A stretch of DNA of 64,000 nt. Origin: an uncultured virus (IMG/VR IMGVR_UViG_3300020037_010720). Its lineage: Duplodnaviria > Heunggongvirae > Uroviricota > Caudoviricetes. Every line of letters starts with the position of its first letter. Positions within the stretch are counted from its first letter, which is position 1. The position numbers and the translations under genes are program-made. The stretch lies in IMG/VR virus record IMGVR_UViG_3300020037_010720; one strand, given 5' to 3'. The notes beneath the pieces were generated by a model. It did no database searches. It was not told where the DNA came from and saw nothing but the letters and a program-made list of their open reading frames with translations. This document shows, one piece after another, positions 1 through 64,000 of the stretch.

Positions 1-45
1 GTGCCCAGGTGAAGCAAGGCCAGGCCGGCGGCGTCCGAGTGCGCC

Positions 46-1167
46 ATGACCGACACGTCCCTCTCTGACCGGCTGCGCGCTCGCGCCGACTACCTCGGCA
101 CCATCATGTCGGGCGACCCGCCCGTCCAGCTCGACGCCGAGAGCCCGCTCCTGCTCCGGGCGGCCGCCAACACCATCGACTACCTGGCCCCCTTCCAGGC
201 CGCGCTGCGCCTGCTGGGCTTCGGCGACGAGTACTGCACGAGCACCGACCCAATCGACTACGCCAAGCGCTGGCTGGCCGAGCGGCTCCGCGAGGACACG
301 GCTCGCGCTGAGGCCGAGCGACGACTCGAGGAGACCATGACCGAGCTCAACCGGGTCTGCGGGCTGTCGGTCAAGGACATCGCCGCGGCCTTCCGCGAGG
401 AGCTCGACCGGCGCGGCCTGGGCGAGTCGCCGCGGCCGAGCGCGAGCATCAAGGTCTCGCCGAAGAGCGACCCGGCCACGCTCGCGGCCCTTGGCCTCTC
501 GCCGCCCAACCCGCCGCCCAACCTCTTCCAGGAGGCCGCGGAGAAGCTCGGCCGCGAGTTGCGGCGCGAGAGCGCCATGCTCGCTGGCCTCGGACCCGGC
601 CAGCGGCTGGCGGTCGGCGAGGTCGTGTTTCCCGGTGATGGTGTTAGCGAAGTCGCCATGCGCGTGCTCGACCCAGGCGAGGCACCACCGCTCGGCCAGC
701 GCTGGACCATCTACGGGCCGATGACGCCCGAGCTCGCCGCGAAGGTCGCGGACCCTGCTCCCGCTGCGCCCCAAGGACGCGAGCTGGTCGACATCACGAT
801 CACGGGTCGCTCGCCGGGAGAGGAAGACCGCACCGTCGTGGTCCAGGGCTGGCGCTCCGGTGACCACTACACCATCAAGGCCAAGGACCTGCCGCCCTGG
901 GTCGCAGCGTGGAACCTGGGCGTAGAGGTCACGGTCAACAGGCATCGCGTCGTCGGCTACCGCTACGACAAAACCAGCAGGCTCACCGCCCTCACCACCG
1001 AGGACAGGGCGAAGGTCCTCGGCGTCGTGTGGCCGCCCACCGACAAGCCGGTCGAGCCGGGACCTTGGGACTGCCCGAAGTGTGGGCAGCGCAACGGCCC
1101 CGCCACCGACGACTGCAAGGGCTTCACGTGCACCGGCTGCGGGCACATGTACAGCGTGGGGACCTGA
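46..1167 (+). CDS. hypothetical protein with C-terminal zinc ribbon
   Basis: 373 aa ORF with high GC3; C-terminal WDCPKCG...CTGCG. Confidence 0.75.
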   Translation: MTDTSLSDRLRARADYLGTIMSGDPPVQLDAESPLLLRAAANTIDYLAPFQAALRLLGFGDEYCTSTDPIDYAKRWLAERLREDTARAEAERRLEETMTELNRVCGLSVKDIAAAFREELDRRGLGESPRPSASIKVSPKSDPATLAALGLSPPNPPPNLFQEAAEKLGRELRRESAMLAGLGPGQRLAVGEVVFPGDGVSEVAMRVLDPGEAPPLGQRWTIYGPMTPELAAKVADPAPAAPQGRELVDITITGRSPGEEDRTVVVQGWRSGDHYTIKAKDLPPWVAAWNLGVEVTVNRHRVVGYRYDKTSRLTALTTEDRAKVLGVVWPPTDKPVEPGPWDCPKCGQRNGPATDDCKGFTCTGCGHMYSVGT

Positions 1168-1169
1168 CA

Positions 1170-1466
1170 ATGCGCCGCTTCCTCTCCGTCTCCAGCTACC
1201 TGTCCCTCGGGACATGCTCCCCACCGCGGTCGCCTGCCCCGCTGCAGCAGGCTGAAGTGACCATGCGCCCGCGCGACCTCGGTAGCGTCGACCTCATCCC
1301 CGCGCAGCGTGTTGGCCTTGAGGACTTGCGCCGCGCCTGCCGCGAGATGCACGCGAACAACATCCACGCGCCGTACACCGCCTCCGTCCCGCGTGAGGAT
1401 GGAGAGGTTGAGCTCGAGCACATCGGCTCGACCTACTCGATCATCATCCACTGGAAGGAGACCTGA
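1170..1466 (+). CDS. hypothetical protein (alternative start 1263)
   Basis: ATG 2 nt after the upstream stop; GC3-biased; next gene follows with an AAGGAG RBS. Confidence 0.6.
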   Translation: MRRFLSVSSYLSLGTCSPPRSPAPLQQAEVTMRPRDLGSVDLIPAQRVGLEDLRRACREMHANNIHAPYTASVPREDGEVELEHIGSTYSIIIHWKET

Positions 1467-1468
1467 CC

Positions 1469-1726
1469 ATGTCCGACCCCACTCGCATGCTCCGCGGCCC
1501 CGCTGCCGTCATCTCGCCAACCCCTACCGAGCCGGCGAAGCTCAACAAAAAGCGCCGGCTCAAGGCCAAAATCCGCGCCCGGATGGAGCGCACCGACGAG
1601 AGCTACATGGTGGCCATGCACGCCCTGCAGAACGGCAAGCCCGAGCCCCTGCGCATGACGGACGCCGAGGTCGTGGCCGAGTACGGCCCACACCTCGGCG
1701 CCACCCTGACCGACGAGGAGACCTGA
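1469..1726 (+). CDS. hypothetical basic protein
   Basis: AAGGAG RBS; 85 aa; GC3 bias. Confidence 0.7.
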   Translation: MSDPTRMLRGPAAVISPTPTEPAKLNKKRRLKAKIRARMERTDESYMVAMHALQNGKPEPLRMTDAEVVAEYGPHLGATLTDEET

Positions 1727-1729
1727 CCC

Positions 1730-2332
1730 TTGCCCGCAGCTCTCCCGCCCCCTGCGTTCCTGGCCCGCCTCACCGCGACCCGCCGTGCCGAGCGCGATGC
1801 CCGGCACGCCCGCGCTGACAAGCTCGGCTACATGGGCCTCGCCCGTGAGCTGGCCACGAAGTGCGGCGAGACCCTCAACAACCTCGCCGCGTTGCAGCCT
1901 CGGGCCCGAACGCTGTACCAGACCCGGCCCGAGTACCGCGACGACCTGCGGGCCCGCTGGCGCCGGCACTACCGCGAGGCCTTCGCGCGCTGGCTCGGGC
2001 CCGCGAAGGCCCTGGCGCTGGAGGCCGCGCTCGTCCGCGGCGAGCGCGTGGCCATCGTCAGCGCCAGCCCGGCGCCCAAGAGCGTCGGTGCGTTGATGGA
2101 CCAGGCCCAACTCGACGACCTCGGTCCGAGCCTCGCCGAGCGGCCCCGGAGGCGCGTCGTGGTCCACGACGACATCCTCCGATCCGAGGACAACACGCCC
2201 GAGTACCGCGCCAAGGTCGCGGCCTGGTTCGAAGTGGCGAGATCGCGGGAATTTGCCCGTAGAAGTCGAACCACAGCCCAAGATCCGGGCCCGGATCCGA
2301 CTCCTGGATCCGGGCCTAAAACGCCGTCCTGA
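1730..2332 (+). CDS. hypothetical protein
   Basis: GAGGAG RBS before a TTG start; 200 aa. Confidence 0.65.
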   Translation: MPAALPPPAFLARLTATRRAERDARHARADKLGYMGLARELATKCGETLNNLAALQPRARTLYQTRPEYRDDLRARWRRHYREAFARWLGPAKALALEAALVRGERVAIVSASPAPKSVGALMDQAQLDDLGPSLAERPRRRVVVHDDILRSEDNTPEYRAKVAAWFEVARSREFARRSRTTAQDPGPDPTPGSGPKTPS

Positions 2333-3200
2333 CCGAGATCGGTCCGGCCACGGCTCCAAGCCTGGCGCGATCACGCGCAAAACGCGGTCCGCTTCGAGTT
2401 TCTCGGGCCTATTCCCGCGATCCCGCAGTCGCGCCAGGCACGTGGTCCAGGTAGTCCTCGGCCTGGATCGGCGCGCTGTCTGGGGGCGGACCAGCGCGCG
2501 CGGCCTTGAGCTCGGCCGCGTGCTCCAGCGCCACGGCTCGCCCTGGTGCCAGGATCGCCACGAGCTGGACCGCCTCCTCGTCCGGCACCTGCAGCCCGAG
2601 CTGGTGCCAGACCTCGATCTGCGCCTGCGTCGTCTCCGGCATCGACAGCCACGGCGTGCGCGCGTTCGCCATCTCCTCGGCCAGGATCCCGAACATCCGG
2701 GGCCGCGCCTCGGGCGGGATGTCGGCGAGCTCCATCTTGAGCCAGTCCTCGAGCCGCAGGCCCTTCGCGCCCGCCGCGATGCCCTTGTCGAGATCGTACT
2801 GGCGCCGGCGCTCCAGGACCTCTGCAGCTCGGATCCGGTCCCGGTTGTCCGACCGGTCCGACGCGCAGATCCGGCGCGTCACGCTCATGTGGTCGAAGTC
2901 GACCCCCGGATCCTCGGGCAACGCTGGCAGCTGGACCGGCGCCGGCGGCTCGGGCGGCTCTTCGCCTGCCTCCTGCGCGTCCAGGGCCCGATCCTTGCCG
3001 AGCTTCGTCGCCATCTCGCCCTTGCGGTACTGCTGGATCAGCCGCTCGACGTGGCGCGGCTTCACGCCGAGGATCGCCGCCAGCTCTGGCGCCGAGTGCA
3101 CGCCGCGCACCTCCCACAGCTCGATGAACTGCGCTCTGCGGGTTGCTGCCTCGCGCTCTCGTGCGGATCTCACCGAGGATCCGACCCTACCGGATCCGGT
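2241..3200. repeat. GATC island 1 (21 GATC) with palindromes
   Basis: Hand count of 21 GATC in about 960 bp versus 3 in bases 1-2240; palindrome GATCCGGGCCCGGATC at 2282-2297; inverted repeat GATCGCGGGAAT/ATTCCCGCGATC at 2241 and 2411; ACCGGATCCGGT at 3189-3200. Confidence 0.85.
2409..3173 (-). CDS. N-terminal HTH protein, possible terminase small subunit
   Basis: HTH-like SAPELAAILGVKPRHVERLI; upstream GGTAGGGTC motif shared with tail genes; TerS role is an inference. Confidence 0.55.
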   Translation of the reverse strand: MRSAREREAATRRAQFIELWEVRGVHSAPELAAILGVKPRHVERLIQQYRKGEMATKLGKDRALDAQEAGEEPPEPPAPVQLPALPEDPGVDFDHMSVTRRICASDRSDNRDRIRAAEVLERRRQYDLDKGIAAGAKGLRLEDWLKMELADIPPEARPRMFGILAEEMANARTPWLSMPETTQAQIEVWHQLGLQVPDEEAVQLVAILAPGRAVALEHAAELKAARAGPPPDSAPIQAEDYLDHVPGATAGSRE

Positions 3201-3292
3201 TGGGGGGCGCGAGCCGCGGGCCGACGTCGGACGCGCTGAGCTTTATCGCGCACGCCCGACGCCCACCCGTTTGGACGGTCAGTCGCACGGCC

Positions 3293-4714
3293 TCAGTCCC
3301 CGTTCCACTTGGCCGCCGCGGGTGGGGCCGGCTCATCGAGAGAGCGCGCGGCCGGGAGCTCGACCTCGCTCGGCCCGGGAACGCTGGTGTCGAGCGTGCG
3401 GGCGACCTCGGCGACGTCGTCGGCCAGTTCCTCGGCAAAGTCGGGTTCGGCGACCAACTCGAGCTGGACCGCGGGCGCCGGGGGGCCGATCGGGTGGAAG
3501 TGCGCGACGATGGTGTGGACCCCGATGCGGACAACGGAGCCTGGCCAGATCGGCGCCATGGACAGCACGGCGGCGCCGTCGACCTCAAGCGCCCAGCGGA
3601 TGTCGATGCGGTTGATGACGATGCCCCCATCGCTGGGGCGCCGGGCGAGTTCGGCGACGGCGATCGGAGTGTTCCACGAGGGCTCCGCGAGCCACGCCGC
3701 GTCACGCTCCGCGAACCACACCCCTTCCGCGCCTGCAATGACCAGCAGGCTGCGCCCGTGGAACAGGTCAGCCGCGGTGGCCTTCGGCGGTCCCGCGTCA
3801 CTGGCCCCGACGAGCGTGACGCGGTGCGAGTCGCGGTGGTGGGTCGTCGGTTTGGGCACCCAGTTGCGGGACCCGTAGCTCTCGCGGGCGCGCGCGACCC
3901 GGCGGTGGAGCTCGCCGATCGCGGCGACGAACGAGTCGCCCGTCACGCCCTCGACACAGCCGGGCCCGCTGCCGATGTACTGCATCTCGTCGCTGCGCCG
4001 CATCGGAACCAGGATGCAGGCCGGCGAGAAGTCGACCCAGCGGTAGAGGCGGGCCAGCGGCCAGCGCGGCCACGTGATGCGGCGCTCCATGAGCCGAGCC
4101 CTCATCGGGAACGTGCCCTCGGGCATGGCGATCGTCACGTCGCGCTCGTCGATCGCCACGTCCGGGGCGTGCTTGGGCTTGCCCCACAGCGCCTCGGTCA
4201 GGCTGACCGACCACTCGCGGCTCTCGCCGGGCCGGTGCTCGTTGTCGTCGTTCCAGAGGTTCGCGCGGGCTCGCAGCTCGCGGCCCTCGACGGTCTCCGG
4301 GTCGTAGTAGTCGAGCGACATGCTGGTGCGCCGGCGCTGCCCTGAGCCGACGAGGCCGGTGACGATGGCTCGGAGCAGACCGAAGCGCTCCGCCGAGGTG
4401 TAGGAGCCGCGGAGCCCAAGGTACAGGGTCGCGGGCCCGAGGCTCACGTTGGCCTTGACCGGGTCCTCGGCGCCGTCCTCGAGCGTGACGCTCGCGCCGA
4501 ACGACAGGCCCAGGTTGCGCGCCATCGTGGCGCGAAGCTGCCGGCTCGCGCTCTGGTCGGACAGCGTGACCGTCACGGCCTGGTCGTCGTGGTTGAGGCG
4601 AACGCCGATGTCGCCGACGGGCGACGCGATGTCGATGTAGTCCGAGCCAGGGCTGTGAGAGCGAGATGCCTTGATCATGCCCGGCGAGACGGGCCCCACC
4701 GTGCGCACATTCAT
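3293..4714 (-). CDS. hypothetical protein, C-terminal region weakly FHA-like
   Basis: 473 aa ORF; LEVDG...PIWPGSVVRIG resembles the end of an FHA domain. Confidence 0.6.
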   Translation of the reverse strand: MNVRTVGPVSPGMIKASRSHSPGSDYIDIASPVGDIGVRLNHDDQAVTVTLSDQSASRQLRATMARNLGLSFGASVTLEDGAEDPVKANVSLGPATLYLGLRGSYTSAERFGLLRAIVTGLVGSGQRRRTSMSLDYYDPETVEGRELRARANLWNDDNEHRPGESREWSVSLTEALWGKPKHAPDVAIDERDVTIAMPEGTFPMRARLMERRITWPRWPLARLYRWVDFSPACILVPMRRSDEMQYIGSGPGCVEGVTGDSFVAAIGELHRRVARARESYGSRNWVPKPTTHHRDSHRVTLVGASDAGPPKATAADLFHGRSLLVIAGAEGVWFAERDAAWLAEPSWNTPIAVAELARRPSDGGIVINRIDIRWALEVDGAAVLSMAPIWPGSVVRIGVHTIVAHFHPIGPPAPAVQLELVAEPDFAEELADDVAEVARTLDTSVPGPSEVELPAARSLDEPAPPAAAKWNGD

Positions 4715-4980
4715 GGCCTATCGTATGCCTTCGCCACCTCGACAGCGAGCGCTTCGCCACGGGCTGTGAGTGACACGTGCGGGCCGACTTTTACGATGTC
4801 GATGCGCACGAAGAAGTCGACGGCACGCTGTGCATCCTCCCTCGAACCCCCGCAGATCAGGACAAGGTGACTGCGCGGCACAGGCCAGCCAGTGGCCTGC
4901 AGGACCCACAGCATGGTCTCCTCTACCTGTCTCAGGGCAATGATGGGCGCGACGAAGATCACCGCAGCCTCCCGATGCAC
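4711..4980 (-). CDS. hypothetical protein (wHTH-like)
   Basis: 89 aa; ATGA overlap with the next gene; ends with SLTARGEALA. Confidence 0.55.
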   Translation of the reverse strand: MHREAAVIFVAPIIALRQVEETMLWVLQATGWPVPRSHLVLICGGSREDAQRAVDFFVRIDIVKVGPHVSLTARGEALAVEVAKAYDRP

Positions 4981-5321
4981 TTGGTGCCCGGCGGCACGGG
5001 TCGCACCTGCCTGGCCTCGATCAGGTACTGCGCGTAGAGCATGCCCGCCGACGTGACCTCCTTCGGGTCCCAGTAGTTCTCGCCGTCGCCGAGGACCAGC
5101 ACGACGCCCTTGAACCGGACGCTCAGGCCGCCATTTTTGAGGGCTCGCGTCTCGGAGAGCTCGCGCAGCGACCCGCCCTCATCGAGGATGCGCTCGACGA
5201 GCTGGTAGCGCGGGATGTTGTCGTCGCCGAGGGGCACGATCTCGCGGAGTCGGCGCTGCGCCGGCGTGGCCCGCTGCTTGGACAGCGAGGCAAGGAAGGC
5301 GTCGAGACGGTCGGTCTTCAC
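4959..5321 (-). CDS. hypothetical protein
   Basis: GTGA overlap with the upstream stop; GC3 bias. Confidence 0.6.
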   Translation of the reverse strand: MKTDRLDAFLASLSKQRATPAQRRLREIVPLGDDNIPRYQLVERILDEGGSLRELSETRALKNGGLSVRFKGVVLVLGDGENYWDPKEVTSAGMLYAQYLIEARQVRPVPPGTKCIGRLR

Positions 5322-6442
5322 GACTGCACCTGTCCCTTCGGACCTGTCGGTAAGACCACGTCGATGCGGTTCGTCGGCGCCCACCCCATGGCGCGCTTCG
5401 GCCACAGCGTCGAGCACCAGCGCGCCCAGCGGTCGAGCGGGATCCATCGGTTCGGGGTCGCGTCGTAGATCATGACCCGCGCTTCCGCTGGGCTTCCGTC
5501 GCGGGCGTCAACCGCATCGAGATGGCTGGCCGGCTTGTCGACCCGGACGCCGAGCCAATGCGTGAAACGATAGGCCACTCGCGGGTCGAGGTCGCACCAC
5601 GGCCCGAGCCACTGGATGCGCACGAGCCCCAGCACCGGCCACGGGTCGTGCGCCGCGTTGCGCAGGTGGGTCCACCGCGCGGCCAAGCCTCGTATCCGGG
5701 CCAGATCGAGCGCGTCGACCATGTTCGTCGGCGACATGAAGCCCCGAAACGGGTGCACCAACTCGCGCGCCGCCTCCACCGTCGGCAGCCCGAGAACCGC
5801 GGCGAGCGACATGGGCCCGCAGTTCGCGCCCCATGCGTCGCCGGCCTCGATCGTGTCGGGCAGGACCGCGGGCACCTGGGCCATGTGGCAGTACATGACC
5901 AGCTCGGAGGTCAGGATGTCCTCGCGGGTGGGACGGCTGGCCTCGGCCGGATCTGCGGCGTCGGGGAAGAGAGGGCGTTGGGCTGGCGGCTTCACGGGGC
6001 GCACGCGTTCGTCCGGGCACTCGAGCGTGCCGAAGCGCTCGGACCAGACCGCGTGCATGGCGTCGCCATGGAGACTGGAGAGGTACTCGGCCTCGGACCA
6101 GACATCCGCATGCGCGAGCCGCACTTCCACGGTCGCGCCGACCTCATACTTGAGCACCGGGGCGGGTCGCGTGGCCGCGAGCTCCGCCTCGCGGGCCTGC
6201 CCAAGCCGGGCTCGCTCGACCGACAGCGCCGTGGTCGCCGCGTCACTGCTCGCCAGCGCGAGCAGCTCGGCCTCAAGGTTCTCCCGCGCTGCGGCCAGAT
6301 TCGGACCGCTCGCGCTGAGCAGACCGAGGCGTAGCGTCGTCGACCACTTGTGCCGGTACGAGTCGGACTCGTCGCGCTCGCCGACGACCTCGATGCGCAG
6401 GGTCGCGGAGACCTTGCGCCTTGGCGGGGACGTGCGGGTCAC
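5318..6442 (-). CDS. protein with C-terminal papain-fold (C39-like) peptidase domain
   Basis: NCGPMSLAAVL...THWLGV...IYDA gives Cys-His-Asp order. Confidence 0.6.
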   Translation of the reverse strand: MTRTSPPRRKVSATLRIEVVGERDESDSYRHKWSTTLRLGLLSASGPNLAAARENLEAELLALASSDAATTALSVERARLGQAREAELAATRPAPVLKYEVGATVEVRLAHADVWSEAEYLSSLHGDAMHAVWSERFGTLECPDERVRPVKPPAQRPLFPDAADPAEASRPTREDILTSELVMYCHMAQVPAVLPDTIEAGDAWGANCGPMSLAAVLGLPTVEAARELVHPFRGFMSPTNMVDALDLARIRGLAARWTHLRNAAHDPWPVLGLVRIQWLGPWCDLDPRVAYRFTHWLGVRVDKPASHLDAVDARDGSPAEARVMIYDATPNRWIPLDRWARWCSTLWPKRAMGWAPTNRIDVVLPTGPKGQVQS

Positions 6443-6615
6443 GTCTGCGCCGCCTTGGCGGCGATCACCGCCTGCGCCTTGGCGTGGTCGAAGCGCTCGA
6501 CCGCCTCCTTTGCGGCGTCATCGGCAGCCTCGTGAGCAGCCCAAGCTCCGTCGATGACGACGATATGCGCGAAGACCTGCGCCCAAACGTCCTGGTACAG
6601 CTTCTCGATGTCCAT
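6439..6615 (-). CDS. hypothetical protein (58 aa)
   Basis: MDIEKLYQ...; stop overlaps the next GTG. Confidence 0.6.
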   Translation of the reverse strand: MDIEKLYQDVWAQVFAHIVVIDGAWAAHEAADDAAKEAVERFDHAKAQAVIAAKAAQT

Positions 6616-6652
6616 GGCGGTCAGACGCCGCCATGGCGCGCGGTGTTCACGG

Positions 6653-6961
6653 TCAGAACGGCACCCCGTCCTCGGCCATGAGCTGGCGGCTGGCACGGCG
6701 GCGCTGCCCAGCGAGCACCGCGTCGGCGCGCCGGACCTTGGGGTGGCGCCTGCCGCCCTCGAAGCGCCTCCAGTCCCGGAGCCGTACGCCCGCGGCGAGC
6801 ACCCCGGCGACGATCTGGTCGTCGCTGGCGACCGCGAGGCAGCCGGGCCAGCCGAGGTCGGCGGCGAGCTGGCGGACGACCTGCTTGCGCCGGCGCCACC
6901 GGCCGCGCGGATGGACGTGGCGCCTGGCCTCAACACCCTGGAGTTTGGTGGCGCTGCTCAT
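6653..6961 (-). CDS. hypothetical Arg-rich protein
   Basis: ATGA coupling with the upstream gene. Confidence 0.5.
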   Translation of the reverse strand: MSSATKLQGVEARRHVHPRGRWRRRKQVVRQLAADLGWPGCLAVASDDQIVAGVLAAGVRLRDWRRFEGGRRHPKVRRADAVLAGQRRRASRQLMAEDGVPF

Positions 6962-7509
6962 ACGATGGCGGCCTCCATGTGCATCTCGAAGGTGGCGCCG
7001 TTGTTCTTGATGTCGAAGGGCCAAGAGACCTGGAACCGCAACGGGAACGCGCGTCGTACCGCGGCCTTGCGGGCCAGCTCGCGGGTCCTGTAGCGCCGGG
7101 TCGGGCCGCCGCCCTTCACCAGCCAGGCGCCGGTGTGCGTGCGCGAGAGCGTCGCCATGGCGATGCCCGTGACGACATCGAAGGCCGGCTGGTCGACCTT
7201 CGCCGTGGCGACCACGCGCTCGATGAACTCGCGGAAGCCGGTCCCTTCGACCTGGCCCGTGAGCTCTATCCTGCAGCCCTTAAAGACGCTGTCGAAGTTC
7301 ACCTTGTTGTCTTCGAGATCCCAGCTCTCCACAACCTCAGTCTGCACGTCGACGTCGATGGACCCCGGCTTGAAGCCAGATGGCTGCCCGTCGATGAACA
7401 CCTCGATGCTCACCTCGCGGCCCTTGAGGCGCGGGAGCGAGAGGACCTCGTCGGCTCGCGCCTGCTGGGCCGCGGCGATCCCCGCCTGCAGTTCGGTCCG
7501 GTCGGTCAT
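6958..7509 (-). CDS. hypothetical protein, possibly tail-tube-like
   Basis: 183 aa; RLKGREVSIEVFIDG...DSVFKGCRIELT beta-rich pattern. Confidence 0.6.
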   Translation of the reverse strand: MTDRTELQAGIAAAQQARADEVLSLPRLKGREVSIEVFIDGQPSGFKPGSIDVDVQTEVVESWDLEDNKVNFDSVFKGCRIELTGQVEGTGFREFIERVVATAKVDQPAFDVVTGIAMATLSRTHTGAWLVKGGGPTRRYRTRELARKAAVRRAFPLRFQVSWPFDIKNNGATFEMHMEAAIV

Positions 7510-7775
7510 GCTCGCTCCCGCATCCAGCGGTAGACCCAGTGCTGCCGCACTCCCTCGCGCCCGACGACCTGCAGGTACCCGAGCTCGACGAGGCGGTCGA
7601 TCACCGCGAGCTTGTGCCAGGAGTCGGACACGTAGGCCGCGTCGTCGAGCTGCTTGTGCGTGACGATGCCGTTGACGCGGCTCTGCTCGCAGGCGGTGAC
7701 GAGAATGACACAGAGGGCTTCCTGGCCCTCCGGCGTGAAGGTGAAGTGCCTCTGCTCGCTGTAGATGTACGGCAT
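7506..7775 (-). CDS. hypothetical protein (wHTH-like)
   Basis: 89 aa; IDRLVELGYL; ATGA coupling. Confidence 0.65.
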   Translation of the reverse strand: MPYIYSEQRHFTFTPEGQEALCVILVTACEQSRVNGIVTHKQLDDAAYVSDSWHKLAVIDRLVELGYLQVVGREGVRQHWVYRWMRERA

Positions 7776-7809
7776 GCCCGCGAGCAGACGCCGCGGGCGC
7801 GCCGCGGAT

Positions 7810-10800
7810 TCACGCGGACAGCCTCTCCTCGCGCTCGACCCAGATCATGCCGCTCGACAGGCGCAGCCCGCCGCTCGCGCTGGCCAGCAGCGTGTCGTAG
7901 CACTCGCGGGCGATCGCGTAGGCCGCAGGTGGTGGCACCGCGTTGCCGATGCGCTTGCGCTGCCCGGTCTGCGGCGTGCCGTCCGGCAGGTCGTCGCCGC
8001 AGCTCGCGGGCCCGCAGAACTCGAACCAGTTGGGGAAGCCCTGGATGCGCGCGAGCTCGCGGGTCGTGAGCGGGCGATGCAGCGTGCCGTCGTAGCTGCG
8101 GATCACCATGCCGGGCACGGGCCGCTTGCGGGTGAAGTCCCTCGGCGGCCCGTAGAGCACGAACCGCCCGTCGTCGAGCCGCACGAGCTCGTGCGTCGGG
8201 ATCGGCCAGCCCCGCTCGTCGTAGCGGATGCCGTAGTCCTTGGGTGGCTTCGCCTTGCGGGCGCGCCGCTTGCCCAGCCGCGGGTCATCCACGGCGCCAG
8301 GGGCTTGCCGCGCGCTGTGCTCGCCCCGCACGACCGAGGACGGCTCCGCCGCGTCCTGGACCCCGTACGAGTCGTTCCGGGGCTTGTGACCGAGGCGCGG
8401 GTCGACCACGGAGCCCGCGCTGTTGTCGTGCGAGTGCGACCCGACGACGGTGCCCGCGGGTTCCGCGTCGCTGTTGACGCCGTAGCTCGTCGCTCGCTGC
8501 GCGCAGGACAGGCGCGGGTCGACCACCGAGGCCCTGGCGTTTTGGACCCCAGCCTCGCCGACCACGGTGCCCCGCGGCTCGTCGCACGAGTCGACGCCGT
8601 AGCCGCCGGTCTGGCGGTTGTTGTTGTGGTCGCTGGTGCTCGTGCGCACCACGAGACGCGGGTCCGGGATGGCTGTCGGCGAGCACCACACCTGCGACTC
8701 GCCGCGGATCGTTGGGCCTGGTTGCTCCGGCTCGACGACACCATAGTTGCCGTTCCGGGGGGTCGATTCACTGCCCTGGCGTATCTGGACGTGGACACCG
8801 AGCCGCGGGTCCACGAGCGACGCACGCGTGTTCTGCAAGGTCTGCATGCCCCGGATGGTGGCGCTCGGCTGGCGGTCGTCGGCGACGCCGTAGTGGTGCG
8901 GGCGGTCCTTGAACTTGCCCGTGGTCGACCACGCGACCCGCGGATCCGCGACCGCGGCCCAGGTCTGGCACACCCGCGAGTTGCCGATCACGGTCCGCGC
9001 CGGCGCCTCCCACGACAGGACCCCGAGCTTGCCGGTCTGGCGGCCCTTGGTCTCGACCCACCGGATGCCGGTCACCGCCTCGAGCTCGTGCGACTCGCAG
9101 TGGTACAGGAGCACCTCGGGCGGCAGGTTGCGCCAGTCGCCGCCGGCGGGGATGCACGCGAGCCGGAGCTTGTTGAGGTCGGAGAGGTCGGGAAGCCGAT
9201 GCATGCCCTTGGTGTCGGGGCGTGGCGGCGGCAGCTCGCACAGCACCTCGCGCAGCGCCAGCGGCTTGTTCTTCCTCGGCTTGCGGAGGTAGTCCGGCAC
9301 GGTCTCCATGTGCCGGGCCACGAGCAGGAACCGCGGCCTCTTCTCGGCGAGGCCCTCGGCCAGCTCCCCGCAGCAGTGCGAGGACATGTGCACGCTGTAG
9401 CCCTCGCGCTGCAGCAGCGCGACGATCTTGTCCAGGAACACCTTGCCGCGGCTCGTGATGCGCGGGACGTTCTCGAAGACGATCAGGCCCGGCTGCTTGC
9501 GCCGCGAGGCCGGCGAATGCTTCCAGGCCTCCACCATCAGCTCGATGCCGCGGAGCGTGAGCGCGTTGAAGGCCTGGTACTTCTCGGTCGCGGCTTTCTC
9601 CTCGGACATGCACCCCGAGAGGCCCACGCAATTATGCGTGGCGATGAGCGGCGAGCAAAAGGTGTGGTCGTCGTTGACCTCGAGGTTCCAGACCGGCTCG
9701 ATGGTGTCGCGCTGGTACACCTTCTTAACGCGGAGCCACACCATCCCGTCCTCGAACTTGCAACACGTCCACTTGGGCTTGTTGATGAACGCAAGGGTGT
9801 AGCTGTCCGAGATGTTGACCTCGCGCCCCTCGATCAACATGCGCCCAGCGCGAGCCAGCCGTGAAATGCAGCCGAACCTACCGGTGCGCAGCATGACCCG
9901 CTGGACGCTGCGCAGCAGCGGGAGCGACACGGAGCCGATGGCCCACCCGTAGTCGGGGTTCCCGTACTTCGCGCGCGCGTTCCCATCGGTGACGCGCAAG
10001 CCGTGGATCAGCGCATCGAGAAATTCGGCTTCGAGGCCCATCAGTGCCTCGGGGATGCACTTCATGTGGCTGCTCGTCCCAAATGGCCCACAGAGCTGCC
10101 ACAGGTGCCGCACGGCGCATCCGATGCGGACGTTGCGATCGTCGTCACCCTGAACGTGGTAGCTCAGGCCCAGCGTCTCCAAGCACTCCACGGCGGTGCG
10201 ATACGCGACCCCGCCCCGCGGCCCCACGCTGAATCTCACCGTGTAGCCGCCCTTGTTTCGGCGGTCACCGTCGCCGATGTACATCCCCAGCAACCGCCAC
10301 AAGGCGGGGCTGCGCGCGAAGCCCCGGAGGTCGCCCAAGCGTGAAGACACGCACGAGGCACCCTTGAACACGCCACCGCGGTGAAGGATGGTTGGGTCGC
10401 CGAACTGGCCGACGAACGCCTCCGCTGTCCCGGGTACCTCCTTGGGTACGGGGAATCCGACGCGATCGTTGACCTCGACGTCGCGCGCCGGCGTCCACTG
10501 CGGAGCCCGCAGGGTGCGCACCTTGTCAGTCCCGCGGCGGACCTTCCTGATCCAGATCGGGTGCTCGTCCGTGTACCACTGGATGTCCGTGTCGATGGTG
10601 CCGTTGAGGCGAAGGCCATGCATCCGGCCCTGATAGGGGCGGACGTTCACCTTGTCGACCGTGCACAGGCGGCCGGTGTGAGTCAAAACCAGCTGCCCAG
10701 GCATGACGCTGTCGATGCGGCGCGGCCCATCCTCCATCATGACGATGCCGTCTGCGGGGAGGCACGGGCTCGATGTCGCGGCGACATCTGGGCACTCGGG

Positions 10801-11019
10801 GAACAGCTCAAGCAACTCCGCGACCGTCACCTTGGCGAGATCGAGTCGGTGCGCGGGCTCGCCGGTGAGGCGCTGGTAGTCGTCGCAGGCGCGCGGGTCG
10901 TAGTCGATGCCGGCGCCGCGAAAGCCGGCCTGCTTGAAGCCGTAGGCCATGCCGCCGGAGCCGCAGAAGAAGCTCAGGACGAAGGGGTCGAATGTGGTAG
11001 GGGAGAATGGTGCGCTCAT
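7810..11019 (-). CDS. DNA (cytosine-5) methyltransferase containing an intein
   Basis: Motif I FFCGSGG, motif IV SPC, motif VI FENV, motif VIII RPRF, motifs IX-X RELARIQGFP...IGNAVPP. Confidence 0.95.
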   Translation of the reverse strand: MSAPFSPTTFDPFVLSFFCGSGGMAYGFKQAGFRGAGIDYDPRACDDYQRLTGEPAHRLDLAKVTVAELLELFPECPDVAATSSPCLPADGIVMMEDGPRRIDSVMPGQLVLTHTGRLCTVDKVNVRPYQGRMHGLRLNGTIDTDIQWYTDEHPIWIRKVRRGTDKVRTLRAPQWTPARDVEVNDRVGFPVPKEVPGTAEAFVGQFGDPTILHRGGVFKGASCVSSRLGDLRGFARSPALWRLLGMYIGDGDRRNKGGYTVRFSVGPRGGVAYRTAVECLETLGLSYHVQGDDDRNVRIGCAVRHLWQLCGPFGTSSHMKCIPEALMGLEAEFLDALIHGLRVTDGNARAKYGNPDYGWAIGSVSLPLLRSVQRVMLRTGRFGCISRLARAGRMLIEGREVNISDSYTLAFINKPKWTCCKFEDGMVWLRVKKVYQRDTIEPVWNLEVNDDHTFCSPLIATHNCVGLSGCMSEEKAATEKYQAFNALTLRGIELMVEAWKHSPASRRKQPGLIVFENVPRITSRGKVFLDKIVALLQREGYSVHMSSHCCGELAEGLAEKRPRFLLVARHMETVPDYLRKPRKNKPLALREVLCELPPPRPDTKGMHRLPDLSDLNKLRLACIPAGGDWRNLPPEVLLYHCESHELEAVTGIRWVETKGRQTGKLGVLSWEAPARTVIGNSRVCQTWAAVADPRVAWSTTGKFKDRPHHYGVADDRQPSATIRGMQTLQNTRASLVDPRLGVHVQIRQGSESTPRNGNYGVVEPEQPGPTIRGESQVWCSPTAIPDPRLVVRTSTSDHNNNRQTGGYGVDSCDEPRGTVVGEAGVQNARASVVDPRLSCAQRATSYGVNSDAEPAGTVVGSHSHDNSAGSVVDPRLGHKPRNDSYGVQDAAEPSSVVRGEHSARQAPGAVDDPRLGKRRARKAKPPKDYGIRYDERGWPIPTHELVRLDDGRFVLYGPPRDFTRKRPVPGMVIRSYDGTLHRPLTTRELARIQGFPNWFEFCGPASCGDDLPDGTPQTGQRKRIGNAVPPPAAYAIARECYDTLLASASGGLRLSSGMIWVEREERLSA
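8270..9035 (-). repeat. six ~38-50 aa repeats (YGV...P..T..G...DPRL) in the MTase variable region
   Basis: Six DPR[LV] units visible in the translation. Confidence 0.85.
9631..10764 (-). mobile_element. intein with LAGLIDADG homing endonuclease (378 aa)
   Basis: Starts CLPADG; ends VWNLEV...THN followed by Cys; LLGMYIGDG and LIHGLRVTDG motifs. Confidence 0.93.
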
Positions 11020-11387
11020 GGCTCGATGTCTCGATAGTAGTCGTCGGCGGCGATGCCCCGCTCGCGCTCGGTGCCGCGGAGGTAGTCGCGGTAGATCTGC
11101 GCCGCTTCTACCGGGTCGTGTGGGGCTGCGCAGGTGCGGCACAGGTCCTCAACAACCTGGCCCTTGCCGGGGCGCCCGCTCGCGGTTCGCCACGGCCGCA
11201 GCAGCTCCGTGAAGTCCGCGACCTGCTTGGCCAGCTTGAGCACGGCTTCCCGCTTGGCCTCGTGCATCGGCCCGCGGCGGGGCAAGGTGACCTCGACACG
11301 AGGCCCGAGCGCGCCGCAGTCATCGCACTGCATCTGCACCCACTCGTCGCCGAAGGGGCGCTTCGAGCTCACGGTCCGGTAGCTCAT
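11016..11387 (-). CDS. hypothetical zinc-finger protein
   Basis: CDDC...CRTC; ATGA coupling at both ends. Confidence 0.7.
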   Translation of the reverse strand: MSYRTVSSKRPFGDEWVQMQCDDCGALGPRVEVTLPRRGPMHEAKREAVLKLAKQVADFTELLRPWRTASGRPGKGQVVEDLCRTCAAPHDPVEAAQIYRDYLRGTERERGIAADDYYRDIEP

Positions 11388-12391
11388 GCGCCGCTCCGGG
11401 CCAGCATGCGGCCGGCCTTCCACGCCCTCGCATTCTCGCTGCCGTCCAAGTAGGGTGCCTCTCGACCTCGCGCGCCCTGGCCCTCGAGGAAGGCCGGGTG
11501 CTGCCAGAGCCGGAATTGCTCGGCCTCGACGATCAGGGGCCACCAGTAGTTGCCGTAAGGCGCGCGCGCGATGTGCCCGCCTGCGTAGTGGATACCCTCG
11601 AAGTGGCTCAGGAAGTGCTCAGCCTCGCGTCGCAGGCGTCGGCCCAGGGCGCGGTGCCGAAGGCTGCCGTCCTCGCGCTCGGCCCGGTCGAGCTCGACCC
11701 ACGCGGCCAGATCAGCCCAGAGACGGAACGATGGCGTGTGCTTGCGCTGCTCGGCGCGCGCGACGAACAGCCCCAGCAGCGCCGCGCGGGCGTCCAGCAT
11801 ACCGGGCTCGGTCCTCCGCGCCTGCTCACGCACGGCAAGCTCCGCGCCCTCGCGCTGGGCCTGCGCGACGATCTCGGCGATGCGGGGCCAGCGAACGTCG
11901 TCGAGCGGCAGGTCGTCGATCGCGTTGGCGAAGTCGGCCCACTCGTTCGGCGTCCCCCAGCCGAGCGGGTACAGGTCGAGGAAGTGCTCGAGCTCTTGGT
12001 CGACCCCATGCCGCGTCAGGCTGGCCGCGAGACGCGCGCCGCACTCCTCGCAATAGGGCGGGTTGTCGTGCTCGGTCCGCCAGCCTCCGTCGAGCCAGAG
12101 CACACGGGCGTCCTCGTCAGGCTTGCCGTCATCGTCGAACTCGTCCAGCTCGGGGTGCTGCTCGGGGTGCTGCTCGTAGAACAGCTCGATCACCGCCTCT
12201 GCACAGTCACGGCAAAAGTCCGTCGCTGCGTCGTAGGGGAAGGCGTCCTTGCCCTCGTACTCGCTGGCGCCGGCGATCCAGTGGCACGGCAGCGGGTCGG
12301 GAGCAGTGGCCGCTCGCTCGCAGGCGAAGCTGACGATCGCGTCGTGCTGCTCTTGAGGTAACGGGGTTGTCGCACGCTGCGCTTGGGGCAC
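11384..12391 (-). CDS. hypothetical protein with CxxC pairs
   Basis: 335 aa; CRDC and CEEC. Confidence 0.7.
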   Translation of the reverse strand: MPQAQRATTPLPQEQHDAIVSFACERAATAPDPLPCHWIAGASEYEGKDAFPYDAATDFCRDCAEAVIELFYEQHPEQHPELDEFDDDGKPDEDARVLWLDGGWRTEHDNPPYCEECGARLAASLTRHGVDQELEHFLDLYPLGWGTPNEWADFANAIDDLPLDDVRWPRIAEIVAQAQREGAELAVREQARRTEPGMLDARAALLGLFVARAEQRKHTPSFRLWADLAAWVELDRAEREDGSLRHRALGRRLRREAEHFLSHFEGIHYAGGHIARAPYGNYWWPLIVEAEQFRLWQHPAFLEGQGARGREAPYLDGSENARAWKAGRMLARSGA

Positions 12392-12422
12392 GCGGGCAAG
12401 ACGGAAGCGGCTGTCCCGGCAT

Positions 12423-12743
12423 TCAGTACATTGCCGGGTCTTCGTCCGGCCCGTCGAATCGGTCAGGGAATTTAACCTCGCCGCCGTTCTCGAGCGCCTC
12501 GATCTTCGAGGTCACAGCGTCCATGGCCTCCTCGGCGGTCGCGCCCTCGGCTTGGCACAATTCGCCGCCGTCGCCACCTTCGGGAGTATCGGCGTAGCCC
12601 TCGGCGAGCCACTTCTCCTCCTCGCTGCCGAAGTGCATCACCGTGAGAGTGCATCCCTTCCAGCTGACCGTGAGGCCGAAGACCTTGTCGCCAAGCCGGG
12701 CCGCGAGCTCCATCGCCTTGTCGTGCTGCTTGCTCATGCCCAC
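12423..12743 (-). CDS. hypothetical acidic protein
   Basis: 106 aa ORF with GC3 bias. Confidence 0.6.
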   Translation of the reverse strand: MGMSKQHDKAMELAARLGDKVFGLTVSWKGCTLTVMHFGSEEEKWLAEGYADTPEGGDGGELCQAEGATAEEAMDAVTSKIEALENGGEVKFPDRFDGPDEDPAMY

Positions 12744-12768
12744 ATGACGCGCTCGGCCAGCGCGAGCT

Positions 12769-13827
12769 TCACCGCCACAGCTTGAGCTGACCCGGGAAGT
12801 GGTCCTCGGCGTACCGGGCCGACCGCTCCACCGCCTCGGCAGCGAGCCGCTGCTGCTGCACCCACCGCCACTCCTCGGCCCATACCTGGCTGTTCTGGAG
12901 GTTGCCGACGCCTAGGTCGTGCGCCCGCATCCACTCGAAGCGGTCCACGAGGTCCAGGTCGATGCCCTCCCACCGCTCCCGCATCGCCGCGACCACGGCC
13001 GGCCAACGCGCCTTGAGGTTGAGCCCCAGCGCGAGCCGTAGCTCGTTCTCCATCCACCGGCCCCGGCTGCTCCAGGCCCCGCTGTCGACGCTGCGCAGGT
13101 TCAGGCACGACAACAGCGCCCCGTCGCTCTTGACCCCGTAGCCGTGCAGGTTCACATCCCGCAGGCGCCGCACGATGCCCGTGATGATGCGCTCCAGCTC
13201 GCGGGTGCCAGACCGCCGGCAGACCGACCCGAGCCCCACCAGCGGCAGCGTCGACAGGTCCACGCCGGCCCTGAGGTACTTGTCGTTGCAACGCAGGTAG
13301 TCGTCCTCGGTGTGCCCCTGCAGCGCCGGCAGCAGCGGCAACTCGGGCGCCAGGTCGCGCAGCTCGATGTAGCTGCGCACGGTCCGGTCCTGGTGCTCTT
13401 CGACGCTCAGGCCCGTCTTGCGCACCATCTCGGGCTCGCACATCCAGTCCTGCGTAGCGACGTACTGCACGGTCCCGAGGGCGGCGCAGATGCGGCGCGC
13501 GGCCGCGACGTGCTCCTTCGCGGATCGAATCCATAGCCCGTTGTCCCGGATCATCGAGAACGCGCCCGAGTCGAGCAGCACCGGCACGGTCGCCTCCCGG
13601 AGCCGATTGCGCCCGGTCGACTCGCGATCGAGCACGCGACCGAGCTCCAGCAGGAGCGGGCCGCCGGCCTTGCCCTCCCAGGCCCAGTACGGCTCGGGAG
13701 CGACCACCCACAGCCAGGGCAGCGGGTTCGCGTCCTGGAGCTGGCCCCACGCGTCGCGGTACCAGAGCAGCGCCAGCGCGATGAGGTCTTGGTCCGTGAG
13801 CTGCGGGATGACGATGCGGCGGGTCAT
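12769..13827 (-). CDS. DpdA/TGT-like 7-deazaguanine DNA-modification transglycosylase
   Basis: LDSGAF, QDWMCEP, PALQG, GLGSVCRR, LHGYGVK and SVDSGAWS, the TGT-fold motifs of phage DpdA-like proteins. Confidence 0.8.
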   Translation of the reverse strand: MTRRIVIPQLTDQDLIALALLWYRDAWGQLQDANPLPWLWVVAPEPYWAWEGKAGGPLLLELGRVLDRESTGRNRLREATVPVLLDSGAFSMIRDNGLWIRSAKEHVAAARRICAALGTVQYVATQDWMCEPEMVRKTGLSVEEHQDRTVRSYIELRDLAPELPLLPALQGHTEDDYLRCNDKYLRAGVDLSTLPLVGLGSVCRRSGTRELERIITGIVRRLRDVNLHGYGVKSDGALLSCLNLRSVDSGAWSSRGRWMENELRLALGLNLKARWPAVVAAMRERWEGIDLDLVDRFEWMRAHDLGVGNLQNSQVWAEEWRWVQQQRLAAEAVERSARYAEDHFPGQLKLWR

Positions 13828-13943
13828 GTCTCGATGGGCCGCACGCTGTCGACGCTCGCCACTTGGAGCGGCGTGATGCGGTCCTCGTGCCACGCCGCGG
13901 CCGGGTCGACGACGCGCACCTCGCCAGTCCCGACGCGACGTCT

Positions 13944-14486
13944 TCACTGCAGCCTCCGAGCCACCACATGCCAGTGTTCACGGTCGCCGTCGTGGTAGGT
14001 CGGCCCGCCGGCGACGACCAGCCGGACCTCGCTCATCTCGCCGCCCGCGTACCGCCCGAAGTAGTCGAGGCGGCTCCGCACCTGCCCACCATCCGCGCTC
14101 GGCGAAACGATCGTGGCCTCGTAGATCGCTGCGAACTCGGCGACGCGGTCCGGCCCCGGGCCGCTGCGTGGGCCTCGCGTGGGCACCGAGGCCGGCTGCC
14201 GGCCGTACCACCATCGCTCCAACAGGTAGCGCACAAGGGGCACGCCGAAATACAGCGTCTTGCTGAGCGGCCGGCGGGTGCCGCGGTCGTGGATGACGCA
14301 CTCGACACCCAGGGCCAGGTGCAGTAGTAGGTCGGCGTCCAGGTCGACCATGAGCAATCCGTACCAGTCGGCACGCTCCAGCGTCGTTGAGCGGATGCGC
14401 GTAATGGACCACGACTCACCAGTCGCACGCACGTGGTCGAGCGCGGCGAGGCCGTTGGTCAGGTTGATGTAGTGCCGGCGGCTCAT
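13944..14486 (-). CDS. conserved-looking hypothetical protein (HYINLTNG...RIRST...HDGD)
   Basis: ATGA coupling; enzyme-like motif spacing. Confidence 0.7.
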   Translation of the reverse strand: MSRRHYINLTNGLAALDHVRATGESWSITRIRSTTLERADWYGLLMVDLDADLLLHLALGVECVIHDRGTRRPLSKTLYFGVPLVRYLLERWWYGRQPASVPTRGPRSGPGPDRVAEFAAIYEATIVSPSADGGQVRSRLDYFGRYAGGEMSEVRLVVAGGPTYHDGDREHWHVVARRLQ

Positions 14487-14776
14487 GGTGAGACTCCGGC
14501 CAGCGCACGCAACTCCGCCACGGTCTCCGCACCGGTGAGGCCCAGCGCGACGACCTCGACCTGCGCGGTGTCGTCGGACCAGCCGAGCCACTGGTGCGGG
14601 TTGTCGCTGTCGGCCCAGAAGTCCGCGCGCGCGCCGGGCTCGGAGCCGCCAATGCCTGCCACGACGCCGCGGTCGCCGAACCTGCGGTGCCACCACCGCA
14701 GCGAGGTTGGAGGCCTGGAGAGCACGAGCGCTCCATCTGGCACGTCTACCCACCGGACCGTGTCGCCGACCTTCAC
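14483..14776 (-). CDS. hypothetical protein
   Basis: GTGA overlap and GGAGG RBS. Confidence 0.6.
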   Translation of the reverse strand: MKVGDTVRWVDVPDGALVLSRPPTSLRWWHRRFGDRGVVAGIGGSEPGARADFWADSDNPHQWLGWSDDTAQVEVVALGLTGAETVAELRALAGVSP

Positions 14777-15003
14777 GGGTATGTCCTCCAGTCGAGGGCG
14801 TGCGCGAGCAGCCAGCGCACCGCGTTGTGCCGCGAGCGCATGCCGCCGGCCATCCAGGGCATGCCGAGCTTGCGCCGCGTGGTGTCGACGCACGCCCACC
14901 ACCCGCGCTTGTTCTTTCCCACCGAGCCGACGACTGGGTTTGCGTGCGGCAGGGTCACGGTGCCGTCGTTGGCGACCTTGGGTTCTGGCATGCGGATCTT
15001 CAT
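14773..15003 (-). CDS. hypothetical protein
   Basis: ATGA overlap and GAGGA RBS. Confidence 0.6.
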   Translation of the reverse strand: MKIRMPEPKVANDGTVTLPHANPVVGSVGKNKRGWWACVDTTRRKLGMPWMAGGMRSRHNAVRWLLAHALDWRTYP

Positions 15004-15698
15004 CGCGTCCTCGCCTTGAGCGCGGCCACGAGCGGCCAGAAACCCTGCAGCCCCGAGCACGGGATCGGCCTCGCCGTGGGGATGATCTGCTCGACGTGCC
15101 AGCCGTAGCTCCAGCTCTCGCTGTCCTCCGGGTCGCTGGCCACCTGCCACGGGAACCTCGGCTTCGCGTCCGGGAGCTCGAAGCCCGTGATGACCGCCGT
15201 GAAGGTGATCGCGCTGCGGACGATGCCCACCGCGTCGGGCAGCGCCGGCTTGCCGGTGCCGAGTGGGTCCCAGCGCGTGTCGAGCCGGACCACCCGGCCG
15301 CCCTTGTGGAACTCGATCCATGCGGCCCCGCCTTGCCGCGCGGTCAGGCGCACCTCCCACCCCGCCGACTTGGCGGTCTCCGTGAGGGCGTAGAGGCCAT
15401 CCATGTGCCCGCCGTTGCCCTTGCGGCCGCCGACGTGCGCGCCCATGTGGAACGCGACGCGCTTGCCGATGAGGCGCTCAGGCGGCTTCATGGGCCGGTT
15501 CTCGATGCCAGGGAGCGCCGGCTGCCCTGGCGCCGCTGGCTGCCCGCCCTTGTCGAGCGCGGTGAAGGCCACACCCCACTCGGGCCACAGCGTGATCGCC
15601 CGCTCGACGCCGAGGTCGAGCAGGTCCTGCAGCGACGACGCTGACTCCAGCCGGGCCTCGCGCTCTCGGCCGAGTTGCCGCACGATGAGGTCCATCAT
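15000..15698 (-). CDS. ASCH (PUA-fold) domain protein
   Basis: AITLWPEW...IENR...VAFH and C-terminal PIPCSGLQGFW. Confidence 0.75.
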   Translation of the reverse strand: MMDLIVRQLGREREARLESASSLQDLLDLGVERAITLWPEWGVAFTALDKGGQPAAPGQPALPGIENRPMKPPERLIGKRVAFHMGAHVGGRKGNGGHMDGLYALTETAKSAGWEVRLTARQGGAAWIEFHKGGRVVRLDTRWDPLGTGKPALPDAVGIVRSAITFTAVITGFELPDAKPRFPWQVASDPEDSESWSYGWHVEQIIPTARPIPCSGLQGFWPLVAALKARTR

Positions 15699-16222
15699 GG
15701 CGCGTCGTCCTCGCGGTCGGCCTGCGCGGCCAGCTCGATGTCGAGGTCGAAGCCAGGCTCGCACTCGCCGATGTTGAGGGGCTCGGCTTCCTCCGCCGCC
15801 GCGATCGCCTCGTTGGCCTCGACCGCTGCGCGCTCGGCCGCCTGCGTGGGGGTCTCGGGCAGCCCGCGCGCCTGCGCTGGGTCCGGCGCACCGCGGCGCT
15901 CGACCCAGCGCACCACGTCGCCCATGTGCACGACTGCGACGTCGCCACCGTCGAGCATGTCGATCGTCAGGATGGGTTCGCCATCCCGGTTCATGTACAC
16001 GACCCCCACCTCGGGTCGGCAGCGGATGTCCGGCTCGACGTCCGCCTCGAAGTCCGGCCCGCCCGTCCAAGGTGGCTCGGCGAGGTCGTCGACGGCTTCG
16101 TGATTGCGACTGAGATGCTCGGCGAGGTCGTCGGCCTGATCGGCGCCCTCCTCATCGCCCTGTGCGCGGAGCCAGGCCTGCAGCCCGTGCAACTGCTTCA
16201 AGTACATGTCGGCTCGGTTCAT
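15695..16222 (-). CDS. hypothetical acidic protein
   Basis: GC3 bias; stop overlaps the next ATG. Confidence 0.6.
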   Translation of the reverse strand: MNRADMYLKQLHGLQAWLRAQGDEEGADQADDLAEHLSRNHEAVDDLAEPPWTGGPDFEADVEPDIRCRPEVGVVYMNRDGEPILTIDMLDGGDVAVVHMGDVVRWVERRGAPDPAQARGLPETPTQAAERAAVEANEAIAAAEEAEPLNIGECEPGFDLDIELAAQADREDDAP

Positions 16223-16253
16223 AGCGGCATGGACGGCGCGCCGCGCCAGCGAT

Positions 16254-16688
16254 TCACGGCAGCATCTTCGAGAGCCGGATGATGTCGTTGGCGAGCTCCA
16301 GGTGACCTGCATCGTTCTGCTCGTCGAGAGCATGCAGACGCTCGACGACGGGAAGCAGCATCGCCGCGACGGCCCGCAGGAGCCGGTTCGCCGCGTGCTC
16401 GGGCCGCTCAGCCTCGCCGCGGGTCAAGCCACCGTGGGGGTCGCTCTCCGGCAGGCTGTTGAGCCCTGGCTGCATGAGCTTGAGGATTGCAGCCTCGTGC
16501 TCCTTCGCGGCGCGTTTTGCCTCACCCGCCTCAATGGCGAGGCGGTAGGCGCGAAGCTCCTCGCGGTGCTCCTCGAATCCCTCCGTGTCCTCGATGTCCC
16601 ACGAGCGATCGCCGTACCAGCTCGCCTTGAGCTGGTCGATCTTGTGCTGCATGTCGCGGCTCTCGCTGGAGACTGGCTGGGTCGTCAT
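16254..16688 (-). CDS. hypothetical phage protein
   Basis: LKASWYGDRSWDIEDTEGFEEH motif; GC3 bias. Confidence 0.65.
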   Translation of the reverse strand: MTTQPVSSESRDMQHKIDQLKASWYGDRSWDIEDTEGFEEHREELRAYRLAIEAGEAKRAAKEHEAAILKLMQPGLNSLPESDPHGGLTRGEAERPEHAANRLLRAVAAMLLPVVERLHALDEQNDAGHLELANDIIRLSKMLP

Positions 16689-16719
16689 GCCGCGTGGACG
16701 CCAGCCCGCGCTGCGCCAT

Positions 16720-17628
16720 TCACGGCAGGAGCTTCTGGACCAGCCATTCCAACGTGGCCAGCCGGCTGCGCGGGCAGTGGTAGCAGTCCGCCACGATGTC
16801 CCGGGCCCGGTCCGCGGCCCGCTCGATCGTCCACTCGCGCCGTGTTGCCGCCGAGACAACCAGCGCCGTCTTCGCCGGCCTCGACACAAGCAGCACGGCG
16901 CGCGGCTCGACCGACTTGGCGTTCCATGCCTCGACCGTCTCGACCAGCGCGGTCGGGAACGGGTAGCCCCACGGGTCGCGGAAGTGGAACGGCCGGGTCT
17001 TGACCTCGAGGAGACAGTCGCCGACCGCGGTGCCCAGGACGAGGAGGTCGTGCTCTTGCAACTCCACACGCAGGCTCCGGGCGCGAAGCTCGTCCCCGGC
17101 CCACGCCAGCCAGCGGCGTGACTCGGCGAGCTCGAAACGCGTCAGCGCGGCCACCTCACGCCAGCGGTCCTCGTTCCCCGGGGTTCGGTCCCGCTCCGCG
17201 TACAGCGCCTCACAGGCGGCCCGGAGCGCAGCGCCGGTCGGCGCGGCTTCTGGGTCCGCGCCAGCATGCGCGTGGCACCGGTGCAGGCTCGCGTCATGGC
17301 AGCCGCCGCCACGGCCCCGCGTGCAGACGATCGCCGACATGACGGTGCGCCAGCCGAACCGCGCTGCGCAGCGCCGGCACGCTGCCGCGTCGCAGGTGAC
17401 GGGCCTTGTGGCCGTGGGGTCGAACGGGACACGGGTGCGCTTGCGGCGGTGCGGCGGCGATGCGGCACACGGCTCGCAGACCGCCACGCGTTCGGCGGCC
17501 CCGACCAGCAGCACCGCGGGGTTCGAGCAGCCTGCCGTCGAGCATCGTGCGCCGACCTGTGCGCGGCCGATCACGTGGTCGCAGAGCAGTGCCGAGGCGC
17601 AGCCGCAGTACCAGCACGGCTCGGTCAT
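16720..17628 (-). CDS. Cys-rich N-terminus plus PD-(D/E)XK nuclease-like domain
   Basis: Several CxxC pairs, then HDLLV...LLEVKTR. Confidence 0.6.
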   Translation of the reverse strand: MTEPCWYCGCASALLCDHVIGRAQVGARCSTAGCSNPAVLLVGAAERVAVCEPCAASPPHRRKRTRVPFDPTATRPVTCDAAACRRCAARFGWRTVMSAIVCTRGRGGGCHDASLHRCHAHAGADPEAAPTGAALRAACEALYAERDRTPGNEDRWREVAALTRFELAESRRWLAWAGDELRARSLRVELQEHDLLVLGTAVGDCLLEVKTRPFHFRDPWGYPFPTALVETVEAWNAKSVEPRAVLLVSRPAKTALVVSAATRREWTIERAADRARDIVADCYHCPRSRLATLEWLVQKLLP

Positions 17629-18623
17629 TTCGGCCTCGACCGACCGCGCCGCTTCGGGCGCGGCGGCGGGGGCTTCTTCGGCGGCCGTGTGTACGGAGGG
17701 AGCGGACCATGTTCTCGCGGCCCACGATGACCCGCGCGGACCAGCACGACGGCGAACGCGTCGAGCGCGAGGTCGATGCTCGCGCGCCATGGCGTGCTGC
17801 CGACCTCGCCGACGACGCGGTGCTCGGCCACCCCGGCCAGCTCGCGCCGGCGAAGCTCGCCGAATTGCTTGAGGCCGAGGAAGACGGCGCGCTGCTGCGC
17901 GATCGTGAGGCTGGCGCGCACGGACAGGCGGCGCGGGGTCACGCACCACAGGCACAGGTCTGGCCTCGCCACCTTCCCGAGCCGGTCACCTCGCCGGCGG
18001 CGCCGGTCGAAGCGGGTCACCCCGAACTGCCGCAGGACCCGAGCATGCGTGGTCTGGGGCCGGTGGTGGGCTCGACGCACCGGCGCGAGCGCCTTGGCGG
18101 CGCGGACCCGGAGGAGGTAGCTGGCCCGAGCTCGGGCCCAACCCGCGCAGACCGGGTATCGGGAGTGGTCGCGTGGCGCGAAGTCTCCGTCCGCCGGCAC
18201 CTTGCCGCGGCCGTCGAGCGGCATGGCCTGGTGGCAGTGGAAGGGCTTGCGCTGGCGCGTCAGCTTGGCCAGCACACCCTCCTCACCAGCCTCGTGGGAG
18301 GCCGCCAGGAAGGCGCAGTCGTGGCATGGCGCGCCCTCGCGGAGCACCGCCAGACGCCGCGCCTCGGCCTCGCAGGCCTCGTGCACATCGGCGGGCAGGT
18401 GGTCCTCGAGGCAGCGCTCTGGCCCAGATGTGGCGCAGGTCCAGCACGGGAGCTTGCCGGCGGTCTCGCAGTCGAACGCCACGGGCCGCCCCTGCGCCGC
18501 CGCGGCCGCCATAGCCCGGCGCTCCGCGACCTCGGCTTCGAACACCGCCAGCGCGGCGAGTTCGGCGGGGTCGGTCACCATGTCGAGGCCCACCTGTGCG
18601 GGCGACTGGCGGCGGCGACTCAT
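17625..18623 (-). CDS. hypothetical Cys/His metal-binding protein
   Basis: PCHDCAF...FHCH...CAGW; ATGA coupling. Confidence 0.6.
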   Translation of the reverse strand: MSRRRQSPAQVGLDMVTDPAELAALAVFEAEVAERRAMAAAAAQGRPVAFDCETAGKLPCWTCATSGPERCLEDHLPADVHEACEAEARRLAVLREGAPCHDCAFLAASHEAGEEGVLAKLTRQRKPFHCHQAMPLDGRGKVPADGDFAPRDHSRYPVCAGWARARASYLLRVRAAKALAPVRRAHHRPQTTHARVLRQFGVTRFDRRRRRGDRLGKVARPDLCLWCVTPRRLSVRASLTIAQQRAVFLGLKQFGELRRRELAGVAEHRVVGEVGSTPWRASIDLALDAFAVVLVRAGHRGPREHGPLPPYTRPPKKPPPPRPKRRGRSRPK

Positions 18624-18937
18624 GCCGCTCTCGACGACGCCGAGGCGCGGGCATTCACGGCGCGCAGGCGGGCCTCCAGTTCGGCCGCGAACATGAATAC
18701 GGGCACGAGGCCGGCAGCCAGCGTCCGCCGCTCCCACGGGCCGCGCGGTGCGGGTGTCATGGCCTCGTCGATGTCGACGAGTCGCTCCCGGTTGGCCCGG
18801 ATCTCGGCCGGGAGGTCGAAGCCCGCGAGCGCCGCGCGGGTCGTGCCGGTGCGCTCGAGCTCGGCGACCAGCGCGCCCCGCAGGGCCTCGCCGTCGAGCC
18901 GCCCCGCGACCACCGCACGGGCGACCTCGGCGATCAC
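18620..18937 (-). CDS. hypothetical protein
   Basis: GGAGG RBS and GTGA coupling. Confidence 0.6.
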   Translation of the reverse strand: MIAEVARAVVAGRLDGEALRGALVAELERTGTTRAALAGFDLPAEIRANRERLVDIDEAMTPAPRGPWERRTLAAGLVPVFMFAAELEARLRAVNARASASSRAA

Positions 18938-19368
18938 GCCTCCTCCCGCGCGTCAGCCTCACCCTCGACATCGCCCGTAGCCACGGGCCCATAGCGCTCG
19001 ATGCAGCCAGTTGCCGAGAGTTGCGACCAACACTCGCTGAGCACGTCGATCTGGTCCTCGTCCAAGTCCTCGTCCCCAGGCTTGGGGACTCCGAGCATGA
19101 CCCGGCAGACCGCGAGTTGCCGGCGGTGCATCTCGACGATGCTCATCGCCCCTCGCGCGCGCGACCCGACATCCTCGGTCTCGGCTTGGAACGCCCGCTT
19201 GCAGGCCTCGCCCATCATGGTGACGCCGCGCCAGTAGTCGTCCTCCCACAAGATCCGGTGGACGCGAGGAGGGATGGACGTGGGCCCCGACGGCTCGTCC
19301 GGCCAGGACCGCAGCAGCGCGCGGGCGCCCTCGCGGATCGCGTCGAAGTTGATCTTGTGCCTGCTCAT
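18934..19368 (-). CDS. hypothetical protein
   Basis: 144 aa ORF in a coupled operon. Confidence 0.65.
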   Translation of the reverse strand: MSRHKINFDAIREGARALLRSWPDEPSGPTSIPPRVHRILWEDDYWRGVTMMGEACKRAFQAETEDVGSRARGAMSIVEMHRRQLAVCRVMLGVPKPGDEDLDEDQIDVLSECWSQLSATGCIERYGPVATGDVEGEADAREEA

Positions 19369-19373
19369 GGCGG

Positions 19374-19628
19374 TCAGACGCTGGCGGGCGGCGGGGTGTT
19401 CAACCCGCGAACCATGGCCTCGAGGACAGCTTCCTCGGCAACGCGGGCTGGTATCTCGCCCCGGTGTGGACGCATGAACGCGTCATCGTCGAGCACAGCA
19501 GCGATATGCGCGCGCGATACCTTGCTCGTCCTCGCCAACCAGCAGCGCGTCGCCGCGTTCAACAGCATCTCCCGGGTATAGACCATCCCGCGCGTGCTGG
19601 TGATCTGATAGCGCTCGGCGAAGCTCAT
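19374..19628 (-). CDS. hypothetical protein
   Basis: ATGA coupling. Confidence 0.55.
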   Translation of the reverse strand: MSFAERYQITSTRGMVYTREMLLNAATRCWLARTSKVSRAHIAAVLDDDAFMRPHRGEIPARVAEEAVLEAMVRGLNTPPPASV

Positions 19629-19957
19629 GGCGGGCTCACACCAAGCAGCCTGTTCTGCTCCTTCGCCCTGCAGCGGCGGAGGAAGGCGAGCTTGCCGTCG
19701 ACCTCGGAGGCCATCCGGTCGATGCCGCTGGCGATGAGCATGCGCCTGGTCTTTGGGACAGCCGCGCCATCGGCGGCCGCCTCGTCCTCCATGAGCGTGA
19801 GCAGGGCCGACAGGGCCGAGTGCCACCCGCGCAGGCGCGCGAGCACGTGCCGCTCTTCCACCCCGGTGTAGTCCAGCTCGGCGAGGTCAATCCTCCGCTG
19901 GAGCGTGCTCAAGCGGTCTCGTGAGACATCGGTCAGGTGTTCGTTGCGGCCATTCAT
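19625..19957 (-). CDS. hypothetical protein
   Basis: ATGA coupling. Confidence 0.6.
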   Translation of the reverse strand: MNGRNEHLTDVSRDRLSTLQRRIDLAELDYTGVEERHVLARLRGWHSALSALLTLMEDEAAADGAAVPKTRRMLIASGIDRMASEVDGKLAFLRRCRAKEQNRLLGVSPP

Positions 19958-20481
19958 GACACCACCTCGACCTCGTACCACCAGACCATGTCGACGCCGC
20001 CGCGCGGGCCCACGACCGCGATGCCATCGCCGCTGCCGAGCATGCTCTCGTTGCGCTCGGCCACGGTGACGAGGTCGCCGGGCCGCAGCCCCGCTGGCGG
20101 GTTGTCGTCGCTCGGCCCGAGGTAGCGGAGCTGCACCCCGACGATGAACTTGGGCCACTCGGACGGGTCGAGCTCAAGCCGGTCATCGGCGTTCTCCTGG
20201 TACCTGACCTCGTCGACCACGACCTCGAAGACCTCGCCGGCATGCTCGCGGAGCACGTATCCCGCGGCTTGGGCCAGCTTCGCTGCAGCAGCGTCGTCGG
20301 GCACCAGCGCCCCGAGGCCCGCCACCCGCGCGAGCCGGACACACGAGTCGCAGGCTTGGACCTCGCCACCGGCGAAGCGATCGCCAGAGTTGAAGATCGC
20401 CCAGCCCTTGCAGGCCGGGTCGCACTGCGGCGGGCGCTCGATGTCGTTGCCGAGGCGCGCGACTCGCTCTTGCTGCGTCAT
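19954..20481 (-). CDS. hypothetical protein
   Basis: GGAGG RBS; CDPAC...CDSC. Confidence 0.65.
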   Translation of the reverse strand: MTQQERVARLGNDIERPPQCDPACKGWAIFNSGDRFAGGEVQACDSCVRLARVAGLGALVPDDAAAAKLAQAAGYVLREHAGEVFEVVVDEVRYQENADDRLELDPSEWPKFIVGVQLRYLGPSDDNPPAGLRPGDLVTVAERNESMLGSGDGIAVVGPRGGVDMVWWYEVEVVS

Positions 20482-21056
20482 GGTGTGCTGCCCTCCAGGT
20501 CGGCGATCGGCCGCAGGACGACGTAGGTCTCGACCGGCCCGAAGGGCTCGTCGCTCTTGCGCGTGCCGCAGGGGCGTAGCCCGGGCCTCTCCCGGGCCAG
20601 CTCGGCCCATGAGCGGTAGTGCAGGCCCCACGCGGCCGACGACGGGCGCCCAGCGAGCCAGACCCCCTGCGCGCCCTCAATGGCGAAAAACTCGCCCCGG
20701 ACCGCGCGGCCCGCCTCGAAGTCCGCGAGCCTGTCCTTGAGCCGCTGGATCTCGAGGTCGCGCCGGTCGCATGCTGCTCGCACGCTCGCCAAGCGGTCCT
20801 CGGCGTCGCTGACGCGGTGCTCCGAGCCGAGGAAGAAGGCACGCAGGCAGGAAGCGAGCCGGTCGACGTGCTCCTGCGGCGCCCCGCTGTGGCCGGGGAT
20901 GATGGCCACCTGCGCGAGGTGCTGGCCACCGGCGGCGACCTCGAATGCAAGCCGGTGTCGACCGGCCTCGTCGGCGCCGAAGCGCACCAAGTCGCCGATG
21001 AGGATCGGCTGGGGGATGTCGTGGGTCATGGCGGCCATGCGGTCAGCGGTTTTCAT
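20478..21056 (-). CDS. hypothetical protein
   Basis: AGGAG RBS; GC3 bias. Confidence 0.6.
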   Translation of the reverse strand: MKTADRMAAMTHDIPQPILIGDLVRFGADEAGRHRLAFEVAAGGQHLAQVAIIPGHSGAPQEHVDRLASCLRAFFLGSEHRVSDAEDRLASVRAACDRRDLEIQRLKDRLADFEAGRAVRGEFFAIEGAQGVWLAGRPSSAAWGLHYRSWAELARERPGLRPCGTRKSDEPFGPVETYVVLRPIADLEGSTP

Positions 21057-21246
21057 GGGGCTCCTGGCGCGGGCGATTGCCGCGCAGCCGAAAGGCCAAG
21101 TCTTCGTTCCAGCGTTCCGCGATCGCCCGCGACGCTTCTGCGTCCTCCGGTCGGCCGAGCTGCTCGTAGCGAGCCGCGGCATCGAGGTCTCCGGCGATCG
21201 CCCGCCTCACGCGGACCGCGAAACTGTGCAGGTCCTCCGCCTTCAT
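21043..21246 (-). CDS. hypothetical protein
   Basis: ATGA coupling; 67 aa. Confidence 0.5.
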   Translation of the reverse strand: MKAEDLHSFAVRVRRAIAGDLDAAARYEQLGRPEDAEASRAIAERWNEDLAFRLRGNRPRQEPHENR

Positions 21247-21581
21247 GGCGCCGATCCACTCGACCACATGGCCTGGATGTCCGCGAAGTGCCTGTCGAGC
21301 GCGGGCAGGCGCACGAGCCTGTCGAAGGTCTCGACCACTGCATCGCGCCAAGCGCCCTGCTCGGCGGTCGGCTCCACGCACGCCTCGCCGCGTGGCGTGA
21401 ACACCCCGCTCCTCCACAGCGGATCGCTGCGCAGGAAGAACGATGTCCCGAAGCCGGTCCTCACCTCGTCCGCGCGGGCACACGCGACGAAGGTCCGGTC
21501 CGCGATGGCGACGTAGCCCGATGGCTCGTGGAATACCGCGATCTGGTGCCTGTCGTGGGTATATAGCGTGGCGTGTTGCAT
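21243..21581 (-). CDS. hypothetical protein
   Basis: 112 aa ORF. Confidence 0.6.
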   Translation of the reverse strand: MQHATLYTHDRHQIAVFHEPSGYVAIADRTFVACARADEVRTGFGTSFFLRSDPLWRSGVFTPRGEACVEPTAEQGAWRDAVVETFDRLVRLPALDRHFADIQAMWSSGSAP

Positions 21582-21597
21582 GGTCTTGAAATAGAGG

Positions 21598-21619
21598 CCC
21601 GCGGTCAGACGACCGCGGG
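21598..21619 (-). terminator. GC-rich hairpin, putative terminator
   Basis: CCCGCGGTC-N4-GACCGCGGG followed by CCTCTATTTC on the minus strand. Confidence 0.5.
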
Positions 21620-21629
21620 CCTCGAAGAT

Positions 21630-21926
21630 TTACGGTGCGGCCTTCGTCGGCACGAGCACCTGCTCGGCATCTCGAACGCGGCGCATGAACTCGGTCAGGT
21701 CCTCGCCGTTGTGGCGAGCGAGGTCGAAGGCCCGGACGGCCCGGTACATGAGGCCGAGCATGTCGATCTCGGCCTGGCGCTTGGGCTCGGCCCGGACCGC
21801 GCCCCGGGCCCGCGCGATGAGCCGGTCTCGGCGGAGCGCGATCGCGGTGAGCCACTCGCTGGTGTCCATGCAGGACGCCAGCTCGGGGGCAGCTGCCCGA
21901 GCTGCCGCGGGCAGGGCAGGCGTCAC
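21630..21926 (-). CDS. hypothetical protein
   Basis: GGAGG RBS and GTGA coupling. Confidence 0.6.
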   Translation of the reverse strand: MTPALPAAARAAAPELASCMDTSEWLTAIALRRDRLIARARGAVRAEPKRQAEIDMLGLMYRAVRAFDLARHNGEDLTEFMRRVRDAEQVLVPTKAAP

Positions 21927-22888
21927 GACGCGACCTCCGCGAGCAGCCGGGCCCGGTCGCTGGCGCGGAACGACTGCTCAGCGGCCTCGATCGCGCGGGC
22001 CCGCGGCGCCCGGCCCGACTTGCCGGTCTGCGCCTCGGCGATGGCGCGGGCTTCCTCCTGGCAAGCCAAGAGCACGTCGACCGCATCCATGTCCTTCGAG
22101 GCCCGCATCCCGGCGCGACGCATGAGCCCAGGGATGCCGACCCGGCCCATGGGGCCGTCGACGTAGCCGCCCTGCTGCCCATCGGAGATCGACCAGCTCA
22201 GCATCTCCGCGCCACGCTCGACCAAGACCTGGGTCGCGTGATCGAGAGCCGCCTCGTACGCCTCGTTGGCCTTGCGAGACCGAACCCGCGCGGCCTCGCG
22301 GACGCGCAAGGCGTCCGCGACGGTGTGCACCCCCATGCTGTCGCCGTGGATCTCGACCAGCTCCAGCCGGTCCATGCACACGATCGTCCAAGGCCTGCCG
22401 TTCGGCCAGCCGCTCCCGCGGCGGATGACCACACGCCCGTGGCTCCCCTCCTGACGCCCCCACGGGGCGGCCTCGATCGCCGCCCACAGCGCCTCCCGGG
22501 CCTCGGTCAGGCGGTCCTCGGTGGCATAGCGAGCCGCGTTCCACTCTGCACGGAGCCGCTCGATCAGCGTCATGCGGTCACCGCGGAGCGCCAGGAGCCG
22601 CATTTCAATGGTGCGCAACTCGGTGTACAGAACCTCGGTCCGCTCGCGCTGGGCGTCGGTCGCCGTGTCCCACATGCTCACGTTGTATGCCGCGGTCCAG
22701 GCTGCATCGGCATCGCGCACCCGGGCCGCGAGCGCCTCGATCTCCGCATCGATCGCCAGAACGGGGGACAGGCCCTCGAAGTAGACGTACACCTCGGCGG
22801 CGGTGAGGGCTGTGCGCGCGGCGTAGACGGCGGACAGCAGCGCGGTGAGGGTGGAAGCGTTCAGTGGCTTGGTGGCCTCGTTCTCCAT
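21923..22888 (-). CDS. hypothetical protein
   Basis: 321 aa; AAGGA RBS. Confidence 0.7.
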   Translation of the reverse strand: MENEATKPLNASTLTALLSAVYAARTALTAAEVYVYFEGLSPVLAIDAEIEALAARVRDADAAWTAAYNVSMWDTATDAQRERTEVLYTELRTIEMRLLALRGDRMTLIERLRAEWNAARYATEDRLTEAREALWAAIEAAPWGRQEGSHGRVVIRRGSGWPNGRPWTIVCMDRLELVEIHGDSMGVHTVADALRVREAARVRSRKANEAYEAALDHATQVLVERGAEMLSWSISDGQQGGYVDGPMGRVGIPGLMRRAGMRASKDMDAVDVLLACQEEARAIAEAQTGKSGRAPRARAIEAAEQSFRASDRARLLAEVAS

Positions 22889-22940
22889 GGTCTTGTCCTT
22901 GCGGGGGTCTCCCGCGGGTTGTTGGTGTACGGGGTCTCCG

Positions 22941-22997
22941 TGGCGGGGCGTGGTGGACTCGAACCACCTGCCGGACAGGCTCCCTCCCTGACGCCCC
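22941..22997 (-). ncRNA. 57-nt tRNA-like RNA (acceptor stem, T-arm and CCA; no canonical D/anticodon arms)
   Basis: GGGGCGT...GGTGG-TTCGAGT-CCACC-ACGCCCC-G-CCA. Confidence 0.7.
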
Positions 22998-23024
22998 GAG
23001 GCCCGGCCGGAGCCGGGCGAGCAC

Positions 23025-23486
23025 TCAGCGCTTGCGCGCCCCGTAGGCCGTGGCCACGGTCTCGATGTCGGAGAGCAGGCGCAGTCGGCTGTTCACGACG
23101 AGAGTCCGATCGTCGACCCTTGTCAGCGCCTCGATGCGGTCCTGCGTAAAGACCACCAGGTAACCGAGCGGCGCCACGCCCCGGAGCTGGGTCACCCGCT
23201 CGACCGCGGTCTCCTTGGCGGGCTTCCACAGGATCACGCAGTCGGCCTCGGCCGCGGGCGCCACGTGGGTGAGGGACACGTGCTCGTAGCCGATGTCCTG
23301 GAGCTCGGAGCGCAGCGAGCACGCCGGCTCGGTCTGCTCTGCCGCGCAAACAATGCAGATGCGCATGCTGTGCCGGGCGCGCTGCGGCGCGAGCTGCTTG
23401 CGGAGCGTGGCCGCGACGCCGGTAGCTCCGACGGCGAGGACAGAGGAGATGGCGGCGATGACGGTGTCGATGATGCTGTTGTCCAT
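23025..23486 (-). CDS. membrane-anchored protein with receiver/Rossmann-like domain
   Basis: N-terminal hydrophobic helix; alternating beta/alpha pattern (RICIV, DCVILW, YLVVFT); AGGA RBS. Confidence 0.65.
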   Translation of the reverse strand: MDNSIIDTVIAAISSVLAVGATGVAATLRKQLAPQRARHSMRICIVCAAEQTEPACSLRSELQDIGYEHVSLTHVAPAAEADCVILWKPAKETAVERVTQLRGVAPLGYLVVFTQDRIEALTRVDDRTLVVNSRLRLLSDIETVATAYGARKR

Positions 23487-23608
23487 GGTGTGTTGTCCTG
23501 CGGGGTCTCCGCTGAGGGTCTGTCTATTCACGCCGGGGTCTCCGGCGGCTCCATGCTCTTTTAGTCGCTGCTCGGGCCGCACCGATCGGTGGCCCGGTCG
23601 AATTATTT

Positions 23609-24112
23609 TCAGCCGTCGATCTCGTCGAACCGGCATCGCGCGCAGTCCGTGCGCCGGACCTGTCCCTCGATCGAGCCGCACGAGCAGCCCGTGCGGCGAC
23701 CGCGGAACGAACCGCGCGGGCGCGAGCCGCCAGTGCTGACGCGGCTGGCGATCCACATGTCGCCGTAGCGGCGGACATCGGTCACCGCGACGTCCTGCGC
23801 GGGCTTGTCGCGCGCCTGCACGCGGACCTTGCCGCTGCGCAACGCAGCCTCCTCGCCGGTGACGACCCACTCGTCGCCGACCTTGGTCCAGCGGCCGACC
23901 GCGGGGAGCGGCGCGGCCAGCAGCGCCTGCATCTGCTCGGCGACATCGGCCTTGCCGGTCCACCAGGCCCGCGCATCGGTGTCCCAGCTGCAGCCCAGGG
24001 CCTTGAGCTTGTCCTTGAGCGCGAAGGGGAACCCGACCGCGTAGAAGCGGCGGCCGGTCTTGACGACGGCGGGGGCGGATGCGGTGGTCTGAGCGGTCTC
24101 GGTGGCGGGCAT
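23609..24112 (-). CDS. hypothetical protein (DUF5710-like N-terminus, C-terminal Cys cluster)
   Basis: PFALKDKLKALGCSWDTDARAWW; CSCG...CARC. Confidence 0.7.
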   Translation of the reverse strand: MPATETAQTTASAPAVVKTGRRFYAVGFPFALKDKLKALGCSWDTDARAWWTGKADVAEQMQALLAAPLPAVGRWTKVGDEWVVTGEEAALRSGKVRVQARDKPAQDVAVTDVRRYGDMWIASRVSTGGSRPRGSFRGRRTGCSCGSIEGQVRRTDCARCRFDEIDG

Positions 24113-24118
24113 GAGGGG

Positions 24119-24147
24119 AGTATTATCCCGGTCGCTTTGGCTGTCAA
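24119..24147 (-). promoter_or_regulatory. sigma70-type promoter, leaderless
   Basis: TTGACA-N17-AATACT-N6-ATG. Confidence 0.7.
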
Positions 24148-24175
24148 CGCCCAAAATGCACGCGACTGAAAATAT

Positions 24176-24529
24176 TTACTCGGCCACGGTCACCATGGTG
24201 ACCCCCGCGACCTCGGTCACCGCGCAGACCCGCGCGCCGCATTCCAGGGTGGCGACCTCAGCCAGCCCCGCGGTCGGCGGGATCGCCGGCGCCGCCGACC
24301 GGCAGGCCGCGAGGACGAGCAGCCCGACGAACGGCCACACGCCATGCCGCCGCGGATACGGGGCGCATGCCTCGTCCAGACCCCGAAAGAAGCGCCGGCC
24401 GTGACCGATGCTGCGCAGCGTCAGCAGCGCGACCATGGTCAGCACGACACCAGCGAGGCACAGGCCGGGGTGCTGGACGATGGAGAAGAAGAGGGCGAAG
24501 GCGGGGACACCGAGGATGATGAGCTTCAT
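24176..24529 (-). CDS. small membrane protein
   Basis: Three hydrophobic segments; promoter upstream. Confidence 0.6.
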   Translation of the reverse strand: MKLIILGVPAFALFFSIVQHPGLCLAGVVLTMVALLTLRSIGHGRRFFRGLDEACAPYPRRHGVWPFVGLLVLAACRSAAPAIPPTAGLAEVATLECGARVCAVTEVAGVTMVTVAE

Positions 24530-24537
24530 GGGCGCCG

Positions 24538-24566
24538 AGCCTATCTCCGTTCTATATGCTTGTCAA
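24538..24566 (-). promoter_or_regulatory. sigma70-type promoter, near-leaderless
   Basis: TTGACA-N17-TAGGCT-N8-ATG. Confidence 0.7.
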
Positions 24567-25024
24567 CGCTCGAAGCGACCGCGCGCGAGAGCGTGGGCAG
24601 CCGCCGCGGAAAGAAAACCGTCGAGGCCCATGCCCAGTAGTTGGCGCGCCTTGTGCAGGGCGTCCTTGGTCTCCGGCTTCACGCGGCCTCCGATCCACAC
24701 GGCCTCCTCGGGATCGACCTCCGCGACCTGTCGCGCCCCGCCCCGATGGGTCGCGCGACCCTCGAGGTAGTCCTCCGGCGTGCGCGACTTCCACCGCGCC
24801 AAATTGGCGAGGTCCCCGAACCGGCGCCGGTACACGTGGACCTGCACGCCCGAAGCGGCCGCTGCTGCCGCGACCTTGTCCACCGCCGCGTCGCCAGGGC
24901 AGGCGCGCAGCCCCTCGGCCATGGCCTGCAGCTCGGCTTGCCGGGCCTTCGACAGGCGCCGGCGCTCGCGCTCGTTGTCGGTCGGCTTGGCGGGGAAGTG
25001 TAGGGCTCGCGGGGCATCGCTCAT
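24563..25024 (-). CDS. putative DNA-binding regulator (HTH-like middle, RHH-like C-terminus)
   Basis: IGGRVKPETKDALHKARQLLGMGLDGFL. Confidence 0.5.
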   Translation of the reverse strand: MSDAPRALHFPAKPTDNERERRRLSKARQAELQAMAEGLRACPGDAAVDKVAAAAAASGVQVHVYRRRFGDLANLARWKSRTPEDYLEGRATHRGGARQVAEVDPEEAVWIGGRVKPETKDALHKARQLLGMGLDGFLSAAAAHALARGRFER

Positions 25025-25087
25025 GACCTCGCGCCGACGCAAACCCCGCCGTTGATATTCACGCTGGCCCCGGGCAGGGTCGCGCCC

Positions 25088-25702
25088 ATGCTCACCTTGC
25101 TCCTCGCGCTCCAGGCGGCCTCTGCTGCGCCAGTCGACTACGCCCCATGCGCGCACAGACCCGACGAACCTGGACCACAGACAAGCCCCGCTCAGCAGGA
25201 CATCGTGCGCTCTGAAATCCGCGCCGTGGTCGTCGAGCTCGGCGGCTCCGAGGCCTTCTCGCGCTACCTGATCGCGGTGGCAACCCGCGAGAGCAGCCTG
25301 CGACCCGGCGTGATCCACGTGGGCGACGCCGACGCGTACACCGCGGCCTACAAGCACAAGCGCCGGGCCCACGAGCGCGCCGGCAACCCCTTCGCCAAGC
25401 GGCCCGAGTTGTGGCTGTCCTACGGGCTCTTCGGCCTCAACAGCAACTACTACACGCGCGTGCTCCACCCGCACGCGGACCCGCGCCAGCTCTGCAGCGT
25501 GCGCGTCTCGATCGCCACCTACGCGCGCGCGGCACAGGGTGTACTGCGCCGGCTGCCGCGGGCGTGTGGGGTGCGCCTCCCGACCTGGGCCGACGTGCAC
25601 CGCGCTATCCAGGGCGGGGACCTGTGCCCGGACGGGGGGCGCGAGCGCATCCCGGGCACCATCGCGGCCGCGCGGGTGCGCCTCGCCGATGTCGGCGGGT
25701 GA
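25088..25702 (+). CDS. lytic transglycosylase-like (SLT/lysozyme fold) protein with signal peptide
   Basis: AVATRESSLRP and SYGLFGLN motifs; hydrophobic N-terminus; TTGATA-N17-CAGGGT upstream. Confidence 0.7.
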   Translation: MLTLLLALQAASAAPVDYAPCAHRPDEPGPQTSPAQQDIVRSEIRAVVVELGGSEAFSRYLIAVATRESSLRPGVIHVGDADAYTAAYKHKRRAHERAGNPFAKRPELWLSYGLFGLNSNYYTRVLHPHADPRQLCSVRVSIATYARAAQGVLRRLPRACGVRLPTWADVHRAIQGGDLCPDGGRERIPGTIAAARVRLADVGG

Positions 25703-25708
25703 ACAAGC

Positions 25709-25740
25709 GCCCCGGCTCGGTCGCAAGGCCGAGCCGGGGC
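25709..25740. terminator. 14-bp stem with GCAA tetraloop between convergent genes
   Basis: GCCCCGGCTCGGTC-GCAA-GGCCGAGCCGGGGC. Confidence 0.7.
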
Positions 25741-25852
25741 TCAGGGCGGCTTCATCGGCGCATGACCTCCGACTGCCGCTGCGGGTGTTGTGGCGCGCTG
25801 ACGTTGCAAGCTGACCGCGCGTCCGGGGACACCTCCCGCTGGTCCCAAACCA

Positions 25853-26656
25853 TCAGTTAGCGGCCGGCCTCCTCATCACCACGATCACCGTAGCGACGTC
25901 GGTGTGCTCAAACGTGCCGGGCTCCACGTCCTTGATGTCAGCGTCGTACTGCGCGAGCAACTCGCGGAAAGCCTTGGCCGCCTTGGTTGGCGCTGTCCTC
26001 CAGCCAGGCCACATGACAGACACGAGCACACCGCCCGGGCGGACGAACTGCCAGGCGTGCGTCACGTGCTTGATGTCGGCGCCGCCAGTAAATGGCGGGT
26101 TCATGACCACTGCATCGAACATCGGCCCTGGGCCCACGGTCAGGAAGTCTTGGACCTGGATCACATAGCGGTTGCCATCGCGCGGTGCGATGCAAACATC
26201 CAGATGCCCGGCGGCCTTCTCGGCGGCCACGTGGTCGATGTCGTAGGCGGTCACCTGGATCTGCGGGCACTTGCGGGCGAGCGCGACGATGAGTGCGCCC
26301 TCGCCGATGCTCGGCTCCAGAACCTTCGCGTTTACAAGCAAGGGTCCGACCTGATCGACCACCTGCTCGGCGAGGCTCGGCGGCGTGTAGAACGACTGGA
26401 GCTTGGTCCGCAGATTGACGGCCTTGCCCGTCTCGACGGCCATCCCGAGCGCCTCCCGCGGGTCACGCTCGAAGACGTGCGCCTTGCTGCGTTTGTCCCA
26501 TTTTCCACCGGCGCCATCGAGCGCCTTGTTCACCTCGAGGTAGAGCTTGCGCTCGAGTTGGCCCGGCGGGAGGGTCACCGAGGTCGCAGTGATGGTCGAG
26601 CGCGCGAGCACGTCGCGCACCTCATCGGAGATCTTGAAGGTCGATCGAGCTGCCAT
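25853..26656 (-). CDS. DNA amino-(N6-adenine) methyltransferase
   Basis: FYTP, VLEPSIGEG and MNPPF motifs. Confidence 0.85.
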   Translation of the reverse strand: MAARSTFKISDEVRDVLARSTITATSVTLPPGQLERKLYLEVNKALDGAGGKWDKRSKAHVFERDPREALGMAVETGKAVNLRTKLQSFYTPPSLAEQVVDQVGPLLVNAKVLEPSIGEGALIVALARKCPQIQVTAYDIDHVAAEKAAGHLDVCIAPRDGNRYVIQVQDFLTVGPGPMFDAVVMNPPFTGGADIKHVTHAWQFVRPGGVLVSVMWPGWRTAPTKAAKAFRELLAQYDADIKDVEPGTFEHTDVATVIVVMRRPAAN

Positions 26657-26725
26657 GTCATGTAGACGAGTCGCGGCCGGCTCTGTTCAAGATGAACAAG
26701 CACCCGAACTGGCCGTCCTGCTGGC

Positions 26726-27088
26726 ATGAACCCTCGCTACCTCGCCTACTGCCGCGCCCACGGCCGCGACCCCGTCTCGATGCTGGCCTTCGACCGCGAG
26801 CGAGCTCCGGGCGGCCACATGGGCCCGTTCATCCGCTGGGTGTCGGACCGGTGGGAGGAGTGGCGTCGCGCCAACGGCAGGCGCCCCATGGCGAGCCACC
26901 CAGACGACCACGCTCCGTTCGATGCCTGGCTTCAAGAGGTCACCGACGCCCGACTCGCGCTCATCCGAGCGCTCGCTGCCCTCCACGCCAAGTGCCAGCA
27001 CCTGATCGACCTCATCCTCGACAGCGTCGTGGACGAGCCTGTCCCACCCACGCCCCGAAGAACGCCTACACAGAGCACGCTCTTCTAG
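26726..27088 (+). CDS. hypothetical protein
   Basis: 120 aa; MNPRYLAYCRAHG. Confidence 0.65.
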   Translation: MNPRYLAYCRAHGRDPVSMLAFDRERAPGGHMGPFIRWVSDRWEEWRRANGRRPMASHPDDHAPFDAWLQEVTDARLALIRALAALHAKCQHLIDLILDSVVDEPVPPTPRRTPTQSTLF

Positions 27089-27098
27089 CACCGCTGGG

Positions 27099-27584
27099 TC
27101 ACCGGATGACCGGCAGCGCGTTCTTCGGGTGTTGCAGGCTCAGCTCGTGGAACTCGGCCATGGGGTAGCGGCGCCAACCCTCGGCGTGCCAGAGCCACAC
27201 GCCAGCGACGCTGTGTAGCAGCATGGTGCGTGAGCACGTGACGCAACTCGGCGGCCCGCTCGGTCTCGGCAGGTCACCGGCATGGACCGCGATGTGGACC
27301 ACGTCGGGGCCGGTCGGCCCGAGCGCGCGATCCCACTCGAACAGGGCGCGCTCCTCCGCGTGCACCGCCACCTTGCCGCAGGCCGCCCGGCACTCCGCCG
27401 ACCCGGAGCACTTGAACGGTGGCGCGGGGCCGTTCGCCGCGGCGACGACAAGCTTTGACGTACTCCCATACCGACCCGGGTCGTGGTGGAACACAGCCGC
27501 CCCGCGCTGGTCCTTGGCGCACCAGCTCTTGCGACCCGCCTCGATGGCGGCCTCGATGACCTTTTGCGGCGGACTCGTCAGCAT
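27099..27584 (-). CDS. dCMP/cytidine deaminase-like zinc protein
   Basis: HAE...PSCVTC motif; SWCAKDQRGA. Confidence 0.8.
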   Translation of the reverse strand: MLTSPPQKVIEAAIEAGRKSWCAKDQRGAAVFHHDPGRYGSTSKLVVAAANGPAPPFKCSGSAECRAACGKVAVHAEERALFEWDRALGPTGPDVVHIAVHAGDLPRPSGPPSCVTCSRTMLLHSVAGVWLWHAEGWRRYPMAEFHELSLQHPKNALPVIR

Positions 27585-27619
27585 ACTGCTCTGACGCCCG
27601 CCTCGGCCTCGGATTCACC

Positions 27620-29410
27620 TTGATGAACAGCACGCCGGCGCAGCGCGTCTGCGCCATCGTGATCATCGGACCTGTCACTGGCTTCATCCCGCGCCCGTAC
27701 CAAGAGCACGCCATCAACGGCGGCGACCCGCGCAAGGGGCCCGGCATCATGCCCTGCTTCGCGCGCCACAAGAACGTGCTCGCCGTGCTGTTCACGGGCG
27801 GCGGCAAGACCGAGATCTTCCTCTCGCTCGTGCGCCGATACCTGGAGAGCCCCAAGACGCCGCCACACAAGCGCGCGCTGATCCTCGCTCATCGCGACGA
27901 GCTCGTGTCGCAGCCTATCAGCCGAGGTCCGCGGTTCGGCCTGCGGCTCGCCCGCGAGCAAGGCGACTCGTCTGCCGTGGGTGCGCCCGAGCGCGTCATC
28001 GCATCGACGGTCCAGACGATGCGGCTGCGCAAGGAGAAGTACGACCCCGACGAGATCGGCCTCATCATCTGCGATGAGTCGCATCACTCGGTCTCGGACG
28101 AGTTCCGCGACGTGCTCGACTACTTCCCGAGCGCGTTTATCCTCGGCGTCACTGCGACGCCGCAGCGCCTCGATGGTGTCGGCCTGGGCGAGCTCTACGA
28201 GGCGGTCGCATTTCGCTACCCCATCGAGCAGGGTGTCGAGGATGGCTGGCTCGTGCCGATTCGACCCTGGCGCGAGGTCATCGACGGTCTCGACCTCTCC
28301 AAGCTCAGGTCCAGGGCCGGCGACCTCGAGCCCGGCGCGCTCGGCGAGCTCATGTCCGAGTACGCCCACCCCGTGGCGAAGATGCTGGTCGAGCGCGCCG
28401 GTGACCGACCCACCATCGCGTTCTGCGCGACGCTGGCGCACGCCTACGCGCAGGCCGAGGCCCTGCGCCGCTACACCTCGGCCCGTGTCGAGGTCGTCGA
28501 CGGGACCACGAAAAAGCGGGGCAAGCGGGCCGACGCGGTGGGCATCTTCCGCGAGGACCTCGTCGAAGACTTCCGTCTCGGCCGTCTCCAATTTCTCGTC
28601 AACGTCGGCGTGGCGATCGAGGGCTTCGACGCGCCAAACTGCCGCTGCGTCGCCCTCATCCGCCCCACCAAGTCGCCCGCGCTGGTCATCCAAGCCGTGG
28701 GCCGTGGCACCAGGCCCTTGCCCGGCATCGTCGACCAGCCCGAGCTGCGCGACGACCCGGACGGTCGACGCGCAGCGATCGCCGCGAGCGCAAAACCCGA
28801 CCTCCTCGTGCTCGACTTCTCAGGCGCCAGCGAGAAGCACTCGCTGGCCGGGGTCGTCGATGCGCTGGCCGGCAACCTGACCCCAGAAGAGCGCCTAGCG
28901 CTCGTCAATATCCCGCTGTGCGGCGACCTGACCGTCGATCAGGCGCTCCAGCAGGCCCGCATCGCGGCGGCGCAGGAAGCCACCCGCCATGCCGCCGAAC
29001 TCGCCGAGCTCGCCACCCACAGCTACGAAGTCGACCCGTTCCACCCGGTCTGCGTGTTCGGGATCAAGGGCCTGCGCGACGACCCGAACGAAGAGCGGGC
29101 GTCGGCCAAGATGGCCAAGTACCTCGAGCGCAACGGGGTGCAGAACGCGGCGGCCCTCTCCAAGAGCACGGCGAAGAAGCTCCAGGGGACGATCATCGTG
29201 CGCGACCGGCTTCACCTCGCCAGCCTCACCCAGGCGACTGACCTGCAGCGTGCTGGCGTGCCGGTCACGTCGACCGTTCGCATGTCCTACACGCACGCGA
29301 ACGACCTGTGCGTCGAGCTGCTGCGCAACCGGGGCGTGCGCCCGAAGCGGTGGGACTCGGTGCCGCACCTTGGCGGGCAGGAGGTCCATGCGCCGGCTCC
29401 CCGTCGTTGA
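27620..29410 (+). CDS. superfamily II (DExH) helicase
   Basis: TGGGKT, DESHH, TATP, EGFDAP and QAVGRGTR motifs. Confidence 0.92.
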   Translation: MMNSTPAQRVCAIVIIGPVTGFIPRPYQEHAINGGDPRKGPGIMPCFARHKNVLAVLFTGGGKTEIFLSLVRRYLESPKTPPHKRALILAHRDELVSQPISRGPRFGLRLAREQGDSSAVGAPERVIASTVQTMRLRKEKYDPDEIGLIICDESHHSVSDEFRDVLDYFPSAFILGVTATPQRLDGVGLGELYEAVAFRYPIEQGVEDGWLVPIRPWREVIDGLDLSKLRSRAGDLEPGALGELMSEYAHPVAKMLVERAGDRPTIAFCATLAHAYAQAEALRRYTSARVEVVDGTTKKRGKRADAVGIFREDLVEDFRLGRLQFLVNVGVAIEGFDAPNCRCVALIRPTKSPALVIQAVGRGTRPLPGIVDQPELRDDPDGRRAAIAASAKPDLLVLDFSGASEKHSLAGVVDALAGNLTPEERLALVNIPLCGDLTVDQALQQARIAAAQEATRHAAELAELATHSYEVDPFHPVCVFGIKGLRDDPNEERASAKMAKYLERNGVQNAAALSKSTAKKLQGTIIVRDRLHLASLTQATDLQRAGVPVTSTVRMSYTHANDLCVELLRNRGVRPKRWDSVPHLGGQEVHAPAPRR

Positions 29411-29936
29411 CGCCTCGGCGTGCCAGCCCTGCGGCGGCGCGTGCTGCAAGGCCTCGCCGGGCCTGACCGCGCCCGAGGACTGGCCCGACCTCGGCGCGCT
29501 CGAGGCGGGGCTCCTTCGCGGGACCTGGGCCCTGCGCATCTGGTACGGCGACCCGTGGTCCAAGCTCTTCGCGCGCCGGGTCCAGCGCGGCCACGCCCCG
29601 GTGGCCGAGGTCGACCGGGTCCTGATCCCGCTGCCGCGCGGCGCGGGCCCGATGGTGCACGACGGCCACAAGCCCGGCGCCTGCGTTCTGCTCACGGACC
29701 GGGGCTGCTCGCTCCCCTACAAGCACCGGCCGACGCAGTGCCGCGAGTTGGAGCCGCGGCACGAAGACGACGGGTGCCAGCTCAGCCGGCCGTTCAAGGA
29801 CAAGGACATGGCCGCGCTGTGGCGGCCCTACACGCGCGAGCTCGAGGCGATGCTGGCCCGCGTCGAGGCCCTGTACCGCCAGCTCTACGAGCCGCCGTCA
29901 GTCGTCGGGCGCCTGCCGCTTCGCGCCGGGCAGTGA
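29388..29936 (+). CDS. YkgJ/CxxCxxCC cysteine-cluster protein
   Basis: CQPCGGACC...CVLL...GCSL...RPTQCR. Confidence 0.75.
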   Translation: MRRLPVVDASACQPCGGACCKASPGLTAPEDWPDLGALEAGLLRGTWALRIWYGDPWSKLFARRVQRGHAPVAEVDRVLIPLPRGAGPMVHDGHKPGACVLLTDRGCSLPYKHRPTQCRELEPRHEDDGCQLSRPFKDKDMAALWRPYTRELEAMLARVEALYRQLYEPPSVVGRLPLRAGQ

Positions 29937-31379
29937 CTTCTGCGTCGGCTTGTAGCGGGGCTTGGGCACCGTCCCGGGCCGCGCCGCTGACATCGTGGCG
30001 AGCACGTCGTCGAGCGACCCGTCGACCTCGTTGTTCCACGCCCGGAACTTGTAGAGCGCCCCGTCGAACTTGAGCATGACCATGCCGATCGGCCCGGCCC
30101 GGTTCTTCTCGATCATCGCCGCCACGCTCCCGCGCCACGGCCGGCCCGCCGCCGCGTCCTCGGTTCGGCCCAGCGGGTGCAGCAGCATGACGTGAAACGC
30201 GTTCTCCTCGATGTCGCCGCCGCCCTTGAGGTCGTCCATCTCGGGATTGCGGCCCTCTTTCACGTGCCCGCGCGTGAGCTGCGAGAGCACGATGAGCGCC
30301 AGACCTGTCCTTTTGGCCACGTCGGCGATCACTGCCATGCAGTGCATCACGTGGTCCTGCAGGCTCTTGATGCCGGGGCTCCGCTTGATGCGGGTCAGGT
30401 AGTCGATCACGACATACCCGATCGTCTTGCCCTTGCGGAACTTGCGGCGGTGCCAGCGGTAGATCTCGGCGGCGATCTGCTCGACGGTCCGCGGGGTCTC
30501 GTCGTCGATGTCGAGCGGAGCCGCGTCGATCCGGTCGGCCGCTTCGAGCAGGCGCTTGAGCACCGCGTGGCTCGGGATCGGCCCGTGCATCATCGTCTCG
30601 TAGTCGACCTGAGCCATGGCACACATGACCCGCGTGACCAGCTCGTCGTCGTCCATCTCCAGCGAGAAGAACAGACAGGGCGGCGCGGGCGCGCACGTTG
30701 GGTCGTGGCGCTCGGCCTGGTCCGCGACCATCGACGTGACGAAGGCCGTCTTGCCCGTGCCCGGGCGGGCGCCGATGACCACCACCTTGCCGAGCCGCCA
30801 ACCGCTCGTCTTGGTGTCGAGACCGGTGATGTTGCTCGAGATCCCGATGACCTTGCGCGCGCGCGCGGCCGGGTCGCGGATCCGCTTGAACACGTCGGTC
30901 AGGATCTCGTGCGTGGATCTCTTGGCCTTCGCGCGGTCGTGATCCATCGCCACGCCAAACGCCCTGTCCCGGAGGACAGCCAGCGCGGCCTGCGGGTCCT
31001 CGCTCCCGCGAAGCTCGGCAGCGGCCTCGGCGAGCATGCGGTCGGCCTCGCGCGCGCGAGCTGCCGCGACGATCCTCTCCGCGTCGCCGCGCGCGTCGGC
31101 CTCGCTGGGCACCGGCACCCCCGGCACCCGGCCGAGCAGGCCGCGACACGCCTCCTCCATCTTCATCGCGCGCAGCTTCTCGATCATCACCGCGCCGCGC
31201 GGCGTCTCACCAGCGTCTCGAAGCTCCGCGGTGACGCGCCAGATCGCCGCGAGCGGCGGCTGGGTGATGTGCTCGGCCAGCAGGCCCGCTGACACCGCGG
31301 CGTCGTAGACCTCGGTGTCTTTCACCGCGGCGAGCGTCAGCGCCAGCTCGCGCTCGGGGTAGGAGAGCTTGGCCGGCAT
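29898..31379 (-). CDS. dnaB: replicative DNA helicase, DnaB-like
   Basis: GARPGTGKT, FSLEM, IDYL, LSQLTR and EKNRAGP motifs. Confidence 0.92.
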   Translation of the reverse strand: MPAKLSYPERELALTLAAVKDTEVYDAAVSAGLLAEHITQPPLAAIWRVTAELRDAGETPRGAVMIEKLRAMKMEEACRGLLGRVPGVPVPSEADARGDAERIVAAARAREADRMLAEAAAELRGSEDPQAALAVLRDRAFGVAMDHDRAKAKRSTHEILTDVFKRIRDPAARARKVIGISSNITGLDTKTSGWRLGKVVVIGARPGTGKTAFVTSMVADQAERHDPTCAPAPPCLFFSLEMDDDELVTRVMCAMAQVDYETMMHGPIPSHAVLKRLLEAADRIDAAPLDIDDETPRTVEQIAAEIYRWHRRKFRKGKTIGYVVIDYLTRIKRSPGIKSLQDHVMHCMAVIADVAKRTGLALIVLSQLTRGHVKEGRNPEMDDLKGGGDIEENAFHVMLLHPLGRTEDAAAGRPWRGSVAAMIEKNRAGPIGMVMLKFDGALYKFRAWNNEVDGSLDDVLATMSAARPGTVPKPRYKPTQKSLPGAKRQAPDD

Positions 31380-32305
31380 CACGCACCCCCTGTGCGGGAG
31401 CCGTGCCGCGCGAGCCAGTCGTCGAGCACGCCGATGTCCGCGGGCGGCTCGGGGTCGATCGGAGCGGGACTGTCGGGCTCGCAGATCTGGCGCCCGCCGA
31501 CGAAGGTGCCGCCCGGACCGCGCACGATCGCGGTGTCGGGCATGGGCGCGGGCGCTTCGCCGAGCGCGTCGTCGAAGCGCGTCCGGGTCGCGCAGATCCA
31601 GGAGAGCCGCAGGTACTTCTCCGCCGTGTCCTGGCCCTGCCACACGCGCGAGCGCCGGCACTTCTCGGCGCGCCCGTGCAGCGCGCGAACAATGTCGTCG
31701 AGCTCGACCCCATGCGCCATGATCCTCGCCATCTCGAGCCGGTCCTTGATCGAGGGCTGGTCGCCGAGGTCGGTCACGCCGTGGAAGCCGGACCTGAGCT
31801 CGCGCTCGAGTCGCTTGAGCATGACGATGCTGGCGTTGAAATCGTCGCCGCGGGGCCGCGGCTTCGCTCGCACCGCTTGCTTTGCGCCGGGCTTGAGGAA
31901 CGGCTCGACGGCCTGTTCGAACGCGACCCGCGTGCTCCCGCTCATCGCCTGCTTCGTGCGCTTGGCCAGCTCGGCCATCCAGCTCGCGCCCGTTGCCACG
32001 ACTCGGCGCCCGTGGCCCCGCGCAGGCATCGGCGCGGTCGGGAGGTTGGCCAGCGCCACCTCCCAGACCACGGCGAGCTTGGAGTTCGAGTCGACGGCGA
32101 TGCCATCCGCGACCGCCAGCTCCTCCTCGATCTGCGAAGCCGACCACGCGTAGCGGCTGTGGGGCTCGAAGGCCGCCGCGCTGGCGAGGAAGACGCCAGG
32201 CGGTAGGTCCGGGGGCCGGCGCAGCAGCGCGTGAACGAGCGCTGCCTCAGCCGCGACCGACAGGCGCGAGATCGTCTTTGTCCAAAACCGCTCGGGAAAT
32301 TTCAC
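31379..32305 (-). CDS. putative replication initiator
   Basis: Directly upstream of dnaB; N-terminal FW...LS...LL...PGVF pattern of phage initiators (inference). Confidence 0.55.
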   Translation of the reverse strand: MKFPERFWTKTISRLSVAAEAALVHALLRRPPDLPPGVFLASAAAFEPHSRYAWSASQIEEELAVADGIAVDSNSKLAVVWEVALANLPTAPMPARGHGRRVVATGASWMAELAKRTKQAMSGSTRVAFEQAVEPFLKPGAKQAVRAKPRPRGDDFNASIVMLKRLERELRSGFHGVTDLGDQPSIKDRLEMARIMAHGVELDDIVRALHGRAEKCRRSRVWQGQDTAEKYLRLSWICATRTRFDDALGEAPAPMPDTAIVRGPGGTFVGGRQICEPDSPAPIDPEPPADIGVLDDWLARHGSRTGGA

Positions 32306-32319
32306 GATCCATGAGACGC

Positions 32320-32460
32320 GCGAAGGCTGATTTGATTCGCGCTTTGAAACCCGAATGAAACCATCCGGCCATTGATATTATTGGTCTATTCGTCTCGCTA
32401 GACCGATCCACCATCGTTAGACGGTCTCTCTCGACCGATCAACCATGCACGGATCGACGG
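32320..32460. promoter_or_regulatory. AT-rich divergent intergenic region with a direct repeat (possible origin/operator)
   Basis: ATTGATATTATTGG; GTCTC-N4-GACCGATC-N-ACCAT twice with a 32-bp period. Confidence 0.55.
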
Positions 32461-32635
32461 TACGACAGCCGTTGACGCCCGCCGCCCCCATCGGTAGCGT
32501 CATCGTCCGAACCAAAAGCGAACGGCGAGAGGGGTCTGAACCCTCCCGCCGCTCTGGCACCCGGATCGCACCACACGCGAAACGAGCACGTTCTGCACCC
32601 AGACGTAACACCCAGCCCACATCTTCACCAGCCCC

Positions 32636-33598
32636 CACCGGATCCGGTGCCGCTCGTGCTGGAGCGGCGAGCATGGTGGGACCGGGTCGCCGCGCGGGCG
32701 TACCGGTCCGGGTGGAAGGACGCCCAGTCGATCGCGGCGCGGTGCCTGCACGAGCACCTGGAAGCGGCCGAGCGCGCGCTCCCGCCGCAGATCCGGGCCC
32801 GCCGGACCGCGATCCTGGCCCTGCGCGCGCTGGCTCGGCAGCTGCGCCAGGGCGCGACCTTCGACGCAGCCGGCGATCCGGTCCAGCTGCTCGGCGACCT
32901 CGGGATCCGCGTGTCGGCCAAGACCGCGCGCGCGGCTGTGAGACTGCTCTCGACATGCGGGGTGATCGTCCGGCTCGGTCGCGGGCACTTCCCCTCGAGG
33001 ATCCGGCTCCGGCGCGCGTTTTTCGCCGCCGTCGCAGCTGCCGAGGCCTCGCCAATCACGCCCCAGATCTTCGAGGCTGGCTCGTTGCTGCTGGGCGACC
33101 CAGTGCAATTGTCGCTTGCGCTGGCGAATCAGCATCGAAACTGCGACGACCCGAGGGACAGTTCGAACGTCCTGCTCGTCGCACCCGATCCTGCGACCGG
33201 CGCGGGCGTGGCCGGGTCCTGCTCCCCGATCCGCTGGCCCGCCGGACCCCTGCCCGAGCGCCCACAGGCAATTGAATTAACGACAGTGCATGTGTTCTTC
33301 CGGGATCTGCCGGCTCGGCCCCGGATCCAGCAGGCGGCAGCGCTCGTGTTCGCCCATGGGTCGCGCGTGGATCCTGGGCTTCGCGGGCGCCCCCTCGCCC
33401 GGGCCCTGCTCGACGCGGCTGGGCAGCCGTCGAGCTACCGCGAGGTCGACGCGATCCACCGCGCGATCCAGGCGATGATCGCCAAGGGCTGGCTCCGCGC
33501 CGGGCCTGGATGGGCTCTTGAGGTCGCTGCGGATCGCCACCCGGATCTCGTGATCCTGGGCATCGAGGCCCAGCCGAGCGCGGAGCCGAGCACGGATC
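32636..33598. repeat. GATC island 2 (21 GATC)
   Basis: Hand count; starts at palindrome CACCGGATCCGGTG; the next GATC after 33595 is at about 34046. Confidence 0.85.
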
Positions 33599-34062
33599 GG
33601 CAGCGCTCCTCGCTCGCGCGCATGGGCGTCTGGCGGCCGGAGCTCCTGTCCAAGCCCGAGGCCGTCAAGCTCCAGTTCGCGCTCAGGCAGCGCCGGCACG
33701 CGGCCCTGAGCACCGCTGACGAGCCGCTCACGCTTCCTGAGCTGCGAGTCGTCCTCGGCACACAGGTAGCGAGCTCCAGCTACCCGGCGGCCTTGGCCCG
33801 GCTCACGGGTTCGCGCCTTGTCGCGCAGGCCCGCACGCTCGACCGTGGTGCCTTCTCGGCCCTGGTGCGTCGACCAGTGCTCCACGGAGCGCTGCTCGCG
33901 TCGGCGCACATGGTCCCGGACCACCAACCCCACCCCCCTCGTCCACCGCGACATCAAGCCCGAGAACCCCGCCCGCCCGAGCCACGCATCTACCGGCTCG
34001 CGACCCGGCGCGTTGAACAACCGTCGCGCGATGCACGTCGCGCGGATCACGAGCCCACATGA
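32647..34062 (+). CDS. hypothetical protein with possible wHTH segments; 3' end uncertain
   Basis: 471 aa ORF; TARAAVRLLSTCGVI and IHRAIQAMIAKGWL. Confidence 0.55.
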   Translation: MPLVLERRAWWDRVAARAYRSGWKDAQSIAARCLHEHLEAAERALPPQIRARRTAILALRALARQLRQGATFDAAGDPVQLLGDLGIRVSAKTARAAVRLLSTCGVIVRLGRGHFPSRIRLRRAFFAAVAAAEASPITPQIFEAGSLLLGDPVQLSLALANQHRNCDDPRDSSNVLLVAPDPATGAGVAGSCSPIRWPAGPLPERPQAIELTTVHVFFRDLPARPRIQQAAALVFAHGSRVDPGLRGRPLARALLDAAGQPSSYREVDAIHRAIQAMIAKGWLRAGPGWALEVAADRHPDLVILGIEAQPSAEPSTDRQRSSLARMGVWRPELLSKPEAVKLQFALRQRRHAALSTADEPLTLPELRVVLGTQVASSSYPAALARLTGSRLVAQARTLDRGAFSALVRRPVLHGALLASAHMVPDHQPHPPRPPRHQAREPRPPEPRIYRLATRRVEQPSRDARRADHEPT

Positions 34063-35048
34063 CCGACCACACCATCGAAGCGCCGAAGACCATCGGCATC
34101 GTCACCGATATCGCCAACATCGACGCCGCGGTCCTCGCGGCGTTCTACGCGCATCGGAATTTCTCGCTGACCTCGACAGCCCTGCAGCGCCGGCTGGACC
34201 GGCTCCACGTGCTCAAGGACGGCCGGGGTCGAGCGCTCGGCAAGGAGGTCAGCAGGACCGCCAAGGAGTACGACGTCCACGAGACGGGCGAGCCGTATCA
34301 GAGCTACCTGGCCGCGCTTTCGCAGGTCCAGCCGCACCTCAAAGACCCGGCCTCGATGCCGATGGCTGCGCTCAACGAGGTCCTCGCGTTCGCCCCGGCG
34401 ACGCACCGGCTCTACGAGGCCCACAAGGCCGCTGTGAAGGCGAAGAAGGCCGAGATGGACCGGCTCGGCTCGAAGCTCTCGGCGGTCCAGGCCGCGCTGG
34501 AGAAGCACCTGCGCAACGGCATCGGCGCGCGTGATGCCGCGGCATCGAAGACGGGCCAGGAGCCGCTCCCGGGCATGGAGGCCGAGGTCGAAAAGCCGAT
34601 GGCCTGGGCGGACGACCAGACCCGGCAGGCCATCCTCGACACGCTGTCGATGGAGCTCCAGATCATCGGCTCCGAGGCGAGCAGGGCTGCGGCGGCGAAC
34701 GACGTGATGACCGGGGCCCGGGTCGAGCAGGACCGACGCCAGCACGCCGAGCTGCTTGACCAGCTCAACAGCACCGGGTTCTTCGAGGGACTCGAGCCCG
34801 ACCTCGAGGACGAGTCGGTGGCGCCGGCGCCCGAGGACGACACGGGCGAGCCGGACGTCGAGTTCGATGTCGAGGACAAGTCGGAGCCTGAGCTCGAGGA
34901 CCCGCGCGCCCACCCGGACCTGCAGCCCGCGATCGCCAAGACCGCGGCGAAGCGGGCGTCGCGGAAGACGGGGAGCGCGGCGGCCAACGGGCCGCGCAAG
35001 CCGTCGCAGCGTAGCGCGGGTGCGAAGCGGGGGCGCAAGGGGAAGTGA
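34059..35048 (+). CDS. hypothetical protein (coiled coil, acidic region, basic tail)
   Basis: 329 aa; strong GC3 bias. Confidence 0.75.
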   Translation: MTDHTIEAPKTIGIVTDIANIDAAVLAAFYAHRNFSLTSTALQRRLDRLHVLKDGRGRALGKEVSRTAKEYDVHETGEPYQSYLAALSQVQPHLKDPASMPMAALNEVLAFAPATHRLYEAHKAAVKAKKAEMDRLGSKLSAVQAALEKHLRNGIGARDAAASKTGQEPLPGMEAEVEKPMAWADDQTRQAILDTLSMELQIIGSEASRAAAANDVMTGARVEQDRRQHAELLDQLNSTGFFEGLEPDLEDESVAPAPEDDTGEPDVEFDVEDKSEPELEDPRAHPDLQPAIAKTAAKRASRKTGSAAANGPRKPSQRSAGAKRGRKGK

Positions 35049-35219
35049 ATCCGGGGCTTGGCGCCCCGTCTCATGAGCGGGGACAACGCTGCTGCTCCAT
35101 GCAAGGAACCCCGCAAATCGGAGACGTTGGAGCGCCGCGGCCGGCGGCACGTGCAGGGAGCGCGACAGCCGACCAACGTGGGGCTGGGTGACCAAGCTGG
35201 CCACCCAGCCCCAACTTCT

Positions 35220-36275
35220 ATGCGTGACACCATGCAAGACCGCCATGTGAAACCGCGACACCGCATCGAGGCGCTCATCCCGGGCTGGCACGTCGAGTCG
35301 TTCGAGGGGCTCACGCGGCCTGACTGGCTCGCGCTGCGCCAGAAGGACGTGACTGCCAGCGAAATCGGCTGTCTTTTCGGCGACCTGCGCTACCTGACCC
35401 CGCTCGCGCTGTACCACCGCAAGCTGCTCGGTGAGGCCGACAACCCCAACGCGATGATGATCCGCGGCAGGGTCATGGAGCCCGCGGCGGCCCGTCTCGT
35501 CGAGACCGAGATGCCCGAGCTGCGCTACGTGCCAGCGACGGGTCTCGGCCTGCTCACCCGCGAGGACAGCTACCTGCGCCTGCGCACCGACGACGCGCTG
35601 ATCAAGATCGGCGCGACCAAGGACTACCAGATCCGCGTCAGCGCCGGCGCGCTCGGTCAGGCGTTCTCGCGGCTTGGTGTCGCCATGCCCGAGGACTGGC
35701 GCGGCGACCCGGAGCGCATCCTGGCCCTGTCGCTCGAGCTCAAGACCGTCGCCGAGGGCGCGTACATGGCCCACTGGCGCATGGGCCCGCCGCGGCAGTA
35801 CGTGCTGCAAGCCCTGACGCAGGCCATGCTTGGCGGGGACGACGGCGCCATCCTGGCCGCGATGGTGGTGACGCCGTCGCTCTCGCTGCGCCTGCTGCTC
35901 TACCCGATCCCTCGCAACTTCGACGCCGAGCTTGGTCTCGTCGACCGGGCCCGCTCGTTCTGGGAGGACTTCTCGGCCCAGCGCGTACCGGACGTGCAGG
36001 CCAAGGACAACAAGATCGTGGGCGACGTGTACCCCGCGGTGGAAGGCCGCGTTGTCGACCTGAGCGACGAGCCGGAGTGGCAGGAGCTTGCGGCGCAGCG
36101 CGAGTCGGACCGCAAGCTCATCGCGTCGCTCACGACCACTGTCGAGGGCGCGGAGGCGCGGCTCAAGCAGCGCATGGGCAGCGCGCAGGAGGCCATCATC
36201 CCGGGCTGGGTCTGCACGTGGCGGCAGAACAAAAAGGCCCGCCCCCTCGTCCTACGGCGGAGGACAGATCGATGA
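35220..36275 (+). CDS. YqaJ/lambda-exonuclease-family recombination nuclease
   Basis: WLALRQKDVTASEI, GRVMEP, LELKT and YVLQ motifs; start uncertain. Confidence 0.85.
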   Translation: MRDTMQDRHVKPRHRIEALIPGWHVESFEGLTRPDWLALRQKDVTASEIGCLFGDLRYLTPLALYHRKLLGEADNPNAMMIRGRVMEPAAARLVETEMPELRYVPATGLGLLTREDSYLRLRTDDALIKIGATKDYQIRVSAGALGQAFSRLGVAMPEDWRGDPERILALSLELKTVAEGAYMAHWRMGPPRQYVLQALTQAMLGGDDGAILAAMVVTPSLSLRLLLYPIPRNFDAELGLVDRARSFWEDFSAQRVPDVQAKDNKIVGDVYPAVEGRVVDLSDEPEWQELAAQRESDRKLIASLTTTVEGAEARLKQRMGSAQEAIIPGWVCTWRQNKKARPLVLRRRTDR

Positions 36276-37414
36276 CAGAATTTGAAATCGAGGATGATGC
36301 GTATACCGGCGAGGACACGGACGTCGCGGACGCTAGCGCGTCGCCGAACTTCACGGGCGGGATCCAGGCCGACCTGGTCCCCACGGTGGACAAGGTCGAG
36401 ATCATCCGCACGCTCAACCCGCAGCGCCAGCGCGCGCGGCTCGACTGGTACATGGGCCAAGTCGACCGCATCATGGCCGCGTCGGCGCAGATCATCCCGT
36501 ACGGGTACCCGACCGAGCCCAAGCAGCGCAGGGCCGCTGTCGAGGTCGCGCTCATGTACGGGGCAGAGCTGGGCATGCCGCCGATCTCGGCGCTACGCGC
36601 CGTGTACTTCGTGCCCAAGTCGGGCAGGTGCGCGCTCCACAGCGACGGGCCGCCGGCGGTCGCGTTCGCGTCGGGCCTCGTCGTCGACAAGTGGGAGGCG
36701 TGCGTCGGCTACACCGTGCTCAAGTCGTTCGCCGAGGGCGGGCCGCTCCTGCAGAACCTGCCCGCCTCGTTCCGGGGCGCCGTGCAGCTCGTGGCTGTCG
36801 AGGCGATGGAGCAGGCGATCGCGGACCCGAACTACCACTGCGCGATCTCGCTGGTGTGGCGCAAGGGCATGTCGATGCCCGTGGTGTACGCGTTCGACAT
36901 GGTCGACGCGAACAGGGCCGGGCTGCTCAGCAAGGGGGGCGACACGTGGTCCAAGCACACGCGCCGGATGCTGCTCGCGCGGGCCCGGACCTTCGCGTGC
37001 CGTGACGCGGTGCCCGAGGTGTACCAGGGCCTCCCGACCATCGAGGAGGCTGAGGAGATCGAGGCGCGCGACAAGCCCGGGGACGCGACCTCTTCGCCAG
37101 ATGCGAAGAGCGTCGACAGCATCATCGCCGACGCGGGCCGGGCCGCGAACATGCGGGCCGCCGAGGACATCGAGGTCGCGCGTCAGCGGACCAAGGCCAT
37201 CCTGCGCACCAAGTACAAGGGCGCCGCGTCGCTCGCCTGGCAGGTCTGCCTGACCCAGCTCCGGGGCGGGGCCGAGCCCGACACGGCCGACGCGTGGGCC
37301 GCTTGCGGCCGGTTCCTCGAGGACATGGACCCGCAGGACCCGCGCATCCGGGCCCTGTGGGAGGCCAAGCAGGCCGCGCAGCCGCCGAGCGAGGTGCAGG
37401 ACCAGCCCTCGTGA
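36272..37414 (+). CDS. RecT-like single-strand annealing protein
   Basis: GAELGMPPISAL, AGLLSKGGDTWSKH.RRML.ARA...RDAVPE; follows YqaJ. Confidence 0.8.
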   Translation: MTEFEIEDDAYTGEDTDVADASASPNFTGGIQADLVPTVDKVEIIRTLNPQRQRARLDWYMGQVDRIMAASAQIIPYGYPTEPKQRRAAVEVALMYGAELGMPPISALRAVYFVPKSGRCALHSDGPPAVAFASGLVVDKWEACVGYTVLKSFAEGGPLLQNLPASFRGAVQLVAVEAMEQAIADPNYHCAISLVWRKGMSMPVVYAFDMVDANRAGLLSKGGDTWSKHTRRMLLARARTFACRDAVPEVYQGLPTIEEAEEIEARDKPGDATSSPDAKSVDSIIADAGRAANMRAAEDIEVARQRTKAILRTKYKGAASLAWQVCLTQLRGGAEPDTADAWAACGRFLEDMDPQDPRIRALWEAKQAAQPPSEVQDQPS

Positions 37415-38037
37415 GCTTCGAGGTCGGGCCAGCCGAGGACTTCGGCCCGCACCGGCGGGCCGTGTCCGTCGACGCGGCGAAGACCGCTGGCCTCGTCGTG
37501 GCCGACATGACGAGGTCCGAGGCCGTGACGAAGTATCGGAGTCGCAAGACCGGCGCGTACTACGAGCTCGACATCCAGCACGCCGCGGTCACGCGCGGCG
37601 GCGAGTGGAGGGCCGCGACGCGGGCGTGGGACCGGCCTTGGAGCGGCCCGATGTCCATCCTCATCGAGGCGCAGTACATCGGCGTGAACCCCCGCAGCTC
37701 GGCCAGCATCATCGAGTCGCGCACGCGCTGGGCGTACGCCTTCGAGGCCGCGGGCCCGGGCGACATCCACGGCCGGACGAGCGACCCAGGCATCATCCTC
37801 ATCTCGCCGCCGTGCTGGCAGGCCGGCTGGCTCGGGCTCGCCAGCTCGGCCGGGCGCGAGGCGCTCAAGATCGCCAGCGACCTGTCCGCAGAGACAGCCG
37901 TGAAGCGCATGGGCCTCTCCGGCCCGATCGTTGGTGATGAGGCCGACGCGTTCAACATGCTGCTGTGGTGGCTCGATCACCACCTGGCCGGGATGCCGCG
38001 GCGCTTCTCGACCGCGGCTGAGCGCGCGGCGAAGTGA
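37411..38037 (+). CDS. RuvC-like Holliday junction resolvase
   Basis: VSVD...TAG, ILIE and DEADA acidic motifs. Confidence 0.65.
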   Translation: MSFEVGPAEDFGPHRRAVSVDAAKTAGLVVADMTRSEAVTKYRSRKTGAYYELDIQHAAVTRGGEWRAATRAWDRPWSGPMSILIEAQYIGVNPRSSASIIESRTRWAYAFEAAGPGDIHGRTSDPGIILISPPCWQAGWLGLASSAGREALKIASDLSAETAVKRMGLSGPIVGDEADAFNMLLWWLDHHLAGMPRRFSTAAERAAK

Positions 38038-38495
38038 ATCGCCGTGCACCGGTGGCGTCCATGTCGGCCATGAGCGACGACATAGAGCGCCTTGACTTCT
38101 CTGGGGAACCGCCGGGCACAACCGAGCTCGAAATCCAGAGCGATCGGTATCTGATCCCTGACCCCGCGAGAGCGCGGCATAGCCGCTGGCAGCGGTACCG
38201 CGAGAACAATCCGCCGCCCGGCCTGCGCCCGCATCCGTGGCGAGAAACCGGCATGATGTTCGCGTGTGCGTTCGTGACGCCGATTGGCTTCACGATCCCT
38301 GACACCGTCGGAGTCAGCCGCAAGGCGGCCTACGAGGTGGCGTGGCGGTGGTACGGCATCCGCCTCGCGGTGGTCGACTCGGGTAAGGGCAAGACCGACC
38401 TGTTCGAGTGGCCGAAGATTCTCGACCTGCCCGATCGTGATCTGTTCCTCCGCATCGACCACGCGGTGGTCATGGAGGCCGTCGATGCAGGTTGA
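38034..38495 (+). CDS. hypothetical protein, paralogue of the next gene
   Basis: IERLDF..PPG; AW.WY..RLA; WPKIL. Confidence 0.65.
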   Translation: MNRRAPVASMSAMSDDIERLDFSGEPPGTTELEIQSDRYLIPDPARARHSRWQRYRENNPPPGLRPHPWRETGMMFACAFVTPIGFTIPDTVGVSRKAAYEVAWRWYGIRLAVVDSGKGKTDLFEWPKILDLPDRDLFLRIDHAVVMEAVDAG

Positions 38496-39102
38496 GCGAC
38501 TCGACTTCGGCAAACTGCCGCCGGGGTACCGCCTCCACGAGGGCGAGGACTGCAACGGCGAGCCGCCGGACGCCGCAGGCGTCGGTGGATGTCTGGCGAC
38601 GGAGTACTGGAGCACTTGGTACTGGGTCCTCGACAGCGAGGACGACGCAGGACCGACCCGCCGCGACAGGGCCGTCGCAATCGCCGATGCGTGGGCGCAC
38701 TACAAGGCCCGCAACGACCCACCGGGGCTGCAGACGTTCGTCAGCGCAGAGCGGTCCTGGTGGCGCGCTGCGTTTCCGGGCCATTACCACGCCGGCACTA
38801 GCCACCCCACGCAGGCAGAGGCCCGCGCCGCCGCCTGGGCCTGGTACGAGCGCCGCCTCGCGCTCGCGGATGCCCTCGAAGCTCTGGTGAACGCTCTACT
38901 GGAGAGGGCACGCGCGGGGCTAGCCGGTCAGCGCGAACTTCAGCCCGCGGACGAGACGGCCGCCAGGCTTGCGCTGGAGGCTGCGCTCCCCAGCCACGTG
39001 AGCATGTTCGACCTGTGGCCGCGCATCCTGACCTGGACCGACGAGCAGGTCGCCGAGGTCGAGCGGCGCATCGCCACGCTCCCAGAGGTGCTCCGTGCGT
39101 GA
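38485..39102 (+). CDS. hypothetical protein, paralogue of the previous gene
   Basis: VERLDF..PPG; AWAWYERRLA; WPRIL; GGAGG RBS. Confidence 0.7.
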   Translation: MQVERLDFGKLPPGYRLHEGEDCNGEPPDAAGVGGCLATEYWSTWYWVLDSEDDAGPTRRDRAVAIADAWAHYKARNDPPGLQTFVSAERSWWRAAFPGHYHAGTSHPTQAEARAAAWAWYERRLALADALEALVNALLERARAGLAGQRELQPADETAARLALEAALPSHVSMFDLWPRILTWTDEQVAEVERRIATLPEVLRA

Positions 39103-39547
39103 GCGGCGACCAGACCCGCAAGCCGGCGAGCTGTGGCGCAGCAAGGTCGCCGCCGGCGGGACCTGGCGCGTGCTGGGTCCCTGCCACAACCCCAGGTTCT
39201 GGAACCTGGCGCGCACCGATGCGACGGGGGCCAAGTCGATCACGAAGCAGCGGCTCTTCGCGGGATACGTGCGGATCGAGGAGGCCCCACCGGACCCGCG
39301 CTACAGCCTGTGCATCTGCCCGGGCTGCGGGTGGACCGGGCCCAAGCGTCCGCTCGAGGAGGACAAGGACGACGAGAGCGCCGCCGAGTCGTTCTGCACC
39401 GCCTGCGGCTACGAGGTCCAGGGCGAGCCGTCTCGGCTGCCCAGCGTGGCCGAGCTCCGCGATGGCCTCGCTGGCGGTGGGTGGTCGCAGGTCGACCTGG
39501 GCAAGTTCGTGCCGGCCCTCATCAAGGCGCTCAAACACCATGGGTAA
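39095..39547 (+). CDS. zinc-ribbon protein
   Basis: CPGCG...CTACG. Confidence 0.65.
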   Translation: MRERRPDPQAGELWRSKVAAGGTWRVLGPCHNPRFWNLARTDATGAKSITKQRLFAGYVRIEEAPPDPRYSLCICPGCGWTGPKRPLEEDKDDESAAESFCTACGYEVQGEPSRLPSVAELRDGLAGGGWSQVDLGKFVPALIKALKHHG

Positions 39548-39770
39548 AGCCACGAAAGCCATGGTCGCGCAGGGCAAGGATGTACCGCAGGCCGCGGTCG
39601 ACGCGGCGCTTGCCTGCATGGGCGAGCCCTTCACGCACGCCGACATCGTCAACGCGTTCATCGGCGCCGGCTTCCCGTTCGCGGTGACCGCGGCCGACCT
39701 GCTCATCGCCCGGGAGAAGCGCGCGAAGCGGATCGTCAGGGTCAACGGGAAGGGCTGGCGACCAGCATGA
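39540..39770 (+). CDS. small hypothetical protein
   Basis: 76 aa; coupled to neighbours. Confidence 0.55.
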   Translation: MGKATKAMVAQGKDVPQAAVDAALACMGEPFTHADIVNAFIGAGFPFAVTAADLLIAREKRAKRIVRVNGKGWRPA

Positions 39771-40633
39771 GGGCGCGACGCGGCGGGCCTGCCCCGCTCC
39801 TGCTCTTCGAGGCCGACCGCGAGGCAGCGGAGGCCGAGACCCAGCGCCTCGCCGCCGAGCTGGTCCAGCACGACCGCATGCGCGTGCACGAGGCCGACCT
39901 ATCCCCGCCCGACATGGCCGGGCAGTCGTGCTGGGCGATCGAGACCGTCATGGGCGGGCGGTGGGACGACAAGGGCCCCGCACGGGTGCTCGAGCCGACC
40001 TGCGGCGCTGGCGTCTTCGCTGCGGCTGCGCGGGCACAGTGGCCCCACGCCGAGGTGGTCGGAGTTGAGGCCCGAGGCGAGGAAGAGCAGCACGTCGCGG
40101 CGAATTGCCACCGCTACTGGATCGGAGACACCTTCGCTGCGCCCCAGACGATCGCGGAGCCGGAGTCCTACGACCTCGTCATCACCAACCCGCCGTTCTC
40201 GCTGATCGTCGAGTTGCTCCCGTACTGCCTGACGCTCGTCCGCCCGGGCGGCCTGGTTGTGTTCGTCTGCCGCCTGACCTGGGGCGACAAGCCGGAGGCT
40301 GACCGTCTGTGGCGCTTCCCCTTCGCGCTCAGCACCTTCGAATTCGCGGGACGCTGGCGCTTCCGGGTGGGCATCAACCCGAAGACGGGGAAGAAATACG
40401 GGGTCGACAGCGTGGGCTACCGGCTGCTGGTCTGGCGGCGCCCGAGCGGGTGGATGGACCCCAAGCCGATGCAGATCCAGTTCATCCCGGGCCACCGACT
40501 CGACCCGCTCCCCGCGGCCTGCCGGCGCTGGCGCAAGACCAAGGCCGGGCTGTGGGTCAAGCCGGGCACCGAGTACCTGCACCCTGGTGATCTCGAAGCG
40601 CTTCCCGACGTGCCCTGGAGGCGCGCGGAATGA
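39767..40633 (+). CDS. DNA amino-(N6-adenine) methyltransferase
   Basis: VLEPTCGAG and ITNPPF motifs. Confidence 0.82.
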   Translation: MRARRGGPAPLLLFEADREAAEAETQRLAAELVQHDRMRVHEADLSPPDMAGQSCWAIETVMGGRWDDKGPARVLEPTCGAGVFAAAARAQWPHAEVVGVEARGEEEQHVAANCHRYWIGDTFAAPQTIAEPESYDLVITNPPFSLIVELLPYCLTLVRPGGLVVFVCRLTWGDKPEADRLWRFPFALSTFEFAGRWRFRVGINPKTGKKYGVDSVGYRLLVWRRPSGWMDPKPMQIQFIPGHRLDPLPAACRRWRKTKAGLWVKPGTEYLHPGDLEALPDVPWRRAE

Positions 40634-40753
40634 CGAAGAACGAGGCCATGCGGCGGGTCTGCGCCAGCGCGGCGGCCCTGCTCGACAACGACGGCGAGAA
40701 CCTGTGGGCGCCGCGTTCGACCGGCTGGTCGCCGAGCTGCGCCGGCGCGGGTC

Positions 40754-41014
40754 GTGAACATCGCGGCTCGTGGCGCGTCTGAGCTGGCCATGCGCAAGCT
40801 CAACACGTTCATGCGGAGCCTCTACTCCTTCCTGGCCGACCCGGCCGGCCACGTCACCAAGGCGTGGGCGACCATCAAGGCCACCATCCCCAAGACAGCG
40901 CACGAGCGCGACGACGTGCGCGACGCGATCGTCGTGTTCGACAACCTCTCCGAGGCCGTCGCCAGCTTCCTCAAGACCAAGGGCGAGACCGACGAGGAGA
41001 AGCCGACGCCGTGA
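40754..41014 (+). CDS. hypothetical protein
   Basis: GC3 bias; coupled to the next gene. Confidence 0.55.
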   Translation: MNIAARGASELAMRKLNTFMRSLYSFLADPAGHVTKAWATIKATIPKTAHERDDVRDAIVVFDNLSEAVASFLKTKGETDEEKPTP

Positions 41015-41337
41015 GCGACGCCGACGCCCGGGTCATCGAGAGCTTCGAGTCCCCGCCGCGCGTCGTCGACGACGAGGCGCGCGGGCTCGCGGCGGTGCGC
41101 CAGATCGACCTGACGCGCCTGCCCCCGGGCACAAGCCTGCGCCTCGACATCCTGTCGACGTCGACGGGCCGGTATCGACTCCGTGCCTGCGTGGGCACGG
41201 AGAAAGCCAGGCAGGAGATCGGCGACCGGGTCATGACCTTCGATGACCTCGTGCTCGACCTCCAGGTGTTCGCGGGCGAGAATCTCGCCATCGCGGTGCG
41301 TCGAGCCCAGGACGCGGGCGCAGGGATCCAGCTATGA
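41011..41337 (+). CDS. hypothetical protein
   Basis: GTGA overlap. Confidence 0.6.
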   Translation: MSDADARVIESFESPPRVVDDEARGLAAVRQIDLTRLPPGTSLRLDILSTSTGRYRLRACVGTEKARQEIGDRVMTFDDLVLDLQVFAGENLAIAVRRAQDAGAGIQL

Positions 41338-41738
41338 CCCCCCAGATCATCAACATGATCGCCGCAGCGACGCAGGACTACCAGCTCACGCCGGAGAAGG
41401 TGGAGATAGCGGAGTGGGACCGGGCCTCGCCGATCAACAGCGTCGCGGCCGAGGCGGTGATCGCCAGCCTGCAGGACCCGTATGGTCGATCCATCCCCGA
41501 GACCCGGCCCGTGCTCTTGCGCCTGCGCGAGCTCGACGTGGTGCTCGCGCTGCAGCGCTGTCACCCCGTGACCAACGCGCCGCTGTACAGCGACGCCGAC
41601 GTCGCCGACGTGGTCGAGTGGATGTGTCGTGATGTCCTCGCCGACCTCATCGCGCACCCGGTGAAGCTTCGCAACGCCCTCAACACCGCGCTGCTCAAGC
41701 GCCTCGGCGAGGAAGCCGCGGCCGAGAGTCAGCGATGA
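41334..41738 (+). CDS. hypothetical protein
   Basis: ATGA overlap; 134 aa. Confidence 0.65.
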   Translation: MTPQIINMIAAATQDYQLTPEKVEIAEWDRASPINSVAAEAVIASLQDPYGRSIPETRPVLLRLRELDVVLALQRCHPVTNAPLYSDADVADVVEWMCRDVLADLIAHPVKLRNALNTALLKRLGEEAAAESQR

Positions 41739-42031
41739 CCGAGTTCACTCGCACACCGGAGCATGAGAAGGCGGTCCGGCGCCGGTTCGCGGTCGCTCTC
41801 GGCGAGCTCTCGTTCGAATTCCAGGCCATCCAGCAGGTCGTCACCCACCCGGCCGGCTACACCTTCAGCTACTTGTTCCGCGAGGACATGGGCTGCTGGG
41901 TCGCGCATCACGATCACGACCCGGAGAACTGGCAGGGGCACGTGTCGGCCGGTGAAGGCGACACGCCCGAGGCTGCGCTTCGCGCCTGCTTCGCCGCCGC
42001 GCTCGAATATGACAAGGAGCACGAGGAGTAG
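41735..42031 (+). CDS. hypothetical protein
   Basis: ATGA overlap; 98 aa. Confidence 0.65.
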   Translation: MTEFTRTPEHEKAVRRRFAVALGELSFEFQAIQQVVTHPAGYTFSYLFREDMGCWVAHHDHDPENWQGHVSAGEGDTPEAALRACFAAALEYDKEHEE

Positions 42032-42034
42032 CTG

Positions 42035-42421
42035 GTGGGCCTCAAGCGCACCCGGCTCAAGTCGGAGAACCCTGAGCGCCGCGCCGAGATGCGCGCGCGC
42101 AACTTCCCGGACAAGCCCCTGATCACGCCGTGGTGCCTCATCGCGCTCGCGCTGCGCCAGTACCAGGCCGAGCACGGCGAAAAGGCCGTGCCGGCTGGTT
42201 GGTCGCCATGCTGGGGGCCGATCGACCCGGCGCATGTCGTGAGGGCCCGGGGCATGGGCGGCGTCAACAGCGACAAGACCCAGGTCGCCCACCTGTGCCG
42301 CGGTCACCACGACGAGCAGGAGGGGAAGACCCGGGCCTTCGAGGCGCGGTACAAGGTGGACCTCGCCGCCGAGGCAGCCCGGCTCGCCAGCGGAGCCACA
42401 GACCCAGGAGCGCCAGCATGA
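42035..42421 (+). CDS. HNH-like (Ref/DUF968-type) zinc nuclease
   Basis: DPAHV...RGMGG...LCRGHH; GAGGAG RBS. Confidence 0.65.
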   Translation: MGLKRTRLKSENPERRAEMRARNFPDKPLITPWCLIALALRQYQAEHGEKAVPAGWSPCWGPIDPAHVVRARGMGGVNSDKTQVAHLCRGHHDEQEGKTRAFEARYKVDLAAEAARLASGATDPGAPA

Positions 42422-42855
42422 CCGAGACCGACATCACCCCGCCCGACATCACCGCCGAGGACGTCACGACCGCCGAGCTCATCGTCTGGGCGGGCTGCAA
42501 GGACACGGGCCGCAGCGACGGCTTCGTCGACTTCTGGGTCCACCGCCGCGGGACCGAGATCGTCGAGGGCAAGATGGTGGGCCAGCTCGGCGAGCTCCTC
42601 CTCAAGGGCCGCATCGACGCCAAGGGCCACGCGGACATCGCCTTCGAACCGGTGAAGTGGACCCTGCTGGTCGAGTGGCAGCGCCACATGCAGGTGCTCG
42701 GCAACCTGTACTTGCGTGCCTTCGAGCTCATGGGCTGCTTGCCCCCGACCCGCGACGAGCACGGCCGGCGCTCCTACGTGCAGGTCATGACGCAGCGCGC
42801 TGTCCAGGCCGCCCAGGCCCAGGGCATCCAGACGATTGGGCTGGTGCGGCCGTGA
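42418..42855 (+). CDS. hypothetical protein
   Basis: AGGAG RBS; ATGA overlap. Confidence 0.65.
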   Translation: MTETDITPPDITAEDVTTAELIVWAGCKDTGRSDGFVDFWVHRRGTEIVEGKMVGQLGELLLKGRIDAKGHADIAFEPVKWTLLVEWQRHMQVLGNLYLRAFELMGCLPPTRDEHGRRSYVQVMTQRAVQAAQAQGIQTIGLVRP

Positions 42856-43448
42856 GGCACATGGTCCAGCCCTTCCCGTTCGGGAACCGCGAGGGCGAGC
42901 TGGTCGTGCGCGTGACCGACGTGCTCGGCGGCAACCCGATCGACGACGCGGCCGAGCTCGCCGCGTCGTACCGGAGTCACGCGCTGTACGAGCTCTGGCT
43001 CGATGCGGCCGACGTCGCCGGCGGCGGCGAGGCCCACAAGCTCGGGCTGGAGCTGCGCCGGACCTGGCGCGAGATCATCGTGACCGCGCCGGCGGGGGCG
43101 ACGGCGTGGCCGTTCTTCCCGACCCGGATCTACATCGACATGTCCGAGCATCTCTGCAAGCCCGCGCCGAGCATCGACGTGTGGCTCGAGGAGATGTCGG
43201 TCCGTCTCGGCAAGAACCCCGGCCCCACGGAGATCTACGCGATCGCGCCGGCGCCGGAGATGCTCACGTGGGACGTGCTCCACGCCCTCGACACGTTCGC
43301 CTCGCCGGAGGACGGGTGCACCCTGTACGTCGCCGAAGATCACATGGCCCGCGCGGTGCAGGCCAGCCTCAAGACCCCGCGCCCGTGGACAGTGCGCAGG
43401 CTCGGCGCGCTGCCGCCGGCGCTGCAGACACCAGGAGCAACATGCTGA
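42852..43448 (+). CDS. hypothetical protein
   Basis: GTGA overlap; GC3 bias. Confidence 0.65.
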   Translation: MRHMVQPFPFGNREGELVVRVTDVLGGNPIDDAAELAASYRSHALYELWLDAADVAGGGEAHKLGLELRRTWREIIVTAPAGATAWPFFPTRIYIDMSEHLCKPAPSIDVWLEEMSVRLGKNPGPTEIYAIAPAPEMLTWDVLHALDTFASPEDGCTLYVAEDHMARAVQASLKTPRPWTVRRLGALPPALQTPGATC

Positions 43449-43454
43449 GCATCA

Positions 43455-43595
43455 TCAACGAGACCGGCAGCGACCTGCCGCCCGGCGAGGCACATCGACC
43501 TCGACACGCGGGCTCTTCGCGCCGCAGTCGTCGCACTGCATCTGCACCCACGTGTCGCCGTAGCGACGGCTGGTGCTCGCGGCCAAGAGGCTCAT
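43455..43595 (-). pseudogene. truncated paralogue of 11016-11387
   Basis: GDTWVQMQCDDCGAKSPRVEV versus GDEWVQMQCDDCGALGPRVEV. Confidence 0.7.
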
Positions 43596-44464
43596 GCGCG
43601 GACTCCTTTCTTGGCCTTGGCTCGCAGACCTTTGGCGCGCGGCGAGAACCAATACTCCGGCGTGTTACCCGCGCCTTCCCACCGTCCTACTGGCGGGCCG
43701 CTTGCGCGGGACTCGTCGCGTCCGAACACGTTGAAGCCGACGTCGCGCACCGCTGTCGGCCGGAGCAGGTCTCGCATGGTTTGCTTGAGCGCCGCGACTG
43801 CACGTGCCTGGAAGGCCGTGTGCCGGTGGGTCTTCTCTGCCTCCGTCATCTTCGACGGGACCGCTGCCTCCGGGTGCTTCTCGGTGATGTATTCCGTCAG
43901 CCACCAGAGCAGCATCGGGTCGGGCTTCCGCCTGCCGAACTTCTGGCGCTCATCACTCGGCAGGCGCTTCCACAGCCCCCAGACCTTGCCGTTCTTCTCG
44001 GAGCCCTCGGCCTTGTGCACAAGCTCGTTCTCCTCGCCTTCGACCTTGCCTGCACCGACGAGGTAGAGCACGCTGCCGTGCTTGTCCCACCAGCGCCGCA
44101 CCGCTCGCTCACGTCGGCGGACGAACGACTCGCGGCCCGGATCGGCGTCGACCTTGTTGCCCACCTCTCGTGTAAAACGCACCGCGAAGTGCAGATTGCT
44201 GGGCCCGAGGTAGGGCGCAACGACGAGGTAGAGCCCGGCTATTGGTGTCGTCAACATCCAGGAGCACAGGTCCTTGTGGTCGTCGCTCCCGATGTTCGGC
44301 CAGCCAAAGCGCCGCAGCATATAAACCGCGAGCCAAGGACCAGGCACCTTGTCGACGAATACATCATCGGCGATCTTCGCCAGGTTGATGCCGGGCCCGC
44401 CTGCATACCCGCTGTCCCACCTCGTATTCTTGGGACACAGCGTGGTCGTGAATTTGTGTGGCAC
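43592..44464 (-). CDS. hypothetical phage protein (YMLRRFGWP...LTTP)
   Basis: Coherent ORF with lower GC3; start uncertain. Confidence 0.6.
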   Translation of the reverse strand: MPHKFTTTLCPKNTRWDSGYAGGPGINLAKIADDVFVDKVPGPWLAVYMLRRFGWPNIGSDDHKDLCSWMLTTPIAGLYLVVAPYLGPSNLHFAVRFTREVGNKVDADPGRESFVRRRERAVRRWWDKHGSVLYLVGAGKVEGEENELVHKAEGSEKNGKVWGLWKRLPSDERQKFGRRKPDPMLLWWLTEYITEKHPEAAVPSKMTEAEKTHRHTAFQARAVAALKQTMRDLLRPTAVRDVGFNVFGRDESRASGPPVGRWEGAGNTPEYWFSPRAKGLRAKAKKGVRA

Positions 44465-44557
44465 GGCCACAAGACGGGCGGCGGGCGGCCAGCATTCACC
44501 GCCACAGCTTGAGCTGGCCCGGGGATCCTTTTCACGGGAAGCGGGAACTACAAGGCC

Positions 44558-44932
44558 ATGAGCAACAGCACCATCATCGTCGCGTCCTCCGGCCCCCGCA
44601 CCGTCCTCGGCATCGACGAGCCCGGGCCCGGCGGCGCCCATCACCGCTACCAGGTCGTCGAGACCGCCACGCGCCGGGTCCTCGCCGAGATCAGCATGCA
44701 GTTCGGCCCCGAGGGCGAGAACGCGATCAACGGGGTTCAGCACGTCGACCTGCTCGCCATCGTCCAGCACCGGCTCGACTGCTTCCAGCGCGGGCCCTTC
44801 GCGTCGCCGGTGAATGAGGTCACCTGCGGCGCGGTGTCGGCGGCGATCGCCAGCGAGGGGACCAGGACGCGGCGCCGAGCTGCCGCTGGTGTCGAGGGGA
44901 CCTCGGCCAAGGCCGCTGGCGTCGAGACCTAG
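44558..44932 (+). CDS. tad1: Tad1-like anti-defence (cyclic nucleotide sponge) protein
   Basis: GPGGAHHRY, MQFGP, NGV...DLLAIV.HRL..FQRGPF and R...R...GVEGT, the Tad1-family pattern. Confidence 0.75.
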   Translation: MSNSTIIVASSGPRTVLGIDEPGPGGAHHRYQVVETATRRVLAEISMQFGPEGENAINGVQHVDLLAIVQHRLDCFQRGPFASPVNEVTCGAVSAAIASEGTRTRRRAAAGVEGTSAKAAGVET

Positions 44933-45837
44933 CGTGCCAGCGCGAGCCGCATCGCCTGACGCGTGATCGGCCCGAAGATGCCGTCGGGCCGGAGCCGCTC
45001 GGCCAGCTGGAAGGCCTTGAGCGCGTGCATGGTGAATGGGCCCATGGCCCCGTCGACCTTGCCCGGGTCGTAGCCGAGCTCGACGAGCGCGCGCTGGACC
45101 TGCTCGGTCGTGTTGAGTGGCCGCTGGTCCTCGTGCCCCGGCGTCAGCTCGACGATCTCGTCCTCGCCTCGGCGGACCCGGACCCAGTTCTCGAGGTAGC
45201 CGCCCGGGCAGGCGGGCTTGCCGAGCTCGGCGTGGCTCTTGAGCGTGTCGACGCCGAGCTTGAGCTGGTGCCGCGCCATCACGAAGTCGACGAGGCGGTC
45301 GAGACAGGCCATGGCCTCCTCGCCGGGCTTGGCGTGGGCCCGGCTGTCCTTGGCGCTCGCGAGCAGGTCGTGCTTGCTCGCATACCAGCCTCCGACGACG
45401 ATCCCGATGCCGTGCTGGTTGTAGAGGCCCCCGGTGTGCCAGGTCGACCAGTCGTCGTCCCAGATCTTGTAGACGACGAGGCGACCGTCTTCGGACGCGG
45501 GGTATGCGGGGATCACGTAGGTGTACGGGATCCCCGGCCAGCCACGACCCCCGCCGATGATGATGGGCTTGCCGTGCTTGTCGCGGAGCATGACGCCCAA
45601 GTCGTCGAGCTTGTATCGCGGAGGCGCGATGCAGAAATCTGCAAGTCGCTCGACCGCGTGGATCCCCTCGTAGAACCCCCCGGCGCTGTGGTGGACCACC
45701 GCAGTTTTGATGCGGCGACCGGGGACTTTCACGAATGCTTCGTTGCCGGCGTTCTCCTTGGGGAAGTTCGGGCCTCGCCGAAACCCGTCCAGGAAGCGGA
45801 TCCGCATCGTGTCGTCTTCGAACTCGATCCTGCTCAT
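44929..45837 (-). CDS. endolysin: Amidase_2 plus peptidoglycan-binding domain
   Basis: VVHHS, TWHTG, SHAEL..ACPG; VQRAL...GY..G.VDG.MGP.T..A..AFQ. Confidence 0.9.
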   Translation of the reverse strand: MSRIEFEDDTMRIRFLDGFRRGPNFPKENAGNEAFVKVPGRRIKTAVVHHSAGGFYEGIHAVERLADFCIAPPRYKLDDLGVMLRDKHGKPIIIGGGRGWPGIPYTYVIPAYPASEDGRLVVYKIWDDDWSTWHTGGLYNQHGIGIVVGGWYASKHDLLASAKDSRAHAKPGEEAMACLDRLVDFVMARHQLKLGVDTLKSHAELGKPACPGGYLENWVRVRRGEDEIVELTPGHEDQRPLNTTEQVQRALVELGYDPGKVDGAMGPFTMHALKAFQLAERLRPDGIFGPITRQAMRLALAR

Positions 45838-45907
45838 GCGGAATTCGTAGCACGCCGTGAACATCGTCGCGGAGGCGTCGTCTGGTTCGGCAGGAGCGAC
45901 AAGAACA

Positions 45908-47170
45908 ATGCCAGCCAACTTTCCAATTGTTTTCGCGATGTTACTGGGGTCCAGCGACCTCAACACCGATGCCGACTGCCAGCCGAGCATCGCGGCTGCA
46001 GCGCCGACCGCGGATCGCCCGTGGGTCGAGATCCGCAACACCTGCAGCACGCCGCAGAGCCTCGACACGACGGTGCTGCGCTGGGCCGGTGACGACTTCG
46101 GCTGGGGGGCGACCGCGCTGTCCGGCGCGCTGGCCCCCGGCGAATGCACGCTCGTCACAGACTTCGATCAGCCCTTGATCGAGGGCGAGTGCGGGGCCGC
46201 CTTCGCGTTGTTCAGCGTCTTCGACGACGCGCTCACGACCTCGCCGTGGAGCGAGGTCTGGTACGGCGACGTCGAGTGCTCGACCGACGTGGAGAGACCG
46301 ACGAACGCCGAGCACATCGAGCTGCAGGGCGACGCCTGGGTCCTCGTGCAGGGCACGGCGCCGACGTGCGCCAAGGCCCCGCCCACGGTGCCGCCGGTGA
46401 TCATCCCGGCGCCGCTGTGCGCCCCGCTGGACGAGCAGGGCAAGGTCTACTGCGAGGCGCACCCGTGGGGCCGAGCACCCGGGTGCAAGGAGGAGCAGAG
46501 CGCGGCGGAGTGCCTCTCCATCTTGGAGCCGCTCGCGGACTGCGGCTTCTCGACCTGCGAGTACGAGGCCTGCGCGAACGCGTTGGCCGAAGCGACCTGC
46601 ACGGCCCGGCCCAAGGTGTGCGACGAGATCGTCGAGTGCCTCAACGCGGGCATCTCGTCCTGCGTGTACTCCTCGGTGCCGGTGCCAGTGCTGCCGGTGC
46701 TGCGGACCTGCGCTCCAGATCCCGATGTCTGCTCACAGCTGACCGACGCGTGTATCGAGGATGGGCTCGATGCGGCGACGTGCGTCGCTTTCGGCCAGAA
46801 CGTCTGTCCGTCTGGCGAATACGTGGCCTGCGAGGCGGTCACGAGGATGTGTGAAGGCGAGAGCAGCACCTGCGAGGCGATCTCCAAGGTCTGCACCGCC
46901 AACTTCGACGCCTGCCAAGCACCTGCCTGCAAAGCCACGAAGGACCTCAGCGCGGCCGAGTCGGTGGGGTTCTGCTTCGCCTATCCGGCGCGACTTGAGG
47001 GCTGCGGCGCCACCCCCGACATCGGGACCTGCATGGAGATGCTGACCTGGAACGGCTGCGATGTGACGACCTGCGAGTGGAAAACGTGCATGGCCGACCT
47101 CGCCGCGCTCGACCAATGCCCGGTCAAGCTCCCGGCAAGTTGTTCTGGCGTTGAAAAGTGCGCGCTGTAA
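45908..47170 (+). CDS. Cys-rich secreted protein, lamin-tail-like N-terminus (moron)
   Basis: Hydrophobic N-terminus; WVEIRNTC...LAPGEC; about 37 Cys; internal duplicated 9-Cys module. Confidence 0.7.
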   Translation: MPANFPIVFAMLLGSSDLNTDADCQPSIAAAAPTADRPWVEIRNTCSTPQSLDTTVLRWAGDDFGWGATALSGALAPGECTLVTDFDQPLIEGECGAAFALFSVFDDALTTSPWSEVWYGDVECSTDVERPTNAEHIELQGDAWVLVQGTAPTCAKAPPTVPPVIIPAPLCAPLDEQGKVYCEAHPWGRAPGCKEEQSAAECLSILEPLADCGFSTCEYEACANALAEATCTARPKVCDEIVECLNAGISSCVYSSVPVPVLPVLRTCAPDPDVCSQLTDACIEDGLDAATCVAFGQNVCPSGEYVACEAVTRMCEGESSTCEAISKVCTANFDACQAPACKATKDLSAAESVGFCFAYPARLEGCGATPDIGTCMEMLTWNGCDVTTCEWKTCMADLAALDQCPVKLPASCSGVEKCAL

Positions 47171-47173
47171 CTG

Positions 47174-48748
47174 TCATCGGAGGGCGAGCACGGCGTCTCG
47201 ATAGCACTTGCCCACGATGTCAGCGATGATGCCGATTCCGGTTGAAGACGCAGAGACGATCGTGACGTTGCCGCTGGCGCTCGTGACGACCGGGATCATG
47301 GCTCCGAAGAGCTGCTCGCCCGCGTCGTTGTTGCTGAACTGGTTTGCGTATGTGCCCTGTGTAATCGCGTCGTCGCCGAGGAAGTCGGTCAGATGGATCT
47401 TCGCATTGTCAGCCGGGTCGATGCGGATGCGGAGTTGGAGATCCATGTCACGGGCCGTGACGGGCCACTGGACCACGTCCGCGCCAGCCATCTGCGTCCA
47501 CACGTTGTAGGCAGTCGGCGCGGCGATCGGCAGGTCGGCGAGGAAGCTCTTGCCAGGCTTGCGCTTCGTAGCGATTGTGGTTCCGACGCAGAGCTGGGTG
47601 ACGATCTGGTTGCCGGCGAGCTCGAAGAACCCGGAGCCGAGGTATACCCACGACGCCGCGGCAGACGTGGCAAAGCCCGCCTCGGCGAAGAACTCGTGGG
47701 AGAACGACCCGGTCCCACTCGACGCGCCGGCGGGGTGGCTCACGTCGGGAGCCTTCGACGACGCGATGATGATGCAGCCGCTCTGCCGCGCGACGTCGTA
47801 GAAGCCTCCGCTCGTCCCGTAGAGGTTGGTGGTGTCCGGGGTCCACAGCTCGCGGCCCGCGAGCTGCGCGTCGTAGCCCGCAGGGTACGGCGCCGGGATC
47901 GCGTAGAAGTACACGACGGTGTCGGCACCAGGCAGGCCGCCGCCGTCCCACGTCATCGACGTGACCAGGCACTGGACCGTCTGGCTGATGCGGAAGTTGT
48001 GGTGGAACTTGCCGCCGAAGCGACCGTTCACCGCGTTGACGAGCGAGCCGGTGAGGCTGCCGCCAGCGAAGCTGATGCCGCCGCCCGTGACGTTGCGGGC
48101 GTACGTGCTGTTGAGCGTCGACGTGTTCCAGCCCTCGCGGTCGATGGCCCGGAGGCTGAGCAGGGGCCGGCAGTACACGACCTTGGTCTGGTCGACCGCG
48201 ACGGCGCCGCCGGGGACCTGGACGTACGCGAGCGGGATCCAGCCGGGCGTGCCAGCTGGGATGCCAGGAGACGCGCTCGGCGTGCCGGACCTGACCTGAA
48301 ATTGGGGGTAGGACTGGACCTCCTTCACCATGTTCACGACCGTGAAGGTGCCGGTCAGCGGATCGAACTGGTCGCGCGGCTGCGTCGAGCTGGTCTGCGA
48401 CCCGGGCCGCATCTCGACGACGTCCCACCGCGCCAGCCCGTCCGCCGCCGGATGCGTCACCTGCCGCACGACACGCGACTCGCACCACACGACCTGGGAT
48501 TGCGGGAAGGTCTTGGTGTTGTCGTAGAACAGCGCGACGCCCGGCGAGATAGCCGAGGTCATGGTGCCGTCGAGCGGGGTCACCAGGAATGCTGTGTCTC
48601 CCAGGACGCCGGTCTCGCGCACCGAGCCGGAGACCACAGCGGCGAGGCCCTCGAGGAGGCCGCGGCTGCCGAGCTCGACCTGGCGATTCCAGTCGCTGGA
48701 GAGGGCGCGCTCGCGGGTGTTGATCTGTCCGTGGTCTGGGGTCGTCAT
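47174..48748 (-). CDS. virion tail/baseplate-associated structural protein
   Basis: 524 aa; position after baseplate genes; GWIPLAYVQVP motif. Confidence 0.6.
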   Translation of the reverse strand: MTTPDHGQINTRERALSSDWNRQVELGSRGLLEGLAAVVSGSVRETGVLGDTAFLVTPLDGTMTSAISPGVALFYDNTKTFPQSQVVWCESRVVRQVTHPAADGLARWDVVEMRPGSQTSSTQPRDQFDPLTGTFTVVNMVKEVQSYPQFQVRSGTPSASPGIPAGTPGWIPLAYVQVPGGAVAVDQTKVVYCRPLLSLRAIDREGWNTSTLNSTYARNVTGGGISFAGGSLTGSLVNAVNGRFGGKFHHNFRISQTVQCLVTSMTWDGGGLPGADTVVYFYAIPAPYPAGYDAQLAGRELWTPDTTNLYGTSGGFYDVARQSGCIIIASSKAPDVSHPAGASSGTGSFSHEFFAEAGFATSAAASWVYLGSGFFELAGNQIVTQLCVGTTIATKRKPGKSFLADLPIAAPTAYNVWTQMAGADVVQWPVTARDMDLQLRIRIDPADNAKIHLTDFLGDDAITQGTYANQFSNNDAGEQLFGAMIPVVTSASGNVTIVSASSTGIGIIADIVGKCYRDAVLALR

Positions 48749-50565
48749 GGCGGCACGTTCAATCCTGGGTCGGGCAGCATCTCAAACAGGACGCCCCCGA
48801 GTTTTCTGCGCATCATCTCTTTGTAGATGGTCGGATACACGTTGTAGCTGGCGACGGGCGAGAACCCGTCCATGAACCCGTCGTCGAAGCAGGGGCCGAG
48901 GTAGAGACCCTTGTCCGGCAGGTAGATCGAGGGGCCCACGTCGAAGAAGATCCCGAAGTCGTCATCGGCGATCCATGGGACCTGCACGTAGAAGAACCCG
49001 TATGCCTCGGTCATGTCGAGCATGAGGCGCCACGGGTTGGTCGGGTACGGGTCGCCGGCCTCGTAGTAGTCGAAGAAGTCCTCGTCGAAGAAGAAGCCGA
49101 GGACCTCGCCGCCGATGTCGACGACGCGGCCCTTGTACTTGAGGGGCGCGAGCAGCCGGTTCACGACGCGCGTGAGAGCTGCGGGCGTGACCACGTCCGG
49201 GAGCGTGGCGATGCGGCGCCGGAATTGCTCCTCGGTCTCGTTCTGCTCCGGGTACATGCCGCGGTTGTCGCCGAGCATGCCGAGGTCGTCCTCGCGGCCC
49301 AGGGTGATCTGGCGCAGCGAGGTGATTTGGAACCCGAGGTCGCGCCAGTCCCTGACGATCCACTCGATCGTGCCGGCCTCGCCGGCGAGGGGCTCGAAGC
49401 ACAGGGGGTAGCCGTACCCCGCGATCGGCACCGTGGTGATCGAGACGAAGCCCGTGACCCTGGCCCTGACCCAGTAGGCCTCGATCGCCTTCACGGTCGT
49501 CTTGACCTGCATGGCGATCGAGCCGACGTGCACGATGCTCGACGACCGAAACCCGGACGTGCCGTCGAGCATCGCGGGCGAAGTCACCCACGCCACCCCG
49601 TCCCAGATCTCCCAGACCAGGGTCCACTCGCCAACCGCGAGCTGGTCGATGCGGAGCTGGAGCTCGTTGATGGGCGCGGCGGCTCCGAAGTAAAACGCGT
49701 CACCGTTGGCCACCGCCGGGTCCAGGAGCGGCACGTCGAGCTCGCCGTAGTTGTTGATCAGGTCCGTGTAGTCGGTCAGGGTCCCGCCCACGTCCTGGAT
49801 CGCGGCCTGGAACTCCTCGCGCACATGGTCATCGTCGAGCAGCGCGATCGTGGGGCGGATGTTGCTGCCCGGCGGCTCCTCGATGCCGGGCCAGCGGTGA
49901 TCCCGGATGCGCCAGAGCCGACCGATGTTGTTGGCCTCGGCCGAGTCGAGGATCTCGACGTAGAGGCCCGCGTCGCCGGCCTCGAAGACGGCCGGCTTGC
50001 CCGAGTCCTTGATCGCGCTCGTGCCCTCGCTGACGATGGAGGACGCGCCTCGGTTCGAGCGACCGCGGGACTGGTTCGCCAGCGCGACGTACTCGACGGG
50101 GATCCAGCCGTCCGGCTTGCCCTTGGGGCCGTTCAGGTCGTCGTTGATGAGGAAGTCGAGGTTGCCGGCCTCGCCGGCGACGATGCTGGCGAAGATGACC
50201 TCGCGGACCGCGTTGTCGTCACGGCGCGCGTAGTCGACAAGCTCGGTGTTGACGAAGATGCGCCCGTCCGGGCCCTCGATGATCATGCGCCCCGGCTCGG
50301 CCCGCAGCGCGAGGTCCGTGTTGCCCGTGCGGGTGAGCTCGACCATGTAGCGCGCGCGCCGTGCGAACGAGGCGGGCGGGCCTTTTTGCAGCGAATTCGG
50401 CAGCAGGTACTTCGACTCGCTGTTGCGAATCCGCCGGGCCGACAGCGTAGCGAGCCCGTGGGCGATGGCTTCGTAGATCGGCTTGTTGTTGACCGTGTTG
50501 ATCCCGTCGCGCTCGGCCTGCGGGACCAGTGCGAGGATCGCCTGGAAGACTTCGTCGCGGGTCAT
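48745..50565 (-). CDS. baseplate wedge (gpI-like) structural protein
   Basis: LGMLGDNRG...ETEEQFRRRI; synteny. Confidence 0.55.
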   Translation of the reverse strand: MTRDEVFQAILALVPQAERDGINTVNNKPIYEAIAHGLATLSARRIRNSESKYLLPNSLQKGPPASFARRARYMVELTRTGNTDLALRAEPGRMIIEGPDGRIFVNTELVDYARRDDNAVREVIFASIVAGEAGNLDFLINDDLNGPKGKPDGWIPVEYVALANQSRGRSNRGASSIVSEGTSAIKDSGKPAVFEAGDAGLYVEILDSAEANNIGRLWRIRDHRWPGIEEPPGSNIRPTIALLDDDHVREEFQAAIQDVGGTLTDYTDLINNYGELDVPLLDPAVANGDAFYFGAAAPINELQLRIDQLAVGEWTLVWEIWDGVAWVTSPAMLDGTSGFRSSSIVHVGSIAMQVKTTVKAIEAYWVRARVTGFVSITTVPIAGYGYPLCFEPLAGEAGTIEWIVRDWRDLGFQITSLRQITLGREDDLGMLGDNRGMYPEQNETEEQFRRRIATLPDVVTPAALTRVVNRLLAPLKYKGRVVDIGGEVLGFFFDEDFFDYYEAGDPYPTNPWRLMLDMTEAYGFFYVQVPWIADDDFGIFFDVGPSIYLPDKGLYLGPCFDDGFMDGFSPVASYNVYPTIYKEMMRRKLGGVLFEMLPDPGLNVPP

Positions 50566-50942
50566 AGCCGGCGTCCTCTCTCGCCCTGGAGCTGGGCGAG
50601 CTGCAGCGCGAATGCGGCGCTGTCGTGCGGCATCGCCTCGGGCTCAGTCCGCGATCTGGGAGCCGCGAGCGAGAGGAGGTACTTGCGCCAGCGCTCCTTC
50701 CCCGCGGCCCGAAACTCGGGCGAGAGCCGCCCGCGGGTCTCGATCGGCGGCTCGGGGTAGCGTTGAACGATGTCGACCTCGGGCTCGATCTCCCACTCGC
50801 ACTCGCTGCAGAACAGCGGCGCGTCCGGGGCGTCGCGGCCCTCGAGCGCGACCGTCGTGACGAACGCGCGGTCCATCATGCACCGCCGGCAAAACCAGAT
50901 GCCCTCAACAGGTGGTGGCCGCTCGAAAAAGGCGTAGGTCAC
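50562..50942 (-). CDS. hypothetical zinc-ribbon protein inserted in the baseplate operon
   Basis: CRRC...CSEC; coupled at both ends. Confidence 0.55.
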   Translation of the reverse strand: MTYAFFERPPPVEGIWFCRRCMMDRAFVTTVALEGRDAPDAPLFCSECEWEIEPEVDIVQRYPEPPIETRGRLSPEFRAAGKERWRKYLLSLAAPRSRTEPEAMPHDSAAFALQLAQLQGERGRRL

Positions 50943-52063
50943 TGGAACTGCACGTCCTTGGCCCGGATGCGGTTGGTGTACCCCGCCGGCGGCTCGACGT
51001 CATTGGCCGGCTGGACGAGCGACCCGGCCGGCACGCCCTCGAAGCCCTCGATGGCCTTGGCGATGGAGAACAGATCGGCACGCTCGATGGGGATGTCGGC
51101 CCCGAGGGTGTCGGCGAACGCGATCATCTTCGCGGACAGTTCGCTCTGCAGCGTCGCCAGCGTGTAGCCCGCCTTGGCCTTGAGCCCGGACCACAGGACC
51201 TTGACCTCGTTGACCAGGCTGCCGACGAGCAGGACCGGGATGCCCGCGCCTCGCCACTCCTGGAGCGTTGTGCGCGTGTCGGCGACGAGCGCGGTGCCGG
51301 CCTGGCCTGCGATGTCGCCGATGGCGAGCCGGACCCGGAAGATGGGGATCTCGTTGTCGTAGGGCTTGACCGGCCGGGTCAGCTCGCGGCCCGTCGCGGT
51401 GACGACCCCCGGGGTCTGCCGGGCCCCGTACTGGATCGCCGACAGGGTCCCGCGGGGCGCGTTCAGGAACCAGTCCCTGGCGCGCGCGAGCAGCTCGGGG
51501 ATGGTCTCGAGCTGGCGCCCACCGCTGGCGGGGTCTCTGTTCGTGCAGGACACGGTCTTGTCCGCGTCGACCGAGATCTTGGTGATCGTGTTCTTGTCGA
51601 CGTTGCCGTCGGGCCCGGTGGTCTCGCAGATCGCCCGGACGACCTTGGTGCCGATCTCGTCGGTGGCCCATGCGACCCCGTCGAGCAGCCGGAACGGGAT
51701 GCCGTCCTTGTCGGTCGAGACGATCGTGTCCTTCTGGATCTCGAGTGCGAAGGTGGCCTGGCGCGAGATCCAGATGTCGACCACCGCGGCGTTCTCGCGG
51801 AAGCGCTGGACCTGCGCGCCGGTGAGGTCGGAGACGAGGCGCTCGGCCTCCTCATCGCCAGCGGTGCCCACGGTGGAGAGGAAGTGGCACAGGTCGAAGC
51901 GCGCGCTCTCCAGCGAGATCTCCTCGCCGGCGCCGCCGACGAGGTTCATGAACACGTTTACGTCGCTGCCCTCGAGGTCCAGGGTCTCCGGCGAGTACAG
52001 GTCCGTGGTCGCCAGACAGCGTGCGCGCATCGCGAGTCGGATATCGTTTTGGCTGAGGCTCAT
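50939..52063 (-). CDS. baseplate J-like protein
   Basis: CETTGPDGNV...N...ASGG...ET..ELLAR...RGT..AI...A..TPGV. Confidence 0.85.
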   Translation of the reverse strand: MSLSQNDIRLAMRARCLATTDLYSPETLDLEGSDVNVFMNLVGGAGEEISLESARFDLCHFLSTVGTAGDEEAERLVSDLTGAQVQRFRENAAVVDIWISRQATFALEIQKDTIVSTDKDGIPFRLLDGVAWATDEIGTKVVRAICETTGPDGNVDKNTITKISVDADKTVSCTNRDPASGGRQLETIPELLARARDWFLNAPRGTLSAIQYGARQTPGVVTATGRELTRPVKPYDNEIPIFRVRLAIGDIAGQAGTALVADTRTTLQEWRGAGIPVLLVGSLVNEVKVLWSGLKAKAGYTLATLQSELSAKMIAFADTLGADIPIERADLFSIAKAIEGFEGVPAGSLVQPANDVEPPAGYTNRIRAKDVQFQ

Positions 52064-52941
52064 GGGATGGCCACGATCTGGCGAACAGTGGTAGGACCAA
52101 AGACCCGCACGTCCACGCGGGCCTCGATGTCGATGGTGTTCGAGGCGGTGATGCGCGCGCTGACAATGCACGAGCGCACGTCCGGCTCCTGCAAGATCTG
52201 CCCGGCGATCGCATTCTCGAGGCGCTGCAAGTCACCGGGGCGGACGAGCGACTTGGGTCGGAAGTCGACCCCGTAGTTGCTGCCGTAGATCAGGTAGCGA
52301 CCCCTGCCTGCGAACATGCGCCTGGCGATGCGCTTGCGAGTGCTGGCGAGCCCGCCGTGCTTGACGAACTGCTGGCTCGGCGTGAGCTGCCAGCCCTGCA
52401 GCGCCGGCGCGCCGCTCTCGTCAAGCGCCATGAACTGGTTGGCGACGTCGAGATAGAGGTCCTGGGCGGCCAGCAGGCCCGACTTCTTCGTCTCGGTCTT
52501 TTTGCTCGGCGTGAGGGCTCGGAAGCCGAATACGTTGGGCCCGGCAAAGACCTCGCCGTCGTCGCCGCGGACGAAGAGCACGGTGAGCTCGTAGTCGACC
52601 CACTTCTCGAGCGCGCAGTCCACGGTCAGGACGACCTGCTTCTCGTCCACGGAGTCGAGCGCCGCGTTCACGACCTCGGCGCCGTGGGTCGGCGCGAACT
52701 TCCCAGCGGGCACGAACTTGCCGCCGCCGGGGAGCTCCTCGGTCGGGTCGATGGGGATGAGCACGTAGTTCGCGTTGTCGCTGGCGTCGTCGAAGGCTCC
52801 GTCGTCCGCGAACTTCGGGTACGCGTCGAAGATGATGGAGAGCTCGGACATGCCGATTGGCACGACCCCCTTGATCGTGATGAGGCCCGGGCCGCCGTAG
52901 GGCCCGAGCTCGCTTCCGAGTGGATCGAGACCGAGGCCCAT
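52060..52941 (-). CDS. baseplate wedge protein with gp25/gpW-like C-terminus
   Basis: RKRIARR...G...YG...QILQEPDV; upstream of J. Confidence 0.65.
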   Translation of the reverse strand: MGLGLDPLGSELGPYGGPGLITIKGVVPIGMSELSIIFDAYPKFADDGAFDDASDNANYVLIPIDPTEELPGGGKFVPAGKFAPTHGAEVVNAALDSVDEKQVVLTVDCALEKWVDYELTVLFVRGDDGEVFAGPNVFGFRALTPSKKTETKKSGLLAAQDLYLDVANQFMALDESGAPALQGWQLTPSQQFVKHGGLASTRKRIARRMFAGRGRYLIYGSNYGVDFRPKSLVRPGDLQRLENAIAGQILQEPDVRSCIVSARITASNTIDIEARVDVRVFGPTTVRQIVAIP

Positions 52942-53636
52942 CAGACGCGCTCCATGACGAGGTGACCGCGCGCGAGCTCGAGGACATCGCCGGTCGGGTC
53001 CGTGTCGAGGGTGGCGATGAGGTGCCACCGGTAGACCCCGTCGCCGGCGGTCGGGATGCCCGCGGTGGTCTCGCCGTCGAGCTTGATGGTGATGACCTGC
53101 ATGTCGTCGACGACCTGGGTCGACGTCGAAAAGACCGCGATGGGGGCGTTGTCTTGGAGCACGTCGATGTCGACCTGGTCCTCTGGCGGGTCCGTGGTGG
53201 GCTGCTCGACCAAGCTCAGCGTGAAGTCGACGCCCGGCCACCAGCCCGCGACGACGATCTCGTGCGCGTCGGAACAGCTCGTGGCGCAGGCCCCGAGGAT
53301 GAACCCTAGGCCCAGGGCCTTGATGGCCGCGATGAGCTTGCTCTGCAGCTGCTTCGCGCCTTCCCCTTGCAGGAGCTCGACCGAGATCTCGTGCTCGACG
53401 CCCATGTAGACGAGCAGGAAGACGTAGTCACCCGGCGCTGGCGGGTCTTTCAAGACCTCGATCTCGTAGGCCTTCGACTTGGGCGGCGCCGAGACCTGCG
53501 CGAGCAGGGTGCGACCCGTCAGCGACAGCGCCATGGTGTGGAGCGGGCTTTGCGGGTCGACCTGCTCGAAGGCCAGCTTCTTCACGAGCGGCAGGCCCGG
53601 GTGGGCCTTGAGATGCACGATGCGCTGGAAGGTCAT
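52941..53636 (-). CDS. putative tail/baseplate structural protein
   Basis: 231 aa; operon context. Confidence 0.55.
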   Translation of the reverse strand: MTFQRIVHLKAHPGLPLVKKLAFEQVDPQSPLHTMALSLTGRTLLAQVSAPPKSKAYEIEVLKDPPAPGDYVFLLVYMGVEHEISVELLQGEGAKQLQSKLIAAIKALGLGFILGACATSCSDAHEIVVAGWWPGVDFTLSLVEQPTTDPPEDQVDIDVLQDNAPIAVFSTSTQVVDDMQVITIKLDGETTAGIPTAGDGVYRWHLIATLDTDPTGDVLELARGHLVMERV

Positions 53637-55354
53637 GACGCGCCGCCGATCGAGACCTCGAAGTCCCAGGTCCAGCGAATGGTCTGGGCGGCGGCCCCGG
53701 TGATCGAGACGAGCAGCGTGTCCCCGGAGATGCTGATCCCGGCCGACCAGGTGTTTCCGATGCCGGTGGTCTGGGTCGAATCGGTGACGGCGGAGCCGAC
53801 CATGGTGACGACTCCGGCGTCGTGGTTGTACGTGGCCCAGAAGTGCAGGGCTCGCTGGTCAGAGGTGCCGTTGCGCTTGCCCTTGAGCACGCCGCGGATC
53901 GTGCAGTCCTGTTCGCCTGGGACGCGCGTCAGCGTGGCGGTCGTCGGGGTCGCGTTGGTCGTGGTCAGCTGGTTTTGGACCCGGTCCGCCCAATTCGAGG
54001 TAGACGGGAACCCGGAGCACATGAGCTTCGCGTCCGGGTAGAGCAGGCGCATCCCGCCCGAGTAGTAGGCCGTCAGCTCGTTGTCGACGGTCGACTGCAC
54101 GGAGGTCGCCGAGCCGTCCTTGAGCACCGCGGCGCCGTCGTTGGACACGCTGCCGGAGCGGCCGATCGCCACGCCGTACGTGCCGATGACCGTGTTGGAG
54201 CGGCCGATCGCCACGGCGTAGTCCGCGGTGGCGGAGTTCGTGTCGCCGAGTACCACACACGACTCGGCGCTGGCGAGGTTGCCGGAGCCTGCGGCGACGA
54301 AGCTGCGACGGCCAACGGCCTGGTTTTGGTACCCGCCCACGACCGCGGCGTACTCGTCACCGGTGCTGTTCGATCCACCACCGGCGACGCAGGAGTCGCT
54401 GCCCAGCGCGGCATTGTCGGAGCCGCCGAGGACGGAGCTGTTGTTCTCGGAGGCGCTGTTGAGGTGGCCGCCGATGATGACCGCGTAGTCGCCAGAGGCC
54501 GCGTTCGTGTTGCCGCCTGAGACGATCGAGTAGGCACCTGTCGCGCTGTTGCCGTAGCCCCCGGGGATGACGCTGTAGTTGCCCGAGGCCAGGTTGTCGA
54601 GGCCGCCGCCGATCGTGGCGAAGTAGCCCTGGGTGCCGAAGCCCGGGAAGGACTCGGAGCCGAGGTTAGTCTGGCCGGTTCGGTCGTCGCGGCGCGTCGG
54701 CGTGAAGTTGGCCCGCACGGCGAGCAAGTTCTCCGGGAGGCCATCGACGTCGAGAAGAGCCTGGACCCCGTTGAGCGTCAGCGTGGACAGGACGAGCGTG
54801 TCGCCCGCGCCGTTGTCCGTGAGGTCGAGCCCTTGCCCGACCGCGAGCTGCCGACTCGTGGGCAAGCCAGCCTCGGCGTCGACGGTGAGGAGCGTGCCGT
54901 CGACGCTGACCGAGACGCTGCGCAAGATGTCGATCAGGTCTTCCCAGTACCCGGTCTCGTTGGCGACCCCTGTGTACTCGCTGAGCCAGTTGGCCTCGTT
55001 GGTCTCGCCCTGCGCTGGGTAGCGCTGCCCGGCCCCGGACTTGACGGCGAAGATGCGGACCTGCTTCTGCAATTTCCCGGTGCCCTCGTTGACGTACAGG
55101 ACCAACGCGTACGAGCCGTCGTGATCCGGGGTGAACTGGCAGGTCGCGGACTTCGGCGAGGAGAGCACCGCCGTCGAGCCGCGCGGGCGCGCGAGCACCC
55201 AGAGGTGCTTGAGCACGTTGGTGTTGTCGGCGTTGCGGGCCGTGACGACCTGGCCGAGAACCCCGTCGTTGCGCGAGCGGCCTGGCGCGCCCGGGCCGAG
55301 CGTGACTTGGTCGATGACGATCGAGGCTTGGCCGAGCAGGGGGGCGGGGGGCAC
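53633..55354 (-). CDS. tail fibre with beta-helical (YadA-head-like) repeats
   Basis: About ten 14-15 aa repeats of S.I.GG..N.A.G.Y; N-terminal PKD-like domain. Confidence 0.8.
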   Translation of the reverse strand: MPPAPLLGQASIVIDQVTLGPGAPGRSRNDGVLGQVVTARNADNTNVLKHLWVLARPRGSTAVLSSPKSATCQFTPDHDGSYALVLYVNEGTGKLQKQVRIFAVKSGAGQRYPAQGETNEANWLSEYTGVANETGYWEDLIDILRSVSVSVDGTLLTVDAEAGLPTSRQLAVGQGLDLTDNGAGDTLVLSTLTLNGVQALLDVDGLPENLLAVRANFTPTRRDDRTGQTNLGSESFPGFGTQGYFATIGGGLDNLASGNYSVIPGGYGNSATGAYSIVSGGNTNAASGDYAVIIGGHLNSASENNSSVLGGSDNAALGSDSCVAGGGSNSTGDEYAAVVGGYQNQAVGRRSFVAAGSGNLASAESCVVLGDTNSATADYAVAIGRSNTVIGTYGVAIGRSGSVSNDGAAVLKDGSATSVQSTVDNELTAYYSGGMRLLYPDAKLMCSGFPSTSNWADRVQNQLTTTNATPTTATLTRVPGEQDCTIRGVLKGKRNGTSDQRALHFWATYNHDAGVVTMVGSAVTDSTQTTGIGNTWSAGISISGDTLLVSITGAAAQTIRWTWDFEVSIGGAS

Positions 55355-55356
55355 GG

Positions 55357-55370
55357 CCGGACCCTACCAC
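55357..55370 (-). promoter_or_regulatory. putative late promoter GTGGTAGGGTCCGG
   Basis: Identical to 63489-63502; ends 2 nt before the GTG start. Confidence 0.6.
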
Positions 55371-55421
55371 TCGCGGCGCGGGCGCCTGAATAACGACCCG
55401 GTGAGGCTCGTCGCCTGCGCG

Positions 55422-56684
55422 ATGGGAAAAACGACGATCGGCTGGACGGACGTGACGCTCCAGCTCTCCCGCGGCTGCGACCCGGTCTCGCCGGGCTGCG
55501 CGAACTGCTGGGCGGCCGAGATCGCCGCTCGCTTCTCGGGCCCGGGCCTCGCGTTCGAAGGCCTCGCCAAGTTCAAGACCGACGGGCGCCGCAAGCTCGC
55601 GGTCTGGACCAAAGCTCCGGTCCAGCTCGTGCCCGAGGCCATGCTCACGGCGCTGTCGTGGCGCAAGCCCAAGCGCGTGTTCGTGAACAGCGTGAGCGAC
55701 CTGTTCCACGGCGACATCCCCTTCGAGTACATCGCGGCGTGGTGGGCGGTGATGGCCGCGACGCCGCACATCACCTACCAGATCGTCACCAAGCGAGCCG
55801 CGCGGATGCCCGTGTTCTTCGCGTGGACCAAGGACAACGGCGGCCCCGACCACTGGCTGCGCTGCGCGCTGGACGTGTTTCTCGAGCAGGCAGCGACGCA
55901 TGCACGCGCCGGCAGAGCCGACGAGGCGAAGCAGTGGGCGAAGGCCAAGGTCCGGCTTTTCGAGGCCTTCAAGGCGGTGACCGCGACCGCCGAGCTCGTG
56001 CGCAAGACCACCCTGCTCGCCTTGCCCAACGTCTGGCTGCTGACGAGCACGGAGAACCAGGAGACCTTCGACGAGCGGGTCCCGCACTTGCTGTCCTGCC
56101 CGGCGGTGGTCCACGGCGTGAGCGCGGAGCCGCTGCTGGGACCGATCGACATGGGGCTGGACCGCTGGGTCCGGCTCCCGCATGCAGTGCACTCGGACGG
56201 CTTCCCGGGCGTGCCGCTGCCAGCGCTGACAGTCGAGCCAGGCATCTACAAGGCCAAGAGCAACCGGCTCGGCGCGCTGTCGGTCCGCGTGCGGCCCGGC
56301 GACCACGGCGAGCTCGGCATCAAGCCCGGCGAGTTCGAGCGCCTGCACCTACGCTGGGTCATCATGGGCGGCGAGAGCGGGGACAACGCCCGGCCGTGCG
56401 CCGAGGCCTGGATCACCAACATGGTGAGGCAGATCCGCGACGCGCGGGAGCATGGCGTGCCGGTCGCCGGGTTCGTGAAGCAGCTCGGCTCGCGCCCGAC
56501 CGGCAGCCCCGACTGCACTGGCTGCGAGGGCGAGCAGTTTGAGGGCACGGCCTGCTTGCGCTGCGGGGACACCGTCGAGCTCGCGGATGGGATGCGGGTC
56601 CTGCACCTGCGCCACGGGAAGGGCGAGGACCCGGGCGAATGGTCCCCGGACCTGCGCGTCCAGGAGTTCCCGGTCCCGGCATAG
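55422..56684 (+). CDS. phage Gp37/Gp68 (DUF5131) family protein
   Basis: IGWTD...GCDPVSPGCANCWA, FVNSVSDLFH, SAEPLLG and WVIMGGESG motifs. Confidence 0.92.
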   Translation: MGKTTIGWTDVTLQLSRGCDPVSPGCANCWAAEIAARFSGPGLAFEGLAKFKTDGRRKLAVWTKAPVQLVPEAMLTALSWRKPKRVFVNSVSDLFHGDIPFEYIAAWWAVMAATPHITYQIVTKRAARMPVFFAWTKDNGGPDHWLRCALDVFLEQAATHARAGRADEAKQWAKAKVRLFEAFKAVTATAELVRKTTLLALPNVWLLTSTENQETFDERVPHLLSCPAVVHGVSAEPLLGPIDMGLDRWVRLPHAVHSDGFPGVPLPALTVEPGIYKAKSNRLGALSVRVRPGDHGELGIKPGEFERLHLRWVIMGGESGDNARPCAEAWITNMVRQIRDAREHGVPVAGFVKQLGSRPTGSPDCTGCEGEQFEGTACLRCGDTVELADGMRVLHLRHGKGEDPGEWSPDLRVQEFPVPA

Positions 56685-56753
56685 CCTGCGCGTTGCAGGG
56701 CCCGGGCGATCTGCGCACGATGCCGCGGCTTGGCGGCAGGCAGACGACCCAGG

Positions 56754-57488
56754 GTGCGGCTCGACCTCGTAGACGAGGGGCGGATCCAGCGCTTCCTCTA
56801 CCCCGAGGCCGAGCGCATCCAGGCCGAGCGGCCACGCACGCGGAGCGACTGCATCGACGGGCCACGGCCCTGCCCTTGGGTCGGGTGCCGGCACCACATG
56901 TACCTGACCGTGGACGAGCGCGACGGCGCCATCACGCTCAACTTCCCCCACACCGAGGTGTGGGACCTGAAACATTCGTGCGCGCTCGACGTGGCCGACA
57001 GGGAGCTCGATGGGCTCTCGCTCGAGGACATCGGTGGGATGCACGACCTGACCCGCGAGCGCACCCGCCAGATCGAGTTGTCCGCGCTCGAGAACATGGA
57101 CGGCGAGGTCGGGGCGGAGCCGGTCAAGCAGGGCCCCGTGGCGACGCGGAGCCGGCAGCACCGCCGCTGCGCGAAGGCCATCGCGCGCATGTCCGTGGTC
57201 ATGCTCAAGCTCGCCAGGGCCCGCAACAGCACGAGCATCCGGGCCTTCGTGTCGACCTTGGAGCACGCGCGCAGCCTCGCCGACGTGGCTCGGGTCATCA
57301 CGGTCTACCTCGCCGACGATCCGCAGCTCGACGTGCGAGCGGTCCGCGCCCTGCGCGGGCTCGCGTGCGCGGCCTCCGAGAGCGACCCCATGGCGTGGCC
57401 GATGCACCTGCTCGATGTGAACCGCGAGCTGGCCGCGCTGGAGGTCGAGCTCTCCCCTGGCAAGCCCGGGCACCTGCAGCAGGCCTGA
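56754..57488 (+). CDS. myxobacterial-type sigma70 region-4 HTH protein with Cys cluster
   Basis: RPRTRSDC..GPRPCPWVGC.HH...CALDVA...LSLEDIG...LTRERTRQIE. Confidence 0.8.
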   Translation: MRLDLVDEGRIQRFLYPEAERIQAERPRTRSDCIDGPRPCPWVGCRHHMYLTVDERDGAITLNFPHTEVWDLKHSCALDVADRELDGLSLEDIGGMHDLTRERTRQIELSALENMDGEVGAEPVKQGPVATRSRQHRRCAKAIARMSVVMLKLARARNSTSIRAFVSTLEHARSLADVARVITVYLADDPQLDVRAVRALRGLACAASESDPMAWPMHLLDVNRELAALEVELSPGKPGHLQQA

Positions 57489-57489
57489 G

Positions 57490-58371
57490 CTACGGTCCGT
57501 CGGTCGCGGTGTGCTTCGTGCTGGCCCGGACGTGGGCGGCCCTGATTTTGATGGGCCAGCTCTCCGGGTCGGCGTAGGGCCACGGCAGACCGAGGAAGGC
57601 CGCGATGAGCACGAGCAGGCCGTTGACCGTGAACATCCAGCCGAAGAAGTCCTCGTCGGTCAGGATGTTCGCCTCGATCGGGTCCTGGAACCGGACGATG
57701 CCGTCGCGGAGCTGCGGGGGCTGGGGTTCCTCGGACAGCGAGATGTCGGGGATCGGGATGAAGGGGACAGCTGGGAGGTTGAGCGGGACCTCGCCGCCCA
57801 CCACGAGCCCGGGCTCGGGGTTCGTCGTGAAGTCGGCCCCGAGGTGGACCCCGCCGTCGATGACGACCTGCGGGCCCTTGATGCGGACGCCCGAGCCGCC
57901 GCCCTGCAGCAGCATCTCGCCGCCGGCCTGAATAGCGAACACCTGGCCGTCGACGGTCCGCATCCATCGGAACTGGCGCACGACCTCGAAGCCGCCGACC
58001 TCCGTGGTCGTGTCGACGCCGCAGACCTGGTCCACGAGCTTGCGCTCGAGGTCCGCGAGCCGGGCCACGATGTACGGAGACGACTCGCTGTCCGGCCACA
58101 GGAGCACGACCGACTCGCCGGGCTCGACCGGGATGTAGTCGCCGGCGCCGGACCCGGTCTGCTGGTGGCACAGGTACGCGTTGACCTCGCCGCCGACCGC
58201 GAGCTCGACCTCGACAAGCACCTGACCGCCCTCGCGGCGCACGTACGCGAGCGTTGGGTCCTCGGGGTCGTAGCCGACGATGCCGAGCGACACGTAATTC
58301 ATGAAGTCGGAGGGCTGCGGCGCCTCGGACTGCTCCGGCGCGGGCTGAATACGGTCCCAGCGCTGCGGCAT
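57490..58371 (-). CDS. baseplate central spike (gpV-like)
   Basis: GAGDYIPVEPGESVVLLWP OB-fold pattern; follows the hub. Confidence 0.7.
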   Translation of the reverse strand: MPQRWDRIQPAPEQSEAPQPSDFMNYVSLGIVGYDPEDPTLAYVRREGGQVLVEVELAVGGEVNAYLCHQQTGSGAGDYIPVEPGESVVLLWPDSESSPYIVARLADLERKLVDQVCGVDTTTEVGGFEVVRQFRWMRTVDGQVFAIQAGGEMLLQGGGSGVRIKGPQVVIDGGVHLGADFTTNPEPGLVVGGEVPLNLPAVPFIPIPDISLSEEPQPPQLRDGIVRFQDPIEANILTDEDFFGWMFTVNGLLVLIAAFLGLPWPYADPESWPIKIRAAHVRASTKHTATDGP

Positions 58372-60059
58372 CAGCCCCTCGCCACGCCGGTCAGGCAGTC
58401 TTCGCTCAGGACCTTGGGAGCGCTTCGCACGTCCATGTAACTACGCCCGTTGAGCTCCCATGACCAGCCGCCCTCCTGGCCCGACGCGTCGTCCGGGTAG
58501 TCCCAGTGCCACTCGATCTTCACGACGCGGAAGAACCGCTGCAGCAGGGGGCTGTTGTCGGCGTTGGCCTGCTCGTACGCGATGGCGATGGGCCAGCCCT
58601 GCCGCGTGTACATGTCACCGCGCTGCTGGACGGACTGCTCGAGGAACACGGACAGGCTCGGCGCCATGTACAGGCGCGTCTCGGGTGGCGCCGCGCCCAG
58701 CTCGAACGGTTCGCCAGGGCGGAGCCAGAACATGTCCGCCATCTCGGTGTTCCAGGTCCCGTCGTCGTTCAGGGACGGCTTCGAGAACAACGCCGACATC
58801 GTGGTCTTGCTGCGGATCACGACCTCGGCCTCGCGCCTGGCCTGGTCTTCGAACAGCGAGATCGCCATGCCGGTGAGGGTCTCGACGGCCGACGGGCCCG
58901 ACATCGGAGCGACGACGCGGACGTTGATCTCCTCGCGGTCGCCCTTGCCGTTGACGCTCACCCGGTTGATCAGGTTCTTCTTCGGGTAGCGCGCGAACCG
59001 GGTGCGCCTGATCGTCGGGTCGTAGGAGCGGACCTCGATCGTGGTCGGGATGTCATCACCCGTGTACCGCTTTGTCATCTCGCCGGAGTCGATGTTGTAG
59101 CCGATGATGAAGCGACGCACGGCGGACTGGCCGGCCTCCTGCGAGTCCTCGGCCGCATAGAACGTGCGCGGCGTGGTGATCACGAGTTCGGCGCCCGGGA
59201 TGATGGTCTTCCCCGAGCCATCGACGAGCACGGGCTTGCGCCCGGCGCGTATGAAGCACCACAGACCAGCGGACTTGCACAGGTCCGTGATCGCGTCCCA
59301 GTACTTGATGTTCTTCTTCGAGCCCGCGGTCTGCTTCTTCTTCTTCTTCCCCTTGCTGTCGAAGGCGTCGGGCGGGTGGATGTCCGAGAGGCGGGGCAGG
59401 GCTGAGCCTGTTTCGTTGACGATGATCGTTCCGCGCGCGCCGGGGAGGCCGTATTGCCCCGTGCCGACCACGAGCCCCGGGATGCCGCGCCCGTAAAGAA
59501 GGTGCTGGATCACGTCGTCGATCCGCGCGGTCTTCGGGATCGCCTTGAGTGCATCCTCCGGCAACTCGGCGCCCGTGAAGATCGCGGTCAGGTCGACGGC
59601 CTGGAACTCGACGATATCGTTGTCCCCCCACTTGATCGTGTGGTCCTGCACGAAGCCGCGAAAAATCTCGTAGGTGTTCCCCGTAAATGGGTCCTCGTCG
59701 GCGCCGCAGGTCAGCGGCATGCCCGACCCGCCGAGCTGGGCCCTGAGCTTGATCTCCTCCTGCATGAGCACGCCGCCGAAGAGCTGGATCTGGACCTGCC
59801 GAAGCGCTCGCGGGTCACACGGCAAGACCGCCATCGGGATCTGGATCTTGCAGGTGTCGGCCTGCGTGTAGTTGTTGAGCGTGAGCTGGACGTTGAAGGG
59901 CACCACGTCCGGGCCGAGCCCCTTGAAGCCCGCGTCCTCGTCGAAGCTCTCGATGCCGCGGTTGCGCGCAGCCATGACCTCCTGCACCACGTACTTCGGC
60001 TTGTAGTCCTCGGGCCGGATGCCGAGCCGGACATGGCACGAGTGCTTCCAGTTCGTCAT
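58371..60059 (-). CDS. baseplate hub (gpD/gp44-like)
   Basis: ADTCKIQI, IFRGFV and IEVRSYDP; synteny. Confidence 0.7.
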   Translation of the reverse strand: MTNWKHSCHVRLGIRPEDYKPKYVVQEVMAARNRGIESFDEDAGFKGLGPDVVPFNVQLTLNNYTQADTCKIQIPMAVLPCDPRALRQVQIQLFGGVLMQEEIKLRAQLGGSGMPLTCGADEDPFTGNTYEIFRGFVQDHTIKWGDNDIVEFQAVDLTAIFTGAELPEDALKAIPKTARIDDVIQHLLYGRGIPGLVVGTGQYGLPGARGTIIVNETGSALPRLSDIHPPDAFDSKGKKKKKQTAGSKKNIKYWDAITDLCKSAGLWCFIRAGRKPVLVDGSGKTIIPGAELVITTPRTFYAAEDSQEAGQSAVRRFIIGYNIDSGEMTKRYTGDDIPTTIEVRSYDPTIRRTRFARYPKKNLINRVSVNGKGDREEINVRVVAPMSGPSAVETLTGMAISLFEDQARREAEVVIRSKTTMSALFSKPSLNDDGTWNTEMADMFWLRPGEPFELGAAPPETRLYMAPSLSVFLEQSVQQRGDMYTRQGWPIAIAYEQANADNSPLLQRFFRVVKIEWHWDYPDDASGQEGGWSWELNGRSYMDVRSAPKVLSEDCLTGVARG

Positions 60060-61156
60060 GACTTCGCCTTGCTGGGCACGAGGACCATGGTGTTCTCGGG
60101 GATCATGGCGGAGGCGAAGCCGTTGTACTTGGCGATGAGCAGCCAGTCCTTGGCGCTGCCGTACACGCGCTTGGCCACGTCGCGCAGGGTCTCGCCCTGC
60201 ACGGTCCTCACAATGTCTTGCAGGTCTGGCGTGTCGAGCTTCGCCAGCTCGCGCTCACGCTCGGCCATGGCGGCGGCGGCGGCGAGCACTTCCTTGCGCA
60301 GGACGAGCACGCCGTAGTTGGCCAGCGACTTGTCGCGCGCGTTCAAGGGCCCGGAGAAGTCGACGACTCCGCGCAGGGCTCGCAGCATGTCGTTGCACGC
60401 CAGCCTGATCTTGGTGAACCCGGCCCGCAGGTCGCCGAGGATCTTCGCGGGCGTGATGGCGTTGGCGATGACCTTGGTAAACTCGTTGATCACGTCGGTG
60501 ATGGCCGACACGAGCATGTTGAAGGGGGCCAGGATGCTGTTCTTGTAGAAGTTGGCCGGCGCGTTCAGGAGCTGCAGGGCCTTGCGGATCGCCTCCAAGA
60601 TCTTGAGCAGCAGCGCGAGCAGGCCGAGCGGCGAGAGCTTGGGCTTGGGCTTGATCACGGGCTTGATGTTCGTGTCGCCCGACCACTGAAACTCCATCTG
60701 CCAGGAGCAGCGCTCCATACGGTAAAACTGCGGGTCAAACTCCCACAGCACCCCGAACCGTGTGAAAGAGCCCCACTCGAAGCGCAGCGTCGAGCCGGTC
60801 CGCAGCATGATGCAGAACGCCTCGACGACCTCGACGACGTTGCGCGCGCGCCCGTTGCCCGCCGTGATGCCCCCCGGCCCGCGCGACCCGAGGTTCTTGA
60901 ACTTGACCATGGTGGGGGCGTCGTTGGGCCCCATGTACTTGTCGTCCCACAGGCCGGCGAGGGTCATGGGCTTCCACGTCGCGCCGACGATCGAGATGTC
61001 GGCGACGGGCTGCCACGGCGGATAGTTCACGCGCCCACGCTGGAGCAGGCCGAGGCTGAGAGGCTCCTCGCTGGCCTGCGGCATACTCCGCCCCCGGAGC
61101 GTGATGCTGCGCTCCTCGCCGTCGGTCTCGGTGATGACGATTTCGTTGCCTGACAT
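60056..61156 (-). CDS. tail tube initiator with C-terminal LysM
   Basis: VQGETLRDVAKRVYGSAKDWLLIAKYNG; follows the tape measure. Confidence 0.8.
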   Translation of the reverse strand: MSGNEIVITETDGEERSITLRGRSMPQASEEPLSLGLLQRGRVNYPPWQPVADISIVGATWKPMTLAGLWDDKYMGPNDAPTMVKFKNLGSRGPGGITAGNGRARNVVEVVEAFCIMLRTGSTLRFEWGSFTRFGVLWEFDPQFYRMERCSWQMEFQWSGDTNIKPVIKPKPKLSPLGLLALLLKILEAIRKALQLLNAPANFYKNSILAPFNMLVSAITDVINEFTKVIANAITPAKILGDLRAGFTKIRLACNDMLRALRGVVDFSGPLNARDKSLANYGVLVLRKEVLAAAAAMAERERELAKLDTPDLQDIVRTVQGETLRDVAKRVYGSAKDWLLIAKYNGFASAMIPENTMVLVPSKAKS

Positions 61157-63486
61157 TATGCCCTCCGCACCATGGCCAGTGCCGATTTCAGCGGAGCCGC
61201 GGCGCGCTGCTGGCTCGTCTTGTTGAAGCCAGCGACGATGGCATTCGGGTCCGTATCACGCACGTGCCAGGTGTTGTGGTTCACCTGCTTGAAGTTGACC
61301 TTCGGCGGCTTTTTGTCAGCGCCGCCCGGCGGCGGCTTGGGCGGGCCCATCGGGTTCATCTTGTTGTACATGTACTCGCTCAGGCCATCCTGACGAGGGT
61401 CCGCTCGGGCCAAGTCGAATCGAAGCTGACCTGCGCGGATCGACGCTGCAGCTTCCCGAGCACGCTCGCCGATGGTGGCTCCTTCGTCTGGCGCGAACTT
61501 GGACCGGAGTTGCTTGGCGTATTCACCATCGCCGCGGCCTTCATTGATCTCCGTCATGAGCTGTTCGCGGGCGATCCGTTGTCCCGCGTTCTGCACGCTG
61601 CTGCCCGAGACGAGCCCCCAAAACGACGCGAGAGCATCGGTGAACGTGCCGAAGCCTTCGATCACCGATGCCGTCATACCGAGCAGGCCGGAGAAAGCAC
61701 CCGTCAGCGTCTCGACCATGGTCGTGCCAAAGCTTGCGGCCGTCGTGAACATATCGGCTGCATCGGAGCCGCCGATCATGTACTGGCCAAGCGCGACGAA
61801 CTTGGCGAACAGGTCGTCGATCGATTGCAAGAACGGCTCGATCACGTCCTGCGACGTCGAGGCCCAGGTCCAAAACTCCTCGGACAGCCGGTCGAAGTTG
61901 GAGATCAGGTATGCGACGGCGCCGCCGAGCAGGACGCCAGCGCCGGCGAAGACGATGCCCATGCCGAGCAGGAGCGGGGCCACGACGGTCGCCGCGAGGC
62001 CCATGGCGGCGATGCTCGTGGTGGCCTGTGCGATCGTGGAGAAGGCCCCCAGCACGCCGCCGCCGACGCCAGCGGCCACACCAGCGCCCGCGCGCACAGC
62101 CATCATGGTCGCGGCGAGCTTCGCCCCGGTGACGAGGTAGTGGCCGGCTTGCTGGGCCCGGAGCACGATCGTCTGCCAGTTGTTCGCCGTGTACGCGAAG
62201 ATCTTTTCGCCCACGTCGAAGACCTTGTTGAGGCCCTTGCCCATCTGGTCGCCGAGGTAGGACGCGAACTCGCGGGCCTTGCCGTAGGTCTTGCCGTCGC
62301 GGTCCAGGATGCCGCCATGGGTCATGGCCTTCGCGCGGGTTTTGATCGTGTCGAAGAGGCCCTTGCCCATCTCCTTGCGGAGCGTGATGAGCGAGCTCTT
62401 GGCCTGCGACGTGATGCCGTCGAAGCTCTGCTCGAAGTACGCCTTCACACTCGGACCGAGCGCCTCCAGGCCCTTCTCGAAGAGATGGAGTCGGCTCGCT
62501 GGGTCGAGCTTGTTGAAGGCCTCGGTGAGCTTCGCGCCGCCCTTCTGGTTCTGCTTGAACATCTTGAGCTCGATGCCCGCCTTGCGGATCGGCTCTTGGA
62601 TGCGAAGCCAGGTTTTGAACTCGGAGCCGGCGCCGCCCTGCAAGATCTGGCCGGTCTGCGCGCCGACCATCTGGAAGTCCCCGATGGTGCCGGCGAGATA
62701 GGTGACCTTCTCGGTCAGGTCGGTGATCCGCTTCGCGTCCTGAGTGATGCCGGCCATGCCGGGGATGGCACCCTCGAAGAGATCGGTGACCTGACTGATG
62801 TCGCCGGGGGACGCGTCGGCGATGCGCTGCAACTCCTGCTGGTACCACTTCGCGTTGTCGATGTTCTCCTGGAACATCGCGGTCTCGGAGCCGTCGCCTG
62901 TGCCCTTGTTGAACCCGTAGAGCTGCAGCGTGGTCGCGGTCGAGCCCACGAAGGTCTCTCCGGAGACCTGGTCCTTGAGGCCGTCCGCCGCGCCCTTGGA
63001 AAGACCGAGGGCCACCGCGCCAGCGAGGATGCCGGTGATGACCGCGCCGGCGCGCATCGCCCACGCGCCCGCGCTGCCGGTTCCGATGCCGCGGAAGAAG
63101 TCCCCGCCCGAACTCAGCGAGCCGCCCGCAGCCTTGCCCTGGCTCTTCACGGTCGTCCAGACCTCGGCGCGCGTCTTGGCCTGCGCGCGCGCGTCGCGGG
63201 CCTCCTGCCGACCCCGCATGATCGAGGCGCGCGAGCGGGCCCGGGCCGCCACGTCGGCGCGGCGCTCGGCCTTCTCGTGCTCGCGGTGGCGTTGCGCGAG
63301 CGAGCGCATCTGCTCGCGCTCGCTGGACCGGATGCGGCCGGCCTCGGCCTTGCGCATGCGCTGCTGGTCGCGCTCGGCCTGCGCGAGGCCCTGCCGCAGG
63401 CCCTTGGTCGAGCCGGCCAAGGCCTTCGCGTTGTCCCGCGAGACCTTGAGGTCGACGTAAACTTCGTAGTGTGCCGCTGCGCTCAC
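61156..63486 (-). CDS. tape measure protein
   Basis: 776 aa, Ala/Gly-rich and helical with hydrophobic segments; lies between chaperone and LysM genes. Confidence 0.85.
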   Translation of the reverse strand: MSAAAHYEVYVDLKVSRDNAKALAGSTKGLRQGLAQAERDQQRMRKAEAGRIRSSEREQMRSLAQRHREHEKAERRADVAARARSRASIMRGRQEARDARAQAKTRAEVWTTVKSQGKAAGGSLSSGGDFFRGIGTGSAGAWAMRAGAVITGILAGAVALGLSKGAADGLKDQVSGETFVGSTATTLQLYGFNKGTGDGSETAMFQENIDNAKWYQQELQRIADASPGDISQVTDLFEGAIPGMAGITQDAKRITDLTEKVTYLAGTIGDFQMVGAQTGQILQGGAGSEFKTWLRIQEPIRKAGIELKMFKQNQKGGAKLTEAFNKLDPASRLHLFEKGLEALGPSVKAYFEQSFDGITSQAKSSLITLRKEMGKGLFDTIKTRAKAMTHGGILDRDGKTYGKAREFASYLGDQMGKGLNKVFDVGEKIFAYTANNWQTIVLRAQQAGHYLVTGAKLAATMMAVRAGAGVAAGVGGGVLGAFSTIAQATTSIAAMGLAATVVAPLLLGMGIVFAGAGVLLGGAVAYLISNFDRLSEEFWTWASTSQDVIEPFLQSIDDLFAKFVALGQYMIGGSDAADMFTTAASFGTTMVETLTGAFSGLLGMTASVIEGFGTFTDALASFWGLVSGSSVQNAGQRIAREQLMTEINEGRGDGEYAKQLRSKFAPDEGATIGERAREAAASIRAGQLRFDLARADPRQDGLSEYMYNKMNPMGPPKPPPGGADKKPPKVNFKQVNHNTWHVRDTDPNAIVAGFNKTSQQRAAAPLKSALAMVRRA

Positions 63487-63488
63487 GA

Positions 63489-63502
63489 CCGGACCCTACC
63501 AC
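63489..63502 (-). promoter_or_regulatory. putative late promoter GTGGTAGGGTCCGG
   Basis: Identical 14-mer to 55357-55370; same spacing to GTG. Confidence 0.6.
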
Positions 63503-63508
63503 GCCGGT

Positions 63509-63730
63509 TCAATCGCCCGGCACTTCCCACTCCTTCTCGAGGATGCCCTGCATAACGCCGAGGCGGGCTCGAAATAGCGGCGCGGGCCACTGCTCGACGC
63601 GGTCCACGTCCTGGCGTGCATGTCTGCAGTACCACTGCACGTTCCACATGTTGGTGTGGAGCATGGTGCGGGCCGAGCGGTACGCGTAGAACGCGAGCCG
63701 CTCGGGGCCGCACTCGAGGAGCTCAGTCAA
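63509..63730 (-). CDS. tail assembly chaperone, second ORF (gpT-like)
   Basis: Short ORF immediately before the tape measure, overlapping the upstream ORF. Confidence 0.55.
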   Translation of the reverse strand: MTELLECGPERLAFYAYRSARTMLHTNMWNVQWYCRHARQDVDRVEQWPAPLFRARLGVMQGILEKEWEVPGD

Positions 63731-64000
63731 GTGCCTCGGAAGAGTCGAGAAATCGCGACAGCTCGACGCGGTCCACCTCGTGCAACTTGGCGTACACGCC
63801 AGTCACCAGCAGGCGGCCCCGCGGGCCGATGTCCTCGAGCCAGCACAGCTTGTACTCCATGTCCTCGGGGCTGTTGCCGAGGGAGCGACGCCCGATCTCG
63901 ACGATGGAGAGCATGACCATGACGATGCGAACAGCGTGCATGTCGTCCGGGTCGTCCACCAGGTCGGAGGCGCCGTTCTCCTGCGCGACGGTCAGCTCGG
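63723..64000 (-). CDS. tail assembly chaperone (gpG-like), 5' truncated by the window edge
   Basis: Frame open to the window end; position upstream of the tape measure. Confidence 0.55.
   Translation of the reverse strand, partial: ELTVAQENGASDLVDDPDDMHAVRIVMVMLSIVEIGRRSLGNSPEDMEYKLCWLEDIGPRGRLLVTGVYAKLHEVDRVELSRFLDSSEALD

Follow-up and report, generated by a model that had tools for sequence, protein, structure and literature searches.

Background

P1 oriR and Escherichia coli oriC are origins rich in methylation sites, and T7-type phages have terminal-repeat maturation signals. The pac site of P1 lies in pacA and has TGATCA/G hexamers within about 161 bp (PMC10028697), and the pac site of SPP1 covers the promoter and start of terS, the small terminase gene (PMC4737164). 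In SF6 and SPP1, repeats at the pac site need not be targets of the small terminase, TerS (PMC4737164). Origins rich in methylation sites include the Vibrio ori2 iterons (GATC) and repABC (GANTC) (PMC6090056).

In the present study, we analyzed a DNA stretch of 64,000 nucleotides (hereafter, the window) from an uncultured virus of Caudoviricetes (IMG/VR record IMGVR_UViG_3300020037_010720), in which a previous sequence-only reading had proposed that two GATC islands form a methylation-gated switch of packaging and replication. We give a probability of about 0.5 to a different reading, namely that arrays of GGATC(C) are a protein-binding word at two cis-acting sites, a packaging start and a second array.

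Island 1 resembles P1 pac (PMC10028697) in that a cluster of a GATC-containing word lies in the small terminase gene, with a core of 161 bp in P1 and 190 bp here. However, the word here is GGATC(C); TGATCA is found in neither island, and a 5' T is present at only 6 of 94 island half-sites. Moreover, the array takes up about 1 kb, its conserved core being 3' of terS, the relatives of this phage have terS and terL (the TerL gene) 1.7-5.5 kb apart and a TerL that best matches T7-type enzymes, and the window, which covers only part of the genome, has no Dam-family gene match. Repeats around the terS promoter and gene and a TerS with an N-terminal HTH are shared with SPP1/SF6 (PMC4737164), whereas here one palindromic word occurs in both orientations, with a 3' dyad and a second array 30 kb away. 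Island 2, like the origins in PMC6090056, over-represents one methylatable word, with an AT-rich patch and GATC direct repeats nearby; unlike them, it has irregular sites through coding sequence, two 23-bp repeats in place of regular iterons, and no recognized initiator family. The likeness to T7-type phages lies in the TerL family and in a fixed-length element amid short repeats; however, the TerL identity is only 22-25%, and the present phage is contractile-tailed (baseplate J match) and known from contigs. In titles and abstract openings, drawn largely from outside the subscription journals, we found no GGATC-type pac site or origin.

Results

The enriched word

The 21 GATC sites previously counted in each of two tracts (2241-3196 and 32641-33598) were confirmed, as were the local backgrounds (3 in 1-2240, 6 in 3200-4200 and, after 33600, the next site starting at 34045). 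These backgrounds are low, since the window as a whole has 400 GATC sites, a mean of 6.25 per kb; plain-GATC windows outside the islands reach up to 15 per 960 bp. Both islands nevertheless survived the codon-preserving shuffle that the sequence-only reading had suggested: the gene at 2409-3173 has 13 GATC (4.6 expected) and that at 32647-34062 has 21 (9.8 expected), and 0/1000 shuffles reached the observed number in either case. A total of 68 genes were shuffled; besides these two, 0/1000 was seen for one gene alone, that at 1730-2332, whose 3' end lies within island 1.

What is enriched is GGATC/GATCC rather than plain GATC. Sites of this type number 37 in the 2272 bp of the islands and 115 in the 61728 bp elsewhere, an approximately 9-fold enrichment, whereas GATC sites in other contexts are at background (10 in the islands versus 238 outside). 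GGATC ranks as the best two-island word among all 512 5-mer pairs (log10 p -14); the runner-up (log10 p -5.4) overlaps it. Outside the islands, GGATC is mildly avoided (0.81 of expectation), and GGATCC and CCGGATC are at 0.55 and 0.43 (z about -2.7; 65 genes, 200 permutations). Island 1 has 17 such sites in 2059-3233 against 2.2 expected, and island 2 has 17 in 962 bp against 1.8, with 4 more in 32300-32636 against 0.6. The coordinates of the features are collected in Table 1.

Table 1. Features of the two GGATC islands and of related genes in the window
Feature	Position	Strand	Remarks
Gene convergent with terS	1730..2332	+	3' end inside island 1
GGATC island 1	2181..3200		over 3' end of convergent gene, intergenic gap, terS and terS upstream region
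190-bp dyad element	2237..2426		inverted arms of 28-34 bp, 122-bp gap; candidate packaging-site core
GGTTCGACTT	2263..2272	-	invariant core of distal arm; one exact copy in window
Probable small terminase subunit P0001, 254 aa	2409..3173	-	N-terminal HTH, helical core, conserved C-terminal motif with predicted TerL binding
terS promoter-like site	3184..3212	-	TAGGGT (3189-3184), 17-bp spacer, variable -35
ACCGGATCCGGT, copy 1	3189..3200		in terS promoter spacer; not kept in relatives
C5 cytosine methyltransferase	7810..11142	-	apparent intein
DpdA 7-deazaguanine DNA transglycosylase	12769..13827	-	PF23859, E 8e-50; candidate GA-mark writer
NPPF amino-methyltransferase	25853..26620	-	no Dam-family match
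DnaB-like replicative helicase	29898..31382	-	weak GGATC cluster (3/500 shuffles, 39 genes examined)
Conserved protein P0059	31379..32305	-	immediately upstream of DnaB; may be an initiator or loader; no GGATC enrichment
Divergent control region	32300..32560		AT-rich patch, 23-bp direct repeats, promoter-like site, hairpin
GGATC island 2	32405..33598		densest at 32637-33598
CACCGGATCCGGTG palindrome, copy 2	32636..32649		overlaps GTG start of P0002
ORF P0002, 471 aa	32647..34062	+	no family; candidate initiator or regulator
NPPF amino-methyltransferase	39767..40633	+	weakly M.TaqI-like; no Dam-family match

The islands had been described as nucleated by a common 12-bp palindrome. ACCGGATCCGGT occurs in the window only at 3189 and 32637, and the chance probability of a palindrome common to both islands is up to about 0.06 by resampling, a figure that is suggestive only because the resampled flanks included the observed ones. 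The palindrome does not mark the beginning of island 2, as four further GATC lie at 32405-32564. The dyad at 2282, previously called GATC-centred, is a 16-bp palindrome with a GGCC centre. That reported at 23581 does exist (at 23580), but it is of the CGATCG type and one of 15 GATC-containing palindromes of at least 10 bp.

The probable small terminase gene and its 3' dyad

From the N-terminal HTH, the TerL gene downstream in five of eight related loci and a predicted TerS-TerL interface, we strongly infer that the product of 2409-3173 is a small terminase. A putative HTH gene had been noted in each island; the gene at 2409 has a Pfam HTH_23 match (24.5 bits against a cut-off of 24.6; E 2e-5), but the product of that at 32647 matches no family. 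The model of P0001 (pLDDT 79.8) has helices at 4-50 and a helical pair at 95-130, the N-terminal HTH and helical oligomerisation core expected of a TerS, and the protein has 30 homologues. TerL (phrog_38) lies downstream on the same strand in the five loci. The TerS-TerL pair of one relative, L003, scored 0.62 when modelled (best control, 0.00), which may reflect likeness to solved complexes; among solved complexes 116 of 157 attain that score mark, as against 2 of 215 for mismatched pairs. At least 50% of the contacts agree between runs (partner pLDDT 61-67), and the predicted interface consists of the conserved C-terminal residues 235-252 of TerS. There is no TerL gene in the window, and P0001 gave no TerS match among PHROG, Pfam and PDB sequences. 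In the fold search, the top PDB row was 2AO9 (E 0.45, not significant), named a small terminase in PMC4737164, and a viral TerS row had E 0.05; in one Atlas cluster for P0001, 13% of members carry Terminase_5.

The TAGGGT of the terS upstream region, taken as a -10 hexamer by eye, is invariant in 6/6 aligned sequences and has GATC sites on its flanks in four of them; these promoter sites are missing in L008 and L010. A consensus promoter scanner found no promoter at 3184-3212. The place of the convergent gene is occupied by an XRE-HTH gene in L003 and by a PadR gene in L010.

All eight related loci have more GGATC-type sites than expected in the 381 bp at the 3' end of terS (p 2e-2 to 2e-11); they amount to five or six lineages (around terS, L004 matches L005, and L007 matches L008), with TerS identities of only 40-58%. 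Because of this recurrence, a pac-like role of island 1 is likely. The packaging half of the sequence-only reading is supported by the probable small terminase gene and by the island, which is kept in relatives; the palindrome is missing from all eight loci. The terS body is without GGATC enrichment in L007, L008 and L010, and in L007/L008 the excess 3' of terS is shared by GATC sites in other contexts (6 against 1.5).

Just past the terS stop codon is a 190-bp inverted-repeat element overlooked in the previous reading. Its arms enclose GGATC sites spaced 12-13 bp, plus two hairpins. The dyad was reached in 0/60 shuffles in the window, L004, L006 and L009, among which the 122-bp gap is constant, and was not significant in L003, L008 and L010. 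GGTTCGACTT is at the same place in L003, L004, L005, L006 and L009, and both it and the dyad are missing in L007, L008 and L010. A scan with the dyad pattern gave 13 viral loci, which have neither a GGATC island nor a terminase homologue of this lineage and were taken as chance.

Further GGATC clusters were found in unrelated genes of L003 (177-441 and 7968-8055) and in terL of L010 (0/500 shuffles); a layout with two islands may therefore not be general. Other apparent terL islands are mostly explained by amino-acid content (L005, 185/500; L008, 51/500; L006, 13/500). None of 50,697 deposited phage records is closely related to this lineage, and scans of viral_contigs with P0001, P0002, A1, A3, P0059 and A9, and likewise of genome_contigs, gave no DNA of relatives.

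Island 2 and the replication region

From its position beside the DnaB operon, island 2 is plausible, if tentatively so, as a replication origin or origin-control region. In this respect the replication half of the sequence-only reading keeps some ground, but P0002 matches no initiator family, and the spacing in the island is irregular (8-121 bp), with two 23-bp direct repeats containing GATC (32392 and 32424) in place of a regular iteron array. GC is 0.47-0.50 at 32300-32449 versus 0.69 overall, which would equally be expected of a divergent promoter region; TTGACG-17-TAGCGT is at 32472-32500 (+) and a hairpin at 32520-32554. No dyad of the 190-bp type was found in island 2.

P0002 is a real gene with low codon adaptation and few relatives, namely eight near copies and one at 37% (P0035); loci L001-L010 have no homologue. 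Among the substitutions listed, 13 of 22 are at third codon positions, and in 33039-33528 none of the 13 listed (contigs of four runs aligned to 29800-36300) is in GATC, where about 1 is expected. Conservation of the GATC-bearing residues is no higher than that of others (p 0.22 and 0.53). Searches with P0002 and P0059 gave no relevant initiator/Rep family or structure match; the single-sequence model of P0002 (pLDDT 39.7) was too poor for a fold search, and its Atlas matches were under 0.9. Two winged-helix-like segments read by eye in P0002 found no support in family searches.

DNA modification genes

The two NPPF amino-methyltransferases and one C5 methyltransferase previously recognized are indeed encoded in the window. 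The window also encodes a DpdA, overlooked before, which is 38-43% identical to mycobacteriophage enzymes and has a homologue in L010. Myxococcota as the host, suggested earlier, is only hinted at.

Discussion

We propose that the islands would be arrays of one short protein-binding word, GGATC(C), at two cis-acting sites. Island 1, comprising the terS promoter, terS and the inverted repeat past its stop codon, would be the packaging initiation region: a protein would coat the array, TerS rings would load there, the C-terminal motif of TerS would recruit TerL, and TerL would cut in or near the dyad element. The same reader would bind a second array at island 2, which covers the gene that opens a rightward operon and adjoins the DnaB operon. 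The word stays the same in relatives whose TerS HTH differs, and for this reason the TerS HTH by itself is probably not the reader; a constant host or phage factor is more likely. Because the best named matches of the relatives' TerL are T7-type enzymes, the genome may end in short terminal repeats instead of being packaged from a headful pac.

Alternatively, methylation of GGATC (m6A or m4C, by a host or phage enzyme) might gate packaging and replication, as Dam does for P1. The same word at the terS and replication-region loci, GATC beside the -10-like hexamer in most aligned sequences, three encoded methyltransferases, known site clusters at pac (PMC10028697) and at origins (PMC6090056), and the frequency of GATC m6A in sludge contigs would all fit. 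We nevertheless regard this as unlikely: plain GATC, the word of Dam, is not enriched, neither NPPF enzyme matches the Dam/D12 family in Pfam, PHROGs, NCBIfam or PDB, the palindrome is not kept in relatives, and deazaguanine modification at GA can compete with adenine methylation (PMC10484667). The gating proposed by the sequence-only reading is thus unsupported.

It is less probable still that the sites are transcription operators, with P0002 or the product of the convergent gene recognizing GGATC both at the terS promoter and at the gene that encodes it, even though each palindrome copy lies at the start of a gene (one of them within a promoter spacer), terS is faced by an XRE or PadR gene in two relatives, and L003 has GGATC clusters in other genes. 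The best-conserved portion is 3' of terS, away from the promoter, two relatives have promoters without GATC, the convergent gene changes among relatives while the word stays, and the P0002 and TerS profiles are unrelated. A combined scheme, in which one GGATC-specific mark (from a non-Dam methylase or DpdA) and one reader would license both an origin in island 2 and packaging at island 1, is similarly improbable.

Because its phage relatives modify G in GA, DpdA is a candidate for a different mark, 7-deazaguanine, which might be what is read at the islands. DpdA is present in the window and in L010, the motifs reported for phage enzymes are GA and GGC, and GATC has GA on both strands. This is very unlikely, however, as GA is too general to account for an excess confined to GGATC, there is no island at the unrelated DpdA loci L001 and L002, no que or folE gene was found among the 91 ORFs scanned, bacterial DpdA works within CAGCTG and, in the published descriptions considered, the modification serves restriction protection, not regulation. 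Targeting of GATC itself by DpdA was also considered and is not borne out by those published motifs.

There is slightly less still to be said for the dyad acting at the RNA level between convergent genes, as a terminator or 3' UTR structure, with GGATCC accumulating as stem parts. It folds with z -6.55, and in a three-way consensus fold 13 of 74 pairs are changed on both sides, although this comparison holds only five related rows, two of them nearly identical. Both strands fold about equally, there is no Rfam match and no terminator-like site in 2000-3500, and the gene-body sites and island 2 (windows folding at z -2.2 to 0.7) are left unexplained. Finally, an artefact of composition or a recent acquisition from a genome rich in GATC, raised by the sequence-only reading itself, would suit the low codon adaptation and scarcity of P0002 but is extremely improbable and, for island 1, contradicted, as the excess survives the codon shuffle, is confined to one flanking context, reaches intergenic DNA and recurs at terS in distant relatives.

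Conclusions

The GGATC cluster at terS probably marks the packaging start, and the second possibly a replication origin. A small terminase and a candidate packaging site can now be named for a lineage without a close deposited relative, and the word of 5 bases, the dyad of 190 bp and the predicted interface between TerS and TerL make a testable signal. Recognition of pac by TerS is still debated, and a varying HTH with a constant word offers a natural test of direct versus assisted recognition. If the word is modified, the logic of P1 would extend beyond Dam-bearing hosts, and if the mark is 7-deazaguanine, that base would be serving regulation here and not protection. Should one mark indeed serve both islands, this uncultured phage lineage from sludge, whose terminase genes are split and whose TerL is related to that of T7, would have arrived on its own at a P1-like epigenetic link between replication and packaging.

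Identity of the enriched word

According to the sequence-only reading, two tracts with 21 GATC sites each begin at the same 12-bp palindrome. Both counts were confirmed, as was the palindrome ACCGGATCCGGT, which has no further copy in the window. The excess over background is also real, but the local backgrounds quoted for it are low, given a mean of 6.25 GATC per kb over the whole window. The enrichment survived a shuffle in which the codons of 68 genes were redrawn 1000 times with the amino-acid sequence fixed: no shuffle reached the observed count in terS or in the gene of P0002 (counts in the table), and the only other gene with this result overlaps island 1.

However, the enriched word is GGATC rather than GATC. 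The islands contain 37 GATC sites with a 5' G on one strand (16/kb, against 1.9/kb outside), whereas sites lacking that G are at background (10 in the 2272 bp of the islands versus 238 in the other 61728 bp). Among all 512 pairs of 5-mers, none comes near GGATC/GATCC as a word marking both islands. Outside the islands (65 genes), the observed/expected ratios are 0.81 for GGATC, 0.55 for GGATCC, 0.43 for CCGGATC and 1.04 for GATC. Thus the word is piled up locally and avoided elsewhere, as would be expected of a binding signal; selection for Dam sites alone would not give this pattern. Two weaker GGATC clusters in the window are not significant across 39 genes. CTAG and CTTA/TAAG occur at about 0.2 of the Markov expectation throughout the window.

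Positions of the features discussed (window coordinates, unless a locus of a relative is named)
Feature	Position	Strand	Remark
Third gene enriched in GATC	1730-2332		0/1000 shuffles
Inverted arms	2237-2270, 2393-2426		122 bp apart, 3' of terS stop
terS (P0001, 254 aa)	2409-3173	-	13 GATC, 4.6 expected
Palindrome, first copy	3189		in spacer of putative terS promoter
C5 methyltransferase gene	7810-11142	-	apparent intein at catalytic Pro-Cys, weak LAGLIDADG match; read by eye from translation
Other strongly folding 200-bp windows	10201, 34801, 43801, 63601		z -4.3 to -6.3 (only 10 shuffles, in a sample of 107 windows)
Promoter-like TTGACA-17-TAGGCT	24538-24566	-	near consensus
Weaker cluster	30240-31200		in dnaB, 3/500 shuffles
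AT-rich patch	island 2 divergent region		
Two 23-bp direct repeats	island 2 divergent region		bearing GATC
TTGACG-17-TAGCGT site	island 2 divergent region		
Hairpin	island 2 divergent region		
Palindrome, second copy	32637		
Gene of P0002 (471 aa)	32647-34062	+	21 GATC, 9.8 expected
Kinase-like fragment	33930-33975	+	frame other than P0002
Weaker cluster	45120-46000		in endolysin gene, 5/500 shuffles
DUF5131 and sigma-70 region 4 genes	55131-57488	+	inserted against tail operon direction
GGATC cluster	L003 177-441		0/500 shuffles
GGATC cluster	L003 7968-8055		0/500 shuffles
terS-terL spacer block	L003 10771-16271		
TerL with insertion	L005 6567-8573		~140 residues, weak Hint match
GGATC cluster	L010 13414-13868		0/500 shuffles

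Island 1 and the probable small terminase

From its N-terminal HTH, gene order and modelling, P0001, on whose gene island 1 sits, is very probably the small terminase (TerS). The protein carries, besides the HTH, a conserved motif at its C-terminus; 30 homologues were found, and a metagenome scan gave eight related loci (L003-L010). Five of the eight have a large terminase (TerL, phrog_38) gene in the orientation of terS, 1.7-5.5 kb downstream, behind a block of small genes that run the other way. Of the other three, L007 and L009 are truncated before this point, and the incomplete last ORF of L004 matched nothing. The modelled TerS-TerL pair of L003 scored 0.62 (best control, 0.00); 116 of 157 solved complexes attained this mark, as did 2 of 215 mismatched pairs. 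At least half of its contacts were common to the runs, the partner pLDDT was 61-67, and the predicted interface places TerS residues 235-252 on TerL. The model supports binding of TerL by TerS in this pair, with the proviso that it may pass through likeness to solved complexes. Fold searches with TerS gave rows for small terminases only below significance; 2AO9 is a small terminase by name in PMC4737164. No match to TerL, portal or capsid was found among the 91 ORFs scanned in the window.

The TerS family is mosaic, with N-terminal HTH types and C-terminal types recombining between members of the alignment. The spacer block of 1.7-5.5 kb (L003, L005, L006, L008 and L010) might be terminal or the region injected first. 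The TerL of L005 carries an insertion.

Island 1 is kept in the related phages, although the palindrome occurs in none of the eight loci. In all eight (five to six lineages), GGATC-type sites are in excess over a stretch of 381 bp at the 3' end of terS. Over the gene body, four loci are enriched (L003, L004, L006 and L009), L005 is borderline, and L007, L008 and L010 are not enriched. Upstream of terS, all six aligned sequences have an unchanged TAGGGT, preceded across a 17-bp spacer by TTGGCG, GTGACC or TCGCGC; read by eye, these hexamers form a putative promoter, and a consensus promoter scanner made no call at the site.

The sequence-only reading had overlooked a pair of inverted arms 3' of terS. 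Their spacing is retained in L004, L006 and L009 (0/60 shuffles each), and the repeat is not significant by the shuffle test in L003, L008 and L010. The arm core GGTTCGACTT has a single exact copy in the window and recurs at the same position in five of the eight loci. The element folds with a z of -6.55 on about equal terms in both strands, so a DNA dyad fits as well as an RNA structure; covariation within it refers to five rows only.

We consider a pac-like role of island 1 probable (about 0.7). As in P1 pac (PMC10028697), a GATC-containing array is placed at terS, but island 1 departs from that family in word and size; we count it among pac-type sites as a variant, not as P1 pac. No paper on GGATC with a phage packaging site and terminase was found in the literature searched.

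Possible writers and readers

The proposal that methylation gates packaging or replication at the islands appears unlikely. The two NPPF amino-methyltransferases and the C5 enzyme on which it drew are all present, and sludge contigs carry GATC methylation (PMC12772301, whose accessible portion does not mention GGATC). However, none of these enzymes gave a Dam-family match, and their matches do not yield specificities. Gating by deazaguanine is very improbable. The phage encodes a DpdA, closest to mycobacteriophage enzymes; the motifs given for phage DpdA are GA and GGC, and adenine methylation can face competition from the modification (PMC10484667 and PMC7544227). Bacterial DpdA acts in CAGCTG (PMC10164549). 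The TerS N-terminal domains of L004 and L006 differ while the downstream DNA is almost identical, which suggests that the word is not read by the TerS HTH alone.

Island 2 and further clusters

Island 2 begins in the region from which two operons diverge, P0059-dnaB leftward and P0002-recE-recT rightward. Searches turned up no DNA of a diverged relative for this stretch. P0002 is a genuine ORF, because it has eight near copies and one 37% relative, and substitutions favour third codon positions (13 of the 22 listed). It gave no family or structure match, and its GATC-bearing residues are not conserved beyond the others. Neither regular iterons nor a dyad was found in island 2, which, like the lack of extra conservation, speaks against an origin. 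The likeliest reading, tentatively drawn from position and from comparison with origins in which methylation sites abound (PMC6090056), is nevertheless an origin within or next to an initiator gene.

Another protein, P0034, joins a UvrD-type helicase N-terminus to the C-terminal 200 residues of P0002 (93% identity); it is either a recombinant or an assembly chimera. Within the P0002 ORF, a fragment in another frame reads like a Ser/Thr-kinase catalytic loop (HRDIKPEN), on which many foreign contigs pile up; it presumably resembles myxobacterial kinases. The runs richest in the window sequence are from wastewater and activated sludge.

Further GGATC clusters occur in the relatives, in L003 within genes unrelated to P0002 and in L010 within terL. 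Thus, the lineage may use several arrays, not two.
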